Assembly: GCF_004010195.1 (NCBI RefSeq)
Contig: NC_057726.1
Location: 70,661,211 to 70,725,210 of the forward strand
Source: Chiloscyllium plagiosum
Taxonomy: Eukaryota
Direction of reading: 5' to 3'
Length of the DNA: 64,000 nt
In this document: one piece after another, positions 1 to 64,000 of the stretch
Position numbering within the stretch: position 1 is the stretch's first letter
How the letters are laid out: each line of letters opens with the position of its first letter
Notes under the pieces: generated by a model
Seen by the model: the letters and a program-made list of their open reading frames with translations, nothing else
Told to the model about the DNA's origin: nothing
Database searches by the model: none
Made by a program: the position numbers and the translations under genes

Positions 1-155
1 ACCTGTCATACCAATCTGAAGCCCATCTAACGTACACTATTCCATGTACGTCCATATGCTTGTTCAATAACGTCTTAAATGTACTTAAAGTTGGCGAATC
101 TACTACCGTTGCAGGCAAAGCATTCCATACCCTTACTGCTCTCTGACTAAAGAAT
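1..155 (-). mobile_element. CR1-type LINE 3' end fragment
   Basis: Mirror copy 47960-48170 ends in the ...ggccgaagggcc...atgttctatgttcta tail typical of the LINE/SINE 3' ends in this window. Confidence 0.6.
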
Positions 156-2331
156 GACTTGTTACAAAGGAATGGCTTATTCAGATGCTTCAGATGTTGG
201 ACGTGTGGCGTCTGGCTTTCCCTGTCATGGAATTGTTTAGTGCGCTGTCAGCATTATCAGGGTCAACTCCCCATTCAGAAAAGTTATTCCCAGTTCAGTA
301 TTTTCCTTTTCAATCTTCCTCATTATTTCCGGGACTGGCTACGTTGGTTCCTAGTTCTGAATTTCTCCTTAATTAATTTCCCTTGTCAATGAGATGTTTG
401 GCTCAGCTTCTGTCTTCACCCCTTACCCGGAGTTTTGTTCGGAAAAGAAGGTTGAGTATTCTAACTCTACAATGACGATTAAACAGCGATGAGACCCCAG
501 TCGTAATAATGTGTGAGTTGGACACATTTGTTCGGAATGTATACGCTTCCCTTGTATTTGAACGGTGCTGTTGAACCAGATAAGATGAGTTGCTACAATG
601 CCTAATGTAGATTGTGCTCCCTACTGTCTAATGTGCTTCCATGGCAAGGGAAGTCTTAGGAAGACAAAGGGAATTGAGGCATTAATTGAAAGGTGACTGG
701 AGTATGAAAATAGGTCGCGCTGTGTCGTCATTTGCGGGGATAGGAGTGGGAGGAGTGGTCGGCAGCGCTAATAATTTTTCTATATTTAGACGGAGCTTTT
801 GTGAAACTATATCTCGAATTTTAGTCTCTTGAGTGGAAAAAGTACTTAATTGCGTTATAATCAGTTCAGGTAATGAGCAATCAACTAATTCCTGATTAAG
901 TGGTTATCACACGAGGAAAGGGTAAAGATTTATCTCTTCCAGAACAATAAGAATTGATCAGAATGAAACATGCAAAATTAGACTTGATCGATTTTCACTT
1001 TCAGGAGAGACAAAATCAAGGGTATACCGTTTGAGAACTTGAGGTTTTAAATTTAAGGTGGGTGTGAGGACAACTTTGTTCTCCTATAATTAATGTGTAG
1101 AATTAATTTCCTGGAATATCGCTGATGTTGTCTCATTTAATAGATCTCACGTGCAGTTCATTAGCTTTCCGATAGACAAAAGCTGTCAGGCCTATCGAGG
1201 ACAGATCGGAATACTGGGTTGAGACCAAAAATTGATCAGCCATGGTGTAATTGAATGGCAGACAGGTTATGAAGGATTGAATAGCCCAATTCTGCTCAGC
1301 ACGTATTTGCTGAATCGAATGGGTGTTAATGTTGAAGGTGATCGGTGGGCTGCTGTTCAATCGTCCTGGCTGAATTGCAGGTGCTTCCGTAGTGCTGATT
1401 CTCATCCTGACAAATGAAGAGTGTTTAATCATATTTGTTAACTGTTCAGCACAGTCAGAGGACAGGATTTGAGAAGTGTGCAACTGAGCTTCTTGTTGTG
1501 GTATTCGCAATACATTGCCTGCTTTCATTGTCACAGCGTTTATGGGACAGTTGTTACTCGATTCAATAATAAGCCAAGATATGGATGGTGCTGTGACTGT
1601 CAGAATAAAGCTGTTGAAATTAAGAGAGTGGGAGGCGATTTAAAATAAAATGGCGAACCCAATGCCGGTATTTCTGTGAGATGAAAGATAAATGACCTCA
1701 AAACGGAATGTTTTCCACGTTTTTCTGCATTCAACCATTAAAGGAGTCACTGTTGATAGGGCATTTTATCAATTGCCAGCTACCGACACTACTTCCACCA
1801 CAGAAAAGGAAGTGAGTTCATTAATGCAACAGTTTAAGATTCGAGAACACTGGGTTGAAGACATTCAATAGTTTTGTCAACAAGTCAACAGATTCACCTT
1901 CGACAAATATAACCTTTTTTTTTGATCCTACAAGTAAGCAGTGGAGGGTATCCATTTGAAACATGAATGAGTAATTTTTCGGAATGCAGTACCTGTCCAT
2001 GAATTTCCAAATTATCGTGGCGCGCAGTCTTGCTGATACCAATTATTCCCAGCTCTCTATGCCTGTCCAGTTTGGATATTTCATGCAAACATTTAAATAT
2101 AACATATATAAAATAGACTGAGATAAAGGAACTTTTAAAAAAATATTGCGCAATGTAATGGATTTACTACTTAAACGTTTCTTCCAAGACGTCTGATATA
2201 TATCAAGCTCAAACGTCATTGGAATTATTCTGCCCAAATTAAATGTAAAAAATGTGATAGCTGTAATAATTTGATATTCATTATTATTCTGTAATGATGC
2301 AAACAAACTGAAATTACACCTGTCCTCATAG

Positions 2332-2436
2332 ATAATCGCGCAGATTCCAATGATAACCTTTACCCAAAGATTTTCGGTTTTTTGGGAGGTGGATTGACAT
2401 TATTCCTCGGCGTGATGTACGCATTCAGGCGAATCG
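2332..2436 (+). CDS. IgSF receptor copy A: transmembrane exon (DNRADSNDNLYPKIFGFLGGGLTLFLGVMYAFRRIG)
   Basis: Acceptor tcctcatag|, donor G|gtaaga, 105 nt, phase 1-1. It encodes a 19-residue hydrophobic stretch followed by RR stop-transfer residues. Confidence 0.85.
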
Positions 2437-3181
2437 GTAAGAATCAGATTCTATAAACACTACCAAGTATTGAGGACTACTTCAGATGCAATGCCGCGCT
2501 GAGAAACTGTCAAACAGCTCCTGCGTAGCCTGTCCCACATGGTGTCTTCAATTTAATGACACTGTGTCAGTTATTGATATCTCCAACTGGTGGACACACT
2601 CAAATGAAAACATAGAACATAGAATAACATAGTACAGGAACAGGCCATTCGACCTACCAAGTCTGTGACAGTGATGCCATTGAAAACGAATCCCAAATGC
2701 CCGCATGTGATCGGTATCCCTTTATTGTCTGGGTAGTAGAACATAAAGGGGCACAGAGCCACCAAAAACGGCCCCCGATGTGACTAACAGTCGAATTACT
2801 TCCTTTCTCTCCAGTAGGACTGGATTGCTGCGTGAACTAACAGTTCAGTATTCCGCCCAACGCCACCCTCCCCGCTGTAACCTCTCAATGCGGGATTGCA
2901 TTAGCGTTAACCTCTGCCATTCATGTTTTACACGGAATGCAACAAATTATTTCAAATTTTAACCTGTTCGTTGAGTCAAATTATTACCAATCTACATCAT
3001 GAGATTTATTCTGAACACAGATGCTTACAATCCACCAGAATGGATGAAGAAGTTTACGTAGACTTCTTGATTAGTCTTCAGCCATTCAGAGGAAATGCCA
3101 CTGTGATATTGGTTTGTAGCATTTTAGTATGTCGTTGCAATAGAATTCAGGTACTCGCTGACTGATCTATTTCACATTTAG

Positions 3182-3225
3182 GAACATGCAGAAAACCAAA
3201 AGAGCGTAATCAGCGCAATGAGCAG
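3182..3225 (+). CDS. IgSF receptor copy A: cytoplasmic exon 1 (GTCRKPKERNQRNEQ)
   Basis: Acceptor ttcacatttag|, donor CAG|gtaggt, 44 nt, phase 1-0. It joins the TM exon and the ITIM exon in frame. Confidence 0.8.
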
Positions 3226-3740
3226 GTAGGTCACTGGCAGCAACTATTGCAAAAGTGGTTACACTGACATTTCAAACAGCATCGCGATATTTTCCAGATA
3301 TCCAAACTGGTTCAATTTCCTGAATGTCTGCGGTTAAAAGGTATCCAGAGACAGTATAATAATGTCATTCAATGCAAGGAGCTCGATTACAAAGATGAAA
3401 GATTGTGCTATAATTAAAACATGAGCAGCGTTGTTTGAATACATTTAATAATTCGGGAGGAACACTTCAGATTAAAGGGCTAAGGGAGTTAATGTGACAG
3501 GAGAAAATGTATCAAGGAGATTGATTCAGAATCCAATCTGTTGGACTAAACGACATGTTTCAGTGATGGGAATTAAAGTAAAGCAATAAGTATAATTAAG
3601 AGAGGCCGACTCACATTGAAAAAAGATACTTTCATCTCCGAATTGAAAGTATATCGGGTAGATCTAATCTACCCGACACAAAATATATAGCAACGCAATT
3701 CTATTCCTCAAATAATAAGGAATGAAATACTTTTTTTTTT

Positions 3741-4027
3741 AGATTACTTACAGTGTGGAAACAGGCCCTTCGGCCCAACAAGTCCACACCGCCCGCCGAA
3801 GCGCAACCCACCCATACCCCTACATTTACCCTTTACCTAACACTACGGGCAATTTAGCATGGCCAATTCACCTGACCTGCACATCTTTGGATTGTGGGAG
3901 GAAACCGGAGCAGACACAGGGAGAATGTGCAAACTCCACACAGTCAGTCGCCTGAGGCGGGAATTGAACCCAGGTCTCTGGCGCTGTGAGGCAGCAGTGC
4001 TAACCACTGTGCCACCGTGCCGCCCAC
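3741..4027 (-). mobile_element. HE1-like tRNA-derived V-SINE
   Basis: Pol III A-box GGCACAGTGGTTAGC and B-box GGTTCAATTCC on the minus strand, central cacagtccaaagatgtgc core, taatcta tail. Confidence 0.85.
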
Positions 4028-4681
4028 TTATATTGAGGTTAAGAAATTTATCTTCAATACATTATTTGTTGGGAAAACGTTAAATGGGTGAATTAAGATG
4101 TTGCAGAATCACATGCATGAACATCAAGGTAATGTGTAAAGAGTTCAAAGGTGACATTCAGAAAAAAAATGCATTTTAAGAATGAATAGAGCCAAATCTT
4201 GTAATGTCAACAACATGAATTTTGGCATGATACCTTGAAATAATTGGAGTGTGGAAAACACCATTACACCCCCAGGCACTATTGGCACACTTTGTATCTA
4301 CACATGAAATCTGGGGCTGACATGATATGTTGTATGATATGTACTGATATGTACTGACACACAGTGACCTTGCCCCCATCCTCACCCCACCCCGCCTTTT
4401 ATCATTGTCCTCTTCCCTTTCCCAAGAATCCAGGACCACTAAATGACAATATGTATAACCTCGTTTCCACCCTCCCTATTCACCATCAGATCTCAGCAGA
4501 TCTTCCATTCACCTTCTACTTTCGCCTCCTCTGCACTCCGGCTTCCAATAACCCCGGTTTCATATAATAATCAGTCTGTTGTACATATTGGACACTCAGT
4601 GAATCGAGTTTCACCAGGATTGCAACATACAATAGACATGTTGATGGATTGTGCTCTATACTAACACTTCGTTTCTTTCAG

Positions 4682-4792
4682 ATCAGGTGTACAAAAACTA
4701 ATGAGGGAGTAACATACGCCACTCTCGGTTTCGTTAACCCCAGGGAAGCTAAGGAGTCTCGACCTTTAAATGAGACCACGGTGTATGCGCAG
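4682..4792 (+). CDS. IgSF receptor copy A: ITIM/ITSM exon (IRCTKTNEGVTYATLGFVNPREAKESRPLNETTVYAQ)
   Basis: Acceptor gtttctttcag|, donor CAG|gtaaag, 111 nt, phase 0-0. VTYATL fits the ITIM consensus (I/V/L/S)xYxx(L/V). TVYAQ+I/V fits the ITSM consensus TxYxx(V/I). Confidence 0.85.
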
Positions 4793-5957
4793 GTAAAGAG
4801 AATATGTGTCAATCTAAAATAAATAGAGGAAGGGGAAACACAGGCCTGAGAACATCTGTGCAGAGGAAGACTTCATGTGTGATAGCAGTGACATTTTTAC
4901 CCGAAAATAGAATCGAAATGTGAGTTTGTTTTTGTTCCAGCGAAACTAAAGGGATAGTAAATATAAATGCAAACATCCAGAATTGAATAAGATTAAACAA
5001 CAAAATGTTTCATGATTTAACGGCAGAAACAATTGTAATCTTAAAATTAAAGAATCAAAAAAGGGAAGCTGATGAGGTTTGAAATTTGCACAGTCGTCAT
5101 CTGAATGCTGCTTGAAGGTAAAATCAATGAAATAAGATCCAATCGACTCAGACAAAAGAAAACGAACCGAACAAACGATGTGTCCAGAACAAAATTTCGG
5201 CGTAAGTGTTGCTCCAAAGCTTGTGAAGCCAGTACAGTGTATTGAGTTCTGACGGCTATAGAACATGGAATCAATCCTATTCCTCGAACTGGCATTGAAC
5301 ACTATTGCAATGCTGCAGTGACCAGGGTGTAAAGCAGCCAGGGTGAGGTCGGAAAAGAGAATTAAATGATAAAGCGCAAGATAATGAGTGTAAGATGACC
5401 AGAGGTGTTTTATTGTCCAGTTGAAATGAAGCTATCTTTAAAACACCATTACAATTTCGTAAATTGAAAAAAAAAATCCTCGGAGTAGAATGTTAAAAAT
5501 TAGATGCTTTATCCGCTTTGGAAAGGTTCCACAGACAATTGAGGAAATGTCAGGTTTGATTGAAAAGTGGACCAAGGTGTCGCGGAGGAAATAGCCCCTC
5601 TGTGGAATGTTAACAGTGGAGAGTCTGGGGAGATTGTGTGTAGTGGTTTCACTACACGGTAGCTGCAGGGGAAGGCAGAGGAATATTCAAATGATGGAGT
5701 TAAACACAAAGACAGCGGTGAGCAAGTCATACCGCCTGAAGGGTGGGAAGAGGTGAAAAAATAACGCTATGAAGTTTAATGGAGACCCATTGAACGACAA
5801 TCGGGTAGCATACTCTTCCAGAGAAAGGAATACAAATCAGGAGCACTTACATGGGAGTGACAAGCTGGGACTAACGAATGATAAACTTATAAGATCTTAC
5901 ATTCTGTGCGGTTTCCCGCATACTTCAGACACCTGAGCAGCGCGTAAAGTTTTTTTT

Positions 5958-6322
5958 AGATTACATTACAGTGTGGAATCCTCCCACAGTCCAAAGATGT
6001 GCAGTTCAGGTGAATTGGCCCGTAGTGTTAGGTAAGGGGTAAATGTAGGGGTATGGGTGGGTTTCGCTTCGGCCCAACAAGTCCACACCGACCCGCCGAA
6101 GCGAGACCTACATTTACCCCTTACCTAACACTACGGGCAATTTAGCATGGCCAATTCACCTGAACTGCACATCTTTGGACTGTGGGAGGAAACCGGAGCA
6201 CCCGGAGGAAACCCACGCAGACACGGGGAGAACGTGCAAACTCCACACAGTCGCCGGAGGCGGGAATTGAACCCGGGTCTCTGGCACTGTGAGGGAGCAG
6301 TGCTAACCACTGTGCCACCGTG
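5958..6322 (-). mobile_element. HE1-like SINE with internal inverted (fold-back) duplication
   Basis: 5979-6070 is the reverse complement of SINE sequence at 6095-6190. Confidence 0.8.
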
Positions 6323-6479
6323 CATGAAGGCATACCAAGGTCTTCGAAAAACCTTGCAAGACCTTTGCTAAAATGTCCAAATACAGATATACACACGGAC
6401 TTGATGACGGACTTCAAATTTGATATTAAAAAATAACGTTATATTGTGACACTCAGAAATGACAGAGATTTGATCAGAG

Positions 6480-6579
6480 TCTAGATTAGAGTGGTTCTGG
6501 AAAGCACAGCAGGTCAGGCAGCATGCTCCTCGGATGCTCCTTTTCCTGCTGTGCTTTACCAGCACCACTCTAACCCAGC
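6480..6579. mobile_element. Short hairpin element with 13-bp target-site duplication
   Basis: TSD gatttgatcagag at 6467-6479 and 6580-6592. Inverted arms ttagagtgg..aaagcacagcagg / cctgctgtgcttt..ccactctaa. Confidence 0.75.
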
Positions 6580-7919
6580 GATTTGATCAGAGCTGAACAT
6601 AGAGCGAGGTGAACAGCAGCAGAAAGTGGAGTCGACCATTCGGCCCAGTTGGATTCTGGATGTTGCAGAATGGTCATCGACGATGAATAAGGAATGTATG
6701 AGGGTGTTGTAAGACAGACCGAGCTTGATATACCATGATAGCAAATCCCCAGGGGAGAGTAAGCACACGCAGCAGCAGTAGTTAAACGCCACATCTTCTG
6801 AGCAAATGTGACAAATGTGGAGAAACTGGTAGACAGGAAGAGAATCTTTATGGAAGACGGGAAGTGCTGAAGTGGAGTCAAGGTTACTTGGGCTTGTCGT
6901 GATCTTACAAGATCATCGAACTGAAAAGTTAATTCTGCTTCTGCTCACCTCAGAGGTTGAATGCTTCCCTTTAAAAAGATATTTTCTCAGATATCTGGGA
7001 TTTCTCCATTTTTCACCGTCGTACTAAATTAAATTGATCAGTGACTTCATTTCCCGAATCATTATATGAGTAGTCCTTTTGAAGCCATTGCTATAAGCAT
7101 CTGAGTTTCTCCACATGTGTGAAAGATATATTAGCGACTATTGAAATTGTACAGGTTAGAATGGATTCCAAACTTTACACAGGAATTGTTGGAAACCTCT
7201 GCATGGTTTCACTTATCTCAACAGTTTCTACAACTGCACCTCAGAAAGCAATAGTTAAACCAATTTTACGTACAGACAAAACCTGACTTTTAGATAAGTA
7301 TTGAAACAGGTGCTTCAATATTTAATTAGTTATTTTTCATGTAAAAATGTGCAAGGTTTTGGCAAATCGATTGGTGGGACGAATGAATAATTATGTGCGG
7401 GTAAAACGATATTTGACAGCCAATTGACCACCTCCATTGTTGTAGAATAACAATGCACAAGCTGCATTTCAGAAGTCTGACTTCAGCCCCAATTGTTGGT
7501 ATTTACAGGCGAAACACGAAGTGACAGGGAACATAATCTACGTTGACTTCCAAATAAACCTGTTTGTCTATAACCTGGTGTTGTGTGATTTCTAACTTTG
7601 TACAGCCCAGTCAACACAGGCTCCTCCAAATTAGGGAGCACAGGAATCTTGCGGTTTCATTAGAACAGAGAAGATTGAAGGGATAGATTATTTTTCTTTA
7701 AACAACACAGTATTCGAAGGTTGTGCAACTGAAAGAATGTCCAAAGTTGATAGCATTTACGTAGAAGTTAAGATAAAAGGAAATTGTACTGGCGTGTTCA
7801 CCTTTTGATGAGGTAGCTTGGTCAAAATATATTTTACTAAGCGAGAAGTCTTCAATCGCATTGCAAAGATTTTAAATAAGTAGCAAGGTGAAATGACTAA
7901 ACTCTTAATTTGTCCATCT

Positions 7920-8513
7920 CTTTTCAAAGTTTGTGCGAAGATTTGTAGCTCGGGTGCTCGTTGAGTTTGTGGATGAATGCCATGCCTCTAGGAGTTCCCT
8001 GGCTGTTCTCTGTCTGGCTTGCCCTATGGTAGTAGTGTTGTCCCAGTCGAATTCATGTTGCTTGTTGTCTGCGTGTGTGGCTACTAAGGGTAGCTGGTCG
8101 TGTCGTTTCGTGGCGAGTATCTGTTCATGTATGCGGATTGTTAGCTGTCTTCCTGTTTGTCCTATATCGTGTTTAGTGCAGTCCTTGCATGGTATTTTGT
8201 ACACTACATTCGTTTTGCTCATGTTGGGTATCGGGTCCTTCGTTCTGGTGAGTTGTTGTCTGAGCGTGGCTGTTGGTTTGTGTGCCGTTATGAGTCCTAG
8301 GGGTCGCAGTAGTCTGGCTGTCAGTTCCGAGATGCTCCTGATGTATGGTAGTGTGGCTAGTCCTTTTGGTTGTGGTATGTCCTCGTTCCGTGGTCTTTCT
8401 CTTAGGCATCTGCTGATGAAGTTGCGCGGGTATCCGTTTTTGGCGAATACCTTGTATAGGTGTTCCTCTTCTTCTTTTTGCAGTTCTGGTGTACTGAAGT
8501 GTGCAGTGTCCAT
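7920..8513 (-). mobile_element. Penelope-like element, 3' fragment with GIY-YIG endonuclease remnant
   Basis: ORF 7905..8513 contains NGYP, TLPYI, NVVYKIPCKDC..DIGQTGR.L..RIHE and RELLEAWH. It lies antisense in the last intron of copy A. Confidence 0.88.
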
Positions 8514-8828
8514 CTCTTTATCTGCAATACATTATCCACAAATTTGCAGAAAGCAGATAAAACGTTAACCTTGTAAAAAGACTTTGAAATACAGGGCAAA
8601 ATTATAGTGACCCGGAGAAATGACAGGTCAGTTGGAGCAACTGGTTGTATTTTCAGAGCGTCAACATTTTTTCATCTTTCTAGACTCACAAAGGATCGTC
8701 ATTATTTTGACATCTTCAGCAAAGCAAATGTCTGTGATGCTCTCACTACTTTGAATATACATCAGTTAAACAGATGTTTGTTGCATTTAAAATAGGCGCT
8801 CATAATACAAAATGTTTCTGTGTTTCAG

Positions 8829-8900
8829 ATCAAACGAGGGCAATCAAACAATGGAGCTGTATACACTGATTCATCTATTCCTGGCAGTCATACAACCTAA
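8829..8900 (+). CDS. IgSF receptor copy A: terminal coding exon (IKRGQSNNGAVYTDSSIPGSHTT*)
   Basis: Acceptor gtttctgtgtttcag|, phase 0. Its first codon ATC completes the ITSM; stop at 8898-8900; it resembles the preceding exon. Confidence 0.65.
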   Translation: MKRGQSNNGAVYTDSSIPGSHTT

Positions 8901-9075
8901 ATGACACGGTGGATTGAATGCGCAATGAAAATCGATAATAACAGCGGGGTTTTTTGTTACACGGGTATCGATTATGACATTTTGTCTATGACTTTTCATG
9001 TTAACTGATTCAAGTTTATTCCATCTAATTAATCTTTCAATGCCTTACTAAACCTTAAAGGGTGACTCAGCAGCC

Positions 9076-9081
9076 AATAAA
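9076..9081 (+). promoter_or_regulatory. Candidate polyadenylation signal of copy A
   Basis: AATAAA about 175 nt downstream of the stop at 8900. Confidence 0.4.
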
Positions 9082-9779
9082 TCGCAGTGATACATTTCTG
9101 TGGACTCAAAGCTATACAGATCCATTCGTGCACAGTGCCCTATTCCTTTCAGACAGAAAGAACATGTGCATTTACACAGGGATTTCTCGGGACAACTAAT
9201 TGACTCTGATTGCTCAATCCACCTGGATTACCAATTACAGAAACCTCGGTATTAACTGTCATACAGTATTTGTGAGTGGCATGGCAACCCCATGGCAACA
9301 CACACACACCAATCAGTGATCATATATCAACCAATCAACACTCTCCTTTCATCCTGAATCAATGCTGATTTTCGCCTAAATTGAGATTTTGCAAATTGTT
9401 CTGATTAGTGCAAGATGAAAATCTTTGACTGAACGTGTCGTTTCTTCCTTGCAAAACCTTCAAGCCCGTTATCTACCTGGAAATAATTGCTTGTCACCCA
9501 CCACATTAATAAGTGCGTCCCCTCTCTCATCTTTAAGGAAATCAATTAAATGGCTACAATTTCCTGTCAAGATCTCTTTGCACTCAAACAGTCAGCCTGC
9601 CTGTGGAGAGCTTCACCCACCAGGGCACTTTTTAAAAAGAGGAATTCAAATTACGTCAAATTGTTTCCACTGTCAATGCTCAATCTTCACACGTCTAATT
9701 TTATAAAAGAATAATATCTTGTTTCCACCCAAAACACTCAACAACTCAGAAAATCTGCAGTTTCATTGGCAATATAGAA

Positions 9780-10079
9780 TAGAATCCCTATAGTGAGTAA
9801 ACAGGCGACCAAGTCCACACCGACCTTCCAAAGAGTATCCATTCTGACCTGTCCCCCCTATTTCCACTAACTAATGCATCTAGCCGACACATCCCTAAAC
9901 ACTATGGGCATGGTCAATTCATCCTAAACTGGGTATCTTTGTCACTCTGGGAGGAAACGGGAGCTCCCAGCGGTAACCCACGCAGACACGGGGAGCATGT
10001 ACAAACTTTACACAGGCAGTCGCCCGAGACTGGAATCTAACCCTGTGAGGCAGTAGTGCTAACCACTGAGCCACCATCC
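9780..10079 (-). mobile_element. Older HE1-like SINE
   Basis: Same A-box and core motifs, more diverged. Confidence 0.75.
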
Positions 10080-12894
10080 CAAAAACAAACGTCATCTGGA
10101 CTGTATTGTTCTTCTACCCTGAAATCATCCTATAAATTCAACATTGCCACCTTCCTCAATACAGTCAGGATTATTTTCATTGTCAAGCTTCATAATCTTG
10201 CTAATTCTCGAGAAGTCTCCAAACCTGGGCTTTGTCTCATGCAGACATAGAGTCATAGAGATGTTTAGCATGGAAATTAAGACTGTCAGCCAATGCGGTC
10301 TTTAATTTCTTTTTGAATTTTGTGTCCCTCCGCATGTAATAGGAGCCAATGAAGGTTCAATATTTTTCATTGAGTCAATTAGAACCATATTGCGTAGGTT
10401 CTTAATGACTTATAACCGTCGATGGTCTACGATAACATCGAAGCTTTTAAAAGGTCAGCCATTTTAGAATTAAAGCGCCTCTACTGCTTCAGGCAGCAGG
10501 AAAGGTACAAAATATGTTCCAGAGCGTTTCTTAATACACAGGATATTGCATATCCCAGTGACTTCAGTGCTGCAGCAATAAAAAAGCAGAATTTGATAAA
10601 CCTGTAATCCATTGCAGTCAATCAAAAATTTCCAAACCAGAATTTATTTTGTGCATTATGCCTTAGAAGCATTTTAACTTCCACTGTGGATTAAACACCA
10701 CAACACATATGGTAGTTTGTAGTTTGATCTGATTGTGGACATGTCATCTATTGCATTAGTGCCACCTTCTCAATTAGAGTTTATGATACCTTCTCAACTG
10801 AATAACATGTTTTGAACTGATGAAACAATCTCATGTTTTTGGGAACATTTTATATGATACAATTTAAATTTTCAATAAAGGCATCGCTTGAACTGAGGTC
10901 CACATATTTGCTGACTTTCTAAAATGATCTAAAATATGTTTCATTGCACTGCAAGGCTGCAAATATATAAAAAAGCAGAATTTGATAAACCTGTAATCCA
11001 TTGCATTGTAATCCATCGAGACTTCTCGAGAATTAGCAAGATTATGAAGTTTGACAATGAAAATAATCCTGACTTTATTGAGGCAATGTTGAATTTATAG
11101 GATGTTTTCAGGGTAGAAGAACAATACAGTCCAGATGACGTTTGTTTCTGGGTTGGTGGCTCAGTGGTTAGCACTACTGCCTCACAGGGTTAGACTCCAG
11201 CCTCGGGCGACTACCTGTGTAAAGTTTGTACATGCTCCCCGTGTCTGCGTGTGTGTTCGAAATTGATTTCTCTTTATGCCCCAGTTGTGGCTAGTGTTCA
11301 GTTTTAGGCTGATTTCTGGCGCATCACTTCCCCAATCCATTTAGTTTGCATTCCTGAAAATTTTGGGGGCAACTTTATAGCCAGAATTTAATCCCAAATC
11401 TGCAATATTGCCAATTGTCAATTATAACACAAGAATTATGCTTTTCAGTGAGAAGGATGGACTTCTCCAAACTATGCTTTGGAGCATATTTTCAGAATTG
11501 AGACCCAAATTCCCTCATGGGAAATTCACTGTTGATCATTTTTCCCTTATTCAGTACTAACACAATTTTGTTTTACTGAATGATAAAAAAAGGGAGAACT
11601 TTGCTTGAGTGGTAATAAATCAGAATAACCAGAGCTATCCATTGCCTCAGGCATGAGGTGAGGTTGAGAAGGTGGGATTTCTGTGAGTTTTGACCACATT
11701 TGAGAATTCACAAGCACATACAAACCGAGATACAAAAAGACAAGGAAGTACTCATATTAGGAATGGGAAAGGAATAAAGAACTCAGTGAAGCTGTGTTGT
11801 TTCCCTCCATTCCTTTTGAATCTTTGAAGTTTGATGAGGAGAGGAGTTTGTGGATACACTAATTCTCAATCTGTCATTCACTGGTTAAGACTGGCCCATT
11901 AAATTTCCTTGAAGAAGGTTATTTCTTACTTTTTCCATGCTTAATGATGGGATTTGCACAGAGTAGTTTATTGGAAAATGCTGAGTATGAAGAGCTACAA
12001 GGAGGTTATTCTGTTGCTTCCAAAGAGAGTGAGAGTGATTTGGGTGCTTTCTCTTTGTAGATGAAATATTTCATCTCTATTCTCGAAATATGAAGCTCTC
12101 GATTCTTGCCCAGAAACCAATATTTAGATTACTTCTGTACTGAGCACACCCAAACACAGACCTACAGAACTGACATGCCCAACATTCTCAGCTACTGCTT
12201 GAATAAGTCAGCATTCCAGATATGATTCACAATGAGCTCCAGTAACTCATTTTGAAACAACCTCCTGATACAAAGAATCTGGATAACCTAAGCTCTCCCT
12301 CTACAACTGTCAGTATTCAGCCTTCAATTCATAAGCTCTGAGCTGAAACTGGCTGGCCTTTACATACTTTCTGCAAATGTGCTTGCCCAGGATCGCAAGG
12401 AATCCAGGAGTACAGACATGCTCCGGTCTTGATGCATTGACTGTCATTGGGATAGGGTGTGTGAAATCTATCTGTGCCTGTTCCCATTGATTAATCAATG
12501 TCTCTGTACAACTTTACCATATTCACATCTTCAGGCCTAACTGCTGCTGCGGCCACCTCACAACTCAAATCAGGGCCTTGCAGCCTCCTTAGCTCCTGTT
12601 CCTGTCCACTGATTACCCAATTTAATGAGAGTCCTCAACCTTCTGGTCGACTCTGACTTTTATTCTTACTGCCTCAAGTGGTTATTTCACAGCTTCCACT
12701 AAATCCTTGACTATAATAATCTTTTCTTTCATATCTTTGCTCAATATTTTATTCAGTGAATGCCCTCTTAAATATTAGAGTGTAGTATTCATTCTATGTG
12801 ATCATCTGGATCCGACATTTCATTAGATTTCAATGTTCCCTTGTAACTGCTGCTTAAATATAAATTGAATGAACTTAAAAGGTCATACATAGAC

Positions 12895-13360
12895 CATAGA
12901 ACATAGAACAATACAGCACAATACAGGCGCTTCAGCCCTTGATATTCTGCAATCTTTATCCTACTCTAAGATCAAACTAACCTACACAACCCTTATTTTA
13001 ATCTCATCCAGGTACGTATCCAAGAGTCACTTAAATGTCCCTAATGTATCTGACTCTACTAACGTTGTTCACAGTGCATTCCACCCATCCACTACTCTCT
13101 GTGGAAAGAGCCTCCCTCTGACATCGCCCCGAAACCTTCCTCCAATCACCTGAAAATTAGCCATGTTGCGATAGCCATTTCCGCCCTAGAAAAAGGTATC
13201 TGGCTATCCACTCTATCTATGCCTCTCATCATCTTGTACACCTCTATCAAGTCACCTCTCATCCTTCTTCACTCCAATGAGAAAGGCCTAAGCTCCCTCA
13301 ACCTTTTTTCATAACACATGCTCTCCAGTCCAGGCTGCTTCCTTGTAAATCTCCTCTGAA
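12895..13360 (-). mobile_element. CR1-type LINE 3' fragment
   Basis: The acatagaaca tail and CR1 3' region resemble 30728-31800 and 51105-51550. Confidence 0.7.
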
Positions 13361-13399
13361 TTGAACTGAATAGGTAAACAGCAGCAAAAACAAAAACGA

Positions 13400-14010
13400 A
13401 GGTATAGGCAAATGTAAGAGTTTGTGAGTCCATTCAGTATTCTAACAACAGTAGGGTAAGAACTGTTTTAAAACTGGATGGTGCATGTGTTCAGGCTTCT
13501 GTACATTCTACCCGATGGTAGAGGTTGCAGAAAAACATTGCCTGGGTGGAATGGATCCTTGAGAATGCTGACGACCTTTCCTTGACAGTAGGTCTGGTAG
13601 ATGGATTCTTTAGATGGGAGGTTGGCCTTTGGGATTGTCCGGGCCAAGTTCACCATGCTCTGTAATTGTCTCCGATCTTAAAAGGGACAGTTGCCATTCC
13701 AAGTGGTGATACATCCAGACAGAATGCTCTCGATGGTGCACTTATAATAGTTGGCAAGGGTATTTTCTATCATGCCAAATTTCCTCAGCTGCCTGAGGAA
13801 GAAGAGAGTTGTTGGGCCTTTGTTGTTGATGACCACTCCCTGGAGCTTGACACTCTCCACTTGTTTCACCTCTATGCTGTTAATGTTTAGGGGGACATGA
13901 GTAACATCCTGCCGAAAGTCAATAATGAGTTACTTGGTTTTGCCAGTATTGAGAGCTAGGTTGTTCTCAGTGCACCATTTTCCAGGTCTTCCACAACCCA
14001 TCTGTAGTCT
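13400..14010 (-). mobile_element. Rex1/Babar-like LINE 3' fragment
   Basis: Translations FFLRQLRKFG..TLANYYKCTIESILSGCITTWNGNC and ILKDPFHPG..FLQPLPSGRMYRS are typical of the C-terminus of this LINE group. Confidence 0.7.
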
Positions 14011-14866
14011 GTTTCATGACCACCTGAGATTCGTCTGCACCTTCTCTAAAGATACACATCCTTTGTATAATGGGGTGACCAGAACTGAGTACAATATTCC
14101 AAGTGTGATCTAACCAGGGCTTTACAGAGCTGCAGCGTAACCTTGTGGCTCTTCCAGTTCTCCATTTGTCTGCATTACTCTTTTGGTGATTTTTAAAGCC
14201 AATTTCTATATGGGGTATATGTCAATGTCTCATCATTAAAAGCATGTTTTATTATTCTTCAGGTAAAAATATCGAAACTTGGGGGGAGGGGGGGGGCATG
14301 GGAATCCTCCACACTCAATCCTGATATTCTTTATGACTGCCAAATCATCCAATCCAATTCTCTTCAAACTTCTTGATCAATGATATGCAGAGCTCACAAG
14401 GCTGTGAATTGATTTGCTTCATCTCAACTTTCCTTTCCTTTGAAATATCCCATTTAACTATTGAAATTCAATGTTTACTTTCCTTTCACTATGTAAATTC
14501 AATATTCACATGATACTCTTAAAAGAGAAATAAAATATTCCTGCGTAAACTCAAACATTGATAATTCTTGTTAATTAGTTGTTTTACAATTGGGTATTTC
14601 AGGTTTTCAAAAGTTATAAAAGTACTTTACTAAACTTCTTTGGACATGTCACTTCTCAAAATACTACAAGTTCACAATCACATATTCCCTTCAGAACTTG
14701 TCAGCTTCCCATAACTCATAATGTGTGTATTCTTTCTTTTTACTGACAGAACATTTAATGCTGAACGAACTCTGACTGATACATTACCTTCAGCTCACAC
14801 TTCTTTTGTCAATGCTTTTTGGAGTGCAGCTATTTGGCAAAGTTCTTCACAAGGAGTCCTACAAGT

Positions 14867-16490
14867 AATTAGACTCGGTCTGTGACAGGTAATGAGGAAA
14901 CCCACAAGAGGTGAAAACATATTTGATCTCATTCTTACTAATCTGCCAGCTGCAGATACATTTGTCCATAACAGTATCCGTAAAAGGAACCAAAGCACAG
15001 TCTTTGTGGAGACAAGCTGATGCCTTCACATTGAGCATGCCCTCCATTATGTTGTGTGGCATTATTGTGCAAATTGGGATTTACTTCACACAGATCTGGC
15101 TACTTAAGACTGGGTTTCAATGTGGATGCATCAGTATCTGCAACCACATGGACCAGCAAATCCCACACTCACCCATTGCCATCATGACAGGGGATCAACC
15201 CTGGTACAATGAAAAGTGAAGGAGGGCATGTCAGAAGCAGCACCAGGCATATATAAAAATGAGATATCAACCTAGTGAAGCTACTAAACAGGACTGCTTG
15301 CTTGCCAAACAGCAAGTGATAGACCAAGCTAAACAATCCCACAATCTGCGGATCAGATCTAAGCTCAGCAGTTATGACACATCCAGTTGTGAATGGCAAT
15401 GGACAATAAAACAACTCACTGGAGGAGGATGCTCCTCAAATATCCTCATCATCAACGATGAAGACCCCAGTATTTAGTGCAAAAGATACAGCTGATGCAT
15501 TCGTAATAATCTTCAACTAGCAGTCCCAATTATATTGTCCATCTTGGCTCCAGCATCACAGATGCCAGTCTTCAGCGAAATCAATTCACTCCATATGGTA
15601 TCAAGAAGTGAATGGAGGCATTCGATATTGCCAATTCTTTGGGTTTTGACAACACACCAGCAATAGTATCAAAGACATGCGCCCGGACATACAGCTCCAC
15701 AAGCCAAGCTATTCCAGCACAGTTACAGCCCGGGCATCGACATCTAACAATGTTAGAAGTTACCCAGATTATGTACTGGACACATAAAGCAGGACAAATC
15801 CACCCCAATCTCTTACTGCCTCGTCCATCAATTTGCAAATATCAGGAAAGTGACGGAAGGCGTTATCAACAATGCTATCAAACATCACACACTCAGCAAT
15901 AACCTGCTCACACACACAGTTTGGGTTCCACCATGACCGTTCAGCTCCTGACCTCATTACCGTGTTATTTCAAACCTGGAAAAAAGAGCTGCCTTCGAGA
16001 AGTGAGGGTGACATTCCTCGATACCAATGCCACATTCGATTCAGTGTGGTATCAAGGAGCTTCAGCAAAATTGGAATCAGTGGGTATCAAAGGAAAATCT
16101 CTCCACTGGTTGGAGTCACACCTGGCACATAGGCAAATGTTTGTGGTTTTTAGTCAGTCATAATATCTCTGGAGCATCTTAGCAGGAGTTCCTTAGGTAG
16201 TGCCCTACACTGAACCAACCTCAGCTAACTCGTCAACAACCTTTCTTCTATCATCAGGTCAGAAGTGGAGATGTTCGCTGATGTCTGCACAATGTTCAGC
16301 AACATTTGCAACTCATCAAATAGCACAAACAGCAAGTGATAGAGCTAAATAATCCCACTACCAACACATCAGATCAAAACTCTGCTGTCCTAACACATTC
16401 GGTTGTGAATGGCAATGGACTAAAAAACAACTCACTGGAGAAAGATGCTGCAAAAATATACCCATCCTCAATGATGGAAGAGCCCAGCAT
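14867..16490 (+). mobile_element. Decayed LINE (CR1/L2 group) reverse transcriptase region
   Basis: Remnants QFGF..DRSAPDLIT, LD..ATFDSVW, GVP, MFAD. Same family as 48420-50830. Confidence 0.75.
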
Positions 16491-16494
16491 ATTC

Positions 16495-16830
16495 GTGCTC
16501 AGTGGTTAGCTCTGCTGCCTCAGAGCACCAGGGACCCGGATTCAATTCCAGCCTCAGGGAACTGTCTGTGTGGAATTTGCACATTCTCCCCTCCTTTGCA
16601 TGGATTTCCTCCAGGTGCACTGGCTTCCTCCTACAGTCCAAGGATGTGCAGTTTAGGTGAATTGGACATGCTAAGTTGTCCATAGCATTCATGGACGTTG
16701 AGGCTTAGTCGCATTAGTCAGGGTTAACATAGAGTAATAGGTGTAGGAGAATGGGTCTGGCTGGGATACTCTTCAAAGTGTCAGGGTGGACTTGTTAGGC
16801 CAAATGACTTGTTTCCACACTGTCCATAAT
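16495..16830 (+). mobile_element. HE1-like SINE
   Basis: gctcagtggttagc A-box, ggattcaattcc B-box, core and ttccacactg tail. Confidence 0.75.
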
Positions 16831-19254
16831 TCCATGATTCACGATAAATACTGAAGTAGTCCATTTTCAAGTGCAAACAAAATCCAGGAGAAAGGACTGC
16901 AGATGCTGGTGATCAGAGTCGAGAGTGTGGTGCTGGGAAGCACAGCAGGTCAGGTAAGTAGCCAAGTATTAGGAGAATCAATGTTTTGGGCATAAACCAT
17001 TCCTGATCTCTCTCAACTGCAACTCTCAACTGCAACCAGGTCTAGAAAATATCCAGGTCAATGATTACGCAGAAGGTTGGTGTGCAATATGTGTTTCATG
17101 TTGTTAGGAAGCATTGCTCTTCTGAGCGGGGTACTGAAGGTGCAGGTAAATGAACATAAGGTTAGGATCAGGCAGCAAGCTGTTAAGGCGAAGGATTTGG
17201 AGGCTGATGGAGCGATATATTTGGGAGGGCTGCCATTGGAATTCAGAGAATTCAGTTTAATTCCAGTCGCAGTGGAGACCTGGTGACTAACAGTCAAAGA
17301 GAGAAGGCAGAGAGATGGTTATGTGGATCATTTTAATGTGAATTTTTGCATAGTTGGAACATTGGTGACAGGGAGAGTTTCAGTGGTTTGGAATCATCTG
17401 GGAAACCAGGATGGAGTGTTCATGTGAGTTGAGTGAGTCTGGGTTCAGTGGCTGGTGTGGGAGCGGGGATTGACAAGAAGGGGATTGGAAGCAAAGGCTA
17501 TGTCATTCCTGTCGTCAGTCAGCAGAGAGTGTCTGAAGGAATTTCAAACCTGGCAAGGATTTCAGGTCATGGAGGTTTGAAGCTGGAATTTGGGATTCAG
17601 GGCAGAGGTCTGGATGTGAGCTGTTGGGAGGATTGTGTGGGTGGGATCAGCAGAGATTCAAGCTAGTAGTTGAGTTGTTGATATTGAAGCAGGCAACAAT
17701 CAGAGAAAGAGTTTGGTTGTGGAATCAGGGAATAAGGGGATGATAGGGCATGAACCTATGATGGTTCTCAGGATTGCGAGGAGAGTTGGATGATATCTTA
17801 GTGTGAGTAAATGCTATTCTGGGAGGTGAGAATGCTGGGGGCAACTGGGTAATAAGGGTCTTCAGGAAAAGACAGTATCTGAACTCTGAAGATTTGTCGG
17901 GTCCAGCGTGAGCATCCAAAGACTTTGAGATGGGAGGTAGTGCTCAACTTGCAATTGAAGGGATACGTTTTTGACTTGTAAGGTGTTGGTTTGGGCAATT
18001 GCTGTTCTATATGAATGGACTGTAGAATCTGTAGTTTGGGGTGGGGACTCTGTAATGTGTTAGTGCTTGTATTCTCATTAACTATCTTTTTTGGCCGGTT
18101 TGAATTCATCCTTTCTCATGGTAAATTCAAAAGGATTTTGATCCAGCAACAGTGAAGGAATGCAATATATTTCCAAGTCAGGATGGTGATCCTTCCTCAG
18201 AACTGATGGTAGCTAGGAAAGTGTTGGTTTATATACAGAAGATAGAATTGGGGGAGGGAGTAAGGAGTAAATAATAGGTAGTGACAGAGCCCAAAGAGAG
18301 AGAAGAGCAGTTGGACAGACAAAGGATTCGATAATGATCTGTCTGGGAGAGTGAATAGCTGTTATTGGAGACTGTTTGTGGCTTACATAGGTAGTGTGTA
18401 ATGGCAGACTACAGGTTGTTTTACTATAATGATACAGTTGAGTTCCTCTGCAACATGGCCTGACAGAAAATCACGCTGTAGAAGATTGCTGATAGGAAAT
18501 TGCTATATCCATCCAGAAAGTTTGCATTGTCCAAAGAACATCCGTAACGTAATGACCAGGTAATAGCCAATTCACACTGATGAAATCCGTGTTTTGGCAG
18601 AATGACCTGTATGTGATAACAAGGCCTGGTGTGTGTGGGAGGGGATTAATACATGCTTATGGTGATGGAAGGTCAACCATATTATTCCCAAAACATTTCC
18701 ACAGAAAATCCACAAAGCCATGGGCCCAACCACCTTCATCTGATGCTTCCATCTTCAGGTCAAAAATTATGGCTCGATGATAATATTCAAAACTATTTGC
18801 AATTCTTCAGCTACTGAAGGAGCCAGTGCTTTCCGCACAGAATTGGATGATATTCGGGTCTCTACCGATAAATAGAAATTATTGTGACATTCACAAGGAA
18901 CACAAATGTCAGACAATTACAGTCTGCAACAAGAGTTTATCTAATCATGACCACTTGACATTGAGTGGTATTACCATCACTGAATCACATCCTATCAACA
19001 ATCCAGAGGTTGCTGATAACCAGACACTGAAATGGAGCAGGCAGCTGAATAGTGACTACAAGGGCAGGTCAACAACTAGGTGTTCTTTGGCAAATTATGC
19101 CGTTTTGGATCCTTAAAACCCGACAACTATCTATGCTACACAAGAAAAAAGTCTGATGAAATACTCTTCACATTCTAAAAGAGAACAATGCTCCAGGAGC
19201 TTGATTCCATAAAACACAAAGTAGTCATCTTGAAGAAAGCCTCATTCATAGTAT

Positions 19255-19613
19255 TAGAAAATCTCTACAGTATGGAAACAGGCCATTTGGCGCAACAAGT
19301 CCACAGCAACCGTCTGAAGAATATCCCACCCAGACCCATTCCCCTATCCTATTGCTCTACAATTCCCCTGACGAATGCACCTAACCTACATATCCCAGAA
19401 CACAACGGGCAAAATAGCATAGTCAATACGCCTAAGCTGCACATCCCTGGAGTGTGCGAGGAAACCACAGCGTCCAGAGGAAACCCATGCAGAAACAGGG
19501 AGAATGTGCAAATTCCCAAATTCCTACACAGAGAGTCGCCCGAGGCTGGAATCTAAAATGGTTCCGTGGCATTGTGAGGCAGTAGTACTAACCACTGAGC
19601 CATCATGCCACCC
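19255..19613 (-). mobile_element. HE1-like SINE
   Basis: Family motifs on the minus strand. Confidence 0.75.
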
Positions 19614-20309
19614 TAAAGTCATACACTTCTTCAATCGTTGAAGCATAGCATTTTCATTGTGGACTAACTAGAAGATTCACTGCAACAAGTCTCCACATTT
19701 CCTATGACAGACCCTTGCAAACTCTCAATCTCTATGATCTGGAAGGACAAAGGCAGTGGGCTCATGGGAACGGCATTATGTGCAAATTCCACTCGTTGCA
19801 TATTACATCTTACCTTTGAACTCTATCGTCGTTACTTCAGTGTTGCTGGGTAAGTCTTGAAACAAAATCCTGGAACTCTCTCCCTAACAACACACTGAGT
19901 GCACATCCAAAAGATTGGTTGCTTAAATTCTAGAAGTGACTCATGTTATCCAAGGATAGAAAATCAATTTTGTTTAACTCGTGATACCCACAAAGAGCGA
20001 TCATGCATTTCTTTTTTATTCCAGAGGTTTAGACATTCCTGACAATGAAACTCAATCTTTGTGGAATTCCAAATGACTCTCATCAAACACAGTAGCCACA
20101 TTACATTACTCTGTCATATTATTAATTAAGACCAAACTCAATATTGTCAAAGAGGAGCCAACTTTATCAGATGAACTGTGTCCAGCTGAGAGCATAGGAA
20201 AGATGTAAATGCATTGGAGACAGTGTAGCTGTGATTTACATGAATGAGAAGCTTCACAAATTGAAGATGTTGGGATTATTGAAAGGAAAAAAATATTTGA
20301 AGTCATATC

Positions 20310-20482
20310 AGGTCAGGCAGCATCCATGGAGAGAAAGCAAGCTCATGCTTTGAGTTTAGATAAAGAGTCATCTTGTCTCAAAACGTGAGCTTGCCCTTTC
20401 TCCACGGATGCTGTCTGACCTGCGGTGATTTCCAGCACTTTTTGTTTTCAGTACAGATTCCAGCATTTGCAGTAATTTGCTC
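20310..20482. mobile_element. Short inverted-repeat element, probably Penelope-terminus derived, inserted in a CR1 fragment
   Basis: aggtcaggcagcatccatggaga ... tctccacggatgctgtctgacct imperfect palindrome. Confidence 0.55.
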
Positions 20483-21132
20483 TGATGTTGGGATTATTCT
20501 CTGACAGAAGAAGACTAAGAGGAAATTTGATAGAGGCTTTCAAAGTTCTGAGTGGTTTGAATACAGTGGAAGCTGTTTCCAAGCAAAATATAATAAAAAA
20601 AACTAGAGGGCATCGATTTAATGTGATGTGCAAATGAAGTGATGTGTGAAACACTTTTCACACGGTGAGGTGTTACCATACGGAATTCACATCCCAGAGA
20701 TCTGGTGGAATCAGGTGCAAACGAAGCACATAAAAGGGCATTGGATGATTAATTGGATTGAAATAGTATGCAGGGATGTTGAAAGAAGGAGCAGATTGGC
20801 CCCAGGCAGAAGAAGTGGTGCAGGCATGATAGATCAAATAGCTACCACTGCAAAATAATAATTCTGTGATTTATAGCATATTTTCCTAATTAATTCACCT
20901 TTGTCCAATTGATTCATAATTTTGACACAGGTTTTGTTCTCCAAAATATTCCTCATCACAGAACCTAAACTAACTGGATTGTATTTTCTGTGGTAATTTT
21001 TTTTTAACAGAAATATAATTTGGATATTATAATTTAGGAGACTATCTCCTGCATCATTATTTATAGCTAAGTAGGTTTAGAAGTTGATTGCTAATGCCTT
21101 CGAAATTTATCCTGTTGTGCTTTTGTGGATCT

Positions 21133-21435
21133 GGGTGGCACAGTGTTAGCACTGCTATCTCACAGTGATGGTGACCCACGTTCAATTCCCGCATTGTGTG
21201 ACTGTCAGTGTAGTTTCCATGTTATCTCTGTGTCTATGTGGGTTTCCTCTGGGTGGTCTGGTTACTTCCCACAATCCAAAGATGCGTGAGTTAGACATGC
21301 CAAATTGTCCATATGTCCAGGTACATTCAGGCTAGGTGGATGAGCCACAGTAAATGTGGGGGGAGCTGGGTCTGGGGAGGATGACCTTTAGAGGATCAGT
21401 ATGGGCTTAATGACACTGTAGGCATTCTATGATTC
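21133..21435 (+). mobile_element. Old HE1-like SINE
   Basis: Degenerate A and B boxes and core. Confidence 0.7.
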
Positions 21436-22204
21436 TTTTGGTGACCTCAGATGCATTCCATGCAATCACAGTGACTTGTCAAATTTAAATGTCATCAGAC
21501 ATTTTGATTGCACTTTTTCTTAACATTTTAAATTTTCCTGATGGTTCAATTAACACCGATATAATTTTGAAAGTATGTCATTCCATATTAAAGTTTGAAA
21601 TATCATTATAATTTGCAAAATCACCTATATCCTCTTCCTCAGTGCAGAAAACCCGATTTTGATCTCTGATCTACCTCACCTAAACTTTTACATTTTATTT
21701 GGTTCTTTGTATACATATGGTAAACCTATGAATTTTACGTTAACAGTGATTCTATCCTCTTAATTTATATGTTTATGCATCATGTCTGTGCTGTCAATTG
21801 CTCTGAACTTTCTACAATGTATGTGGATTGTATTATTAACTTGCTAACCCTTTGCGTCTTCTTACTCTAACTCTATTTCTTTCATCAACAAGGGAACTCT
21901 GAACCACATTTTTTGCTTGGGTTCTCAGTCGGACTAAGTTCTCATGTCAATCATTTAATTGAATAGTCTCAGGAGCAAGTATATCCTAGCACAGATGAGG
22001 AGATCAAAAATTTGCACATTATTCCAATTGAGGACTGAAGGATTCAAATGCAATTCTATCAATAATCCATTAGTTTCATGCCACTTAATCCCTCTTTATA
22101 AATTCACTTGCATGCTTAGTTTTGTTCATTCCTGTGCACGGAACAACAAATTCTTTGCAAATGTTTACCACATGCTCACCCTCAAACAATAGCCTGCTTT
22201 TTGT

Positions 22205-22475
22205 ATTACAGAATCATAGAATCCCTACAGAGTGCAAGAAGCCATTTCCCATGACTAATCCACCCTGCCTCTACATTCCCTGGCACTATAGGCAATATGG
22301 AATGGCCAATCCACCGAACCTGCACATCATTGAACTGGGCGAGGAAACTGGTGCACTCAGAGAAAACACATGCAGATACGGGGAGAATGTGCAAATTCCA
22401 GACAGACAGTCGTCACCTGAGCCTGGAATCAAACACAAGGCAGCAGTAATAACAACTGGGCCACTGTGCCACCCC
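22205..22475 (-). mobile_element. Old HE1-like SINE
   Basis: Degenerate family motifs. Confidence 0.65.
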
Positions 22476-25400
22476 AGTTGTGTCTAAAATAATTTATAAT
22501 CTCACGCTTGTCACAATATACAATTTGCCAACACTTCAGCAAAAATGGTTGATGAGGTCTGGTGTCCTATTTGCAGCCTTAAATGCACTTTGCTTCCTAA
22601 ATTTTCATGGTGAGCAAATGTTGATACATTAGTCTGGGCCCCATTTTTAGCTGACATAAAATTGCAGTAGCTGAAATCCAAACTTGAAACGTTGCTTTAC
22701 CCCACCAGTTAGTCTCTACAAAGCCAAACATGACCCTTTTTAAAAGATCGGCTTTCTGCTTGTTCCCACCAGTTAATCTTACACCCTTAGAGATTGAATG
22801 AATGTCAAGGTGCCTTCTGATCTTATGTGTGACACAGGAAGAAACACTTTTAACTCTGCAAAACATGAAAAAATAAGATATCTGAAACTGAAAAACTATG
22901 ATCAAATTTTGATCAAAAACAACAAACTTCTGCTGTTGATTTAGCAATAACTACCCCATACTCACTTGAGTACGATTTCTTCATCACAAACTCCTTTGTG
23001 GACCCTATGGTTTAGCTGTTTAAAAGCCAAATATATGTATGATTCCCTCAGTTTTCCCTAATCTATATTTTTATTTACACATGGGAAAATCAGCATAGTT
23101 TCATATGAACAATGGAATCAGAAGCAATGTTAGGTCAGTCAGTCTCTCTAGCCTGTTCTGCTATTCCGAAGATTTAATAAAATAACTGGTACGAGATCAG
23201 TCCACTCTCGGAGAGCAAATCAAAACATTGTACAAACAATATCATAGTGAATCTGCTGTAACCTCAAATCCACATTCAAACAGTATCCCTGATAATCTTT
23301 TACCTCTTGCTCCGCCCGAATCTCTCAATTTGGGATTTTAAAATATTCAAGAACCTTGAATCCATTAACTTTTGAGGAAGAGTGTTGCAAAGACTCATAC
23401 ATCTCTGAGAGGGACAATTAACCAACAGAAACTTTGTGAGCACTGTTGAAGCAAAGCCCATCATTTCTAGGTCAAAATGCAGTGACTGGAGAATGGGAAT
23501 GAAAATAATGGCATTCCCCCATGTTCCTAGTATAAAGTGAAATTATAAATATCTGACTGCATTCAACCACAGAGAAAAAAAAGTCAAAATAATATGCTGA
23601 ATTTATTGCAAATATAAAGAAAATAAAGAGATCCTTGACAGTTGGAAATAATTGAATTGCATTTTTTCGTGGTAACAGTTGTGTTAATTTTCAAGTTGAA
23701 ATGGAATGGATCCAAGCGACAGTATCTGAGGGAAGAAATTCATCCACAGTTTTGCAAAATTATGGCAGAGTTATGTGGGAAAAATAACAGCTTAAAATTG
23801 ATAGAGAAACATAAACACCTCCATGATACAATCTGTTTTTCTATCTGCTAAGCGTACTTTTATTTGCCCAGCTTAAAGGCTGCTTTACATCGCTGCACAC
23901 ACTGGACTTTTTTTTCTTGGTGTTTAGGTTTCGATGATGCACCAGAGCCATTGAAGGTAAGATAGCCTGCTTTATGTCATGCTCTGTTTTGTCTGAAAAA
24001 CAGCATTGAGACTGATTTACCATTCATTTAAATCATTCTAGATGAAAATTACACAAAGCAATTACTGACAACATCTTGAAATCAACTCATTCTAATGAAT
24101 TATCTCATTATTTACACATATGAGTTGAAATGTATCTCTGTATATAATGTGATATTTTTTTCCTGTTGTTTAGGCATGATGCCATTCTCAGAACTTACTA
24201 GGTTAAGAGTAGAGTATCTGAGCTTATCCTCAGGAATCTCTTGTTTTGTCTAGAAAGTCAAGATTAACATTCAGAGGTTATTTTGTTTTGGAGTCAGTGA
24301 CAAGCATGCATTCTTAATGTAGGCAATTTGTTTGTTGTAGTGACTTTGCTAACATTGCATTTACAATCATAATACTTTACAGTTTCTCACTCTGAACTAT
24401 TTGTTGCTATGAACATCACACCTAATCACAATAAGCAAACATTATTGTTTCAATATTATTAATACTAATATAGCTTTAATTCAAACTTTCCTGGGAAATG
24501 CTGCAATTATGCAGTCTTCTGAAGAAAAGGTTTCATGCGTCAGTTCAATTTAATTAGATTTTTGAATTCTGATAAGTGACTTTCTGTTTTATTACATTCT
24601 GCTACAGATTGAGTATGCAGTACAGTTCATGAAATGAGGCAAAGATAAATATGTTTGTGTTTGCTTAACAACTATAAAAAAGAATCACAGGTCACGCTGC
24701 TGTAACGTAAAATTACAAGGAGCAAATACTTGAAATGAGTTAGTAAAGTTTCATTCGGAGGGTATATGGTGCAGGATTTAATTGAAAATTCCCTCACATT
24801 AAATTAGTTAAATCAGTAAGTCAGTTAGAGAAAAGGACCAACTGTACTTACCACTGTTAATAGAAAGATAATTTCAGAATCACCCTAATCCTTTATGAAT
24901 AAAGGAAGGTTTTTTTTTCTATTTCAGTCGGCCATCTAAATAAAGGCATTGAAGTCTTAAGTGAAGACGAAATTGCAATGTATTTTCAAAGATTTTGCAA
25001 GGTATTCTTGATGCCAGATAGCATGTTTTAAAGTAAATTATTGATGTTTTAATTTAAAATATGGGCCATCTATTTCGGGAGGTATATGTTCAGCTTGGTG
25101 ACAATGCAGAATTCTAACAAGTACAGTGTGCTTTTGACTAAAATGTAAACTACAATATGTCAGTGCTCTAAAATGTGCTTTTTGGGCTTCTGTGAGGTAT
25201 TTCTCAATCATAGATATTCTTGTCTTCTCTTTTGATCATGATAACCTGCTCATGAAACATTGTATCTGGCTATGAGAGAATTTTATTCTGTTACCTATAA
25301 CACTGCAGCGTCAAAATCTCACAGAAAGATATGCAGAACTGGAGTAAAGACTTTGCCCAGTTTTCCGAAGACCTCCGAGAAATCTTTGCTTCACCTTCAT

Positions 25401-25771
25401 TACAGAAGTGGGTCTATTCTGCATGACAACTATTTTTAATGGTAACTGCTTAGTTTAAGATTCCTGTAGCAAACCAGCTTCTTGATTTACTGCAATCCAG
25501 GTAATTTAGATACATTGTTGTCAGGGAGAGAGTTCCAGGTACCACATACGATGAAAGGGTTCTTTCTGCTGTATTAAACTCAAAGCTATAGAATTGAAAA
25601 AAAATTAAAAAGCAAATTCAGATCCACAACTGAAATGAAGCCGTTGAATTCATACTTTAAAATGCATTTAAAGGGAATAAATCTGCTTGTCTGCACTGCA
25701 CTCAATTGCAGTCAAGAATAAATGTCTATAATTGTATGGTGCACTCTGCAGTTCACAACAAAGACTTCAAG

Positions 25772-25952
25772 GCGAAAGTGAGGACTGCAGATGCGGGAGA
25801 TTAGAGCCAAGAGTCTGCTGGTGGAAAAGCACAGTAGGTCAGGCAGCATCCGAGTAACAGGAGGGTCGACATTTCGGGTGGAAGTCCTTCATCAGGAATG
25901 AGGCCAATTTGAATAAGGCCTGACCTGCTGTGTATTTCCAGCATCACACACT
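25772..25952 (-). mobile_element. Short hammerhead-motif element with 16-bp TSD (mirrored at ~39785-39966)
   Basis: TSD caacaaagacttcaag at 25756-25771 and 25953-25968. The minus strand reads CTGATGA..GAAATGTC, with a partial inverted terminal copy. Confidence 0.7.
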
Positions 25953-26734
25953 CAACAAAGACTTCAAGTTTTACCAAGCTGATCTAATTGTTCTTGAATA
26001 AGTCACACCTGCTCCTTTTCAGTTGTCAGACTGGGAGCTTCGTCTCACATGTCACTAAATATCCACATTTGAAAATTAAAACTGAGGGAGGTTTGCATCA
26101 CAATGGCTCATTTGCATGTTTTATCAAGATTGCAGCACGTTGCACGAGCAGAGAGGCAGCCTGCATTAAAAGTTGTCTGAGGAAGCCAAGTTGGGCAAGC
26201 TGTCTGCCTAATACATTGGGATCTTTGCCAGAGTCACGCAATACAAGTCAGTCATTATGACCAAACTCAGACTAATGGATGAGTAAATTTTCAACAGTGT
26301 AGTAAGAAAGGAGAGAGCAATCATGTCTATTTGCAGCTTGAAACCTACCATTGAGAATAATCATCACTCCAGTGTAACATTATGTCTATAATCAATGCAG
26401 CAAAATTATTCAGCACACTGTCACTTGTTAAGTACAAATGAAAAGATAAGTCAAAGCTATTAGTCAGCTTCAAAACTACGACTGATAGTTGACAATACCA
26501 GCATAAGTTAACCAATACAACTTAAATATTTATAAATATGTTTGAAGATTTAAAATAGTTGCGATAGCTTGTGAAACTTCCTACCATTTTCTATTTTCTT
26601 TATTTTGTTTTTATTCAGCTGCCATTGTGCTACTGAGAACTGATGGTATCTTCAAGACTTATCCACATGTTAGAATGTTAGAAATATATATGTGTGTGTA
26701 TGGGGTTCCCAGTTTCAATTGTTCAACTAGACTC

Positions 26735-27034
26735 GAACATTAAAATAGAATAAAGGAAATTTGCCTCACACCGAATCTTCACGCTGAGTTGGATTGAATG
26801 ATTTTTTTCTCTCTTCCTCTTGAAAAATTAAAATTATGTAAATCAACAATAAAAAAAGGTGATACTTGGACACGTCAGCACACCAAAGAAATCAAAAGCA
26901 AATCGAAGAACATTAAAATAGAATAAAGGAAATTTGCCTCACACCGAATCTTCACGCTGAGTTGGATTGAATGATTTTTTTCTCTCTTCCTCTTGGACAC
27001 GTCAGCACACCAAAGAAATCAAAAGCAAATCGAA
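26735..27034 (+). repeat. Left-arm-specific tandem duplication
   Basis: 26735-26907 is repeated at 26908-27034 with an internal deletion. The right arm has a single copy (~38880-39053). Confidence 0.9.
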
Positions 27035-27110
27035 TACTATTTGCTAATTGTAAACAGGGTGCAATAGGAAACAATAATTTCGCAATACTGGTCTAAATGC
27101 TACACACAGG

Positions 27111-27404
27111 TTAGATTACTTACAGTGTGGAAACAGTCCCTTCGGCCCAAAAAGTCCACACCAACCCTCCGAAGAGCAACCGACCCAGACCCATTCCCCT
27201 ACATTCACCCCATTCACCGAACACTACAAGCAATTTAGCATGGCCATTTCAACTGACCTCCACACATTTTTTTGGACGGTGGGAGGAAACCCACGCATAC
27301 ACGGCCAGAACATGCAAACTCCACACAGACAACTGCCTGAGGCGGGAATTGAATACGGGTCTGCACCACTGTAAGGCAGCAGAGCTAACCACTGTACCAC
27401 CGTG
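27111..27404 (-). mobile_element. HE1-like SINE (mirrored at 38510-38803)
   Basis: Family motifs; present in both arms, so it predates the duplication. Confidence 0.8.
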
Positions 27405-27539
27405 ATGCTTTGCATTTATGTCTTGAACGTTCAAGCTATGGAAACTTCTTTCAGCATTGAATTTCTCTATCACAATTTAGATCTACACTGATACAACATA
27501 ACAAAGTGAAACTTCAACTCTTCTTGTTGTATATTTGAT

Positions 27540-27985
27540 GTGAAGCAAGGCCTTTGACAAGGTTGCACAAGGCAGGCTAGTCAGGAAGGTTAGGTCGTAT
27601 GGGATCCAGGGAGAACTAGCTAATTGGATTCAAAATTGTCTTGATGGTAGGAAGCAGAGGGTGATGCTTGAAGGTTGTTTCTCAGACTGGAGGCCTGTGA
27701 CTAGTGGTGTGCCACAGGGATCAGTGCTGGGAACTTTGTTATTTGTCATTTACATAAATGATCTGGACGTGGCATAATTAGGAAGTTTGCGGATCATAGA
27801 AAATCAGGAGGTATCATTGATAGCGAGGAAAGTTATCACAAATTACAAAGGGATCTTGATCAGATTGGGAAGTGGCCTGAGAATTGGCAAATGCAATTCA
27901 ATACAGGTAAGTGTGAGCTGTTGCACTTTGTAAGGTGAAACCAAGATAGGACATATACAGTAAATGGTAAGGTCCTTAAAATATT
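27540..27985 (+). mobile_element. CR1 LINE RT fragment (mirrored at ~37980-38375)
   Basis: [21 protein letters not shown] and KFAD remnants. Confidence 0.8.
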
Positions 27986-29423
27986 TTAAAATGCACAATA
28001 TTGCAGATAAATTCAAAGATATTCATCCTGTTACTCTGTGATCAAATGCAAAAAAAACCTTATTGCAATCAATGTCTTTGCAAAAGCAAAAAAACAAAAA
28101 CCTGAAGCAACCCATGACCAAATGCAGCAAGAACCATACAATATCAAGGCTTGGTCTGAAAATTTTGGAAGTAACATTCATGCTACACAAATGCCAGGCA
28201 AACACCATCTTCGACAAGAGACAATCTAAACAGCATGTCTTAACATTCAGTGACATTATAATCAGTGATTCCCCTTACTATCTACATGTTGGGCATTTTC
28301 ATTGAGCTGAAACAGAACTGGGCTCGCCATTTATATCGAACTGCAGTTCAAAGGCTAGGAATACTGCAGCGAGTAACTCAATTATTGACTCGCCAAAGCC
28401 TACCATTCAAAAGATGCAATTTAGGACTGTGTTGGAATGGTCCCCATTTGCCTGCATGCTTGCAGATCCAAAAACACATAAGAGTTTGACATGCTTTAGT
28501 AAAAACCGCCCACTTGACTGGCACCACATCCAGCCACTCCACTACAGAAGCTCCAAGTGGCAGCAGTGTGTATCATTTAGATGCACTACAGAAATTCACC
28601 AAAGATCCTGACACATCTTCTAAACCCACAACATTACCATCTAGAAGGACAAGGGCAGTAAGTATATGGGAACACACCACTTCCAAAATTTTCCCGAGCC
28701 ACTCACAATCCTGAAATCACTGTTCCTTCACTGTCACTGAGGCTAAATCATGGAAATTCCTCCATAATAGCATTGTGAGTCCACTTACAGCATGTAGATT
28801 GCAGCAATTCAAAAAGGCAGCTCACCACTACCTTGTCAAGGGCAAGCAGGGACAGGCAAGAAATGCTGGACCAGCCAGCGACGCCCAATTTCCCCAATTT
28901 TAAATACAGAGCAGATCTCAAACTTTGCAGTGTTTCTCCAAGATTCTTGAACATGTTTCAGTTTAAGTAAATGCACATATTTTGCATGATGCTTCTGTAT
29001 CTAATAAAGTTTCCTTTAATCACACACAGGATATAGGCATCTCTGGCTAAGCCAGTATTTATTGCTCATCCCTAATTGCCCAGAGGGCAGTTAACAATCA
29101 TCCACATTGCTGTGGTTCTAGAGTCACATGGAGACCAGACCAGATAAGGATAGTAATTTCCTTTTCAACGGTTTATTAGCGAGCCAGATAGTTTTTTTCT
29201 GACAATCGATCATGGCTTAACAGTTATCATTAGGCGCTTACTTCCAGATTCTTTATTGAATTCGAATTTCATCATCCACCATGGCAGGCTTTGAATCCAG
29301 TTTCCCAGAATATTAGCTGAGTTTCTGGATTGATTGTCTGGTGGTTATACCAATAGGCCATTGCCTTCCCAAGTGATTGGCTTACTGTTGTTGATTGCTT
29401 TTTAAGCAGCTAGGACTCCACAT

Positions 29424-29888
29424 TTATCTGCAGTGGCATTTAAGTTGCACAGAAGTTTCTTTCCCCGCTGTTCGATGCTGATATTTGATGACACAGTAAT
29501 ATGTTCCAGTATCCTGGACAGTTACATTCAGAAGATTAAGGTAGGCTACTCCTTTAATGGATGAAGACCTTTGTGTTATCGTCCTGCAGAAAGATTTTGT
29601 TACCTTCTCTCTGCTAGTAAGCAATAACATTTGAATAGTCGATTTTGAGGGGGTAAAGACAAAGCAAGAAAACTGTTGATCCTCTCTGTGCTGTTATTCA
29701 TTTCAGATCTGGATTCACTTTGGCCAAAATTCTCACAACAGCCAGCAACCAAAGAAACACACTGAAATTAAATAAGAAGGACAGTCAGCACCAAATAACA
29801 TCATCATTCCAGGCGATTTATGCAACAGCAAGTTATTACACTTTACGTTTCACCTATTCTCCAGTTTATTGTCCGAATTGAATGTCAT
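29424..29888 (-). pseudogene. IgV (VJ-type) pseudogene, left copy (more decayed)
   Basis: Mirror of 36212-36678. It shares the AAA-TGA stop, and in addition the conserved Trp codon TGG is TAG and 2 nt are lost near 29560. Confidence 0.8.
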
Positions 29889-30727
29889 ATTTTCTTCCTA
29901 CTAACTCAGTGGAAAATGAGTTCTGGGAATATTTAACTTGAAAAAAAAGACAAGAATAAAAAGTATACATTTATTTGTCACATGTTGCTTTACATTAACA
30001 TTGCGTTTTGATTACAAACACTGAATACACAGCAAAAGAAATGTGTACCTGCACGCAATATGCACAGCGAACAGACACCCCATTGTGAATGCCATATAGA
30101 AATATTGGCAGGGAAAATGTGAGACCTTCATTTGTGACTGAGAACAAAATAGACAAATGAATGTTAAATGTTCGTCTCTGTGCCTTATTTAATCATATAC
30201 ATATGTGTGGGTTAATAAGCACGTGACTACTTGCTGCGTGAAAAAATGCCTTTTCGAATGACATCTGCTGTTTTTATGGGAAACCATCACAAACATTGCA
30301 ACATTAGATAGTGTACAGAAGGGTATTCAGGAAGGAACTGTCAAGAACTTGAAAATGTGGCTGAGGAACAATTGGATGGGATGATGCTTTTGCCTTTGAA
30401 AGATGATGAGATTGATCGGAAATTTGATTGGGATGCTCAAAACTGAGATGGGCTGAGACGCAGTCGATTGGGAAGAGGTCAATAGCCTTCATATTGAGGT
30501 TAGTGGCTGGGGGTCATAGACTTAAAGAGATTATTGGAAAAGCTTAACGAGGAGATGACGAAACATCTCCAGAGTGTGGTAGACACCTGGAACTTGTGGC
30601 CTGAAAGGAAATTAGAGACACCTTTGACCCTATCACAAGTAATTTTGTTTGGATATGTAATTGATGTGCTATAATCTGCCATACTTCTGTGACAATACAG
30701 TCGCTTTAAAAGGTTATTTTAGACAGT

Positions 30728-31815
30728 CATTGAGTCATAGAGATGTAAAGCACGGAAACAGACCCTTCGGCCCAACCTGTCCATGCTGACCAGATTCCCA
30801 ACCCAATCTAGTCCCACCTGTCAGCACCCAGCCCATATCCCTCCAAACCCTTCCTATTCTTACACCCATCCAATGCCTTCTAAATGTTGCAATTGTACTA
30901 GACTCCACCACCTACTCTGGTAGCTCATTCCATACAAGTACCTCCCTCTGAGTGAAAATGTGGCCCTTAGGTCTTTTTCATATCTTTGCCCTCTCACCAC
31001 TAAACCAATGCCCCCTAGTTCTGTATTCCTCCACACCAGGGAAAAGACTTTGTCTATTTATCCTATCCATGACCCCATAATTTTGTAAACAACTATATGG
31101 TCACCGCTCAGCCTCCGACACTCCAAGAAAAACAGCCCTAGCCTGTTCAGCCTCTCCCTATAGCTAGAATCCTCCAACCCTGGCAAAATTCATGTAAATC
31201 TTTTCTGAAACCTTTCAAAATTCACAACATCTTTCCGATTGGAAGGAGACCAGAATTGCACGCAATATTCCAACAGTGATCTAATCATTGTCCTGTATAG
31301 CCGCAACATGACCTCTGAACTCCTGTACTCAATACTCTGACCGACAGAGGAAAGTATATCAAACGCCTCCTTCACTATCCTATCTACTTGTGACTCCACT
31401 TTCAAGGAGTTATTAACCTGCACTCCAAGGTCTCTTTGTTCAGCAACACTCCCTAGGACCTTACCATTAAGTATATAAGTCCTGCAAATATTTGCTATTC
31501 CAAAATGGAGCACCTTGCATTTATCCAAATTAAACTCCAGCTGCCACATCTCAGTCTATTGGCCCATCTGATCAAGATCCCATTGTTATCTGAGGTAACC
31601 TTCTTCACTGTCCAATACACCTCCAATTTTGGTTTCATCAGCAAGCTTACTAACTATACCTCTTGTGCTCACATGCAAATAATTTATATAAATGATGAAA
31701 AGCAGTGGACCCAGCACTGATCCTTGTGGAACTCCACTGGTCACAGGCCTCCATTCTGAAAAACAACCCTCCACCACCACTCTCTGTCTTCTATCTTTGA
31801 GCCAATTCTGTATCC
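30728..31815 (-). mobile_element. 5'-truncated CR1 LINE
   Basis: ORFs 31190..31549 and 31586..31879: [34 protein letters not shown]. Confidence 0.9.
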
Positions 31816-32418
31816 TGTTTTTTATTTGAATAGAGGTTGAAAGGCAAATGTTCCAAGCTGTCTCTAAGAAAGTAAACAATGTATGAGGCCTTGGTTTTTT
31901 TTAAAATGTTGGGACAATGCTAGCAGACTGGGTGTGGCCAGCTCTCACAGACCTGTTTTTCTACGTTTTCGATTTTTAGGTTTAGTGTTATGCAGAAGCT
32001 TTTGATGTCTCAAAAGAGTCGGGAGCTTCAGTGACTGTCTTCTGGCTGCTACTTTCTCTGAAATTTCTCCTGATGCTTTTTTTGTACCCCTTGTGGATTG
32101 GAGAACTGCATGTGTCAATCTGTGTCTAAAATTGCCTTTTGGCAAGGGTTATGTTTATGAGATATTACCATTGTGGACCAATTAATTAGAAATAGGTATT
32201 GTATCGATTATCCGGTGAAGATTTCTAATAGTTAAGATATTTTAAATTCCTCTTTCTTTTGCTTGTATTTTAACTTTGATGTTTAAATAAGTTGCACTTG
32301 ACTTAATGTTGACCATCTGGAACATGGCACTTTACATCTACCTTTAAAATAAAAAAAAAGTTCGGGTCTAGGCTGTCTTCTTAAAATTTATTGAGGGGAT
32401 CAGGTCTGGTCCATAACA
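31815..32418. mobile_element. Possible solo-LTR-like repeat (mirrored at 33544-34147)
   Basis: About 600 bp ending ...ccataaca (TG...CA-like terminus). No clean TSD is visible. Confidence 0.3.
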
Positions 32419-33008
32419 CTTCACACTAAATCCTTGACAGTATCATTTGATTTGTTGGCCCTTTGTTTGTCTGGCGCAGCCAAGAGCTTTTGGTTATCAG
32501 TGCAGTTAACTTTTTAAAACAAAATTTTCTGAAGAGGCAAACCACTGTAATTTTAGCAATTTGAAAGACATGGTGGCAAAACTGCTGTTACATCCTGTAA
32601 TGCAAGCAGGAATGTGGAGGACAACAATTAACCTCTCAATATTATACCCTACAGAACTGAGCAGCAACGTCAGATTAACCTGCCAAAATCCCATGTCTTA
32701 TTACTTTTTAAGGTCTCTACATATCAGCATTATGTCTTTGACAGCATTTCTCTTGGCAATCCATGTACATGTTTTTCTCAATGACTCCCTTTTCACCAGT
32801 AATTCCCACTAAAGATATTCTCAATGTATTGAGAAACCAACTTGGTGTAAGCAACATTATCAAAGAACTGATATTCATCACAAATTTAAAATCGAGGAAA
32901 ACATGTTGGGTTAGTTATTGTATTGTGTTAAAATATATTCCTAATTAGAGTCATAGAGATATACAGTACAGTAACAGACTCTTCTGTCCAATTCATCCAT
33001 GACAACCA

Positions 33009-33508
33009 NNNNNNNNNNNNNNNNNNNNNNNNNNNNNNNNNNNNNNNNNNNNNNNNNNNNNNNNNNNNNNNNNNNNNNNNNNNNNNNNNNNNNNNNNNNN
33101 NNNNNNNNNNNNNNNNNNNNNNNNNNNNNNNNNNNNNNNNNNNNNNNNNNNNNNNNNNNNNNNNNNNNNNNNNNNNNNNNNNNNNNNNNNNNNNNNNNNN
33201 NNNNNNNNNNNNNNNNNNNNNNNNNNNNNNNNNNNNNNNNNNNNNNNNNNNNNNNNNNNNNNNNNNNNNNNNNNNNNNNNNNNNNNNNNNNNNNNNNNNN
33301 NNNNNNNNNNNNNNNNNNNNNNNNNNNNNNNNNNNNNNNNNNNNNNNNNNNNNNNNNNNNNNNNNNNNNNNNNNNNNNNNNNNNNNNNNNNNNNNNNNNN
33401 NNNNNNNNNNNNNNNNNNNNNNNNNNNNNNNNNNNNNNNNNNNNNNNNNNNNNNNNNNNNNNNNNNNNNNNNNNNNNNNNNNNNNNNNNNNNNNNNNNNN
33501 NNNNNNNN
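33009..33508. other. Assembly gap (500 N) at the symmetry axis
   Basis: Run of exactly 500 N, which looks like a fixed-size scaffolding gap. Confidence 1.
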
Positions 33509-34147
33509 AAATCAAATGATGCTGTCAAGGATTAAATGTGAAGTGTTATGGACCAGACCAGATCCCCTCAATAAATTTTAAGAAGACAGCCTAGACCCGA
33601 ACTTTTTGTTTATTTTAAAGGTAGATGTAAAGTGCCGTGTTCCAGATGGTCAACATTAAGTAAAGCACAACTTATTTAAACATCAAAGTTAAAATACAAG
33701 CAAAAGAAAGAGGAATTTAAAATATCTTAACTATTAGAAATCTTCACCGGATAATCAATACAATACCTATTTCTAATTAATTGGTCCACTATGGTAATAT
33801 CTCATAAACACAACCCTTGGAAAAAGGCAATTTCAGACACAGATTGTCACATGCAGTTCTCCAATTCACAAGGGATTAAAAAAAAGCATCAGGAGAAATT
33901 TCAGAGAAAGTAGCAGCCAGGAGACAGTCACTGAAGCTCCCGACTCTTTTGAGACATCAAAAGCTTCTGCATAACACTAAACCTAAAAATTGAAAACATA
34001 GAAAAACAGGTCTGTGAGAGCTGGCCACACCCAGTCTGCTAGCATTGTCCCAACGTTTTAACAAAAACCCAAGGCCTCATACATTGTTTACTTTCTTAGA
34101 GACAGCTTGGAACATTTGCCTTTCAACTTCTCTTCAAATAAAAAACA

Positions 34148-35365
34148 GGATACAGAATTGGCTCAAAGACAGAAGACAGAGGGTGGTTTTTCAGACTAGA
34201 GGCCTGTGACCAGTGGAGTGCCACAAGGTTCGGTGCTGGGTCCACTGCTTTTCATCATTCATATAAATGATTTGCACATGAGCACAAGAGGTATAGTTAG
34301 TAAGTTTGCTGATGACACCAAAATTGGAGGTGTATTGGACAGTGAAGAAGGTTACCTCAGATTACTATGGTATCTTGATCAGATGGGCCAATAGACTGAG
34401 AAGTAGCAGCTGGAGTTTAATTTGGATAAATGCAAGGTGCTCCATTTTGGAATAGCAAATATTTGCAGGACTTATACAGTTAATGGTAAGGTCCTAGGGA
34501 GTGTTGCTGAACAAAGAGACTTTGGAGTGCAGGTTTATAACTCCTTGAAAGTGGAGTCACAAGTAGATAGGATAGTGAAGGAGGCGTTTGGTATGCTTTC
34601 CTCTGTCGGTCAGAGTATTGAGTACAGGAGTTCAGAGGTCATGTTGCAGCTGTACAGGACATTGATTAGATCACTGTTGGAATATTGCGTGCAATTCTGG
34701 TCTCCTTCCAATCGGAAAGATGTTGTGAATTTTGAAAGGTTTCAGAAAAGATTTACATGACTTTTGCCAGGGTTGGAGGATTCGAGCTATAGGGAGAGGC
34801 TGAACAGGCTAGGGCTGTTTTTCTTGGAGTGTCGGAGGCTAAGCGGTGACCATATAGTTGTTTACAAAATTATGGGGGGGCATGGATAGGATAAATAGAC
34901 AAAGTATTTTCCCTGAGGAGAAAGTGAGGTCTGCAGATGCTGGAGATCAGAGCTGGAAATGTGTTGCTGGAAAAGCGCAGCAGGTCAGGCAGCATCCAGG
35001 GAACAGGAGAATCGACGTTTCGGGCATAAGCCCTTCTTCAGGAAAGTATTTTCCCTGGTGTGGAGGAATACAGAACTAGGGGGCATTGGTTTAGGGGTGA
35101 GAGGGCAAAGATATGAAAAAGACCTAAGGGGCACAGTTTCACTCAGAGGGAGGTACTTGTATGGAATGAGCTACCAGAGTAAGTGGTGGAGTCTAGTACA
35201 ATTGCAACATTTAGAATGCATTGGATGGGTGTAAGAATAGGAAGGGTTTGGAGGGATATGGGCTGGGTGCTGACAGGTGGGACTAGATTGGGTTGGGATA
35301 TCTGGTCAGCATGGACAGGTTGGGCCGAAGGGTCTGTTTCCGTGCTTTACATCTCTATGACTCAA
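34148..35365 (+). mobile_element. 5'-truncated CR1 LINE (mirror of 30728-31815)
   Basis: ORFs 34206..34394 (KFADDTKIGG) and 34422..34760. Confidence 0.9.
34916..35042 (-). mobile_element. Young right-arm-specific short element with hammerhead-like core and 15-bp TSD
   Basis: TSD aaagtattttccctg at 34901-34915 and 35043-35057. The left arm shows an empty site at ~31037-31051. Confidence 0.85.
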
Positions 35366-36211
35366 TGACTCTCTAAAATAACCTTTTAAAGCGACTGCAT
35401 TGTCACAGAAGTATGGCAGATTATAGCACATCAATTACATATCCAAACAAAATTACTTGTGAGAGGGTCAAAGGTGTCTGCCTCTAATTTCCTTTCAGGC
35501 CACAAGTTCCAGGTGTCTACCACACTCTGGAAATGTTTCGTCATCTCCTCGTTAAGCTTTACCAATAATCTCTTTAAGTCTATGACCCCCAGCCACTAAC
35601 CTCAATATGAAGGCTATTGACCTCTTCCCAATCGACTGCGTCTCAGCCCATCTCAGTTTTGAGCATCCCAATCAAATTTCCGATCAATCTCATTTTCTTT
35701 CAAAGGCAAAAGCATCGTCCCATCCAATTGTTCCTCAGCCACATTTTCAAGTTCTTGACAGTTCCTTCCTGAATACCCTTCTGTACACTATCTAATGTTG
35801 CAATGTTTGTGATGGTTTCCCATAAAAACAGCAGATGTCATTCGAAAAGGCATTTTTTCACGCAGCAAGTAGTCACGTGCTTATTAACCCACACATATGT
35901 ATATGATTAAATAAGGCACAGAGACGAACATTTAACATTCATTTGTCTATTTTGTTCTCAGTCACAAATGAAGGTCTCACATTTTCCCTGCCAATATTTC
36001 TATATGGCATTCACAATGGGGTGTCTGTTCGCTGTGCATATTGCGTGCAGGTACACATTTCTTTTGCTGTGTATTCAGTGTTTGTAATCAAAACGCAATG
36101 TTAATGTAAAGCAACATGTGACAAATAAATGTATACTTTTTATTCTTGTCTTTTTTTTCCAAGTTAAATATTCCCAGAACTCATTTTCCACTGAGTTAGT
36201 AGGAAGAAAAT

Positions 36212-36678
36212 ATGACATTCAATTCGGACAATAAACTGGAGAATAGGTGAAACGTAAAGTGTAATAACTTGCTGTTGCATAAATCGCCTGGAATAATGGT
36301 GTTGTTTGGTGCGGACTGTCCTTCTTATTTAATCTCAGTGTGTTTCCTTGGTTGATAGCTGCTGTGAGTATTTTGGCCAAAGTGAATCCAGATCTGAAAT
36401 GAAGAACAGCGCAGAGAGGTGCAACAGTTTTCTTGCTTTGTCTTTACCCCCTCAAAATCGACTATTCAAATGTTATTGTTTACTGGCAGAGAGAAGGTAA
36501 CAAAATCTTTCTGCAGGACGATAACACAAAGGTCTTCCATGCCATTAAAGGAGTAGCCTACCTTAATCTTCTGAATGTAACTGTCCAGGATACTGGAACA
36601 TATTACTGTGTCATCAAATATCAGCATCGAACAGCGGGGAAAGAAACTTCTGTGCAACTTAAATGCCACTGCAGATAA
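36212..36678 (+). pseudogene. IgV (VJ-type) pseudogene, right copy
   Basis: Putative exon 1 at 36212-36246 and intron 36247-36348 (phase 2), then a hydrophobic leader and a V domain (FLLCLYP, VYWQR, LNLLNVTVQDTGTYYC, AGKETSVQL). In-frame TGA at 36400-36402. The 3' donor looks mutated (GCAG|ataaat). No C or TM exon was found downstream. Confidence 0.8.
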
Positions 36679-39600
36679 ATGTGGAGTCCTAGCTGCTTAA
36701 AAAGCAATCAACAACAATAAGCCAATCACTTGGGAAGGCAATGGCCTATTGGTATAACCACCAGACAATCAATCCAGAAACTCAGCTAATATTCTGGGAA
36801 ACTGGATTCAAAGCCTGCCATGGTGGATGATGAATTTCGAATTCACCAAATAATCTGGAAGTAAGCACCTAATGATAACTGTTAAGCCATGATCGATTGT
36901 CAGAAAAAAACTATCTGGCTCGCTAATAAACCGTTGAAAAGGAAATTACTATCTTTATCTGGTCTGGTCTCCATGTGACTCTAGAACCACAGCAATGTGG
37001 ATGCTTGTTAACTGCCCTCTGAGCAATTAGGGATGAGCAATAAATACTGGCTTCTGGGCCAGAGATGCCTATATCCTGTGTGATTAAAGGAAACTTTATT
37101 AGATACAGAAGCATCATGCAAAATATGTGCATTTACTTAAACTGAAACATATTCAAGAATCTTGGAGAAACACTGCAAAGTTTGAGATCTGCTCTGTATT
37201 TAAAATTGGGGAAATTGGGCGTCGCTGGCTGGTCCAGCATTTCTTGCCTGTCCCTGCTTGCCCTTGACAAGGTAGTGGTGAGCTGCCTTTTTGAAGTGCT
37301 GCAATCTACATGCTGTAAGTGGACCCACAATGCTATTAGGGAGGAATTTCCAGGATTTTGCCTCAGTGACAGTGAAGGAACAGTGATTTCAGGATTGTGA
37401 GTGGCTCGGGAAAATTTTGGAAGTGGTGTGTTCCCATATACTTACTGCCCTTGTCCTTCTAGATGGTAATGATTGTGGGTTTAGAAGATGTTGTATCAGG
37501 ATCTTTGGTGAATTTCTGTAGTGCATCTAAATGATACACACTGCTGTCACTGAGCTTCTGTAGTGGAGTGGCTGGATGTGGTGCCAGCCAAGTGGGCGGT
37601 TTTTACTAAAGCATGTCAAACTCTTGTGTGCTTTTGGATCTGCAGGCATGCAGGCAAATGGGGACCATTCCAACACAGTCCTAAATTGCACCTTTTGAAT
37701 GGTGGGTAGGTAATTGAGTTACTCGCTGCAGTGTTCCTAGCCTTTGAACTGCAGTTCTATATAAATGGCGAGCCCAGTTCTGTTTCAGCTCAATGAAAAT
37801 GCCCAACATGTAGATAGTAAGGGGAATCACTGAATATAATGTCACTGAATGTTAAGACATGTTGTTTAGATTGTCTCTTGTTGAAGATGGTGTTTGCCTG
37901 GCATTTGTGTAGCGTGAATGTTACTTCCAAATTTTCAGATCAAGCCTTGATATTGTACAGTTCTTGCTGCATTTGGTCCTTTCCAAAGTGCAACACCTCA
38001 TACTTACCTGTATTGAATTGCATTTGCCAATTCTCAGGCCACTTCCCAATCTGATCAAGATCCCTTTGTAATTTGTGATAACTTTCCTCGCTATCAATGA
38101 TACCTCCTGATTTTCTATGATCCGCAAACTTCCTAATTATGCCACGTCCAGATCATTTATGTAAATGACAAATAACAAAGTTCCCAGCACTGATCCCTGT
38201 GGCACACCACTAGTCACAGGCCTCCAGTCTGAGAAACAACCTTCAAGCATCACCCTCTGCTTCCTACCATCAAGACAATTTTGAATCCAATTAGCTAGTT
38301 CTCCCTGGATCCCATACGACCTAACCTTCCTGACTAGCCTGCCTTGTGCAACCTTGTCAAAGGCCTTGCTTCACATCAAATATACAACAAGAAGAGTTGA
38401 AGTTTCACTTTGTTATGTTGTATCAGTGTAGATCTAAATTGTGATAGAGAAAATCAGTGCTGAAAGAAGTTTCCATAGCTTGAATCTTCAAAACATAAAT
38501 GCAAAGCATCACGGTGGTACAGTGGTTAGCTCTGCTGCCTTACAGTGGTGCAGACCCGTATTCAATTCCCGCCTCAGGCAGTTGTCTGTGTGGAGTTTGC
38601 ATGTTCTGGCCATGTATGCGTGGGTTTCCTCCCACCGTCCAAAAAAATGTGTGGAGGTCAGTTGAAATGGCCATGCTAAATTGCTTGTAGTGTTCGGTGA
38701 ATGGGGTGAATGTAGGGGAATGGGTCTGGGTCGGTTGCTCTTCGGAGGGTTGGTGTGGACTTTTTGGGCCGAAGGGACTGTTTCCACACTATAAGTAATC
38801 TAACCTGTGTATAGCATTTAGACCAGTATTGTGAAATTATTTTTTCCTATTGCACCCTGTTTACAATTAGCAAATAGTATTCGATTTGCTTTTGATTTCT
38901 TTGATCTGCTGATGTGTCCAAGTATCACCTTTTTTTATTGTTGATTTACGTAATTTTAATTTTTCAAGAGGAAGAGAGAAAAAAATCATTCAATTCAACT
39001 CCGCGTGAAGATTCGGTATGAGGCAAATTTCCTTTATTCTATTTTAATGTTCGAGTCTAGTTGAACAATTGAAACTGGGAACCCCATACACACACATATA
39101 TATTTCTAACATTCTAACATGTGGATAAGTCTTGAAGATACCATCAGTTCTCAGTAGCACAATGGCAGCTGAATAAAAACAAAATAAAGAAAATAGAAAA
39201 TGGTAGGAAGTTTCACAAGCTATTGTAAATATTTTAAATCATCAAGCATATTTATAAATATTTATGTTGTATTGGTTAACTTATGCTGTTTTTTCAACTA
39301 TCAGTCGTAGTTTTGAAGCTGACTAATAGCTTTGACTTATCTTTTCATTTGTACTTAACAAGTGACAGTGTGCTGAATAATTTTGCTGCATTGATTATAG
39401 ATATAATGTTACGCTGGAGTGATGATTATTCTCAATGGTAGGTTTCGAGCTGAAAATAGAAATGATTGCTCTCTCTTTTCTTACTACACTGTTGAAAATT
39501 GACTCATCCATTAGTCTGAGTTTGGTCATAATGACTGACTTCTATTGCGTGACTCTGGCAAAGATCCCAATGTATTAGGCAGACAGCTTGCCAACTTGGC

Positions 39601-42039
39601 TTCCTCAGACAACTTTTAATGCAGGCTGCCTCTCTGATGCAAACCTCCCTCAGTTTTAATTTTCAAATGTGGATATTTAGTGACATGTGAGACGAAGCTC
39701 CCAGTCTGTGACAACTGAAAAGGAGCAGGTGAGACTTATTCAAGAACAATTCGATCAGCTTGGTAAAACTTGAAGTTTTTGTTGAGTGTGTGGTGCTGGA
39801 AAAACACAGCAGGTCAGGCCTTATTCAAATTGGCCTCATTCCTGATGAAGGGCTTCCACCCGAAATGTCGACCCTCCTGTTACTCGGATGCTGCCTGACC
39901 TACTGTGCTTTTACACCAGCAGACTCTTGGCTCTAATCTCCCGCATCTGCAGTCCTCACTTTCGCCTTGAAGTCTTTGTTGTGAACTGCAGAGTGCACCA
40001 TACAATTATAGACATTTATTCTTGACTGCAATTGAGTGCAGTGCAGACAATCAGATTTATTCCCTATAAATGCATTTTAAAGTATGAATTCAACGGCTCC
40101 ATTTCAGTTGTGGATCTGAATTTGCTTTTTAATTTTTTTTTCATTCTATAGCTTTGAGTTTAATACAGCAGAAAGAACCCTTTCATCGTATGTGGTACCT
40201 GGAACTCTCTCCCTGACAACAATGTATCTAAATTACCTGGATTGCAGTAAATCAAGAAGCTGGTTTGCTACAGGAATCTTAAACTAAGCAGTTACCATTA
40301 AAAATAGTATGTCATGCAGAATAGACCCACTTCTGTAATGAAGGTGAAGCAAAGATTTCTCGGAGGTCTTCGGAAAACTGGGCAAAGTCTTTACTCCAGT
40401 TCTGCATATCTTTCTGTGAGATTTTGACGCTGCAGTGTTATAGGTAACAGAATAAAATTCTCTCATAGCCAGATACAATGTTTCATGAGCAGGTTATCAT
40501 GATCAAAAGAGAAGACAAGAATATCTATGATTGAGAAATACCTCACAGAAGCCCAAAAAGCACATTTTAGAGCACTGAAATATTGTAGTTTACATTTTAG
40601 CCAAAAGCACACTGTACTTGTTAGAATTCTTCATTGTCACTAAGCTGAACATATACCGCCCGAAATAGATGGCCCATATTTTAAATTAAAACATCAATAA
40701 TTTACTTTAAAACATGCTATCTGGCATCAAGAATACCTTGCAAAATCTCTGAAAATACATTGCAATTTCGTCTTCACTTAAGACTTCAATGCCTTTATTT
40801 AGATGGCCGACTGAAATAGAAAAAAAAACCTTCCTTTATTCATAAAGGATTAGGGTGATTCTGAAATTATCTTTCTATTAACAGTGGTAAGTACAGTTGG
40901 TCCTTTTCTCTAACTGACTTACTGATTTAACTAATTTAATATGAGGGAACTTTCAATTAAATCCTGCACCATATACCCTCCGAATGAAACTTTACTAACT
41001 CATTTCAAGTATTTGCTACTTGTAATTTTACGTTACAGCAGCGTGACCTGTGATTCTTTTTTATAGTTGTTAAGCAAACACAAACATATTTATCTTTGCC
41101 TCATTTCATGAACTGTACTGCATACTCAATCTGTAGCCGAATGTAATAAAACAGAAAGTCACTTATCAGAATTCAAAAATCTCATTAAATTGAACTGATG
41201 CATGAAACCTTTCCTTCAGAAGACTGCATAATTGCAGCATTTCCCAGGAAACTTTGAATTAAAGCTATATTAATATTAATAATATTGAAATAATAATGTT
41301 TGCTTATTGTGATGAGGTGTGATGTTCATAGCAACAAATAGTTCAGAGTGAGAAACTGTAAAGTATTATGATTGTAAATGCAATGTTAGCAAAGTCACTA
41401 CAACAAACAAATTGCCTAGATTAAGAATGAATGCTTGTCACTGACTCCAAAACAAAATCTGAATGTTAGTCTTGACTTTCTAGACAAAACAAGAGATTCC
41501 TGAGGATAAACTCAGATACTCTACTCTTAATCTAGTAAATTCTGAGAATGGCATCATGCCTAAACAACAGGAAAAAAATCACATTATATACAGAGGTACA
41601 TTTCAACTCATATGTGTAAATAATGAGATAATTCATTAGAATGAGTTGATTTCAAGATGTTGTCAGTAATTGCTTTGTGTAATTTTCATCTAGAATGATT
41701 TAAATGAATGGTAAATCAGTCTGAATGCTGGCTTTCAGACAAAACAGAGCATGACATACAGCAATGGCTCTGGTGAATCATCGAAACCTAAACACCAAGA
41801 AAAAAAGCCCAGTGTGTGCAGCGATGTAAAGCAGCCACTAAGCTGGGCAAATAAAAGTACGCTTAGCAGATAGAAAAACAGATTGTATCACGGAGGTGTT
41901 TATGTTTCTTTATCAATTTTAAGCTGTTATTTTTCTCACATAACTCTGTCATAACTTTTCAAAACTGTGGATGAATTTATTCCCTCAGATACTGTCGCTT
42001 GGATCCATTCCATTTCAACTTGAAAATTAACACCACAGT

Positions 42040-42358
42040 TTAGATTAGATTAGATTACATACAGTGGGGAAACAGGCCCTTCGGCCCAACAAGTCCACAC
42101 CGACCCGCCGAAGCGTAACCCACCCATTCCCGTACATTTACCCCTTTACCTAACACTACGGGCAATTTTAGCATGGCCAATTCACCTGACGTGCACATCT
42201 TTGAACTGTGAGAGAAAACCGGAGAACCCGGAGGAAACCCACGCAGACACGGGGAGAACGTGCAAACTCCACACAGTCAGTCGCCTGACGTGGGAATTGA
42301 ACCCTGATCTCTGGCGCTGTGAGGCAGCAGTGCTAACCACTGTGCCACCGTGCCGCCC
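42040..42358 (-). mobile_element. Young HE1-like SINE, right-arm specific
   Basis: Full length with (tagat)n tail. Absent at the mirror site ~23677. Confidence 0.88.
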
Positions 42359-44087
42359 ACTAAAAAGTTACCACGAAAAATTGCAATTCAATTATTTCCA
42401 ACTGTCAAGGATCTCTTTATTTTCCTTATATTTGCACTAAATTCAGCATATTATTTTGACTTTTTTTCTCTGTGGTTGAATGCAGTTAGATATTTATAAT
42501 TTCACTTTATACTAGGAACATGGGGGAATGCCAATATTTTCATTCCCATTCTCCAGTCACTGCATTTTGACCTAGAAATGATGGGCTTTGCTTCAACAGT
42601 GCTCACAAAGTTTCTGTTGGTTAATTGTCCCTCTCAGAGATCTATGAGTCTTTGCAACACTCTTCCTCAAAAGTTAATGGAATCAAGGTTCTTGAATATT
42701 TTAAAATCCCAAATTGAGAGATTCGGGCGGAGCAAGAGGTAAAAGATTATCAGGGATACTGTTTGAATGTGAATTTGAGGTTACAGCAGATTCATTATTA
42801 TATTGTTTGTACAATGTTTTTGATTTGCTCTCCGAGAGTGGACTGATCTCGTACCAGTCATTTTATTGAATGTTCGGAATAGCAGAACAGGTTAGAGAGA
42901 CTGACTGACCTAACATTGCTTCTGATTCCATTGTTCATATGAACCTGTGCTGATTTTCCCATGTGTCTTAACCAGTGAATGACAGATTGAGAATTAGTGT
43001 ATCCACAAACTTCTCTCCTCATCAAACTTCACAAAGATTCAAAAGGAACGGAGGGAAACAACACAGCTTCACTGAGTTCTTTATTCCTTTCCCATTCCTA
43101 ATATGAGTACTTCCTTGTCTTTTTGTATCTCGGTTTGTATGTGCTTGTGAATTCTCAAATGTGGTCAAAACTCACAGAAATCCCACCTTCTCAACCTCAC
43201 CTCATGCCTGATGCAATGGATAGCTTTGGTTATTCTGATTTATTACCACTCAAGCAAAGTTCTCCCTTTTTTATCATTCAGTAAAACAAAATTGTGTTAG
43301 TACTGAATAAGGGAAAAATGATCAACAGTGAATTTCCCATGAGGGAATTTGGGTCTCAATTCTGAAAATATGCTCCAAAGCATAGTTTGGAGAAGTCCAT
43401 CCTTCTCACTGAAAAGCATAATTCTTGTGTTATAACTGACAATTGGCAATATTGCAGATTTGGGATTAAATTCTGGCTATAAATTGGCCCCATAAATTTT
43501 CAGGAATGCAAGCTAAATGGATTGGGTAAGCGATGCATCAGAAATCAGCCTAAATCTGAACACTAGCCACAACTGGGGCATAAAGAAAAATCAATTTCGA
43601 ATACACACCCAGACACGGGGAGCATGTACAAACTTTACACAGGTAGTCGCCCGAGGCTGGAGTCTAACCCTGTGAGGCAGTAGTGCTAACCACTGAGCCA
43701 CCAACCCAAAAACAAACGTCATCTGGACTGTATTGTTCTTCTACCCTGAAAACATCCTATAAATTCAACATTGCCACCTTTCTCAATACAGTCAGGATTA
43801 TTTTCATTGTCAAACTTCATAATCTTGCTAATTCTCGAGAAGTCTCGATGGATTACAATGCAATGGATTACCTGCAATGGATTACAGGTTTATCAAATTC
43901 TGCGTTTTTATTTATTTGCAGCCTTGCAGTGCAATGAAACATATTTTAGATCATTTTAGAAATTCAGCAAATATGTGGACTTCAGTTCAAGCGATGCCTT
44001 TATTGAAAATTGAAATTGTATCATATAAAATGTTCCCAAAAACATGAGATTATTTCTCCTTGATACATTTTCTCCTGTCACATAGTA

Positions 44088-44372
44088 GGGCGGCACGGTG
44101 GCACAGTGGTTAGCACTGCTGCCTCACAGCGCCTGAGACCCGGGTTCAATTCCCGCCTCAGGCGACTGTGTGGAGTTTGCACGTTCTCCCCGTGTCTACG
44201 TGAGGTTTCCTCCGGGTGCTCCGATTTCCTCCTACAGTCCAAAGATGTGCAGGTCAGGTGAATTGGCCATGCTAAAATTGCCCGTAGTGTTAGGTAAGGG
44301 TAAATGTAGGGGCATGGGTCGGTGTGGACTTGTTGGGCCGAAGGGCCTGTTTCCACGCTGTAACGCTCTAAA
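44088..44372 (+). mobile_element. Young HE1-like SINE, right-arm specific
   Basis: gggcggcacggtggcacagtggttagc start and B-box gggttcaattccc. Absent at the mirror site ~3491. Confidence 0.88.
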
Positions 44373-44641
44373 TTAAATCCCTTAGCCCTTTAATCTGAAG
44401 TGTTCCTCCCGAATTATTAAATGTATTCAAACAACGCTGTAATGTTTTAATTATATAGTACAATCTTTCTTCTTTGTAATCGAGCTCCTTGCATTGAATG
44501 ACATTATTATACTGTCTCTGGATACCTTTTAACCGCAGACATTCAGGAAATTGAACCAGCTTGGATATCTGGAAAAATATCGCGATGCTGTTTGAAATGT
44601 CAGTGTAACCACTTTTGCAATAGTTGCTGCCAGTGACCTAC

Positions 44642-44685
44642 CTGCTCATTGCGCTGATTACGCTCTTTTGGTTTTCTGCATGTTC
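44642..44685 (-). CDS. IgSF receptor copy B: cytoplasmic exon 1 (last recognisable exon of this copy)
   Basis: Identical to 3182-3225, acceptor catgtag|. Read-through of the donor gives VGHWQQLLQKWLH*. Confidence 0.75.
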
Positions 44686-45430
44686 CTACATGTGAAATAG
44701 ATCAGTCAGCGAGTACCTGAATTCTATTGCAACGACATACTAAAATGCTCCAAACCAATATCACAGTGGCATTTCCTCTGAATGGCCGAAGACTAATCAA
44801 GAAGTCTACGTAAACTTCTTCATCCATTCTGGTGGATTGTAAGCATCTGTGTTCAGAATAAATCTCATGATGTAAACTGGTTATAATTTGACTCAACGAA
44901 CAGGTTAAAATTTGAAATAATTTGTTGCATTCCGTGTAAAACATGAATGGCAGAGGTTAACGCTAATGCAATCCCGCATTGAGAGGTTACAGCGGGGAGG
45001 GTGGCGTTGGGCGGAATACTGAACTGTTAGTTCACGCAGCAATCCAGTCCTACTGGAGAGAAAGGAAGTAATTCGACTGTTAGTCACATCGGGGGCCGTT
45101 TTTGGTGGCTCTGTGCCCCTTTATGTTCTACTACCCAGACAATAAAGGGATACCGATCACATGCGGGCATTTGGGATTCGTTTTCAATGGCATCACTGTC
45201 ACAGACTTGGTAGGTCGAATGGCCTGTTCCTGTACAATGTTGTTCTATGTTCTATGTTTTCATTTGAGTGTGTCCACCAGTTGGAGATATCAATAACTGA
45301 CACAGTGTCATTAAATTGAAGACACCATGTGGGACAGGCTACGCAGGAGCTGTTTGACAGTTTCTCAGCGCGGCATTGCATCTGAAGTAGTCCTCAATAC
45401 TTGGTAGTGTTTATAGAATCTGATTCTTAC

Positions 45431-45535
45431 CGATTCGCCTGAATGCGTACATCACGCCGAGGAATAATGTCAATCCACCTCCCAAAAAACCGAAAATCTT
45501 TGGGTAAAGGTTATCATTGGAATCTGCGCGATTAT
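45431..45535 (-). CDS. IgSF receptor copy B: transmembrane exon
   Basis: Nucleotide-identical to 2332-2436. Acceptor cacag|, donor |gtaaga; phase-compatible with the C1 exon about 10.9 kb upstream. Confidence 0.82.
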
Positions 45536-48419
45536 CTGTGAGGACAGGTGTAATTTCAGTTTGTTTGCATCATTACAGAATAATAATGAATATCAAATTA
45601 TTACAGCTATCACATTTTTTACATTTAATTTGGGCAGAATAATTCCAATGACGTTTGAGCTTGATATATATCAGACGCTGAAATGTTTTATCTGATGACT
45701 CTGGTTAACATACAAAGTCAACACAATAAAACAATTGGTGAGAGATCCATTGCTAACAGGAGATTTTGGCATGATCATTCGCACTTTAATTTGCAGCCTC
45801 CCCTTTTGCTTGTGCCATCCAATCCGTTTGAGGAAAGCTTTGCCTCTAGTAAGAACTGTGGGTCTGAAATTCATTGAAAAAAAAAACAACTGTTCGAAAT
45901 ATTCAGCAAACCTGGAGCAACTGTCTTGGAAGAAACGTTTAAGTAGTAAATCCATTACATTGCGCAATATTTTGAAAAAGTTCCTTTATCTCAGTCTATT
46001 TTATATATGTTATATTTAAATGTTTGCATGAAATATCCAAACTGGACAGGCATAGAGAGCTGGGAATAATTGGTATCAGCAAGACTGCGCGCCACGATAA
46101 TTTGGAAATTCATGGACAGGTACTGCATTCCGAAAAATTACTCATTCATGTTTCAAATGGATACCCTCCACTGCTTACTTGTAGGATCAAAAAAAAAAGG
46201 TTATATTTGTCGAAGGTGAATCTGTTGACTTGTTGACAAAACTATTGAATGTCTTCAACCCAGTGTTCTCGAAACTTAAACTGTTGCATTAATGAACTCA
46301 CTTCCTTTTCTGTGGTGGAAGTAGTGTCGGTAGCTGGCAATTGATAAAATGCCCTATCAACAGTGACTCCTTTAATGGTTGAATGCAGAAAAACGTGGAA
46401 AACATTCCGTTTTGAGGTCATTTATCTTTCATCTCACAGAAATACCGGCATTGGGTTCGCCATTTTATTTTAAATCGCCTCCCACTCTCTTAATTTCAAC
46501 AGCTTTATTCTGACAGTCACAGCACCATCCATATCTTGGCTTATTATTGAATCGAGTAACAACTGTCCCATAAACGCTGTGACAATGAAAGCAGGCAATG
46601 TATTGCGAATACCACAACAAGAAGCTCAGTTACACACTTCTCCAATCCTGTCATCTGACTGTGCTGAACAGTTAACAAATATGATTAAACACTCTTCATT
46701 TGTCAGGATGAGAATCAGCACTACGGAAGCACCTGCAATTCAGCCAGGACGATTGAACAGCAGCCCACCGATCACCTTCAACATTAACACCCATTCGATT
46801 CAGCAAATACGTGCTGAGCAGAATTGGGCTATTCAATCCTTCATAACCTGTCTGCCATTCAATTACACCACGGCTGATCAATTTTTGGTCTCAACCCAGT
46901 ATTCCGATCTGTCCTCGATAGGCCTAACAGCATTGTCTATCGGAAAGCTAATGAAGTGCACGTGAGATCTATTAAATGAGACAACATCAGCGATATTCCA
47001 GGAAATTAATTCTACACATTAATTATAGGAGAACAAAGTTGTCCTCACACCCGCCTTAAATTTAAAACCTCAAGTTCTCAAACGGTATACCCTTGATTTT
47101 GTCTCTCCTGAAAGTGAAAATCGATCAAGTCTAATTTTGCATATTTCATTCTGATCAATTCTCATTGTTCTGGAAGAGATAAATCTTTACGCTTTCTCCG
47201 TGTGATAACCGCTTTAATCAGGAATTAATTGATTGCTCATTACCTGAACTGATTATAACGCAATTAAGTACTTTTTCCACTCAAGAGAGTAAAATTCGAG
47301 ATATAGTTTCACAAAAGCCCCGTCTAAATATAGAAAAATTACTAGCGCTACCGACCACTCCTCCCTTTCCTATCCCCGCAAATGACGACACAGCGCGACC
47401 TATTTTCATACTCCAGTCACCTTTCAATTAATGCCTCAATTCCCTTTGTCTTCCTAAGACTTCCCTTGCCATGGAAGCACATTAGACAGTAGTGAGCACA
47501 ATCTACAGTCGGCATTGTCGCAACTCATCTTCTCTGCTTCAACAGCACCGTTCAAATACAAGGGAAGCGTATACATTCCAGACAAATGTGTCTCCAACTC
47601 ACACATTATTACGACTGGGGTCTCATCGCTGCTTAATCGTCATTGTAGAGTTAGAATACTCAACCTTCTTTTCTAAACAAAACTCCGGGTAAGGGGTGAA
47701 GACAGAAGCTGAGCCAAACATCTCATTGACAAGGGAAATTAATTAAGGAGAAATTCAGATCTAGGAACCAACGTAGCCAGTCCAGCAAATAATGGAGAAG
47801 ATTGAAAAGGAAAATACTGAACTGGGAATAACTTTTCTGAATGGGGAGTTGACCCTGATAATGCTGACAGCGCACTAAACAGTTCCATGACAGGAAAAGC
47901 CAGACGCCACACGTCCAACATCTGAAGCATCTGAATAAGGTATTCCTTTGTATCAAGTCATTCTTTAGTCAGAGAGCAGTAAGGGTATGGAATGCTTTGC
48001 CTGCAACGCTAGTAGATTCGTCAACTTTAAGTACATGTAAGTCGTCATTGAACAAGCATATGGACGTACATGGAATAGTGTACGTTAGATGGGCTTCAGA
48101 TTGGTATGACAGGTTGGCTCAACATCGCGGGCCGAAGGGCCTATACTGCGCTGTAATGTTCTATGTTCTATGTACAAATAGTTATCATACCAAACGCTGT
48201 AGTGTCTGCGTATTCATATCTTTTTGTCCGAATTGGATTCAGGCACTTTCTAGTCACATGTTTTTTCAAGTCGACATTTAGTGTCATTGATTTGCTTGGA
48301 ATGAGTCGCTCCCACTTCCACATCTAAAGGTAGATTTTAAGTAATGCAATTCAGAAGTAGAGAAAAAGCCGGCAGGAAAAGACTATTATCAAACTTCTAG
48401 TATCACCAGCTCCCCATAA

Positions 48420-50830
48420 CCACCACAAACCGCTTTAAATTTATCGCTAGAAGGGTACAAAATGTGCTCTGGGTGGAGGATTTCAATGTTCACTACCAAG
48501 AATGGTTCGGCAGCAGTACCACTGATCAAGCTGGTCCAGTCCGAAAGGACATAGCTGCTCGACTGGGTCTGCAGGAGGAGGGGAGGGAACCAATAAGAGA
48601 GAAAAATCATATGTAACCTCATCCTTACCAATCTGCCAGCAACAGGTGCACCTGTCCATGACAGTATTGGTGAGTGACCATCGCAAAGTCCTTGTGACGG
48701 TGAAGTCCCATCTTCAGATTGAGAATAATGTCCATCCTGTTGTGTGGCACTATCACCGTGCAAAATCAGACAGACTTCAAACAGATCTAGCAACTCAGTA
48801 CTGAGCATATGTGAGGCACTGTGGGTTATCAACAGCATTAGAACTGTACTCCAGCTCTGTAACTTCATGGACTGGCCCTACTCAATCAAGCCAAAAGATC
48901 AACCCAAGTTCAATTCAGAGTGCAGGAGAGCATACCAGGAGCAGCAACAGACATATCTGAAAATGAGGTGTCAACCTGGTGAAACCACCAAACAGGACTA
49001 TTTGCATGCCAAACAGCATAAAGCAGGTAGTGATAAACAGCACTAAATAATTCCACAACCAACGGATCAGACCTAAGATCTGCAATCATGCCACACCCAG
49101 TTACAAATGGTGATGGCTGATTAAACAACTGACTGGAGGAGGAGGGTCTACAAATATCCCTATCCTCACTGCTGGAATGGGCCAAGCATGATCAGTGCAA
49201 AACATTAGCTCAAGCTTTCGCAGCAATCTTAGCCAAAAGTGCGAGTGGATGATCCATGTTGGCCTCCTCCAGTGGTCCTCAGCATTACAGATACCAGTCT
49301 TCACTCAATTCGATTAATTCCATGTGACATTAAGAAATGGTTGGAGGCACTGGACATTGCAAAGGCAACAGGGTCCTGATGACATTCTGGCAATAGCACC
49401 AAAGACGTGTACTCCAGAACTTGCCACTTCCCCAGCTAAGCTGACCCAGCACAGTTCCAATACTGGTATCTATCTGACAATGTGGACAATTTCCCAAATA
49501 TATCCTATAGATAAGCAGAAAAAAATCAACCAGGACAAGTACCGTTACATCAGTCTACACTTGATCATCAGTAAATTGATGGACGGTGTCATCAACAGTG
49601 CTATCAAGCAGCCTCTGCTCAGCAATAACCTGCTCAGTGATACTCAGTTTGGGTTTTTCCAGGGCCACTCAGTCCCTGATCTCATTACAGCCTTGGTCCA
49701 GACATGGAAAAAGAACAGAATTCCAGGAATGAGGTGAGGGTGATAGCCCTTAACAGCAAGGCTGCATTTGACCAATATGTGGCATCAAGGAGCCCGAATA
49801 AAACTGGAATCAATCATTATCGGGGACAACTCTCCAGTTGTTAGAGTCATATAGGAAGACGGTTGTAGTTGTTGGCGATCAGTAATCTCATCTGCAGGAC
49901 ATCGCTGCAGGAGTTCTACAGGGTAGCGTCCTCCACCCAATCATCTTCAGCTGCTTCATCAATGAACTTCGCTCCAACATGAGGTCAGAAATGGGAATGT
50001 TCACTGATGATTGCCCAATGTTCAACACCATTTGGGAATCCTCAGACATTGAAGCTGTCCATGCCCAAATGCAACAAGATCTGGACGATATCCAGGCTAG
50101 GACTGCCAAGTAACATATGTGCCACATAAATGTCAAGCTATGACCATCACCAACAAGAGACAAGCTAACCACCGCCCCGAGACATTCAATTGTGTTACTA
50201 TCACTTAATCCACTACTATGAATATCCTGGGAGTTATCATTGTTCAGAAACTCAAGTGGACTCACCATATTAAACACTGGCTGCAAGAGCAGGTCAGTGG
50301 CTAGGAATATTGAGGCCAGTAACTCATCTCCTGACTCCTGAAACTTCCAAGGCACACGTCAGGAGTGTAATGGAATACTCCACACTTGCCTGGATGAATG
50401 CAGCTCCAACAACATTCAAGAAGCTTGACACTATCCAGGACAAAGCAGACCGTATTTTTGCCACTACATCCACGTGCATCCACTCTCTCCACCACTAATG
50501 CTCAGTAGCTGCAGTGATTTCTACCCTCGAAATACACTGCAGAAATTCACCAAAGATCCTTAGACAGCACCTTCCAAACCTATGACCACTCCCACCTAGA
50601 AGGACATGGCAGCAAATTATATGGGGACACAACACCTTCAAACTCCCTTCCAAGCCACTCACCGCCCTTCCTTCACTGTCTCTGAGTCATAATGCTGAAA
50701 TTTAGCCTCGCATGGCATTGTGAGTCAACCCACAGCAGGTGGACTGCAGCGGTTCAAGATGGCAGATCACCATCACCTTGTCCAAGGACAACTATGGATG
50801 GACAATCATGGACCAGCCAGTAGTACCCAC
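48420..50830 (+). mobile_element. Decayed LINE (CR1/L2 group), endonuclease-RT region
   Basis: Remnants GDFNVH, GPDDI, YRYISL, QFGF.QGHS.PDLIT, AGVLQGSVL, MFTDD and RSVMEYS. Confidence 0.82.
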
Positions 50831-52626
50831 ATCCCACAAAAATAAATTTTAAAATTAGAACTTGTTTATTATAACCGAGCTCTGGGCATACTGTGGGCCA
50901 CTCGCCGATTGTATCATTACCAAAGAGTAGACACGTTTCATCACAGAGAGGATGTTGTGGGACTTTCAAACGAATATACAAGTTCATCAACCGCATCGGT
51001 GAGGACGAGAAACTTTTCTGATGTAAGATTTAGAAGGCGAAAATTTCTCAATTTGTCCAGAAATGGAAAATGTTCATCGGTCGACAATACAGATGTTGAT
51101 TAGTCTCATAGAGCCATAGAGATGTACAGCATGGAAACAGAACCTTCGGTCCAACCCGTCCATGCCGACCAGATATCCCAACCCAATCTAGTCCCACCTG
51201 CCAGCACCCAGCTCATATCCCTCCAAATCCTTCCTATTCATATACCCATCCAAATGCCTCTTAAATGTTACAATTGTACCAGCCTCCACCACATCCTCTG
51301 GCAGCTCATTCCATATGCGCACCACCCTCTGCATGAAAAGTTGCCCCTTAGGACTCTTTTATGTCTTTCCCCTATCACCCTAAACCTATGCCCTCTACTT
51401 CTGGCCTCCCCGACGCCAGGGAAAAGACTTTTGTCTATTTATCCTATCCATACCCCTCATAATTTTGTAAACCTCAACCTGCATCGCTCCAAGGAAAACA
51501 GCCCCAGCCTGTTCAGCCTCTCCCTGTAGCTTAGATCCTTCAACCCTGGCAACAACCATGTAAATCTTTTCTGAACTCTTTCTGCACGCAATATTCCAAC
51601 AGTGGCCTAACCAATGCCCTGTGCAGCCGCAACATGACCTCCCAACTCCTGTACTCAATACTCTGACCAATATAGAAAAGCATACCAAATGCCTTCTTCT
51701 CTGTCCTATCGACATGCAACTCAAATTTCAAGGAGCTATGAACCTGCGATCCAAGATCTCTTTGTTCAGCAACACTCCCTATGACCTTACCATTAAGTTT
51801 ATAAGTCCTGCTAAGATTTGCTTTCCCAAAATTCAGCACCTCGCATTTATCTGAATTAAACTCCATCTGGTCAAGATCCTGTTGTAATCTGAGGTAACCC
51901 GCTTCGCTGTCCACTACACCTCCAAATTTGATGTCATCTGCAAACTGACTAAATGTGCCTCTTATGCTGACACCCAAATCATTAATGTAAATGACAAAAA
52001 GTAGGGGGTCCAACAGCGATCCTTTTGGCACTCCACTGGTCACAGGCCTCCAGTCTGAAAAACAACCCTCCACCACCGCACTCTGTCTTCTACCTTCGAG
52101 CCAGTCTGTATCCAAATAGCTAGTTCTCCCTGTATTCCATGAGATCCAACCTTGCTAATCAGTCTCCCATGGGGAACCTTGTAGAACGCCTTACTGAAGT
52201 CCATATAGATCACATGACTGCTCTGCCCTCACCAATCTTCTTTGTTACTTCTTCAAAAAACTCAATCACGTTTGTGAGACACGATTTCCCACGCACAAAG
52301 CAATGTTGATATGTACTTCCTGTCCCTCACGAATCCCTCCAACAACTTGTGCACCACCGAGTTCAGGCCCACCGGTTGATAGTTCCCGGTCTTGTCGTTA
52401 CCACCCTTCTTAAACAGTGGCACCACGTTTGCCAACCTCCAGTCTTCTGGCACCTCACCTGTGACTATCGATGATACAAGTATCTCAGGAAGAGGCACAG
52501 CAATCACTTCTCTAGCTTCCCACAGAGTTCTCGGGTACACCTGATCAGGTCCTGAGGAGTTATCCGCTCTTAATCATTTCAAGACATCCAGCACTTCCTC
52601 CTCTGTAATCGGTATATTTTGCAAGA

Positions 52627-52724
52627 GCTGGAAATGTGTTGCTGGAAAAGCGCAGCAGGTCAGGCAGCATCCAGGGAACAGGAGAATCGACGTTTCGGGC
52701 ATAAGCCCTTCTTCAGGAGGGCTG
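52627..52724 (-). mobile_element. Young short hammerhead-motif element with 13-bp TSD
   Basis: TSD atattttgcaaga at 52614-52626 and 52725-52737. About 90 nt identical to 34952-35042. Confidence 0.85.
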
Positions 52725-53119
52725 ATATTTTGCAAGATGTCACCATCTGTTTCTCTACAGTCTATATCTTCCATATCCTTTTCCCCAGTAAATACTGATG
52801 CAAAATATTCATTTAGTATCTCCCCCATTTTCTGTGGCTCCACACAAAGGCCACTTTGCTGATCTTTGAGGGGCCCTATTCTCTTCCTAGTTACCCTTTT
52901 GTCCTTAATATATTTGGAAATACCCTTTGTGTTTTCCTAATTCTATTTGCCAAAGCTACCTCATGACCCCGTTTTGCCCTCCAGATTTCCCCCTTAAGTA
53001 TACTCCTACGTTTTTAAAACCCTTCTAGGGATTCACTCGATCTATCCTGTCTATACATGACATATGCTTCCTTCTTTTTCTTAACCAAACCCTCAATTTC
53101 TTTACTCATTCAGCATTCC

Positions 53120-53560
53120 AGGGTCCCGGGTTCAATTCCTGCCTCAGGCGACTGACTGTGTGGAGTTTACATGTTCTCCCCGTGTCTGCGTGGGTTTCCT
53201 CCGGGTGCTCTGGTTTCCTCCCACAGTCCAAAGATGTGCATGTCAGGTGAATTGGCCATGCTAAATTGTCCGTAGTGTTAGGTAAGGAGTAAATGTACGG
53301 GCGTGGGTGGCTTGCGATTCGGCGTGGACATGTTGGGCCGAAGGGCCTGTTTCCACACTGTAAAGTAATCTAATCTAGATTAGATTAGATTAGATTACTT
53401 ACAGTGTGGAAACAGGCCCTTAGGCCCAACACGTCCACACCGACCCGCCGAAGCGTAACCCACCCATACCCCTACATTTACCCCTTTACCTAACACTACG
53501 GGCAATTTAGCCTAATCTAATCTAATCTAATCTAATCTAATCTAATCTAATCTAATCTAA
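53120..53560. mobile_element. Tail-to-tail HE1-like SINE composite with (CTAAT)n microsatellite
   Basis: A + strand SINE at 53121-53377, an inverted 3' half at 53378-53510, then (ctaat)n to 53560. attcc flanks both sides. Confidence 0.8.
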
Positions 53561-56451
53561 TTCCCTATACCTACTAGCCGTTAAATTGTTAGGCCCCTTA
53601 AATTGAAATAAATGCAGTTTAATTTATTAGTCCTGCTCTGACTGTTTGACTCACATCTGTTCTCAGCTGTGCCCATCTCAGATCGATCTCTTTCCTCACT
53701 ATCTCTCTTGGTACCACCCTCCCACCTTACTAGTTTAAATCCACCCAAGCAGTTCTAGCAAATTTTCCTGCCAGCATATTGTCCCCTTCCAATTTAGGTG
53801 CAGTTGGTCCTTCTTGTACAGGTCACTTCTACCCCAAAAGAGATTCCAATGATCCAAAAAAGTGAATTCTTATCCGATACACCAGCTCCTCAGCCATGCA
53901 TTAATCTGCTCTATCCCCCTATTAGCTCATTAGCTCGTAGCACTGGGAGTAATCCAGATATTACCACCCTTGAGGACCTCCTTTATAAATTTCTGCCTAA
54001 CTTTCTGCAATCTCCCTTCAGAGACTCAACCTTTTCCCTTCCAATGTCGTTGGTTCCAATGTGGACAATGACCTCCTGCTGGCCCCTTTCCCCCGTGATA
54101 ACATTCTGCACCCTCCCTGAGACATCCTTGATCCTTTTACCATGGAAACAACTCACCATCCTGCTTTTTTTCAGCTGGCCACAGAAACGTCTGTCTGTAC
54201 CTCTGACTACAGAATCTCCAACACAATTGATCTCTTGGAAGCCGACATACCCCTCGTTGCATGAGAGCCAGTCTCAACGCCAGAAACTTGGATGTTGGGG
54301 CTACGTTCCCCTGAGAATTGATTACCCCCTACATTTTCCAAAACAACAGACCTGTTTGAAATGTGTATATCCACAAAATATTCCTGCCCTAGGTGTCGAC
54401 CTCTCTTAACCTTCCTGGAGTTAACCCATCTATGTGACTGTATCTGAGACTTCCCCCTTCCTATAACTGCCATCCTCACATACTGTTGCTGTTGCAAATT
54501 CCCCATCGCTTCTATCTGTCTCTCCAACCGATCCACTCGATCTGATAAGATTCGCATCCAACAGCATTTATGGCAGATACAATCCGCAGTAACCCTTAAA
54601 CACTCTTTAAACTCCCACATCTGACAAGAAACACGTATCACTGCAAAGGCCATTTTGTTCCTTCACAATCTACAGACCCAGAAAATAATACCGTCTTATT
54701 CCCCTACAAACACTGCCCCAGGTTAAATTAATACCTATGGCTTATGTTTTAAGTTTAATCAAGAGACATATCTCCAAAAACATATAATCAAGAAAGAATC
54801 CACTATACTCACTACTGCAGCCTTTCTCTTCGACAGACTTAAAACAACAATTAACTTATCTGATTCTGTGCTGTGAACTTCACCCAACAGTTCCTCCAAG
54901 ATTAGTTGTGAATTTCACTGTTTGTTAATTTTCCCAGATGCACTCCGATGTCCAGCCATGCACGGTAACTGTGCAGGTTCTCTCTCTCTTTGTCTCCGTC
55001 TCTGTCTCTCTCTCTCCTGCACTGTCCTCACCATGCGCTTCCTTTCTCTGCTCTTCTCCCTTTTAAAACTGTTGTTGTTTTGACTTTTATTTCCAAAGTT
55101 CCAAAACAATGCAACAGCATACAAAACAGTAATTGCTGCTCTTGGAATTCGAGTAAATCACCTCCAACATCTGAAATACCTCAAAAAGGAGGAGCTCGTA
55201 GAGCCAGATTCTTTTTTTCCCGTGTATTTTGACGAGCAACGAACTTTAACTGAAACTTTTAGTTTCAGAGATGGCCCTTTAGAATATGGCACAATGAGAC
55301 TACCAGCTTAAAGCTCAAAATGTCGGCTTAGTACCAGACTAATCTGTGAGCAAATATTTATCAGTGGACGGAGCAATGTGGACTTCCTGAGCGCCATTTA
55401 TAGCTTAGGTTATAGAGTGGGACAAGTCTGCAGTACAGAAAAAAGGACTTTGGGTCCTCATCGCGCCCACATTGGTCAAAATAAAACACTTCGCTGTCAT
55501 CATATTTTCTAGCACTTGTCTGCCTAAGCGGCTTAAGTGCACATCTAAATACTTCGTAAATATCATGAGGGTTTCTACCTCTAGCACCGTTACAGACAGG
55601 GAGTTCCAGATTCCCACCACCCTCTGGGTGAAATAAGACATTTTTATTCTCTGAGCCTTCTGTCCCTTACTTTAGTTCTACGTTCCCAGGGTCTATGATC
55701 GAGGAGAAAAGTGTCTTGCTGTCTAACCTGCCTGTGTCTCACATCATTTTATACTGAACCAACGATTTGCACAGTTCTACTCTACCCTCCCTTCTCTTAA
55801 ACTTCACGCTTCGGCCAGTAACGGAAAGTGTCAGAAATGATTTCTTAACCAGGTTTTCCACCTGTACTGATAACTTGAAGAAGCATTGAACGCGCACAGC
55901 ATCTCCCTGATCCCAGGTTTCTACTGCTCATCATATATTCCTTTGCATTGTGTGACATGCTCCAGTGTATCACCTCACTTGATCCATACAGATTTCCATT
56001 TCCCATTGATTACGTATCTGACCAGTCCTTCTGTATCCTGTTTTCGGTTTCTCTTATTCTTAAATATTCAAATCGGCTCTGGATTGTGGCAACACATGAA
56101 AGTTTTTCACTTTTTAAAATATTTCACTGTCAAATACATACAATACATCTTTCATTCATTCATCCTTGTAACCTGTGGTTATTCTCCTCACTATTTCCCA
56201 ACCCACCAATTTTTGTGTCATCTACGAAGATACTGGTCAGCCCTCCTACAATCAAGTCTAAATCTTTTCCATAAACCACAAAGAGGAAGGGCCAACTCTA
56301 ACCTCTGTGGGACCCTTATGAACACAGATGTCCATTCGGAAAAACACCACTCAGCCATCACCGTTCCTTGTTGCACAGCTTGAAATGTGGCGAGTCCGAA
56401 ACTACAATTATTACAACTCTCATTGCAACGAAGTTAATATCATGAACCTAC

Positions 56452-56754
56452 CCGATTTATTGAAAGTGTAGCTGACATTTGCTGGCGTCCGAAGTGAGAT
56501 GTGAGACACTTGACAAGTGTAAACGGTACCGCTCTGAACGGGTTCTGTCTCAGTCAGGTTGCTGGAAACTTCATAGAGCCCGATGGAATTCTGCAGTTTG
56601 ACATGTTCCATCCCGGTTGCAATTTCTGAAACATTTTTGTACCAAGTGATGTTCAGGTTGTCTGGGTAAAACGCAGCAGTTGTGCAAAGAAGAGTTAGAG
56701 GGAAAGCTGAGCCGTCCTCCAGCAGTTTGACCAGTTTGAGTGGAGTCGGAGGGA
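56452..56754 (-). CDS. IgSF receptor copy B: C1-set Ig domain exon
   Basis: Acceptor tctttttgtttag|, donor G|gtaggt, 303 nt, phase 1-1. C1 hallmarks: LTLLCTTAAFYP, ITWYK, GLYEVSSNL, YTCQVSHISL. Several N-x-S/T sites. Confidence 0.93.
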
Positions 56755-58011
56755 CTAAACAAAAAGAAAAGGAAACGTTTGTTTTGAAGCCCATTTAATT
56801 TGAAAAATGTGAAGGAAATTCTGTCACAAGGTCAAACAGAAACAGAAAACCGCAAAAGGCGTTCGTTACTCGGCATTTCGGGTGTTAAAAGGTGATACCA
56901 TTCAGATCAAACATTCTGCTGGCACAAGATTCAGATCGAAGAGAAAGCAGAAAGGTTCTTCAAAGCCTAATTACAGACGTAATTTGAAATTTGAAAAGAG
57001 AATCGTTATAGCTAATGTTGCAGTTTTAGCGTCATAGAGTTGGAATTAAAGGAAACGTTGATTTAAATTTTCCACCGGCAAATGCCTTTGCTTCTGCCTC
57101 TGAAATCAATTAATTGCTTATTTCGCAATCTTAGTATTTTCCATTCCCCCAAATATTTAAATACGCAAAACATCACGTTTCAAATGTTCATACCAATTAT
57201 GAGATGTGTAGTCCTTCTCCGTGCTTTTCTTTCTGAGATGGGATCATTATGTTCCAACCTCTGAGGAGATCGCTTTTGACAGTTCAACAAAAATTCCCCA
57301 CCCAAAACACACGTTACACACTGAGTAAAACTCGCATTCATTAAATAAACCGAAGTTAATGTAAACTCGGCTGAAGGGCATGTGAAGTTTGAGTAAACAC
57401 GTCTCATTTTCATTTAGAACCCTAACCTTTCTTCAGCAAGGCATCTGTAGTAGCCCAATCTAACAACAAGGATCAGATTGAGTGTGTACGCGTTGGATTA
57501 CAGAGGACAGAGAGGCGACTTTATTGAACTTTAGAAGATTCTTAGAGGATTTGACATTATTCATGCAGAAAGGTTATGTCCCCTTGTGAGAGAAACTATG
57601 ACCAGAGGGCATAATCTCAGAATAAGAGGGTGCTTATTTAAAACAGAGATAAGGTAGAAATTGTTCTGTTAGAGGTTGATAATCTGCAGAATACTTTTCC
57701 ACAGAGGGTTCTTGAGACTTGGTTTGTAAGTGTATTCCACACTGGGATAGATACATATTTGTTTGCTTACTAATTCAAGGTTTATCAGGGAAAGGCAGGA
57801 AAGTGGAATTAAGGGCTAGCTGATGAGCCAGGATATCATTGATTGGCGGAGCAGGCCCTAAACGTCTATCTCCACTCCGACATCTTATGTTGTTAAGATC
57901 GGAACAGAAGATTACAAATTCTTTTCTTGGAGATTAAATCCACATTTTGATTGTTATTCAAATTAATGCCTTACAAAAAACGCAGTATTTTCCCCTCTCC
58001 GTAATCCTTAC

Positions 58012-58323
58012 CAAACACGACCAGGTTGGTGTCGGTTCCGTTTGCAGCCACATTGTGTGTCACTCTGCAGTAATAAACCACAGCGTCCTCCAATCTTACA
58101 TCTGCCAGTTGTAAGACAGATCCTCCCTGAGTGAGGAAATAAAGCTGGATTCTGCGGTCCAAACTTTCCTCCAAGAACCCATCTCTCCCATTTCTCCACC
58201 ACTGCACTTTCACTGGCTTTTTGTCTCGAAAGATGGGGAAAATGCAATAAAGTTTAACCGAGGAGCCTCTCGTGACTGCGCACTCTCGATCTTGTCTCAC
58301 CGTTAGTTGAGAATTGTGAGAGG
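58012..58323 (-). CDS. IgSF receptor copy B: V-set (germline VJ-type) Ig domain exon
   Basis: Acceptor tttttgttttgcaacag|, donor G|gtaagg, 312 nt, phase 1-1. Motifs: SVKLYC, VQWWR, LQLADVRLEDAVVYYC, and a J-like G strand ANGTDTNLVV. Confidence 0.92.
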
Positions 58324-58496
58324 CTGTTGCAAAACAAAAAGAAGAGCTAACTATCGAATTAAATGATGAATAACAAACCTAGAAGATGTTATGAAAACAA
58401 GCACGTATTGACAAAACAAAACAGCAATAGAAAAAGCTGTATAAAAAGCTTTTATATATCTACACATCAGAAACAGAGTGAAATAACAGTCACTCA

Positions 58497-58556
58497 TTGG
58501 AAAGAGGTATAACTGATAGATAACATGGCCGTGCAGCGAAGTAAAACACTGAACAT
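58497..58556 (-). CDS. IgSF receptor copy B: putative leader exon (MFSVLLRCTAMLSISYTSFQ), splice donor appears damaged
   Basis: Signal-peptide-like ORF about 170 nt upstream of the V exon. It ends CAA-TGAGTG rather than a phase-1 G|GTGAGT. Confidence 0.45.
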
Positions 58557-60029
58557 CTTGAACAGCTAAACTGAAGTGATCATTTGCATTGCTATGTGTA
58601 ATATATACAAATTCACCACAACATAAGGGAGGATGTTCGGTTTCAAATGTGTCTGTCGGTACATGAGTTGTGCTGATGTTTGAGGTTCTTACCAGCCTAA
58701 TGAGGGGAAACTAACGCTTGATTATTCTATATAATGCACTCATGATTGTCGCTGACATTATTAACGCCCATATATGTGAATTTACTATTTGTACTTCCAC
58801 TGCAGCTGCTCAGAATGGATTCCGTGTATGAGACATTTTGCAGCAAAAGGGTTGGATGTTCTGATATCTTGCTTCAACGTCTTTGCTTTTTTTGGAAGGT
58901 CGCGATCATATAATAATGACAACCGATTGCTACACTCAGTCATTGTAGACAAATACAATTCAAAGTGCGTGCTGTCTGGAACACCTTCAGATGTTCGATT
59001 CATTAGATGCCACCAATTATTATCAATAGCCTTTTCGCTATAAAGTCAGAGTCATACAGCACCGAAACAGACTGTTCCGTCCAACCGTCCATGCCAGCCA
59101 GATATTCCAAACTGAATTAATCCCACTTGGTCCATACCCGCTTTAAACTTCTCCCTCCATGTCCCTGTCTTTTAAAATGTTATTTTTGTCCCCACCGCCA
59201 CCACTTCCTCTGGTACCTCAGTCTGTACACCTATCACTCCTCAGATCCCTTTTAATTGCTTCCACTTTTGCATTAACCCTAAACCCTCTAGTTTTGGACT
59301 CCCCTACCAAGGAAAAGAACTTAGATTCACTTTATCTAAGCCCCACATGATTTTATAAACCTCTACACTGTCACCCCTCAGCCGCCGGCGCTCCATCACA
59401 AGGATAGTGGGTTAAGGACGGTGTGTGTAACATTGTAACAGCAAGCGATTTCCTTGCCCATATTTGAACTGATGACATGTGGTCAAGAGTCAATGTTGAG
59501 TCCCGGTTCAACTCTCTTGCAACTGTCTACCATTGCTACCACCGCCTTTGTGTCTGCCCTGACAGTAGGACAGAACACGCATGGAGATGGCGAGTGTGTG
59601 AAGATTATGATTCCACGAGCAAGGTTCTGTCAGGTTTTTGCTTGACTAATCACAGATATTAAGAAGACGGACTTTGCATACTGACAGGACTGAGTTTTCG
59701 GCTGCCATTTCCAGTGCATTTTTTGATACCACGTGGTCTGCACCATTGTTTTCTGCAATGTTCCAGCTGTTGAAAGACACAGATGTTTTGCCATTTCAGA
59801 CAGAAGTAAAGAATCAATGACATTTCTGGGAATCTGCATTCAGAGGCTGGCAGTTTTCGCCTCGAAAGGACGTCAGAAAAGCAATTGACAATGATTTCAT
59901 GGTCATCGGTAAAGTTTCAACTCCAGACTTTAGTTGAATTCGATGCCAAACATTTGCCATAGTGGAAGTTGAACCAGTCCTCGGCCTTTCTTGGTCAATT
60001 GATTACCAGTCAAGCAACGATAAATTTCA

Positions 60030-61075
60030 ACACCTGAATTTGAATAATTGAAAATATTTACCTGAATTCATTTAACTCTGAAATTGAATCATTCTGAATG
60101 TAACTCAGCAATAATCCAAGTTTCGATTTGGAACAATGTGATTGGAAGTGAAACTAAATTAATGGAAATTGGAGACGGAAACATTATGAATCAGAGTCTA
60201 GATATAAATTTGAGCAAAAGAATCTTCCAGCTCTTCGAGCAAACTTACATCCAGAATCTCAACCTGAGCTACAACTCCGAATCTGAGTAATCTAAAGCTG
60301 AGAATGAATAATTCTCAACCTTACCTGAACCATACTGAATTTGTCTCTGAACGTGAATCTGAATTAATGTAACTGAACTCTGAATTAGTTCTACTGTGAA
60401 ATAGAATCAATACGAATCTAAACCTAAATGGGAATCAGGGTAAATATGAACCTGAATCTGTGGAATCTCCATTCGCATCTGAATCAAGGTGATTAATAAT
60501 CCCAGTAATTCATTATTTGATGTGGACTCAATGTGAATCTAAATTGCAAGTATTATCATAATGAATCTGATTGAATTTGATTTTGAATCTGATTCAAGCC
60601 ATAACCAAGTCTGCATATTTCTAAGTATGAACTAAATCAATCTTCTCCACTGCTTAATAAGGCTAAAAAAAAGCAAATCACATTCTTCACAATGAAAAAC
60701 CGACAAAGAAATCTGAAACAAAAACAGAAATCGCTGGAGAAATTCGACAGGTCAGTCAGCATTTCTGGAGAGAATGCAGAGTTAATGTTTTGAGTCCAAT
60801 AACACTACATGATAATGCGAATCTGATTATTTGAGAAACTTCGGCATTACCATTTAAAACTAAATCATTCGAATCGGAATCTGAGTTTTATTCTGAATGG
60901 GAATCTGGCAGAATGTAAATTGGATGCTAACCGACTCTGAATGTGCATCTGAATGTATAGAATGTGAAAACTGATTTATTCTAAATGTGACACAAAAGCC
61001 AAGCTGAATCCATATGTGCGTTATTCTGAACATGAATTGGAATAATTATGAATCTGAAGCTGACTCGGTTGCAAG
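60030..61075 (+). repeat. Degenerate (GAATCT/CTGAAT)n satellite-like region
   Basis: Dense recurring ctgaat, gaatct and tgaatc words, interrupted by a repeat fragment at ~60710-60800. Confidence 0.65.
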
Positions 61076-61819
61076 CATTCAGTTTGCATTTTCACCCACG
61101 TGAATTGTCTCCTAACCTCCTTAAATGTTTGGGTCAAACGTGGACAATAAACTGAATTCGCAGGGTGAGGTGAAAATGGCTAATTTAGACCTTTCTCCAC
61201 GTTCCCTTTTGATAACTAGCACAATTTGCGACACCTCAGACACGGAGAAAGACAGTCTGTCATAGATACATTGGTCATCTCCATTTTCAGCACATGATGA
61301 GGAGAGTAGACATAACGTATACACGATGGGAAAGAAAGATCTGACTGCATTCATCTCATTTTCCAACTTTGGCCAATCAGCATGGAGGCGAAATACTGTT
61401 TACGTGTTGCAGGAATTCTGATTAAACCACCCTTTCAAACAATGTGTTCCAGAGTTGCAGCACTCTCCGAGTAATAAAACAGCAGAATCTCCTCTTACCT
61501 CCTACCTTTTAATTAAAACCAGTAGTGTAGTCCAATAGTATCCCTTCCACAATGTGGTGACCAGAACTGCATGCGGGACTTCAGTTGTGAGTTAAACATC
61601 ATTTTATGTCGCCCCAGCGTTATTTGATTGTTCTTCTATTGAATGATTTGGTTAGTAAAAGCAAATTCTCTCTGGACACAAGGAAATCTTTCTGAAGAAG
61701 AAGCGATTGAATAGCTCTGTCTCGCTTAATTTAGTGAAGTGTTTAGCTGCTTAATTTGAAGCAAACGGGATCATCTTCCATTTTGGCAAAAAAAACGCGA
61801 TATCTTAAAACTGGCTAAA

Positions 61820-62575
61820 TCAGACAGCAGCAGTCACGACCTGCAAAGACAAGAACACCTCGACAAAATCTTTGCCAAGAACGGATAATTCCGCAACTTC
61901 TTCAACAGATACCTGGCGGACAAACAACCCAACGAGAACATGCCGTGATCCAACCCACTGAGCACGCCACTTTATATTAAAAAGTCTCCGAACTGACAGC
62001 CAGACTCCTCCAACCATTGAGATTTATGACAGCCCATAAATCGACTGTCATGTTTAGACAAAACACTCTCCAAAACAAAAGACCCAATACCCATTATGTG
62101 CAGGATGAACAAAATGCCATGCAGAGACTGCACGAAACACTTTATCGGGCAAACAGGGAGACAACGAGCCATTAGCATTCATGAACATCACCTACCCACA
62201 AAACGCCATGACCAGCAGAAAAGGACCACAAGTTCGATTGGGACAACACAACAATAATAGTTCAAAACAAACAGACGACAGCTAGAGAATTTCTAGAAGC
62301 ATGGCTCTCATTCATGGACTCTTATCAATAAACACATTGACCTTGACCCAATATACCGACCATTTCAATGATTAACCAGAACCGGCAACCGGAAGCAGCT
62401 GGAACGAAACCAAATCAATTCCAACTGATACAGCAGAGTAACGCTTTACAGGAGGTTCCACAGCACTGAGGGCATCACCGAGAAAGGGACCGAACATCAG
62501 CAATCCAACTTCCCAGCTCAGCAAGCAACAGCAACCACTACCGGAGGTGCAAATCTTTGCACAAATGTTGATACT
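61820..62575 (+). mobile_element. Decayed Penelope-like element 3' part (same family as 7920-8513)
   Basis: PCRDCTKHFIGQTGRQ and AREFLEAW remnants. A degenerate CTGAGG..GAAC motif lies at ~62463-62500. Confidence 0.8.
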
Positions 62576-63339
62576 TGATACATTTCATCTACCTCATTAA
62601 ACTCACTTGTACTCATAATAGTGCTTGCCTGTAGTTCTTTGGCTGCTGTTAAAACTACAGCCTGAGCTGGAGTCCAGTTTGAGCCCTTCCCTTTGAACCA
62701 ATGAGTTCTGAAGTGTCTGTTGATTGCAATATTCTCAGAAATTAGAGGAAATGCAACATTGCCTAAAACTCACAATGCGCTCCGTTAATATGCGTTCTAA
62801 AACCTGGAGCTATCTCATTGTATTGTTGCCATACAAATTTTGTTCGGTCCACAGTTTAAAAATAAGAAAATCAGAAGATGTGGAGCTTCCAATTTAATAA
62901 AAAAAAGATTGCATTACAGATAGTGGGGTTGCAGTCCATGATTTTCTAGATATTCCTTCATTCTGAAAATGGTCAAGCCTGTTGAACTTCATTAATTACA
63001 AGAATTGATATAGGTATTGCAGAGTAAAGGAGAGGGAAGCAATGAACATCATTGATCAATACAGTAATGCACTACAGTGTTCTATCACGGTGCATTTATT
63101 AATCTAGTTGGAAGATTATTGTATCATCACAGCCAACATTGTTTTACAAACAAAAATGTTTTTTTTTAAAAACGGTAGATGTTTGTAACGTAGTTGTAGC
63201 ATTTATTGGGGGATACCCAGAGAGCAGTGCACTTGAATTAAAAGTACTAGTATGAATGGAAGATTGTTTTAATGCACAGGAATCAGCGGGATGTGATGGG
63301 CAGAGTATTTGCAGATAGAAAATTGGACCCAATGACTCA

Positions 63340-63620
63340 TTGCAAAGAGCGATGCGGCATATTCAGATACTTGTGAGCTACACAAATCATAATACAGACG
63401 AAATAGTGACCACCACACAGACCATGTAGAGATGAAGTCTCACTTTGAAATTGAGAATCCACCCCTCCTTGTGTGGCACTATCAGCACAATAAATGAGAC
63501 AGACTATGAACAGATCTAAAAACTTAGGACTGGGCACTTGTGAGGCACTGTAAGCCACCAACAACAAGTAGCATCATACTCCAACACAATCTGCAGCCTC
63601 ATAACAAGCAAAAAGAGACC
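63340..63620 (+). mobile_element. Fragment of the LINE family seen at 14867 and 48420
   Basis: Shared tgtgtggcactatca..acagact..acagatcta motif. Confidence 0.6.
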
Positions 63621-64000
63621 ATTCTACCATTGTTCTGTTACTGTGCCAGTACCCCACGAATTTGAATCTATTTTTCCACAGAAATCTTTGAAACATATTT
63701 ATCGCTTTAATCTTGTTGACCCTCTGTTGTTTTGCTTGTGGCTCAGGTAGTAATCTGGAAATTATTACCTTTTTGGGACTGCTTTATAACCTAGCCTCTA
63801 GTTGTTCACATTTCTGACAGAATCTCTTTCCTCTTTGTATCTGTATCATTGGCACCTACGTAGATCACAACACGATCTTTTTCCTCCCAATCCAGGTTCC
63901 TTTTCTATCCAAGCATGATATTCTGAAGCAGGGCTCTAGGCAAATAGTATTGCCTTCAGGCCTCTGGATCCTGGCAACAAATAGCACTGTCGCTTGCTCT

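Follow-up and report, generated by a model that had tools for sequence, protein, structure and literature searches.

The window, i.e. the whole 64-kb stretch of DNA that was analysed, carries two copies of one receptor gene, A and B, in inverted orientation, and the exons specifying the tyrosine motifs of the cytoplasmic tail are missing from copy B. Our preferred explanation, which is tentative and given somewhat less than an even chance, is that B is an inverted duplicate of A that has been truncated at the 3' end and is most likely turning into a pseudogene, not serving as a working partner of A. After the two copies had separated (about 2.3% substitutions since then), a 7.3-kb deletion with 2-bp microhomology would have taken the two tyrosine-motif exons and the 3' end of B. 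Open V, C1, transmembrane (TM), and first tail exons would be left without a splice partner, and B would yield at most a read-through product with a tail of 31 residues devoid of tyrosine. We infer that B occupies a locus of its own and lacks function, and that the state with the deletion is derived.

When the whole 64-kb window was searched, 25 inverted pairs were found, and the window proved to be a single large inverted repeat, the axis of which is an assembly gap of 500 N of fixed length (33009-33508). The left arm (1-32453, contig 1) and the right arm (48114-33509, contig 2) are connected by nine colinear minus-strand alignments with identities of 94.8-98.6%, amounting to 13,698 columns with 315 mismatches and 46 gap openings. 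The substitution divergence between the arms is about 2.3%, and their similarity lies far beyond chance. Pairing with the left arm starts at the very first base of contig 2. The left arm is truncated by the beginning of the window and so continues upstream, and homology of the right arm presumably extends to at least 58556, facing sequence upstream of the window. Since the gap sits exactly on the repeat axis, A and B are located on different contigs. No exon of either copy is near the gap, the closest family exons being those at 29442-29724 and 36337-36702, and open reading frames spanning the gap are runs of X. The terminal 555 bp of contig 1 (32454-33008) are without a partner in contig 2, and the final 65 nt or so look like the start of a repeated element.

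Five private insertions/deletions of at least 246 bp were detected between the arms. An 11.2-kb repeat-rich block (11892-23076) is present in A only; B joins its flanks with an overlap of 2-4 nt, and no target-site duplication was seen at these flanks. Three segments are specific to B: a SINE-like insertion of 288 bp (44085-44372), a second SINE-like insertion (42041-42366), and 246 bp within the intron preceding the TM exon (45678-45922). A 7.3-kb block of A (3521-10823), which contains the two tyrosine exons together with the probable 3'UTR, is absent from B.

A and B are members of a large receptor family of elasmobranchs, in which a non-rearranging VJ-C1-TM structure is combined with ITIM/ITSM tails. 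The leader and V exons of copy A lie outside the window, and its part within the window starts with the stalk/TM exon (2332-2436, plus strand), which is in phase 1 at both ends and matches P0001 in its TM region (E = 3e-07). Three further exons follow on the same strand: the first cytoplasmic exon, tail-1 (3182-3225), ending in phase 0 at CAG|GTAGGT; the ITIM exon (4682-4792; VTYATL ... TVYAQ), which matches P0153 colinearly across the ITIM-to-ITSM unit (E = 7e-04); and the last coding exon (8829-8900), which completes the ITSM and ends with the stop codon, AATAAA being found at 9076. All four exons have canonical AG/GT sites and compatible phases. The TM core, IFGFLGGGLTLFLGVMYAF, which A and B share, contains no charged residue. 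ITIMs are defined by the pattern (S/I/V/L)xYxx(I/V/L) and ITSMs by TxYxx(V/I). VTYATL in exon 4682-4792 conforms to the former; the latter is formed by TVYAQ and I, the first residue of exon 8829-8900, and holds only if the predicted splice from 4682-4792 to 8829-8900 is used, which the AG/GT sites and phase 0 permit. The ITIM and ITSM exons are single-copy in the window, with no further match at E below 0.1. Copy A is a predicted inhibitory member of its receptor family, which would recruit SHP-1/SHP-2 once its tyrosines are phosphorylated.

Copy B is encoded on the minus strand. A leader-like open reading frame (58494-58556) precedes a VJ-type V exon (58012-58323), a C1-set exon (56452-56754), a stalk/TM exon (45431-45535), and a tail-1 exon (44642-44685). 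Searching eleven family proteins against the window gave one V and one C1 exon for this copy. The V, C1, TM, and tail-1 exons are all open with intact AG/GT sites. Its TM and tail-1 exons are identical to 2332-2436 and 3182-3225 of A (0 of 149 nt differ), while 18 differences are present in the surrounding region of A from 2190 to 3493. The identity mildly favours constraint, or may just reflect youth. Read-through past the tail-1 donor would add 13 codons followed by a stop (44600-44641, minus strand), none of them for tyrosine; A and B do not differ here as far as position 44577 of B, and ATTAAA/AATAAA signals are found 150-700 nt beyond the stop. At the deletion junction (44052-44056, minus strand), A 3520 is joined to A 10822 or thereabouts, GA being the sole shared letters, and the 288-bp SINE-like insertion lies 28 nt before it. 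The ITIM and ITSM exons occur only in A, and no tyrosine motif is found in the tail of B. No replacement ITIM exon emerged when the 11 kb beyond the tail-1 donor were crudely scanned: only one of 19 candidate acceptors precedes an ITIM-like match, 9.5 kb away. If made at all, the product of B could only be non-signalling and would not be an activating receptor of the DAP12 or FcR-gamma type.

Much of this arrangement had been described in a first-pass annotation, and each of its claims about the sequence was reproduced. Two convergent copies are borne out by the inverted repeat and by the exons shared on opposite strands; splice sites and phases fit the proposed continuation of A into the exons at 4682-4792 and 8829-8900; the claims of identical TM and first tail exons, an uncharged TM, and a read-through tail without tyrosine agree with the data given above; and the jump of B from 3520 to 10824 via a 2-bp GA was found again, with A 10822 as the approximate far side.

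Several features of copy B point to decay. Its leader frame reaches TGA after 20 codons, and GTTATA, located after 43 nt, provides the sole GT that is in phase. No phase-1 donor in the 3.2 kb preceding the V exon obtained a positive score (best of 25 listed, -1.1), the donor weights being crude. In the V domain, positions 81 and 97, which are G in 14 of 14 aligned homologues, are occupied by V and D, respectively. A leader without a usable donor and two replaced invariant glycines are taken as hints of decay. Both may be common to A and harmless, because the leader and V exons of A are outside the window. The region tolerates decay, since a neighbouring second family gene has been disrupted in each arm, by mutations that differ between the arms. 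The relic V exon of this gene has a stop and a frameshift in the left arm (29442-29724, minus strand) and is open in the right arm (36337-36702, plus strand; V-set, 32.3 bits). Its ITIM/ITSM terminal exon is open in the left arm (24112-24249, minus strand; LRYSTL, ITLYTEI) and frameshifted ahead of the ITSM in the right arm (41484-41620, plus strand, opposite to B).

That B is a real second locus is considered slightly more probable than the contrary. The divergence of the arms corresponds to roughly 1/3 to 1/2 of that from a related species, a rough inference from word shares (0.15-0.18 versus 0.49). All eight DNA-like sequencing runs of the same species, from four samples and two studies, hold 0.58-0.89 of the words of B, above the 0.494 that a genome with A only could hold. 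These shares are silent on A in the four samples, which are possibly not independent animals, and the presence of B words in all four weakly supports fixation.

Quite possible, although short of probable, is that a single locus is represented by A and B in its two parental haplotypes, one divergent contig having been retained in the assembly and placed inverted by scaffolding beside its allele. The tail-less sibling would then be a deletion allele of the inhibitory receptor, and there would be no second gene. The first-pass annotation had already considered that A and B might be alleles. The arms are on separate contigs, which meet at a scaffold gap of the fixed length of 500 N; the homology between the contigs sets in with the first base of contig 2; and both contigs end within 555 bp of one homologous point, contig 1 in the start of a repeat. 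Haplotypes differ most in immune multigene clusters. Passages of the VGP paper describe heterotype false duplications as arising where haplotype divergence is raised and as mimicking gene or segmental duplications (PMC8081667). The layout is that expected from these passages for a retained haplotype contig beside its allele, with two diverged copies on separate contigs, side by side and abutting a scaffold gap (PMC8081667). However, the divergence and the structural differences between A and B are high for alleles: substitutions reach 2.3%, and within about 14 kb there are five private insertions/deletions of at least 246 bp, two of them SINE-like insertions, which speaks for two loci. A substitution level of 2.3% is roughly ten times the usual heterozygosity of sharks, although the value of this genome itself may differ. 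The symmetry of the contig ends is not decisive, since a true palindrome also breaks symmetrically at a mirrored element that is hard to assemble, and words of the B type in all four samples of the species lend weak support to fixation rather than to segregating haplotypes.

If the arms were haplotypes, KIR3DL1/KIR3DS1 would be the closest parallel considered here. KIR3DS1 possesses a charged TM residue and signals via DAP12, unlike copy B, the TM of which is uncharged. The likeness would consist in a receptor whose tail variants segregate at a single locus, as the relevant part of PMC10468049 treats the long-tailed inhibitory and the short-tailed form as alleles of one locus. The haplotype case would also be a warning that a gap-centred mirror duplication can make one polymorphic immune gene resemble a receptor pair, and gene counts of the VJ-C1-ITIM family would be inflated in this assembly.

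It appears unlikely that B is a second locus expressed as a membrane receptor with a short, tyrosine-free tail, comparable to SIRP-gamma in being a partner of A that does not signal or serves as a decoy. Such a product would arise by read-through or from a cryptic 3' end, and it would be compatible with the open V, C1, TM, and tail-1 exons with their intact AG/GT sites, with the TM and tail-1 exons identical to those of A, and with the stop after 13 read-through codons and ATTAAA/AATAAA 150-700 nt further on. Non-signalling or soluble members are part of paired families, SIRP-gamma being listed with 'no signal' and LILRA3 as 'soluble' in the pertinent section of PMC3533184. On the other hand, none of the 20 sequencing runs holding matching words is on record as RNA, the leader has no usable donor, two glycines invariant in the family are replaced, and the status of B as a second locus is itself only a little better than even. 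Moreover, most truncated duplicates found in clusters of this kind are pseudogenes. In its full form, with B as a fixed, transcribed second locus that combines an A-type ectodomain and TM with a tyrosine-free tail produced by a single microhomology deletion, the decoy role is regarded as more doubtful still. Were it true, the change from an inhibitory receptor to a non-signalling form would be observable in a cartilaginous fish when the copies have diverged by about 2%, and the loss-of-tail step of paired-receptor evolution would be displayed apart from the gain of a charged TM. A partner with a charged TM for an ITAM adaptor is not provided by B, which has the uncharged TM of A. The first-pass annotation had viewed B as a non-signalling or decoy partner rather than an activating one, or else as a pseudogene. 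With an uncharged TM and no tyrosine exons, its rejection of a DAP12 or FcR-gamma-type activating role stands, and the pseudogene alternative is kept; the leader donor and the glycines, as signs of decay, tell against a working partner. The wording 'caught at birth' for the receptor pair was overstated, because another shark already possesses short-tailed members of the family in which the TM is charged (P0158, P0163). A separate and expressed copy B would nevertheless offer a datable case of an inhibitory receptor shedding its signalling tail, set in the oldest living jawed-vertebrate lineage and in a large, barely described VJ-C1-ITIM family.

An assembly error inside contig 2, with two complete copies in the animal, is highly improbable as the origin of the 7.3-kb gap in B, since the two sides of the junction meet cleanly over 2 bp of overlap, a B-private SINE-like insertion lies beside it together with many private substitutions, and the runs of the four samples exceed the share of B words that A alone could supply (junction words not singled out).

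The truncated duplicate, as preferred here, has partial counterparts in known systems. NCBI designates the family 'SIRP-alpha-like', and several homologues are called 'tyrosine-protein phosphatase non-receptor type substrate 1-like'; automatic names of homologues are mixed and include SIRP-alpha-like, NCR3LG1-like, tapasin-related-like, and Ig lambda-like. In the parts of PMC3533184 and PMC12975943 dealing with the SIRP family, SIRP-alpha is inhibitory, SIRP-beta acts with DAP12, and SIRP-gamma is without a signalling motif. The shark genes resemble this family in a germline-joined V followed by a C1-set domain, a tyrosine-motif tail in the inhibitory member, and a sibling without a signalling motif (PMC3533184, PMC12975943). 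The likeness need not mean orthology: SIRPs consist of V and two C1-set domains, whereas only one C1 exon is present in copy B, and the tail of B was lost by a raw genomic deletion. No SIRP chain was among the best 60 of 109 matches to solved structures for the V exon or the best 60 of 6134 for the C1 exon.

UrIg and UrIg2 are similar in being elasmobranch and non-rearranging, with a single-exon VJ followed by C1-type domains. In the main text of the UrIg/UrIg2 paper, the terms 'ITIM', 'ITSM', 'SIRP', and 'inhibitory' have no occurrence. VJ is followed by several C domains in these proteins, nine of the C1 type in UrIg2, whereas here one C1 domain is followed by the TM and, in A, by an ITIM/ITSM tail. 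Among the matches listed, the best solved structure for the C1 exon of copy B is UrIg2 (9dmx), with E = 6.7e-15.

The window is dominated by a single inverted repeat, for which a repeat search returned 25 inverted pairs. Each arm carries one copy of a receptor gene, copy A on the plus strand of the left arm (contig 1) and its mirror copy, copy B, on the minus strand of the right arm (contig 2). When the sequences left and right of the assembly gap were compared by blastn, positions 1-32453 paired with 48114-33509 in nine colinear minus-strand alignments of 94.8-98.6% identity. The arm-to-arm alignment comprises 13,698 columns with 315 mismatches (2.3%) and 46 gap openings. The greater length of the left arm is due to two private blocks, one of 7.3 kb (3521-10823) and one of 11.2 kb (11892-23076). 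Private to the right arm are two SINE-like elements (44085-44372 and 42041-42366) and 246 bp at 45678-45922. Since the left arm begins at position 1, the repeat extends further upstream.

The axis of the repeat is occupied by the only N run of the window (33009-33508), a gap of fixed length. Homology to contig 1 starts at the very first base of contig 2, 33509 pairing with 32453, and contig 1 extends 555 bp beyond the homology (32454-33008). Contig 2 may start inside the arm, in which case reads of the B type would continue into 32454-33008 regardless of whether the two copies are separate loci or haplotypes. The last 65 nt or so of contig 1 (32944-33008) resemble the 5' start of a repeated element, with weak matches of 81% at 30729-30775 and 35320-35366, and this element may be the reason why both contigs stop there. 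The family exons closest to the gap are found at 29442-29724 and 36337-36702, and the ORFs called over the gap itself consist of X. The exons of A and B all lie at a distance from it, so that the reading frame across the gap is not an issue; what the gap governs is whether A and B adjoin, converge, and are two loci at all.

The exons of both copies were read and searched singly. Copy A, on the plus strand, consists within the window of a stalk/TM exon (2332-2436, both ends in phase 1), the first cytoplasmic exon, tail-1 (3182-3225, with a phase 0 end at CAG|GTAGGT), an ITIM exon (4682-4792) containing VTYATL and, at its end, TVYAQ, and a last coding exon (8829-8900), whose initial I completes the ITSM motif TxYxxI and which ends with the stop codon. 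AATAAA follows downstream at 9076. The TM exon aligned to the TM region of a family protein from Heptranchias, P0001 (E 3e-07), and the ITIM exon was colinear with the stretch from ITIM to ITSM in P0153, a protein from Mobula (E 7e-04). Copy A would represent a standard inhibitory receptor gene with a VJ-type V domain, one C1 domain, an uncharged TM and ITIM plus ITSM, and its tail, judged from these motifs, would recruit an SH2-phosphatase.

The TM exon (45535-45431) and the tail-1 exon (44685-44642) of copy B, both on the minus strand, are identical to those of A, as stated in the first-pass annotation: none of 149 nt differs, with 18 differences in the surrounding 1.3 kb. Read in its sense direction, B matches A to 3493-3496, continues with a private SINE-like element and then with A 3497-3520, and resumes at about A 10822, GA being the only letters common to both A flanks. 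That this junction removes both tyrosine-motif exons was borne out by a tblastn search of the window with the four exon peptides of A. The TM and tail-1 peptides matched twice, the ITIM and ITSM exons once each, in A, and no other match with an E value below 0.1 was obtained. Since the ITIM-to-ITSM unit of A is also found in homologues from other species, the loss of the tail in B appears to be the derived state.

Two further proposals, a read-through tail lacking tyrosine and an uncharged TM, also held. Reading past the tail-1 donor of B yields 13 codons followed by a stop, with no tyrosine among them, and the TM core is devoid of charged residues in A and B. Past tail-1, the two arms become distinguishable at B 44577 and 44560. 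Downstream of this donor, a rough scan over 11 kb returned 19 candidate acceptors, only one of which precedes an ITIM-like match, 9.5 kb away and taken for a chance occurrence. Splicing of B to the ITIM/ITSM exon at 41484-41620 was ruled out, this exon being frameshifted and on the opposite strand, and a role of B as activating partner was ruled out by the lack of a charged residue in the TM. As far as can be read from the DNA, the product of B would have neither tyrosine signalling nor charged-TM docking of an ITAM adaptor.

Upstream of the TM exon, also on the minus strand, copy B contains a V exon (58323-58012; Pfam V-set, 27.8 bits with a cut-off of 26; Ig_3, E 9.1e-09) and a C1 exon (56754-56452; C1-set, 48.4 bits with a cut-off of 21). 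In total, B has four open exons with intact splice sites, which, like the identity of its TM and tail-1 exons to those of A, speaks for a working gene. Signs of decay were noted at its 5' end, which are read in B alone, the 5' half of A being outside the window. A leader-like ORF (58494-58556, minus strand) begins at 58556 and ends with TGA after 20 codons, and its sole phase-1 GT, after 43 nt, is GTTATA. In the 3.2 kb upstream of the V exon, a crude scan for leader donors with approximate score weights revealed no phase-1 candidate with a positive score; the best of 25 listed reached -1.1, and the candidate at 58556 is not among these 25. P0003, the closest homologue in public databases, is an incomplete model that lacks a leader as well. 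In an alignment of the V domain of B with 14 homologues, hand-picked from 165 listed, B has Val in the D-x-G-x-Y-x-C stretch and Asp at the second Gly of the J-like G-x-G, where all 14 homologues have Gly. Both Gly positions are hallmarks of V domains.

Each arm also harbors the remains of a second gene of the family, which converges with A or B. In the right arm, its V exon (36337-36702, plus strand) is open with a V-set score of 32.3 bits, and its ITIM/ITSM terminal exon (about 41484-41620, plus strand) is frameshifted before the ITSM. In the left arm, the V exon (29442-29724, minus strand) is disrupted by a frameshift as well as a stop, and the terminal exon (24112-24249, minus strand) is open and specifies LRYSTL and ITLYTEI. 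The damage is thus reciprocal and independent between the arms. Because each copy has its own disabling changes, the second gene was probably dead already when the arms separated.

For the origin of the arrangement, a block with A and its dead convergent neighbour would have been copied in inverted orientation, or else kept as a second haplotype. Subsequently, B would have lost 7.3 kb including both tyrosine exons by a microhomology-mediated deletion, as well as 11.2 kb of repeats by a second deletion, and two SINE-like elements would have been inserted into the B copy. Our preference is, by a modest degree, for A and B being two loci. That they are haplotypes of one locus, placed side by side at the gap, is considered a tenable but less probable reading. 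The copies reside on separate contigs, the contig ends are mirrored at a gap of fixed length, and the locus is an immune cluster. According to the VGP paper (PMC8081667), heterotype false duplications arise where haplotypes diverge strongly and their contigs, assembled separately, both enter the primary assembly; such cases may be mistaken for duplications of genes or segments and are distinguished by half coverage. The mirrored ends are neutral between the two models, since the assembly of a real palindrome would likewise break off symmetrically at a hard element mirrored in both arms. Against haplotypes, the arms differ by 2.3% substitutions and by five private indels that range from 246 bp to 11.2 kb. 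Of the 31-mers of the B stretch 41500-47400 (n=5,871), 49.4% are also present in the A arm, and nine runs from a related species contained 0.15-0.18 of the words of this stretch. By a rough estimate, the arms would be a third to half as distant as the two species, which would require a very old pair of alleles. All eight DNA-like runs from the shark's own species (four samples, S1-S4, of studies P1 and P2) contained 0.58-0.89 of the B words, a count which concerns words of B and not of A, in samples that may not be four animals and may include the source of the assembly. Because these values exceed the ceiling of 0.494 for a genome with A only, B-type sequence is present in all four samples, which is a weak point in favour of two loci. 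Three small runs (121-280 million letters; three samples of one study) contained 0.10-0.11 of the B stretch words each, a share that may reflect transcribed regions, words from repeats or shallow coverage by DNA reads. An arrangement other than two loci or haplotypes is regarded as very improbable.

The relatives of these genes constitute a family of elasmobranch VJ-C1-TM-ITIM receptors. Searching with the V exon (HMMER, 1.84 billion representatives) revealed 194 proteins with E <= 0.001, three of them with E <= 1e-30. The closest relative is the partial Chiloscyllium punctatum protein P0003 (GCC18889.1), with 84% identity in the V part and 94% in C1. In searches for annotated products of the window, 15 proteins were found with P0001 as query (1944 candidates), none of them labelled as a product of the window, and one with the V ORF among four candidates, again P0003. 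Full-length relatives are present in Heptranchias, Heterodontus, Mobula, Hypanus, Hemitrygon, Leucoraja, and Callorhinchus under automatic names such as 'tyrosine-protein phosphatase non-receptor type substrate 1-like', 'natural cytotoxicity triggering receptor 3 ligand 1-like', 'tapasin-related protein-like', and 'immunoglobulin lambda-1 light chain-like', and the tails of many contain two to five tyrosine motifs. In two proteins of Heptranchias perlo, P0158 and P0163, the TM region includes an Arg and an Asp, and the tail is short and devoid of tyrosine motifs. Therefore, predicted activating-type members exist in another shark, and the family has both kinds elsewhere. Among solved structures, the best match of the C1 exon was shark UrIg2 (9dmx; E 6.7e-15), and the V exon matched best to antibody V domains and PD-L1. 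No SIRP chain was among the best 60 of 109 (V) or the best 60 of 6134 (C1) matches; the likeness to SIRPs lies in the architecture and in the logic of the tail, and does not by itself establish membership. A description of this family was not found among the listed titles and abstracts on shark SIRP, ITIM or paired receptors, and may exist elsewhere. In the main text of the UrIg2 paper, 'ITIM', 'ITSM', 'SIRP', and 'inhibitory' do not occur. The family itself would thus far seem little described.

Truncated copies are ordinary in multigene receptor clusters. Most likely, copy B is a silent or unproductive gene, and a tail-less surface protein is less likely. We consider it improbable that B occupies a locus of its own and functions there as a decoy partner. 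The logic of A versus B resembles that of SIRP-alpha and SIRP-gamma ('no signal') or LILRB and LILRA3 ('soluble') (PMC3533184). If A and B were alleles, the relationship would resemble that of KIR3DL1 and KIR3DS1, treated as alleles of one locus in PMC10468049.

Several ORFs look derived from mobile elements. Reverse-transcriptase-like fragments are located at 51540-52843 (minus strand), within the 11-kb C1-TM intron of B, and, related to it and mirrored in both arms near the gap, at 31190-31879 (minus strand) and 34422-34760 (plus strand). In Pfam searches, 31190-31549 gave no match and 51540-52115 matched RVT_1 with 23.8 bits, under the cut-off of 29.6. An ORF of 202 aa in the A-only block (7905-8513, minus strand) had been a candidate for a GIY-YIG endonuclease, which was dropped as no Pfam family matched at E <= 0.01; it is transposon-derived in look.

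What the first reader, a model, noticed from the sequence alone, without database searches (positions are those of the whole stretch)
56452..58323. Germline-joined VJ + C1 ectodomain with an inhibitory tail: antigen-receptor-like but non-rearranging
Seen: one 312-nt exon encodes the whole V domain including a J-like G strand (YYCRVTHNVAANGTDTNLVVF), followed by a true C1-set exon (FYP, YTCQVSH). No valid RSS was found. The V domain has an extra Cys (DREC) beyond the canonical pair. Established: C1-set domains are restricted to Ig, TCR, MHC, tapasin, SIRP and a few B7-family proteins. Inference: V(J)-C1-TM-ITIM-ITSM with a single C1 is a SIRP/NCR3-related architecture relevant to the pre-RAG ancestor of antigen receptors. 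I cannot assign orthology.
Basis: partly seen in the sequence, partly recalled or inferred. Interest (0 to 1): 0.7.

Follow-up and report, generated by a model that had tools for sequence, protein, structure and literature searches.

The report
Broken copy of shark brake receptor
These two exons are real parts of a shark cell-surface receptor gene built like one antibody chain, from a cluster of dozens of relatives whose intact members likely switch immune cells off or on, but this copy has lost its signal-peptide splice site and its inhibitory tail and is likely dead.

Summary
The V exon (58323-58012) and C1 exon (56754-56452) are real, open and RSS-free; TM and first tail exons lie at 45535 and 44685. 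The claimed ITIM-ITSM tail does not belong to this copy. A 7.3-kb deletion removed both tyrosine exons, which survive in its inverted twin (window 4682, + strand). A 13-nt deletion removed the leader's splice donor, so the leader runs into a stop; an independent DNA run carries the same deletion. The gene is one of six close copies in a cluster with 37 V and 48 C1 matches on one chromosome. Orthologues in horn shark, sevengill shark, rays and chimaera are already in RefSeq under automatic names (SIRP-alpha-like, B7-H6-like, light-chain-like); the family has ITIM-tailed and Arg-TM forms. V and C1 trees keep the family as one group outside Ig/TCR; deeper kinship is unresolved. MHC-paralogon markers and the SIRP neighbour NSFL1C are not on this chromosome. 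The extra Cys is absent from the orthologues. The scan found this family before on other DNA. Verdict: likely pseudogene of an unnamed chondrichthyan paired-receptor family; a pre-RAG relic is not supported.

The parts
58494..58556 (-). Leader exon (ATG at 58556); 13-nt deletion at about 58507 removes the splice donor, frame runs into TGA after 20 codons
   Evidence: X2 contig 14 matches 58230-58614 with 0 differences and 0 gaps
58012..58323 (-). Single-exon V-type Ig domain, 312 nt, Cys26-Trp41-Cys85, extra Cys14, x-G-x-G-T-like G strand
56452..56754 (-). C1-set exon, 303 nt
45431..45535 (-). Transmembrane exon, 105 nt, uncharged core
   Evidence: splice sites conserved in paralogues; splicing inferred
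44642..44685 (-). First cytoplasmic exon, 44 nt, no tyrosine; read-through would end 12 codons later
44088..44363 (.). Short interspersed repeat inserted in this copy only
44054..44055 (-). Junction of a 7,303-bp deletion (twin 3521-10823) that removes both tyrosine exons
   Evidence: assembly only, not checked in reads
2332..2436 (+). TM exon of the inverted twin B (its V and C1 lie 13.1 and 11.6 kb before the window)
3182..3225 (+). First cytoplasmic exon of twin B
4682..4822 (+). First tyrosine exon of twin B: ITIM VTYATL; TVYAQV (ITSM-like) only if the donor after 4792 is read through
7509..7549 (+). Second tyrosine exon of twin B, cut short; complete in paralogue C
24112..24249 (-). Intact-looking ITIM+ITSM exon (LRYSTL, TLYTEI) of a neighbouring dead family gene; same strand and phase as this gene's tail exon but 20 kb away
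33009..33508 (.). Assembly gap at the centre of the inverted duplication

Best explanation
This is a likely dead duplicate of a non-rearranging shark receptor gene (leader, one V, one C1, membrane anchor) whose intact relatives likely act as inhibitory immune receptors; this copy lacks its leader splice donor and both tyrosine-motif exons. Shown: the exons, the two deletions, the inverted twin, the cluster and the orthologues. Inferred: intact members are type I membrane proteins whose V domain binds an unknown ligand and whose ITIM-like tyrosines recruit SHP-type phosphatases, while short-tailed members with Arg in the membrane pair with an activating adaptor (established for SIRP and other paired receptors, recalled, untested here). 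Inferred: the cluster turns over by birth and death; this copy arose by an inverted duplication about 5% diverged and then decayed. Without the donor the leader stops after 20 codons, so no surface protein would be made.
For: Leader donor deleted, stop follows; same allele in DNA run X2, which differs from the assembly at other sites. The only in-frame cryptic donors before the stop score -7.0 and -5.1 on a matrix from 54 family donors (median 4.9, minimum -6.3). Tail deletion of 7,303 bp; 6 TM copies against 2 first-tyrosine-exon copies in the genome. Three of the five close paralogues carry clear lesions: frameshift in C1 (D), stop at the end of C1 (E), stop in V and frameshifts (F). 37 of 43 V matches and 48 of 140 C1 matches lie on C17 (my count). 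The gene's C1 groups with horn shark, sevengill shark, two rays and chimaera models, 95/95; those with a TM include ITIM-tailed P0002-P0004. Of 61 models: 25 TM+ITIM-like, 8 TM with a charged residue and no ITIM, 14 other TM, 14 no TM (heuristic, isoforms included).
Against: V, C1 and TM frames are open, with canonical Cys/Trp and AG/GT ends. pN/pS against the twin is 0.41 (7 synonymous, 9 non-synonymous; p about 0.06-0.07 against neutrality), which hints at selection during part of its history. The leader donors of twin B and paralogue C also score poorly (-8.0, -9.2), so either the matrix is too crude or the whole subfamily is failing. No RNA test was obtained. The tail deletion rests on the assembly alone, 10 kb from a gap at a palindrome centre. 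No ligand, adaptor or phosphatase binding was tested.
Confidence: 0.7

Rival explanations
1. The copy is alive as a tailless decoy: a cryptic donor inside the leader (58513) gives a shortened signal peptide, and the protein sits at the surface with a 30-residue tail lacking tyrosine, competing for ligand with its inhibitory twin.
For: Open V, C1, TM; the cryptic donor is in the right phase; pN/pS 0.41; poly(A) hexamers follow the tail exon at 44451 and 44394.
Against: The donor scores near the bottom of the family range; the pN/pS signal is not significant; similar tail loss occurs in paralogues D, E, F, which are clearly broken.
Confidence: 0.13
2. The first reader's full V-C1-TM-ITIM-ITSM protein is made after all, either by splicing 20 kb to the orphan tyrosine exon at 24249 or because the tail deletion is an assembly error.
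For: The 24249 exon has a good acceptor, matching phase and both motifs; the region is a palindrome with a gap.
Against: The leader is still dead; at least 12 poly(A) hexamers and an antisense dead gene lie between; the exon mirrors one at 41484 that belongs with the neighbouring V remnant; the deletion junction is clean and no third copy of the tyrosine exon exists in the assembly.
Confidence: 0.07
3. The family is the cartilaginous-fish branch of SIRP, moved to another chromosome and reduced to one C1.
For: SIRP-alpha (93.5 bits) and SIRP-gamma (89.6) rank 5th and 8th of 5338 PDB matches to the family profile, above conventional light chains; paired forms and two tyrosine pairs resemble SIRP (recalled); many automatic names say SIRP-like.
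Against: One C1, not two; SEP-domain genes (NSFL1C family, SIRP's neighbour in mammals, recalled) are on C20 and C4; lungfish V domains with SIRP-like motifs do not join the family in the V tree; whole-chain scores favour multi-domain targets.
Confidence: 0.2
4. The family is a direct relic of the unsplit VJ-C1 gene that RAG invaded.
For: Single-exon V with G-x-G-T strand plus true C1; present in chimaera and elasmobranchs, which split about 420 million years ago (PMC3964593, passage); UrIg2 is the top PDB match to the profile, 113 bits; nearest shark V relatives by profile lie on C37, the contig with MHC-like genes.
Against: No PBX, NOTCH or proteasome match on C17; V is short (Cys-Cys 59 residues, median 59 in 44 models) with no C'/C'' strands assigned in the model; V and C1 fall outside Ig/TCR groups; UrIg2 is a better-placed published candidate (PMC12227049).
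Confidence: 0.07

Closest known systems
RefSeq chondrichthyan models XP_067906069.1 (Heterodontus), XP_067853506.1 (Heptranchias), XP_072135200.1 (Mobula)
   Same: Likely orthologues: 72, 66 and 58% identity over C1, same clade in both trees, same L-V-C1-TM layout.
   Different: They keep leader and tyrosine tail and lack the extra Cys (Ser, Ser, Val). Their names (light chain-like, SIRP-alpha-like, NCR3LG1-like) are automatic and disagree.
SIRP-alpha / SIRP-beta paired receptors
   Same: Single-exon joined V, C1-set domain, inhibitory and activating forms (SIRP features recalled; SIRP listed among joined-VJ IgSF in PMC11599192, passage).
   Different: One C1 instead of two; shorter V; not on the NSFL1C-family contigs; CD47 binding untested.
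PRARP and Xenopus VJ-C1 genes
   Same: Non-rearranging VJ-C1 layout (as cited in PMC10751288, passages; the original papers were not held).
UrIg / UrIg2 of sharks
   Same: Shark, non-rearranging single-exon VJ plus C1; top PDB match.
   Different: Three to eleven C1 domains, split leader, MHC or Ig/TCR linkage, disulphide-linked dimers (PMC12227049, parts 1-3 read); this family has one C1, a one-exon leader and ITIM tails.
NKp30 (NCR3) and NCR3-like V genes on C37
   Same: Joined V with G-x-G strand; NKp30 has 29% identity in the structure comparison, Z 13.7 over 99 residues, rmsd 2.4, tied with many Ig folds.
   Different: No C1; C37 V genes form a separate group in the V tree; their NCR3 identity is my inference.

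Membership tests
Unnamed chondrichthyan V-C1 paired-receptor family (RefSeq automatic models) | V and C1 group with family members | tested here: met
   C1: 45 rows on one side of a branch, 97/96. V: 22 rows, 97/98; this gene's own V was dropped by the motif filter and its 92% paralogue L003 stands in.
Unnamed chondrichthyan V-C1 paired-receptor family (RefSeq automatic models) | Working leader and signalling tail (ITIM or charged TM) | tested here: not met
   Leader donor and tyrosine exons deleted, TM core uncharged.
Rearranging Ig/TCR, including germline-joined Ig | RSS-flanked segments, or a V nested among Ig/TCR V with F/W-G-x-G | tested here: not met
   No RSS; Asn at the F/W site; outside the 14 Ig/TCR-like V rows, which group at 94/86.
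SIRP | V-C1-C1 ectodomain | tested here: not met
   One C1, no further Ig exon before TM; orthologue models likewise.
SIRP | Linkage to NSFL1C | tested here: not met
   SEP-domain matches on C20 and C4 only, 4 of 4; one marker, linkage recalled.
SIRP | Clade with tetrapod SIRP domains | tested here: inconclusive
   No verified SIRP sequence in either tree; deep forks open; PDB ranking favourable.
SIRP | CD47 binding | not tested
   No complex job was run.
MHC-paralogon non-rearranging relics (UrIg, NCR3, PRARP) | Location in the MHC or an MHC paralogous region | tested here: not met
   PBX on C8, C30 and four unplaced contigs (0 of 10 matches on C17); NOTCH on C8, C11, C30; 0 of 29 proteasome matches on C17; GPI is on C17. 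Unplaced PBX copies leave a small gap.
B7-H6 (NCR3LG1) / tapasin-like V-C1 proteins | Sequence orthology | not testable with these tools
   No verified B7-H6 or tapasin sequence was returned by the searches; TAPBPR is among C1 matches at E 2e-10, level with MHC II.

The most novel reading that the evidence does not exclude
Sharks, rays and chimaeras keep a 400-million-year-old, birth-and-death cluster of dozens of paired V-C1 receptors, unnamed in the papers I could search, that is a sister lineage to SIRP/NCR3 and to the unsplit precursor of antigen receptors and serves as their main NK or myeloid receptor complex; this copy may persist as a tailless decoy.
Probability: 0.2. Interest if true: 0.65.

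Novelty: new variant of a known kind. Interest (0 to 1): 0.3.

Why it matters
The copy itself matters little: it is likely dead. The family matters more. The paired inhibitory and activating receptors of cartilaginous fishes are poorly charted (recalled), and a cluster of dozens of V-C1 genes conserved from chimaera to rays is a testable candidate. Its models carry misleading automatic names. The case also warns that tails can be wrongly borrowed from inverted twins when raw sequence is read.

Tried and rejected
RNA: no RNA holder listed. Single-cell runs X6 and X7 gave no read on the exons in about 2% and 6% of each run: no test. X1 gave two low-depth contigs on the exons with no joint, so splicing is not shown. 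V alone found no database homologue (0 of 119 candidates). The profile search of representatives was swamped by giant multi-Ig proteins; I named 10 of 150 rows, chosen for high score per domain. The structure searches gave only generic Ig folds with tied scores, and SIRP was not among the rows shown. The Atlas gave generic V-C1 clusters. Extra Cys as a meaningful feature: in all six close copies, 7 of 25 aligned paralogues, absent in three orthologues; in the model it lies in strand 13-16; burial and pairing were not computed. Hydrophobic stretches at 58446 and 46730 as leader or TM: wrong phase or not exon-like. LKYVSL at 43949 as a tail exon: preceded by a stop, no AG acceptor. The one_clade test did not finish and was not repeated. 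V tree: 6 of 26 fetched outgroup loci and this gene's own V were dropped by the motif filter. Literature: seven searches found no description of the family; five look-ups of four key immunology papers failed, so absence from print is not established. The one supplementary file held for PMC3964593 had 0 hits; its long supplementary notes may not be the file held.

Full report
Observation. The two exons are as described. The 312-nt exon 58323-58012 (minus strand) and the 303-nt exon 56754-56452 have AG/GT ends, phase 1, and open frames. Pfam gives V-set 28.1 bits (cut-off 26) and C1-set 48.7 bits; for scale, the best 150 V-set matches in this genome score 55-80 bits. No RSS was found. The AlphaFold model (pLDDT 90.3, 25 sequences) is an Ig sandwich with no C' or C'' strand assigned, and Cys14 lies in strand 13-16. 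Cys-to-Cys spacing is 59, the family median, short for a V domain (recalled). Structure searches give tied generic Ig matches; NKp30 has the highest identity among the top rows, 29%.

The rest of the gene. Comparison with five close paralogues located a TM exon at 45535-45431 and a 44-nt tail exon at 44685-44642. The window is a large inverted duplication centred on the gap at 33009-33508. The twin gene B runs on the plus strand; its V and C1 are 97% and 95% identical in protein. B continues into a tyrosine exon at 4682 and a truncated second one at 7509. The gene in question lacks the matching 7,303 bp. The genome holds six TM copies but two copies of the first tyrosine exon. Read-through after the tail exon gives a 30-residue tail without tyrosine. 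In B the ITSM-like word exists only if a donor is read through.

The leader. Scoring against orthologue leaders found the exon at ATG 58556. A 13-nt deletion removes its donor and the frame stops after 20 codons. A contig of DNA run X2 matches 58230-58614 without a difference or gap, while X2 differs from the assembly elsewhere, so the deletion is not an assembly error. X2 contigs read Gly at 58032, so the Asp that breaks the G-x-G strand is private to this assembly or an error. In-frame cryptic donors are weak. Against this reading: B's and C's donors are also weak on my crude matrix, and pN/pS to B is 0.41, p about 0.06-0.07. RNA gave no test.

The family. 37 of 43 V matches and 48 of 140 C1 matches lie on C17, mostly at 61.5-62.3 and 68.9-70.7 Mb (lower bounds, my count). 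Of the five close paralogues, D, E and F are clearly broken; C is the most complete. A family profile found 60 proteins among 6917 candidates: 54 at E 3e-32 or better, 53 of them named from sharks, rays or chimaera and one unnamed, then six turtle and frog MHC chains at 8e-11 or worse. The search needs shared words, so absence from bony vertebrates is not shown. The nearest named protein is a bamboo-shark hypothetical protein, 94% over C1. Of 61 models, 25 have TM plus ITIM-like motif and 8 have a charged TM residue without one, five of them Arg. This is the pattern of paired receptors (recalled).

Ancestry. In the C1 tree (67 rows, 104 columns) the family is one side of a branch at 97/96, and this gene groups with horn shark, sevengill shark, ray and chimaera models at 95/95. 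Family, MHC-like domains and two C16 domains are set off from Ig constant domains at 97/86. In the V tree (54 rows; this gene's V dropped by the filter, L003 standing in) the family is 97/98 and the orthologue group 100/97. Ig/TCR-like V, C37 V genes, reptile multi-V receptors and lungfish SIRP-like V stay apart, with open deep forks. Labels of outgroup loci are my inference from sequence; the trees are unrooted and hold no verified SIRP, NKp30 or B7-H6. Against PDB the family profile ranks UrIg2 first and SIRP-alpha fifth. Markers: PBX, NOTCH, proteasome and SEP-domain matches are off C17; GPI is on it.

Comparison with print. PMC12227049 (parts 1-3 of 8 and passages read) names UrIg2, linked to Ig/TCR genes, as the best pre-RAG candidate and has no occurrence of SIRP or PRARP. 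PMC10751288 (passages) says several VJ-C1 genes are known in tetrapods. PMC11599192 (passages) lists CD79, NITR, SIRP, CD8, NKp30 and PRARP as joined-VJ IgSF, so a J-like strand alone is common. PMC3964593 (passages) gives the 420-million-year split. Seven searches found no description of this family, but key immunology papers were not held. Five or more earlier notes of this scan describe the same family on other DNA; they are unchecked AI notes and are not counted as support.

Verdict. Observation partly confirmed; interpretation right for the family, wrong for this copy, and unsupported on the pre-RAG link. It works like a SIRP-type paired receptor family but fails two SIRP membership tests. 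Likely pseudogene, confidence 0.7. Interest 0.3.

Noticed in passing
window 1-32453 versus 33509-62257: Inverted duplication at about 94-98% identity with an assembly gap at its centre; copy-specific insertions and deletions suggest a real duplication, but the centre is unresolved.
   Followed up: partly
window 36367-36702 (+) and 29697-29400 (-); 41484 (+) and 24249 (-): A mirrored pair of dead family genes: V remnants with stops, and tyrosine exons, one frameshifted and one intact-looking. No C1 or TM was found for them.
   Followed up: partly
window 42966-42631 (-): Decayed Ig-like remnant, conserved beside paralogues C and E.
   Followed up: no
G000:C16:32.66-32.78 Mb (L087, L088): Unidentified C1 domains that are sister to the family in the C1 tree (92/84); SIRP-alpha ranks sixth in PDB for L087. 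A candidate for the true shark SIRP or B7-H6.
   Followed up: partly
G000:C37:17.6-18.6 and 26.6-26.9 Mb (L097-L102): Cluster of single-exon V genes with full Y/F-G-x-G-T strands on the contig that holds MHC-like genes; likely NCR3-like.
   Followed up: partly
P0088, P0103, P0118, P0159, P0210, P0215: Turtle and squamate multi-V, C1-less receptors with ITIM-tailed and Arg-TM forms score high per domain against the family V profile; their automatic names (pIgR-like, titin-like) look wrong.
   Followed up: partly
G000:C14:79.73-79.76 Mb (L081, L082): A V-like exon with several C1 exons whose C1 groups with one C37 (UrIg-like) domain at 98/90; not identified.
   Followed up: no
G000:C17:70729582 (+) and 70638173 (-): Further family V and C1 matches flanking the inverted pair just outside the window.
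   Followed up: no
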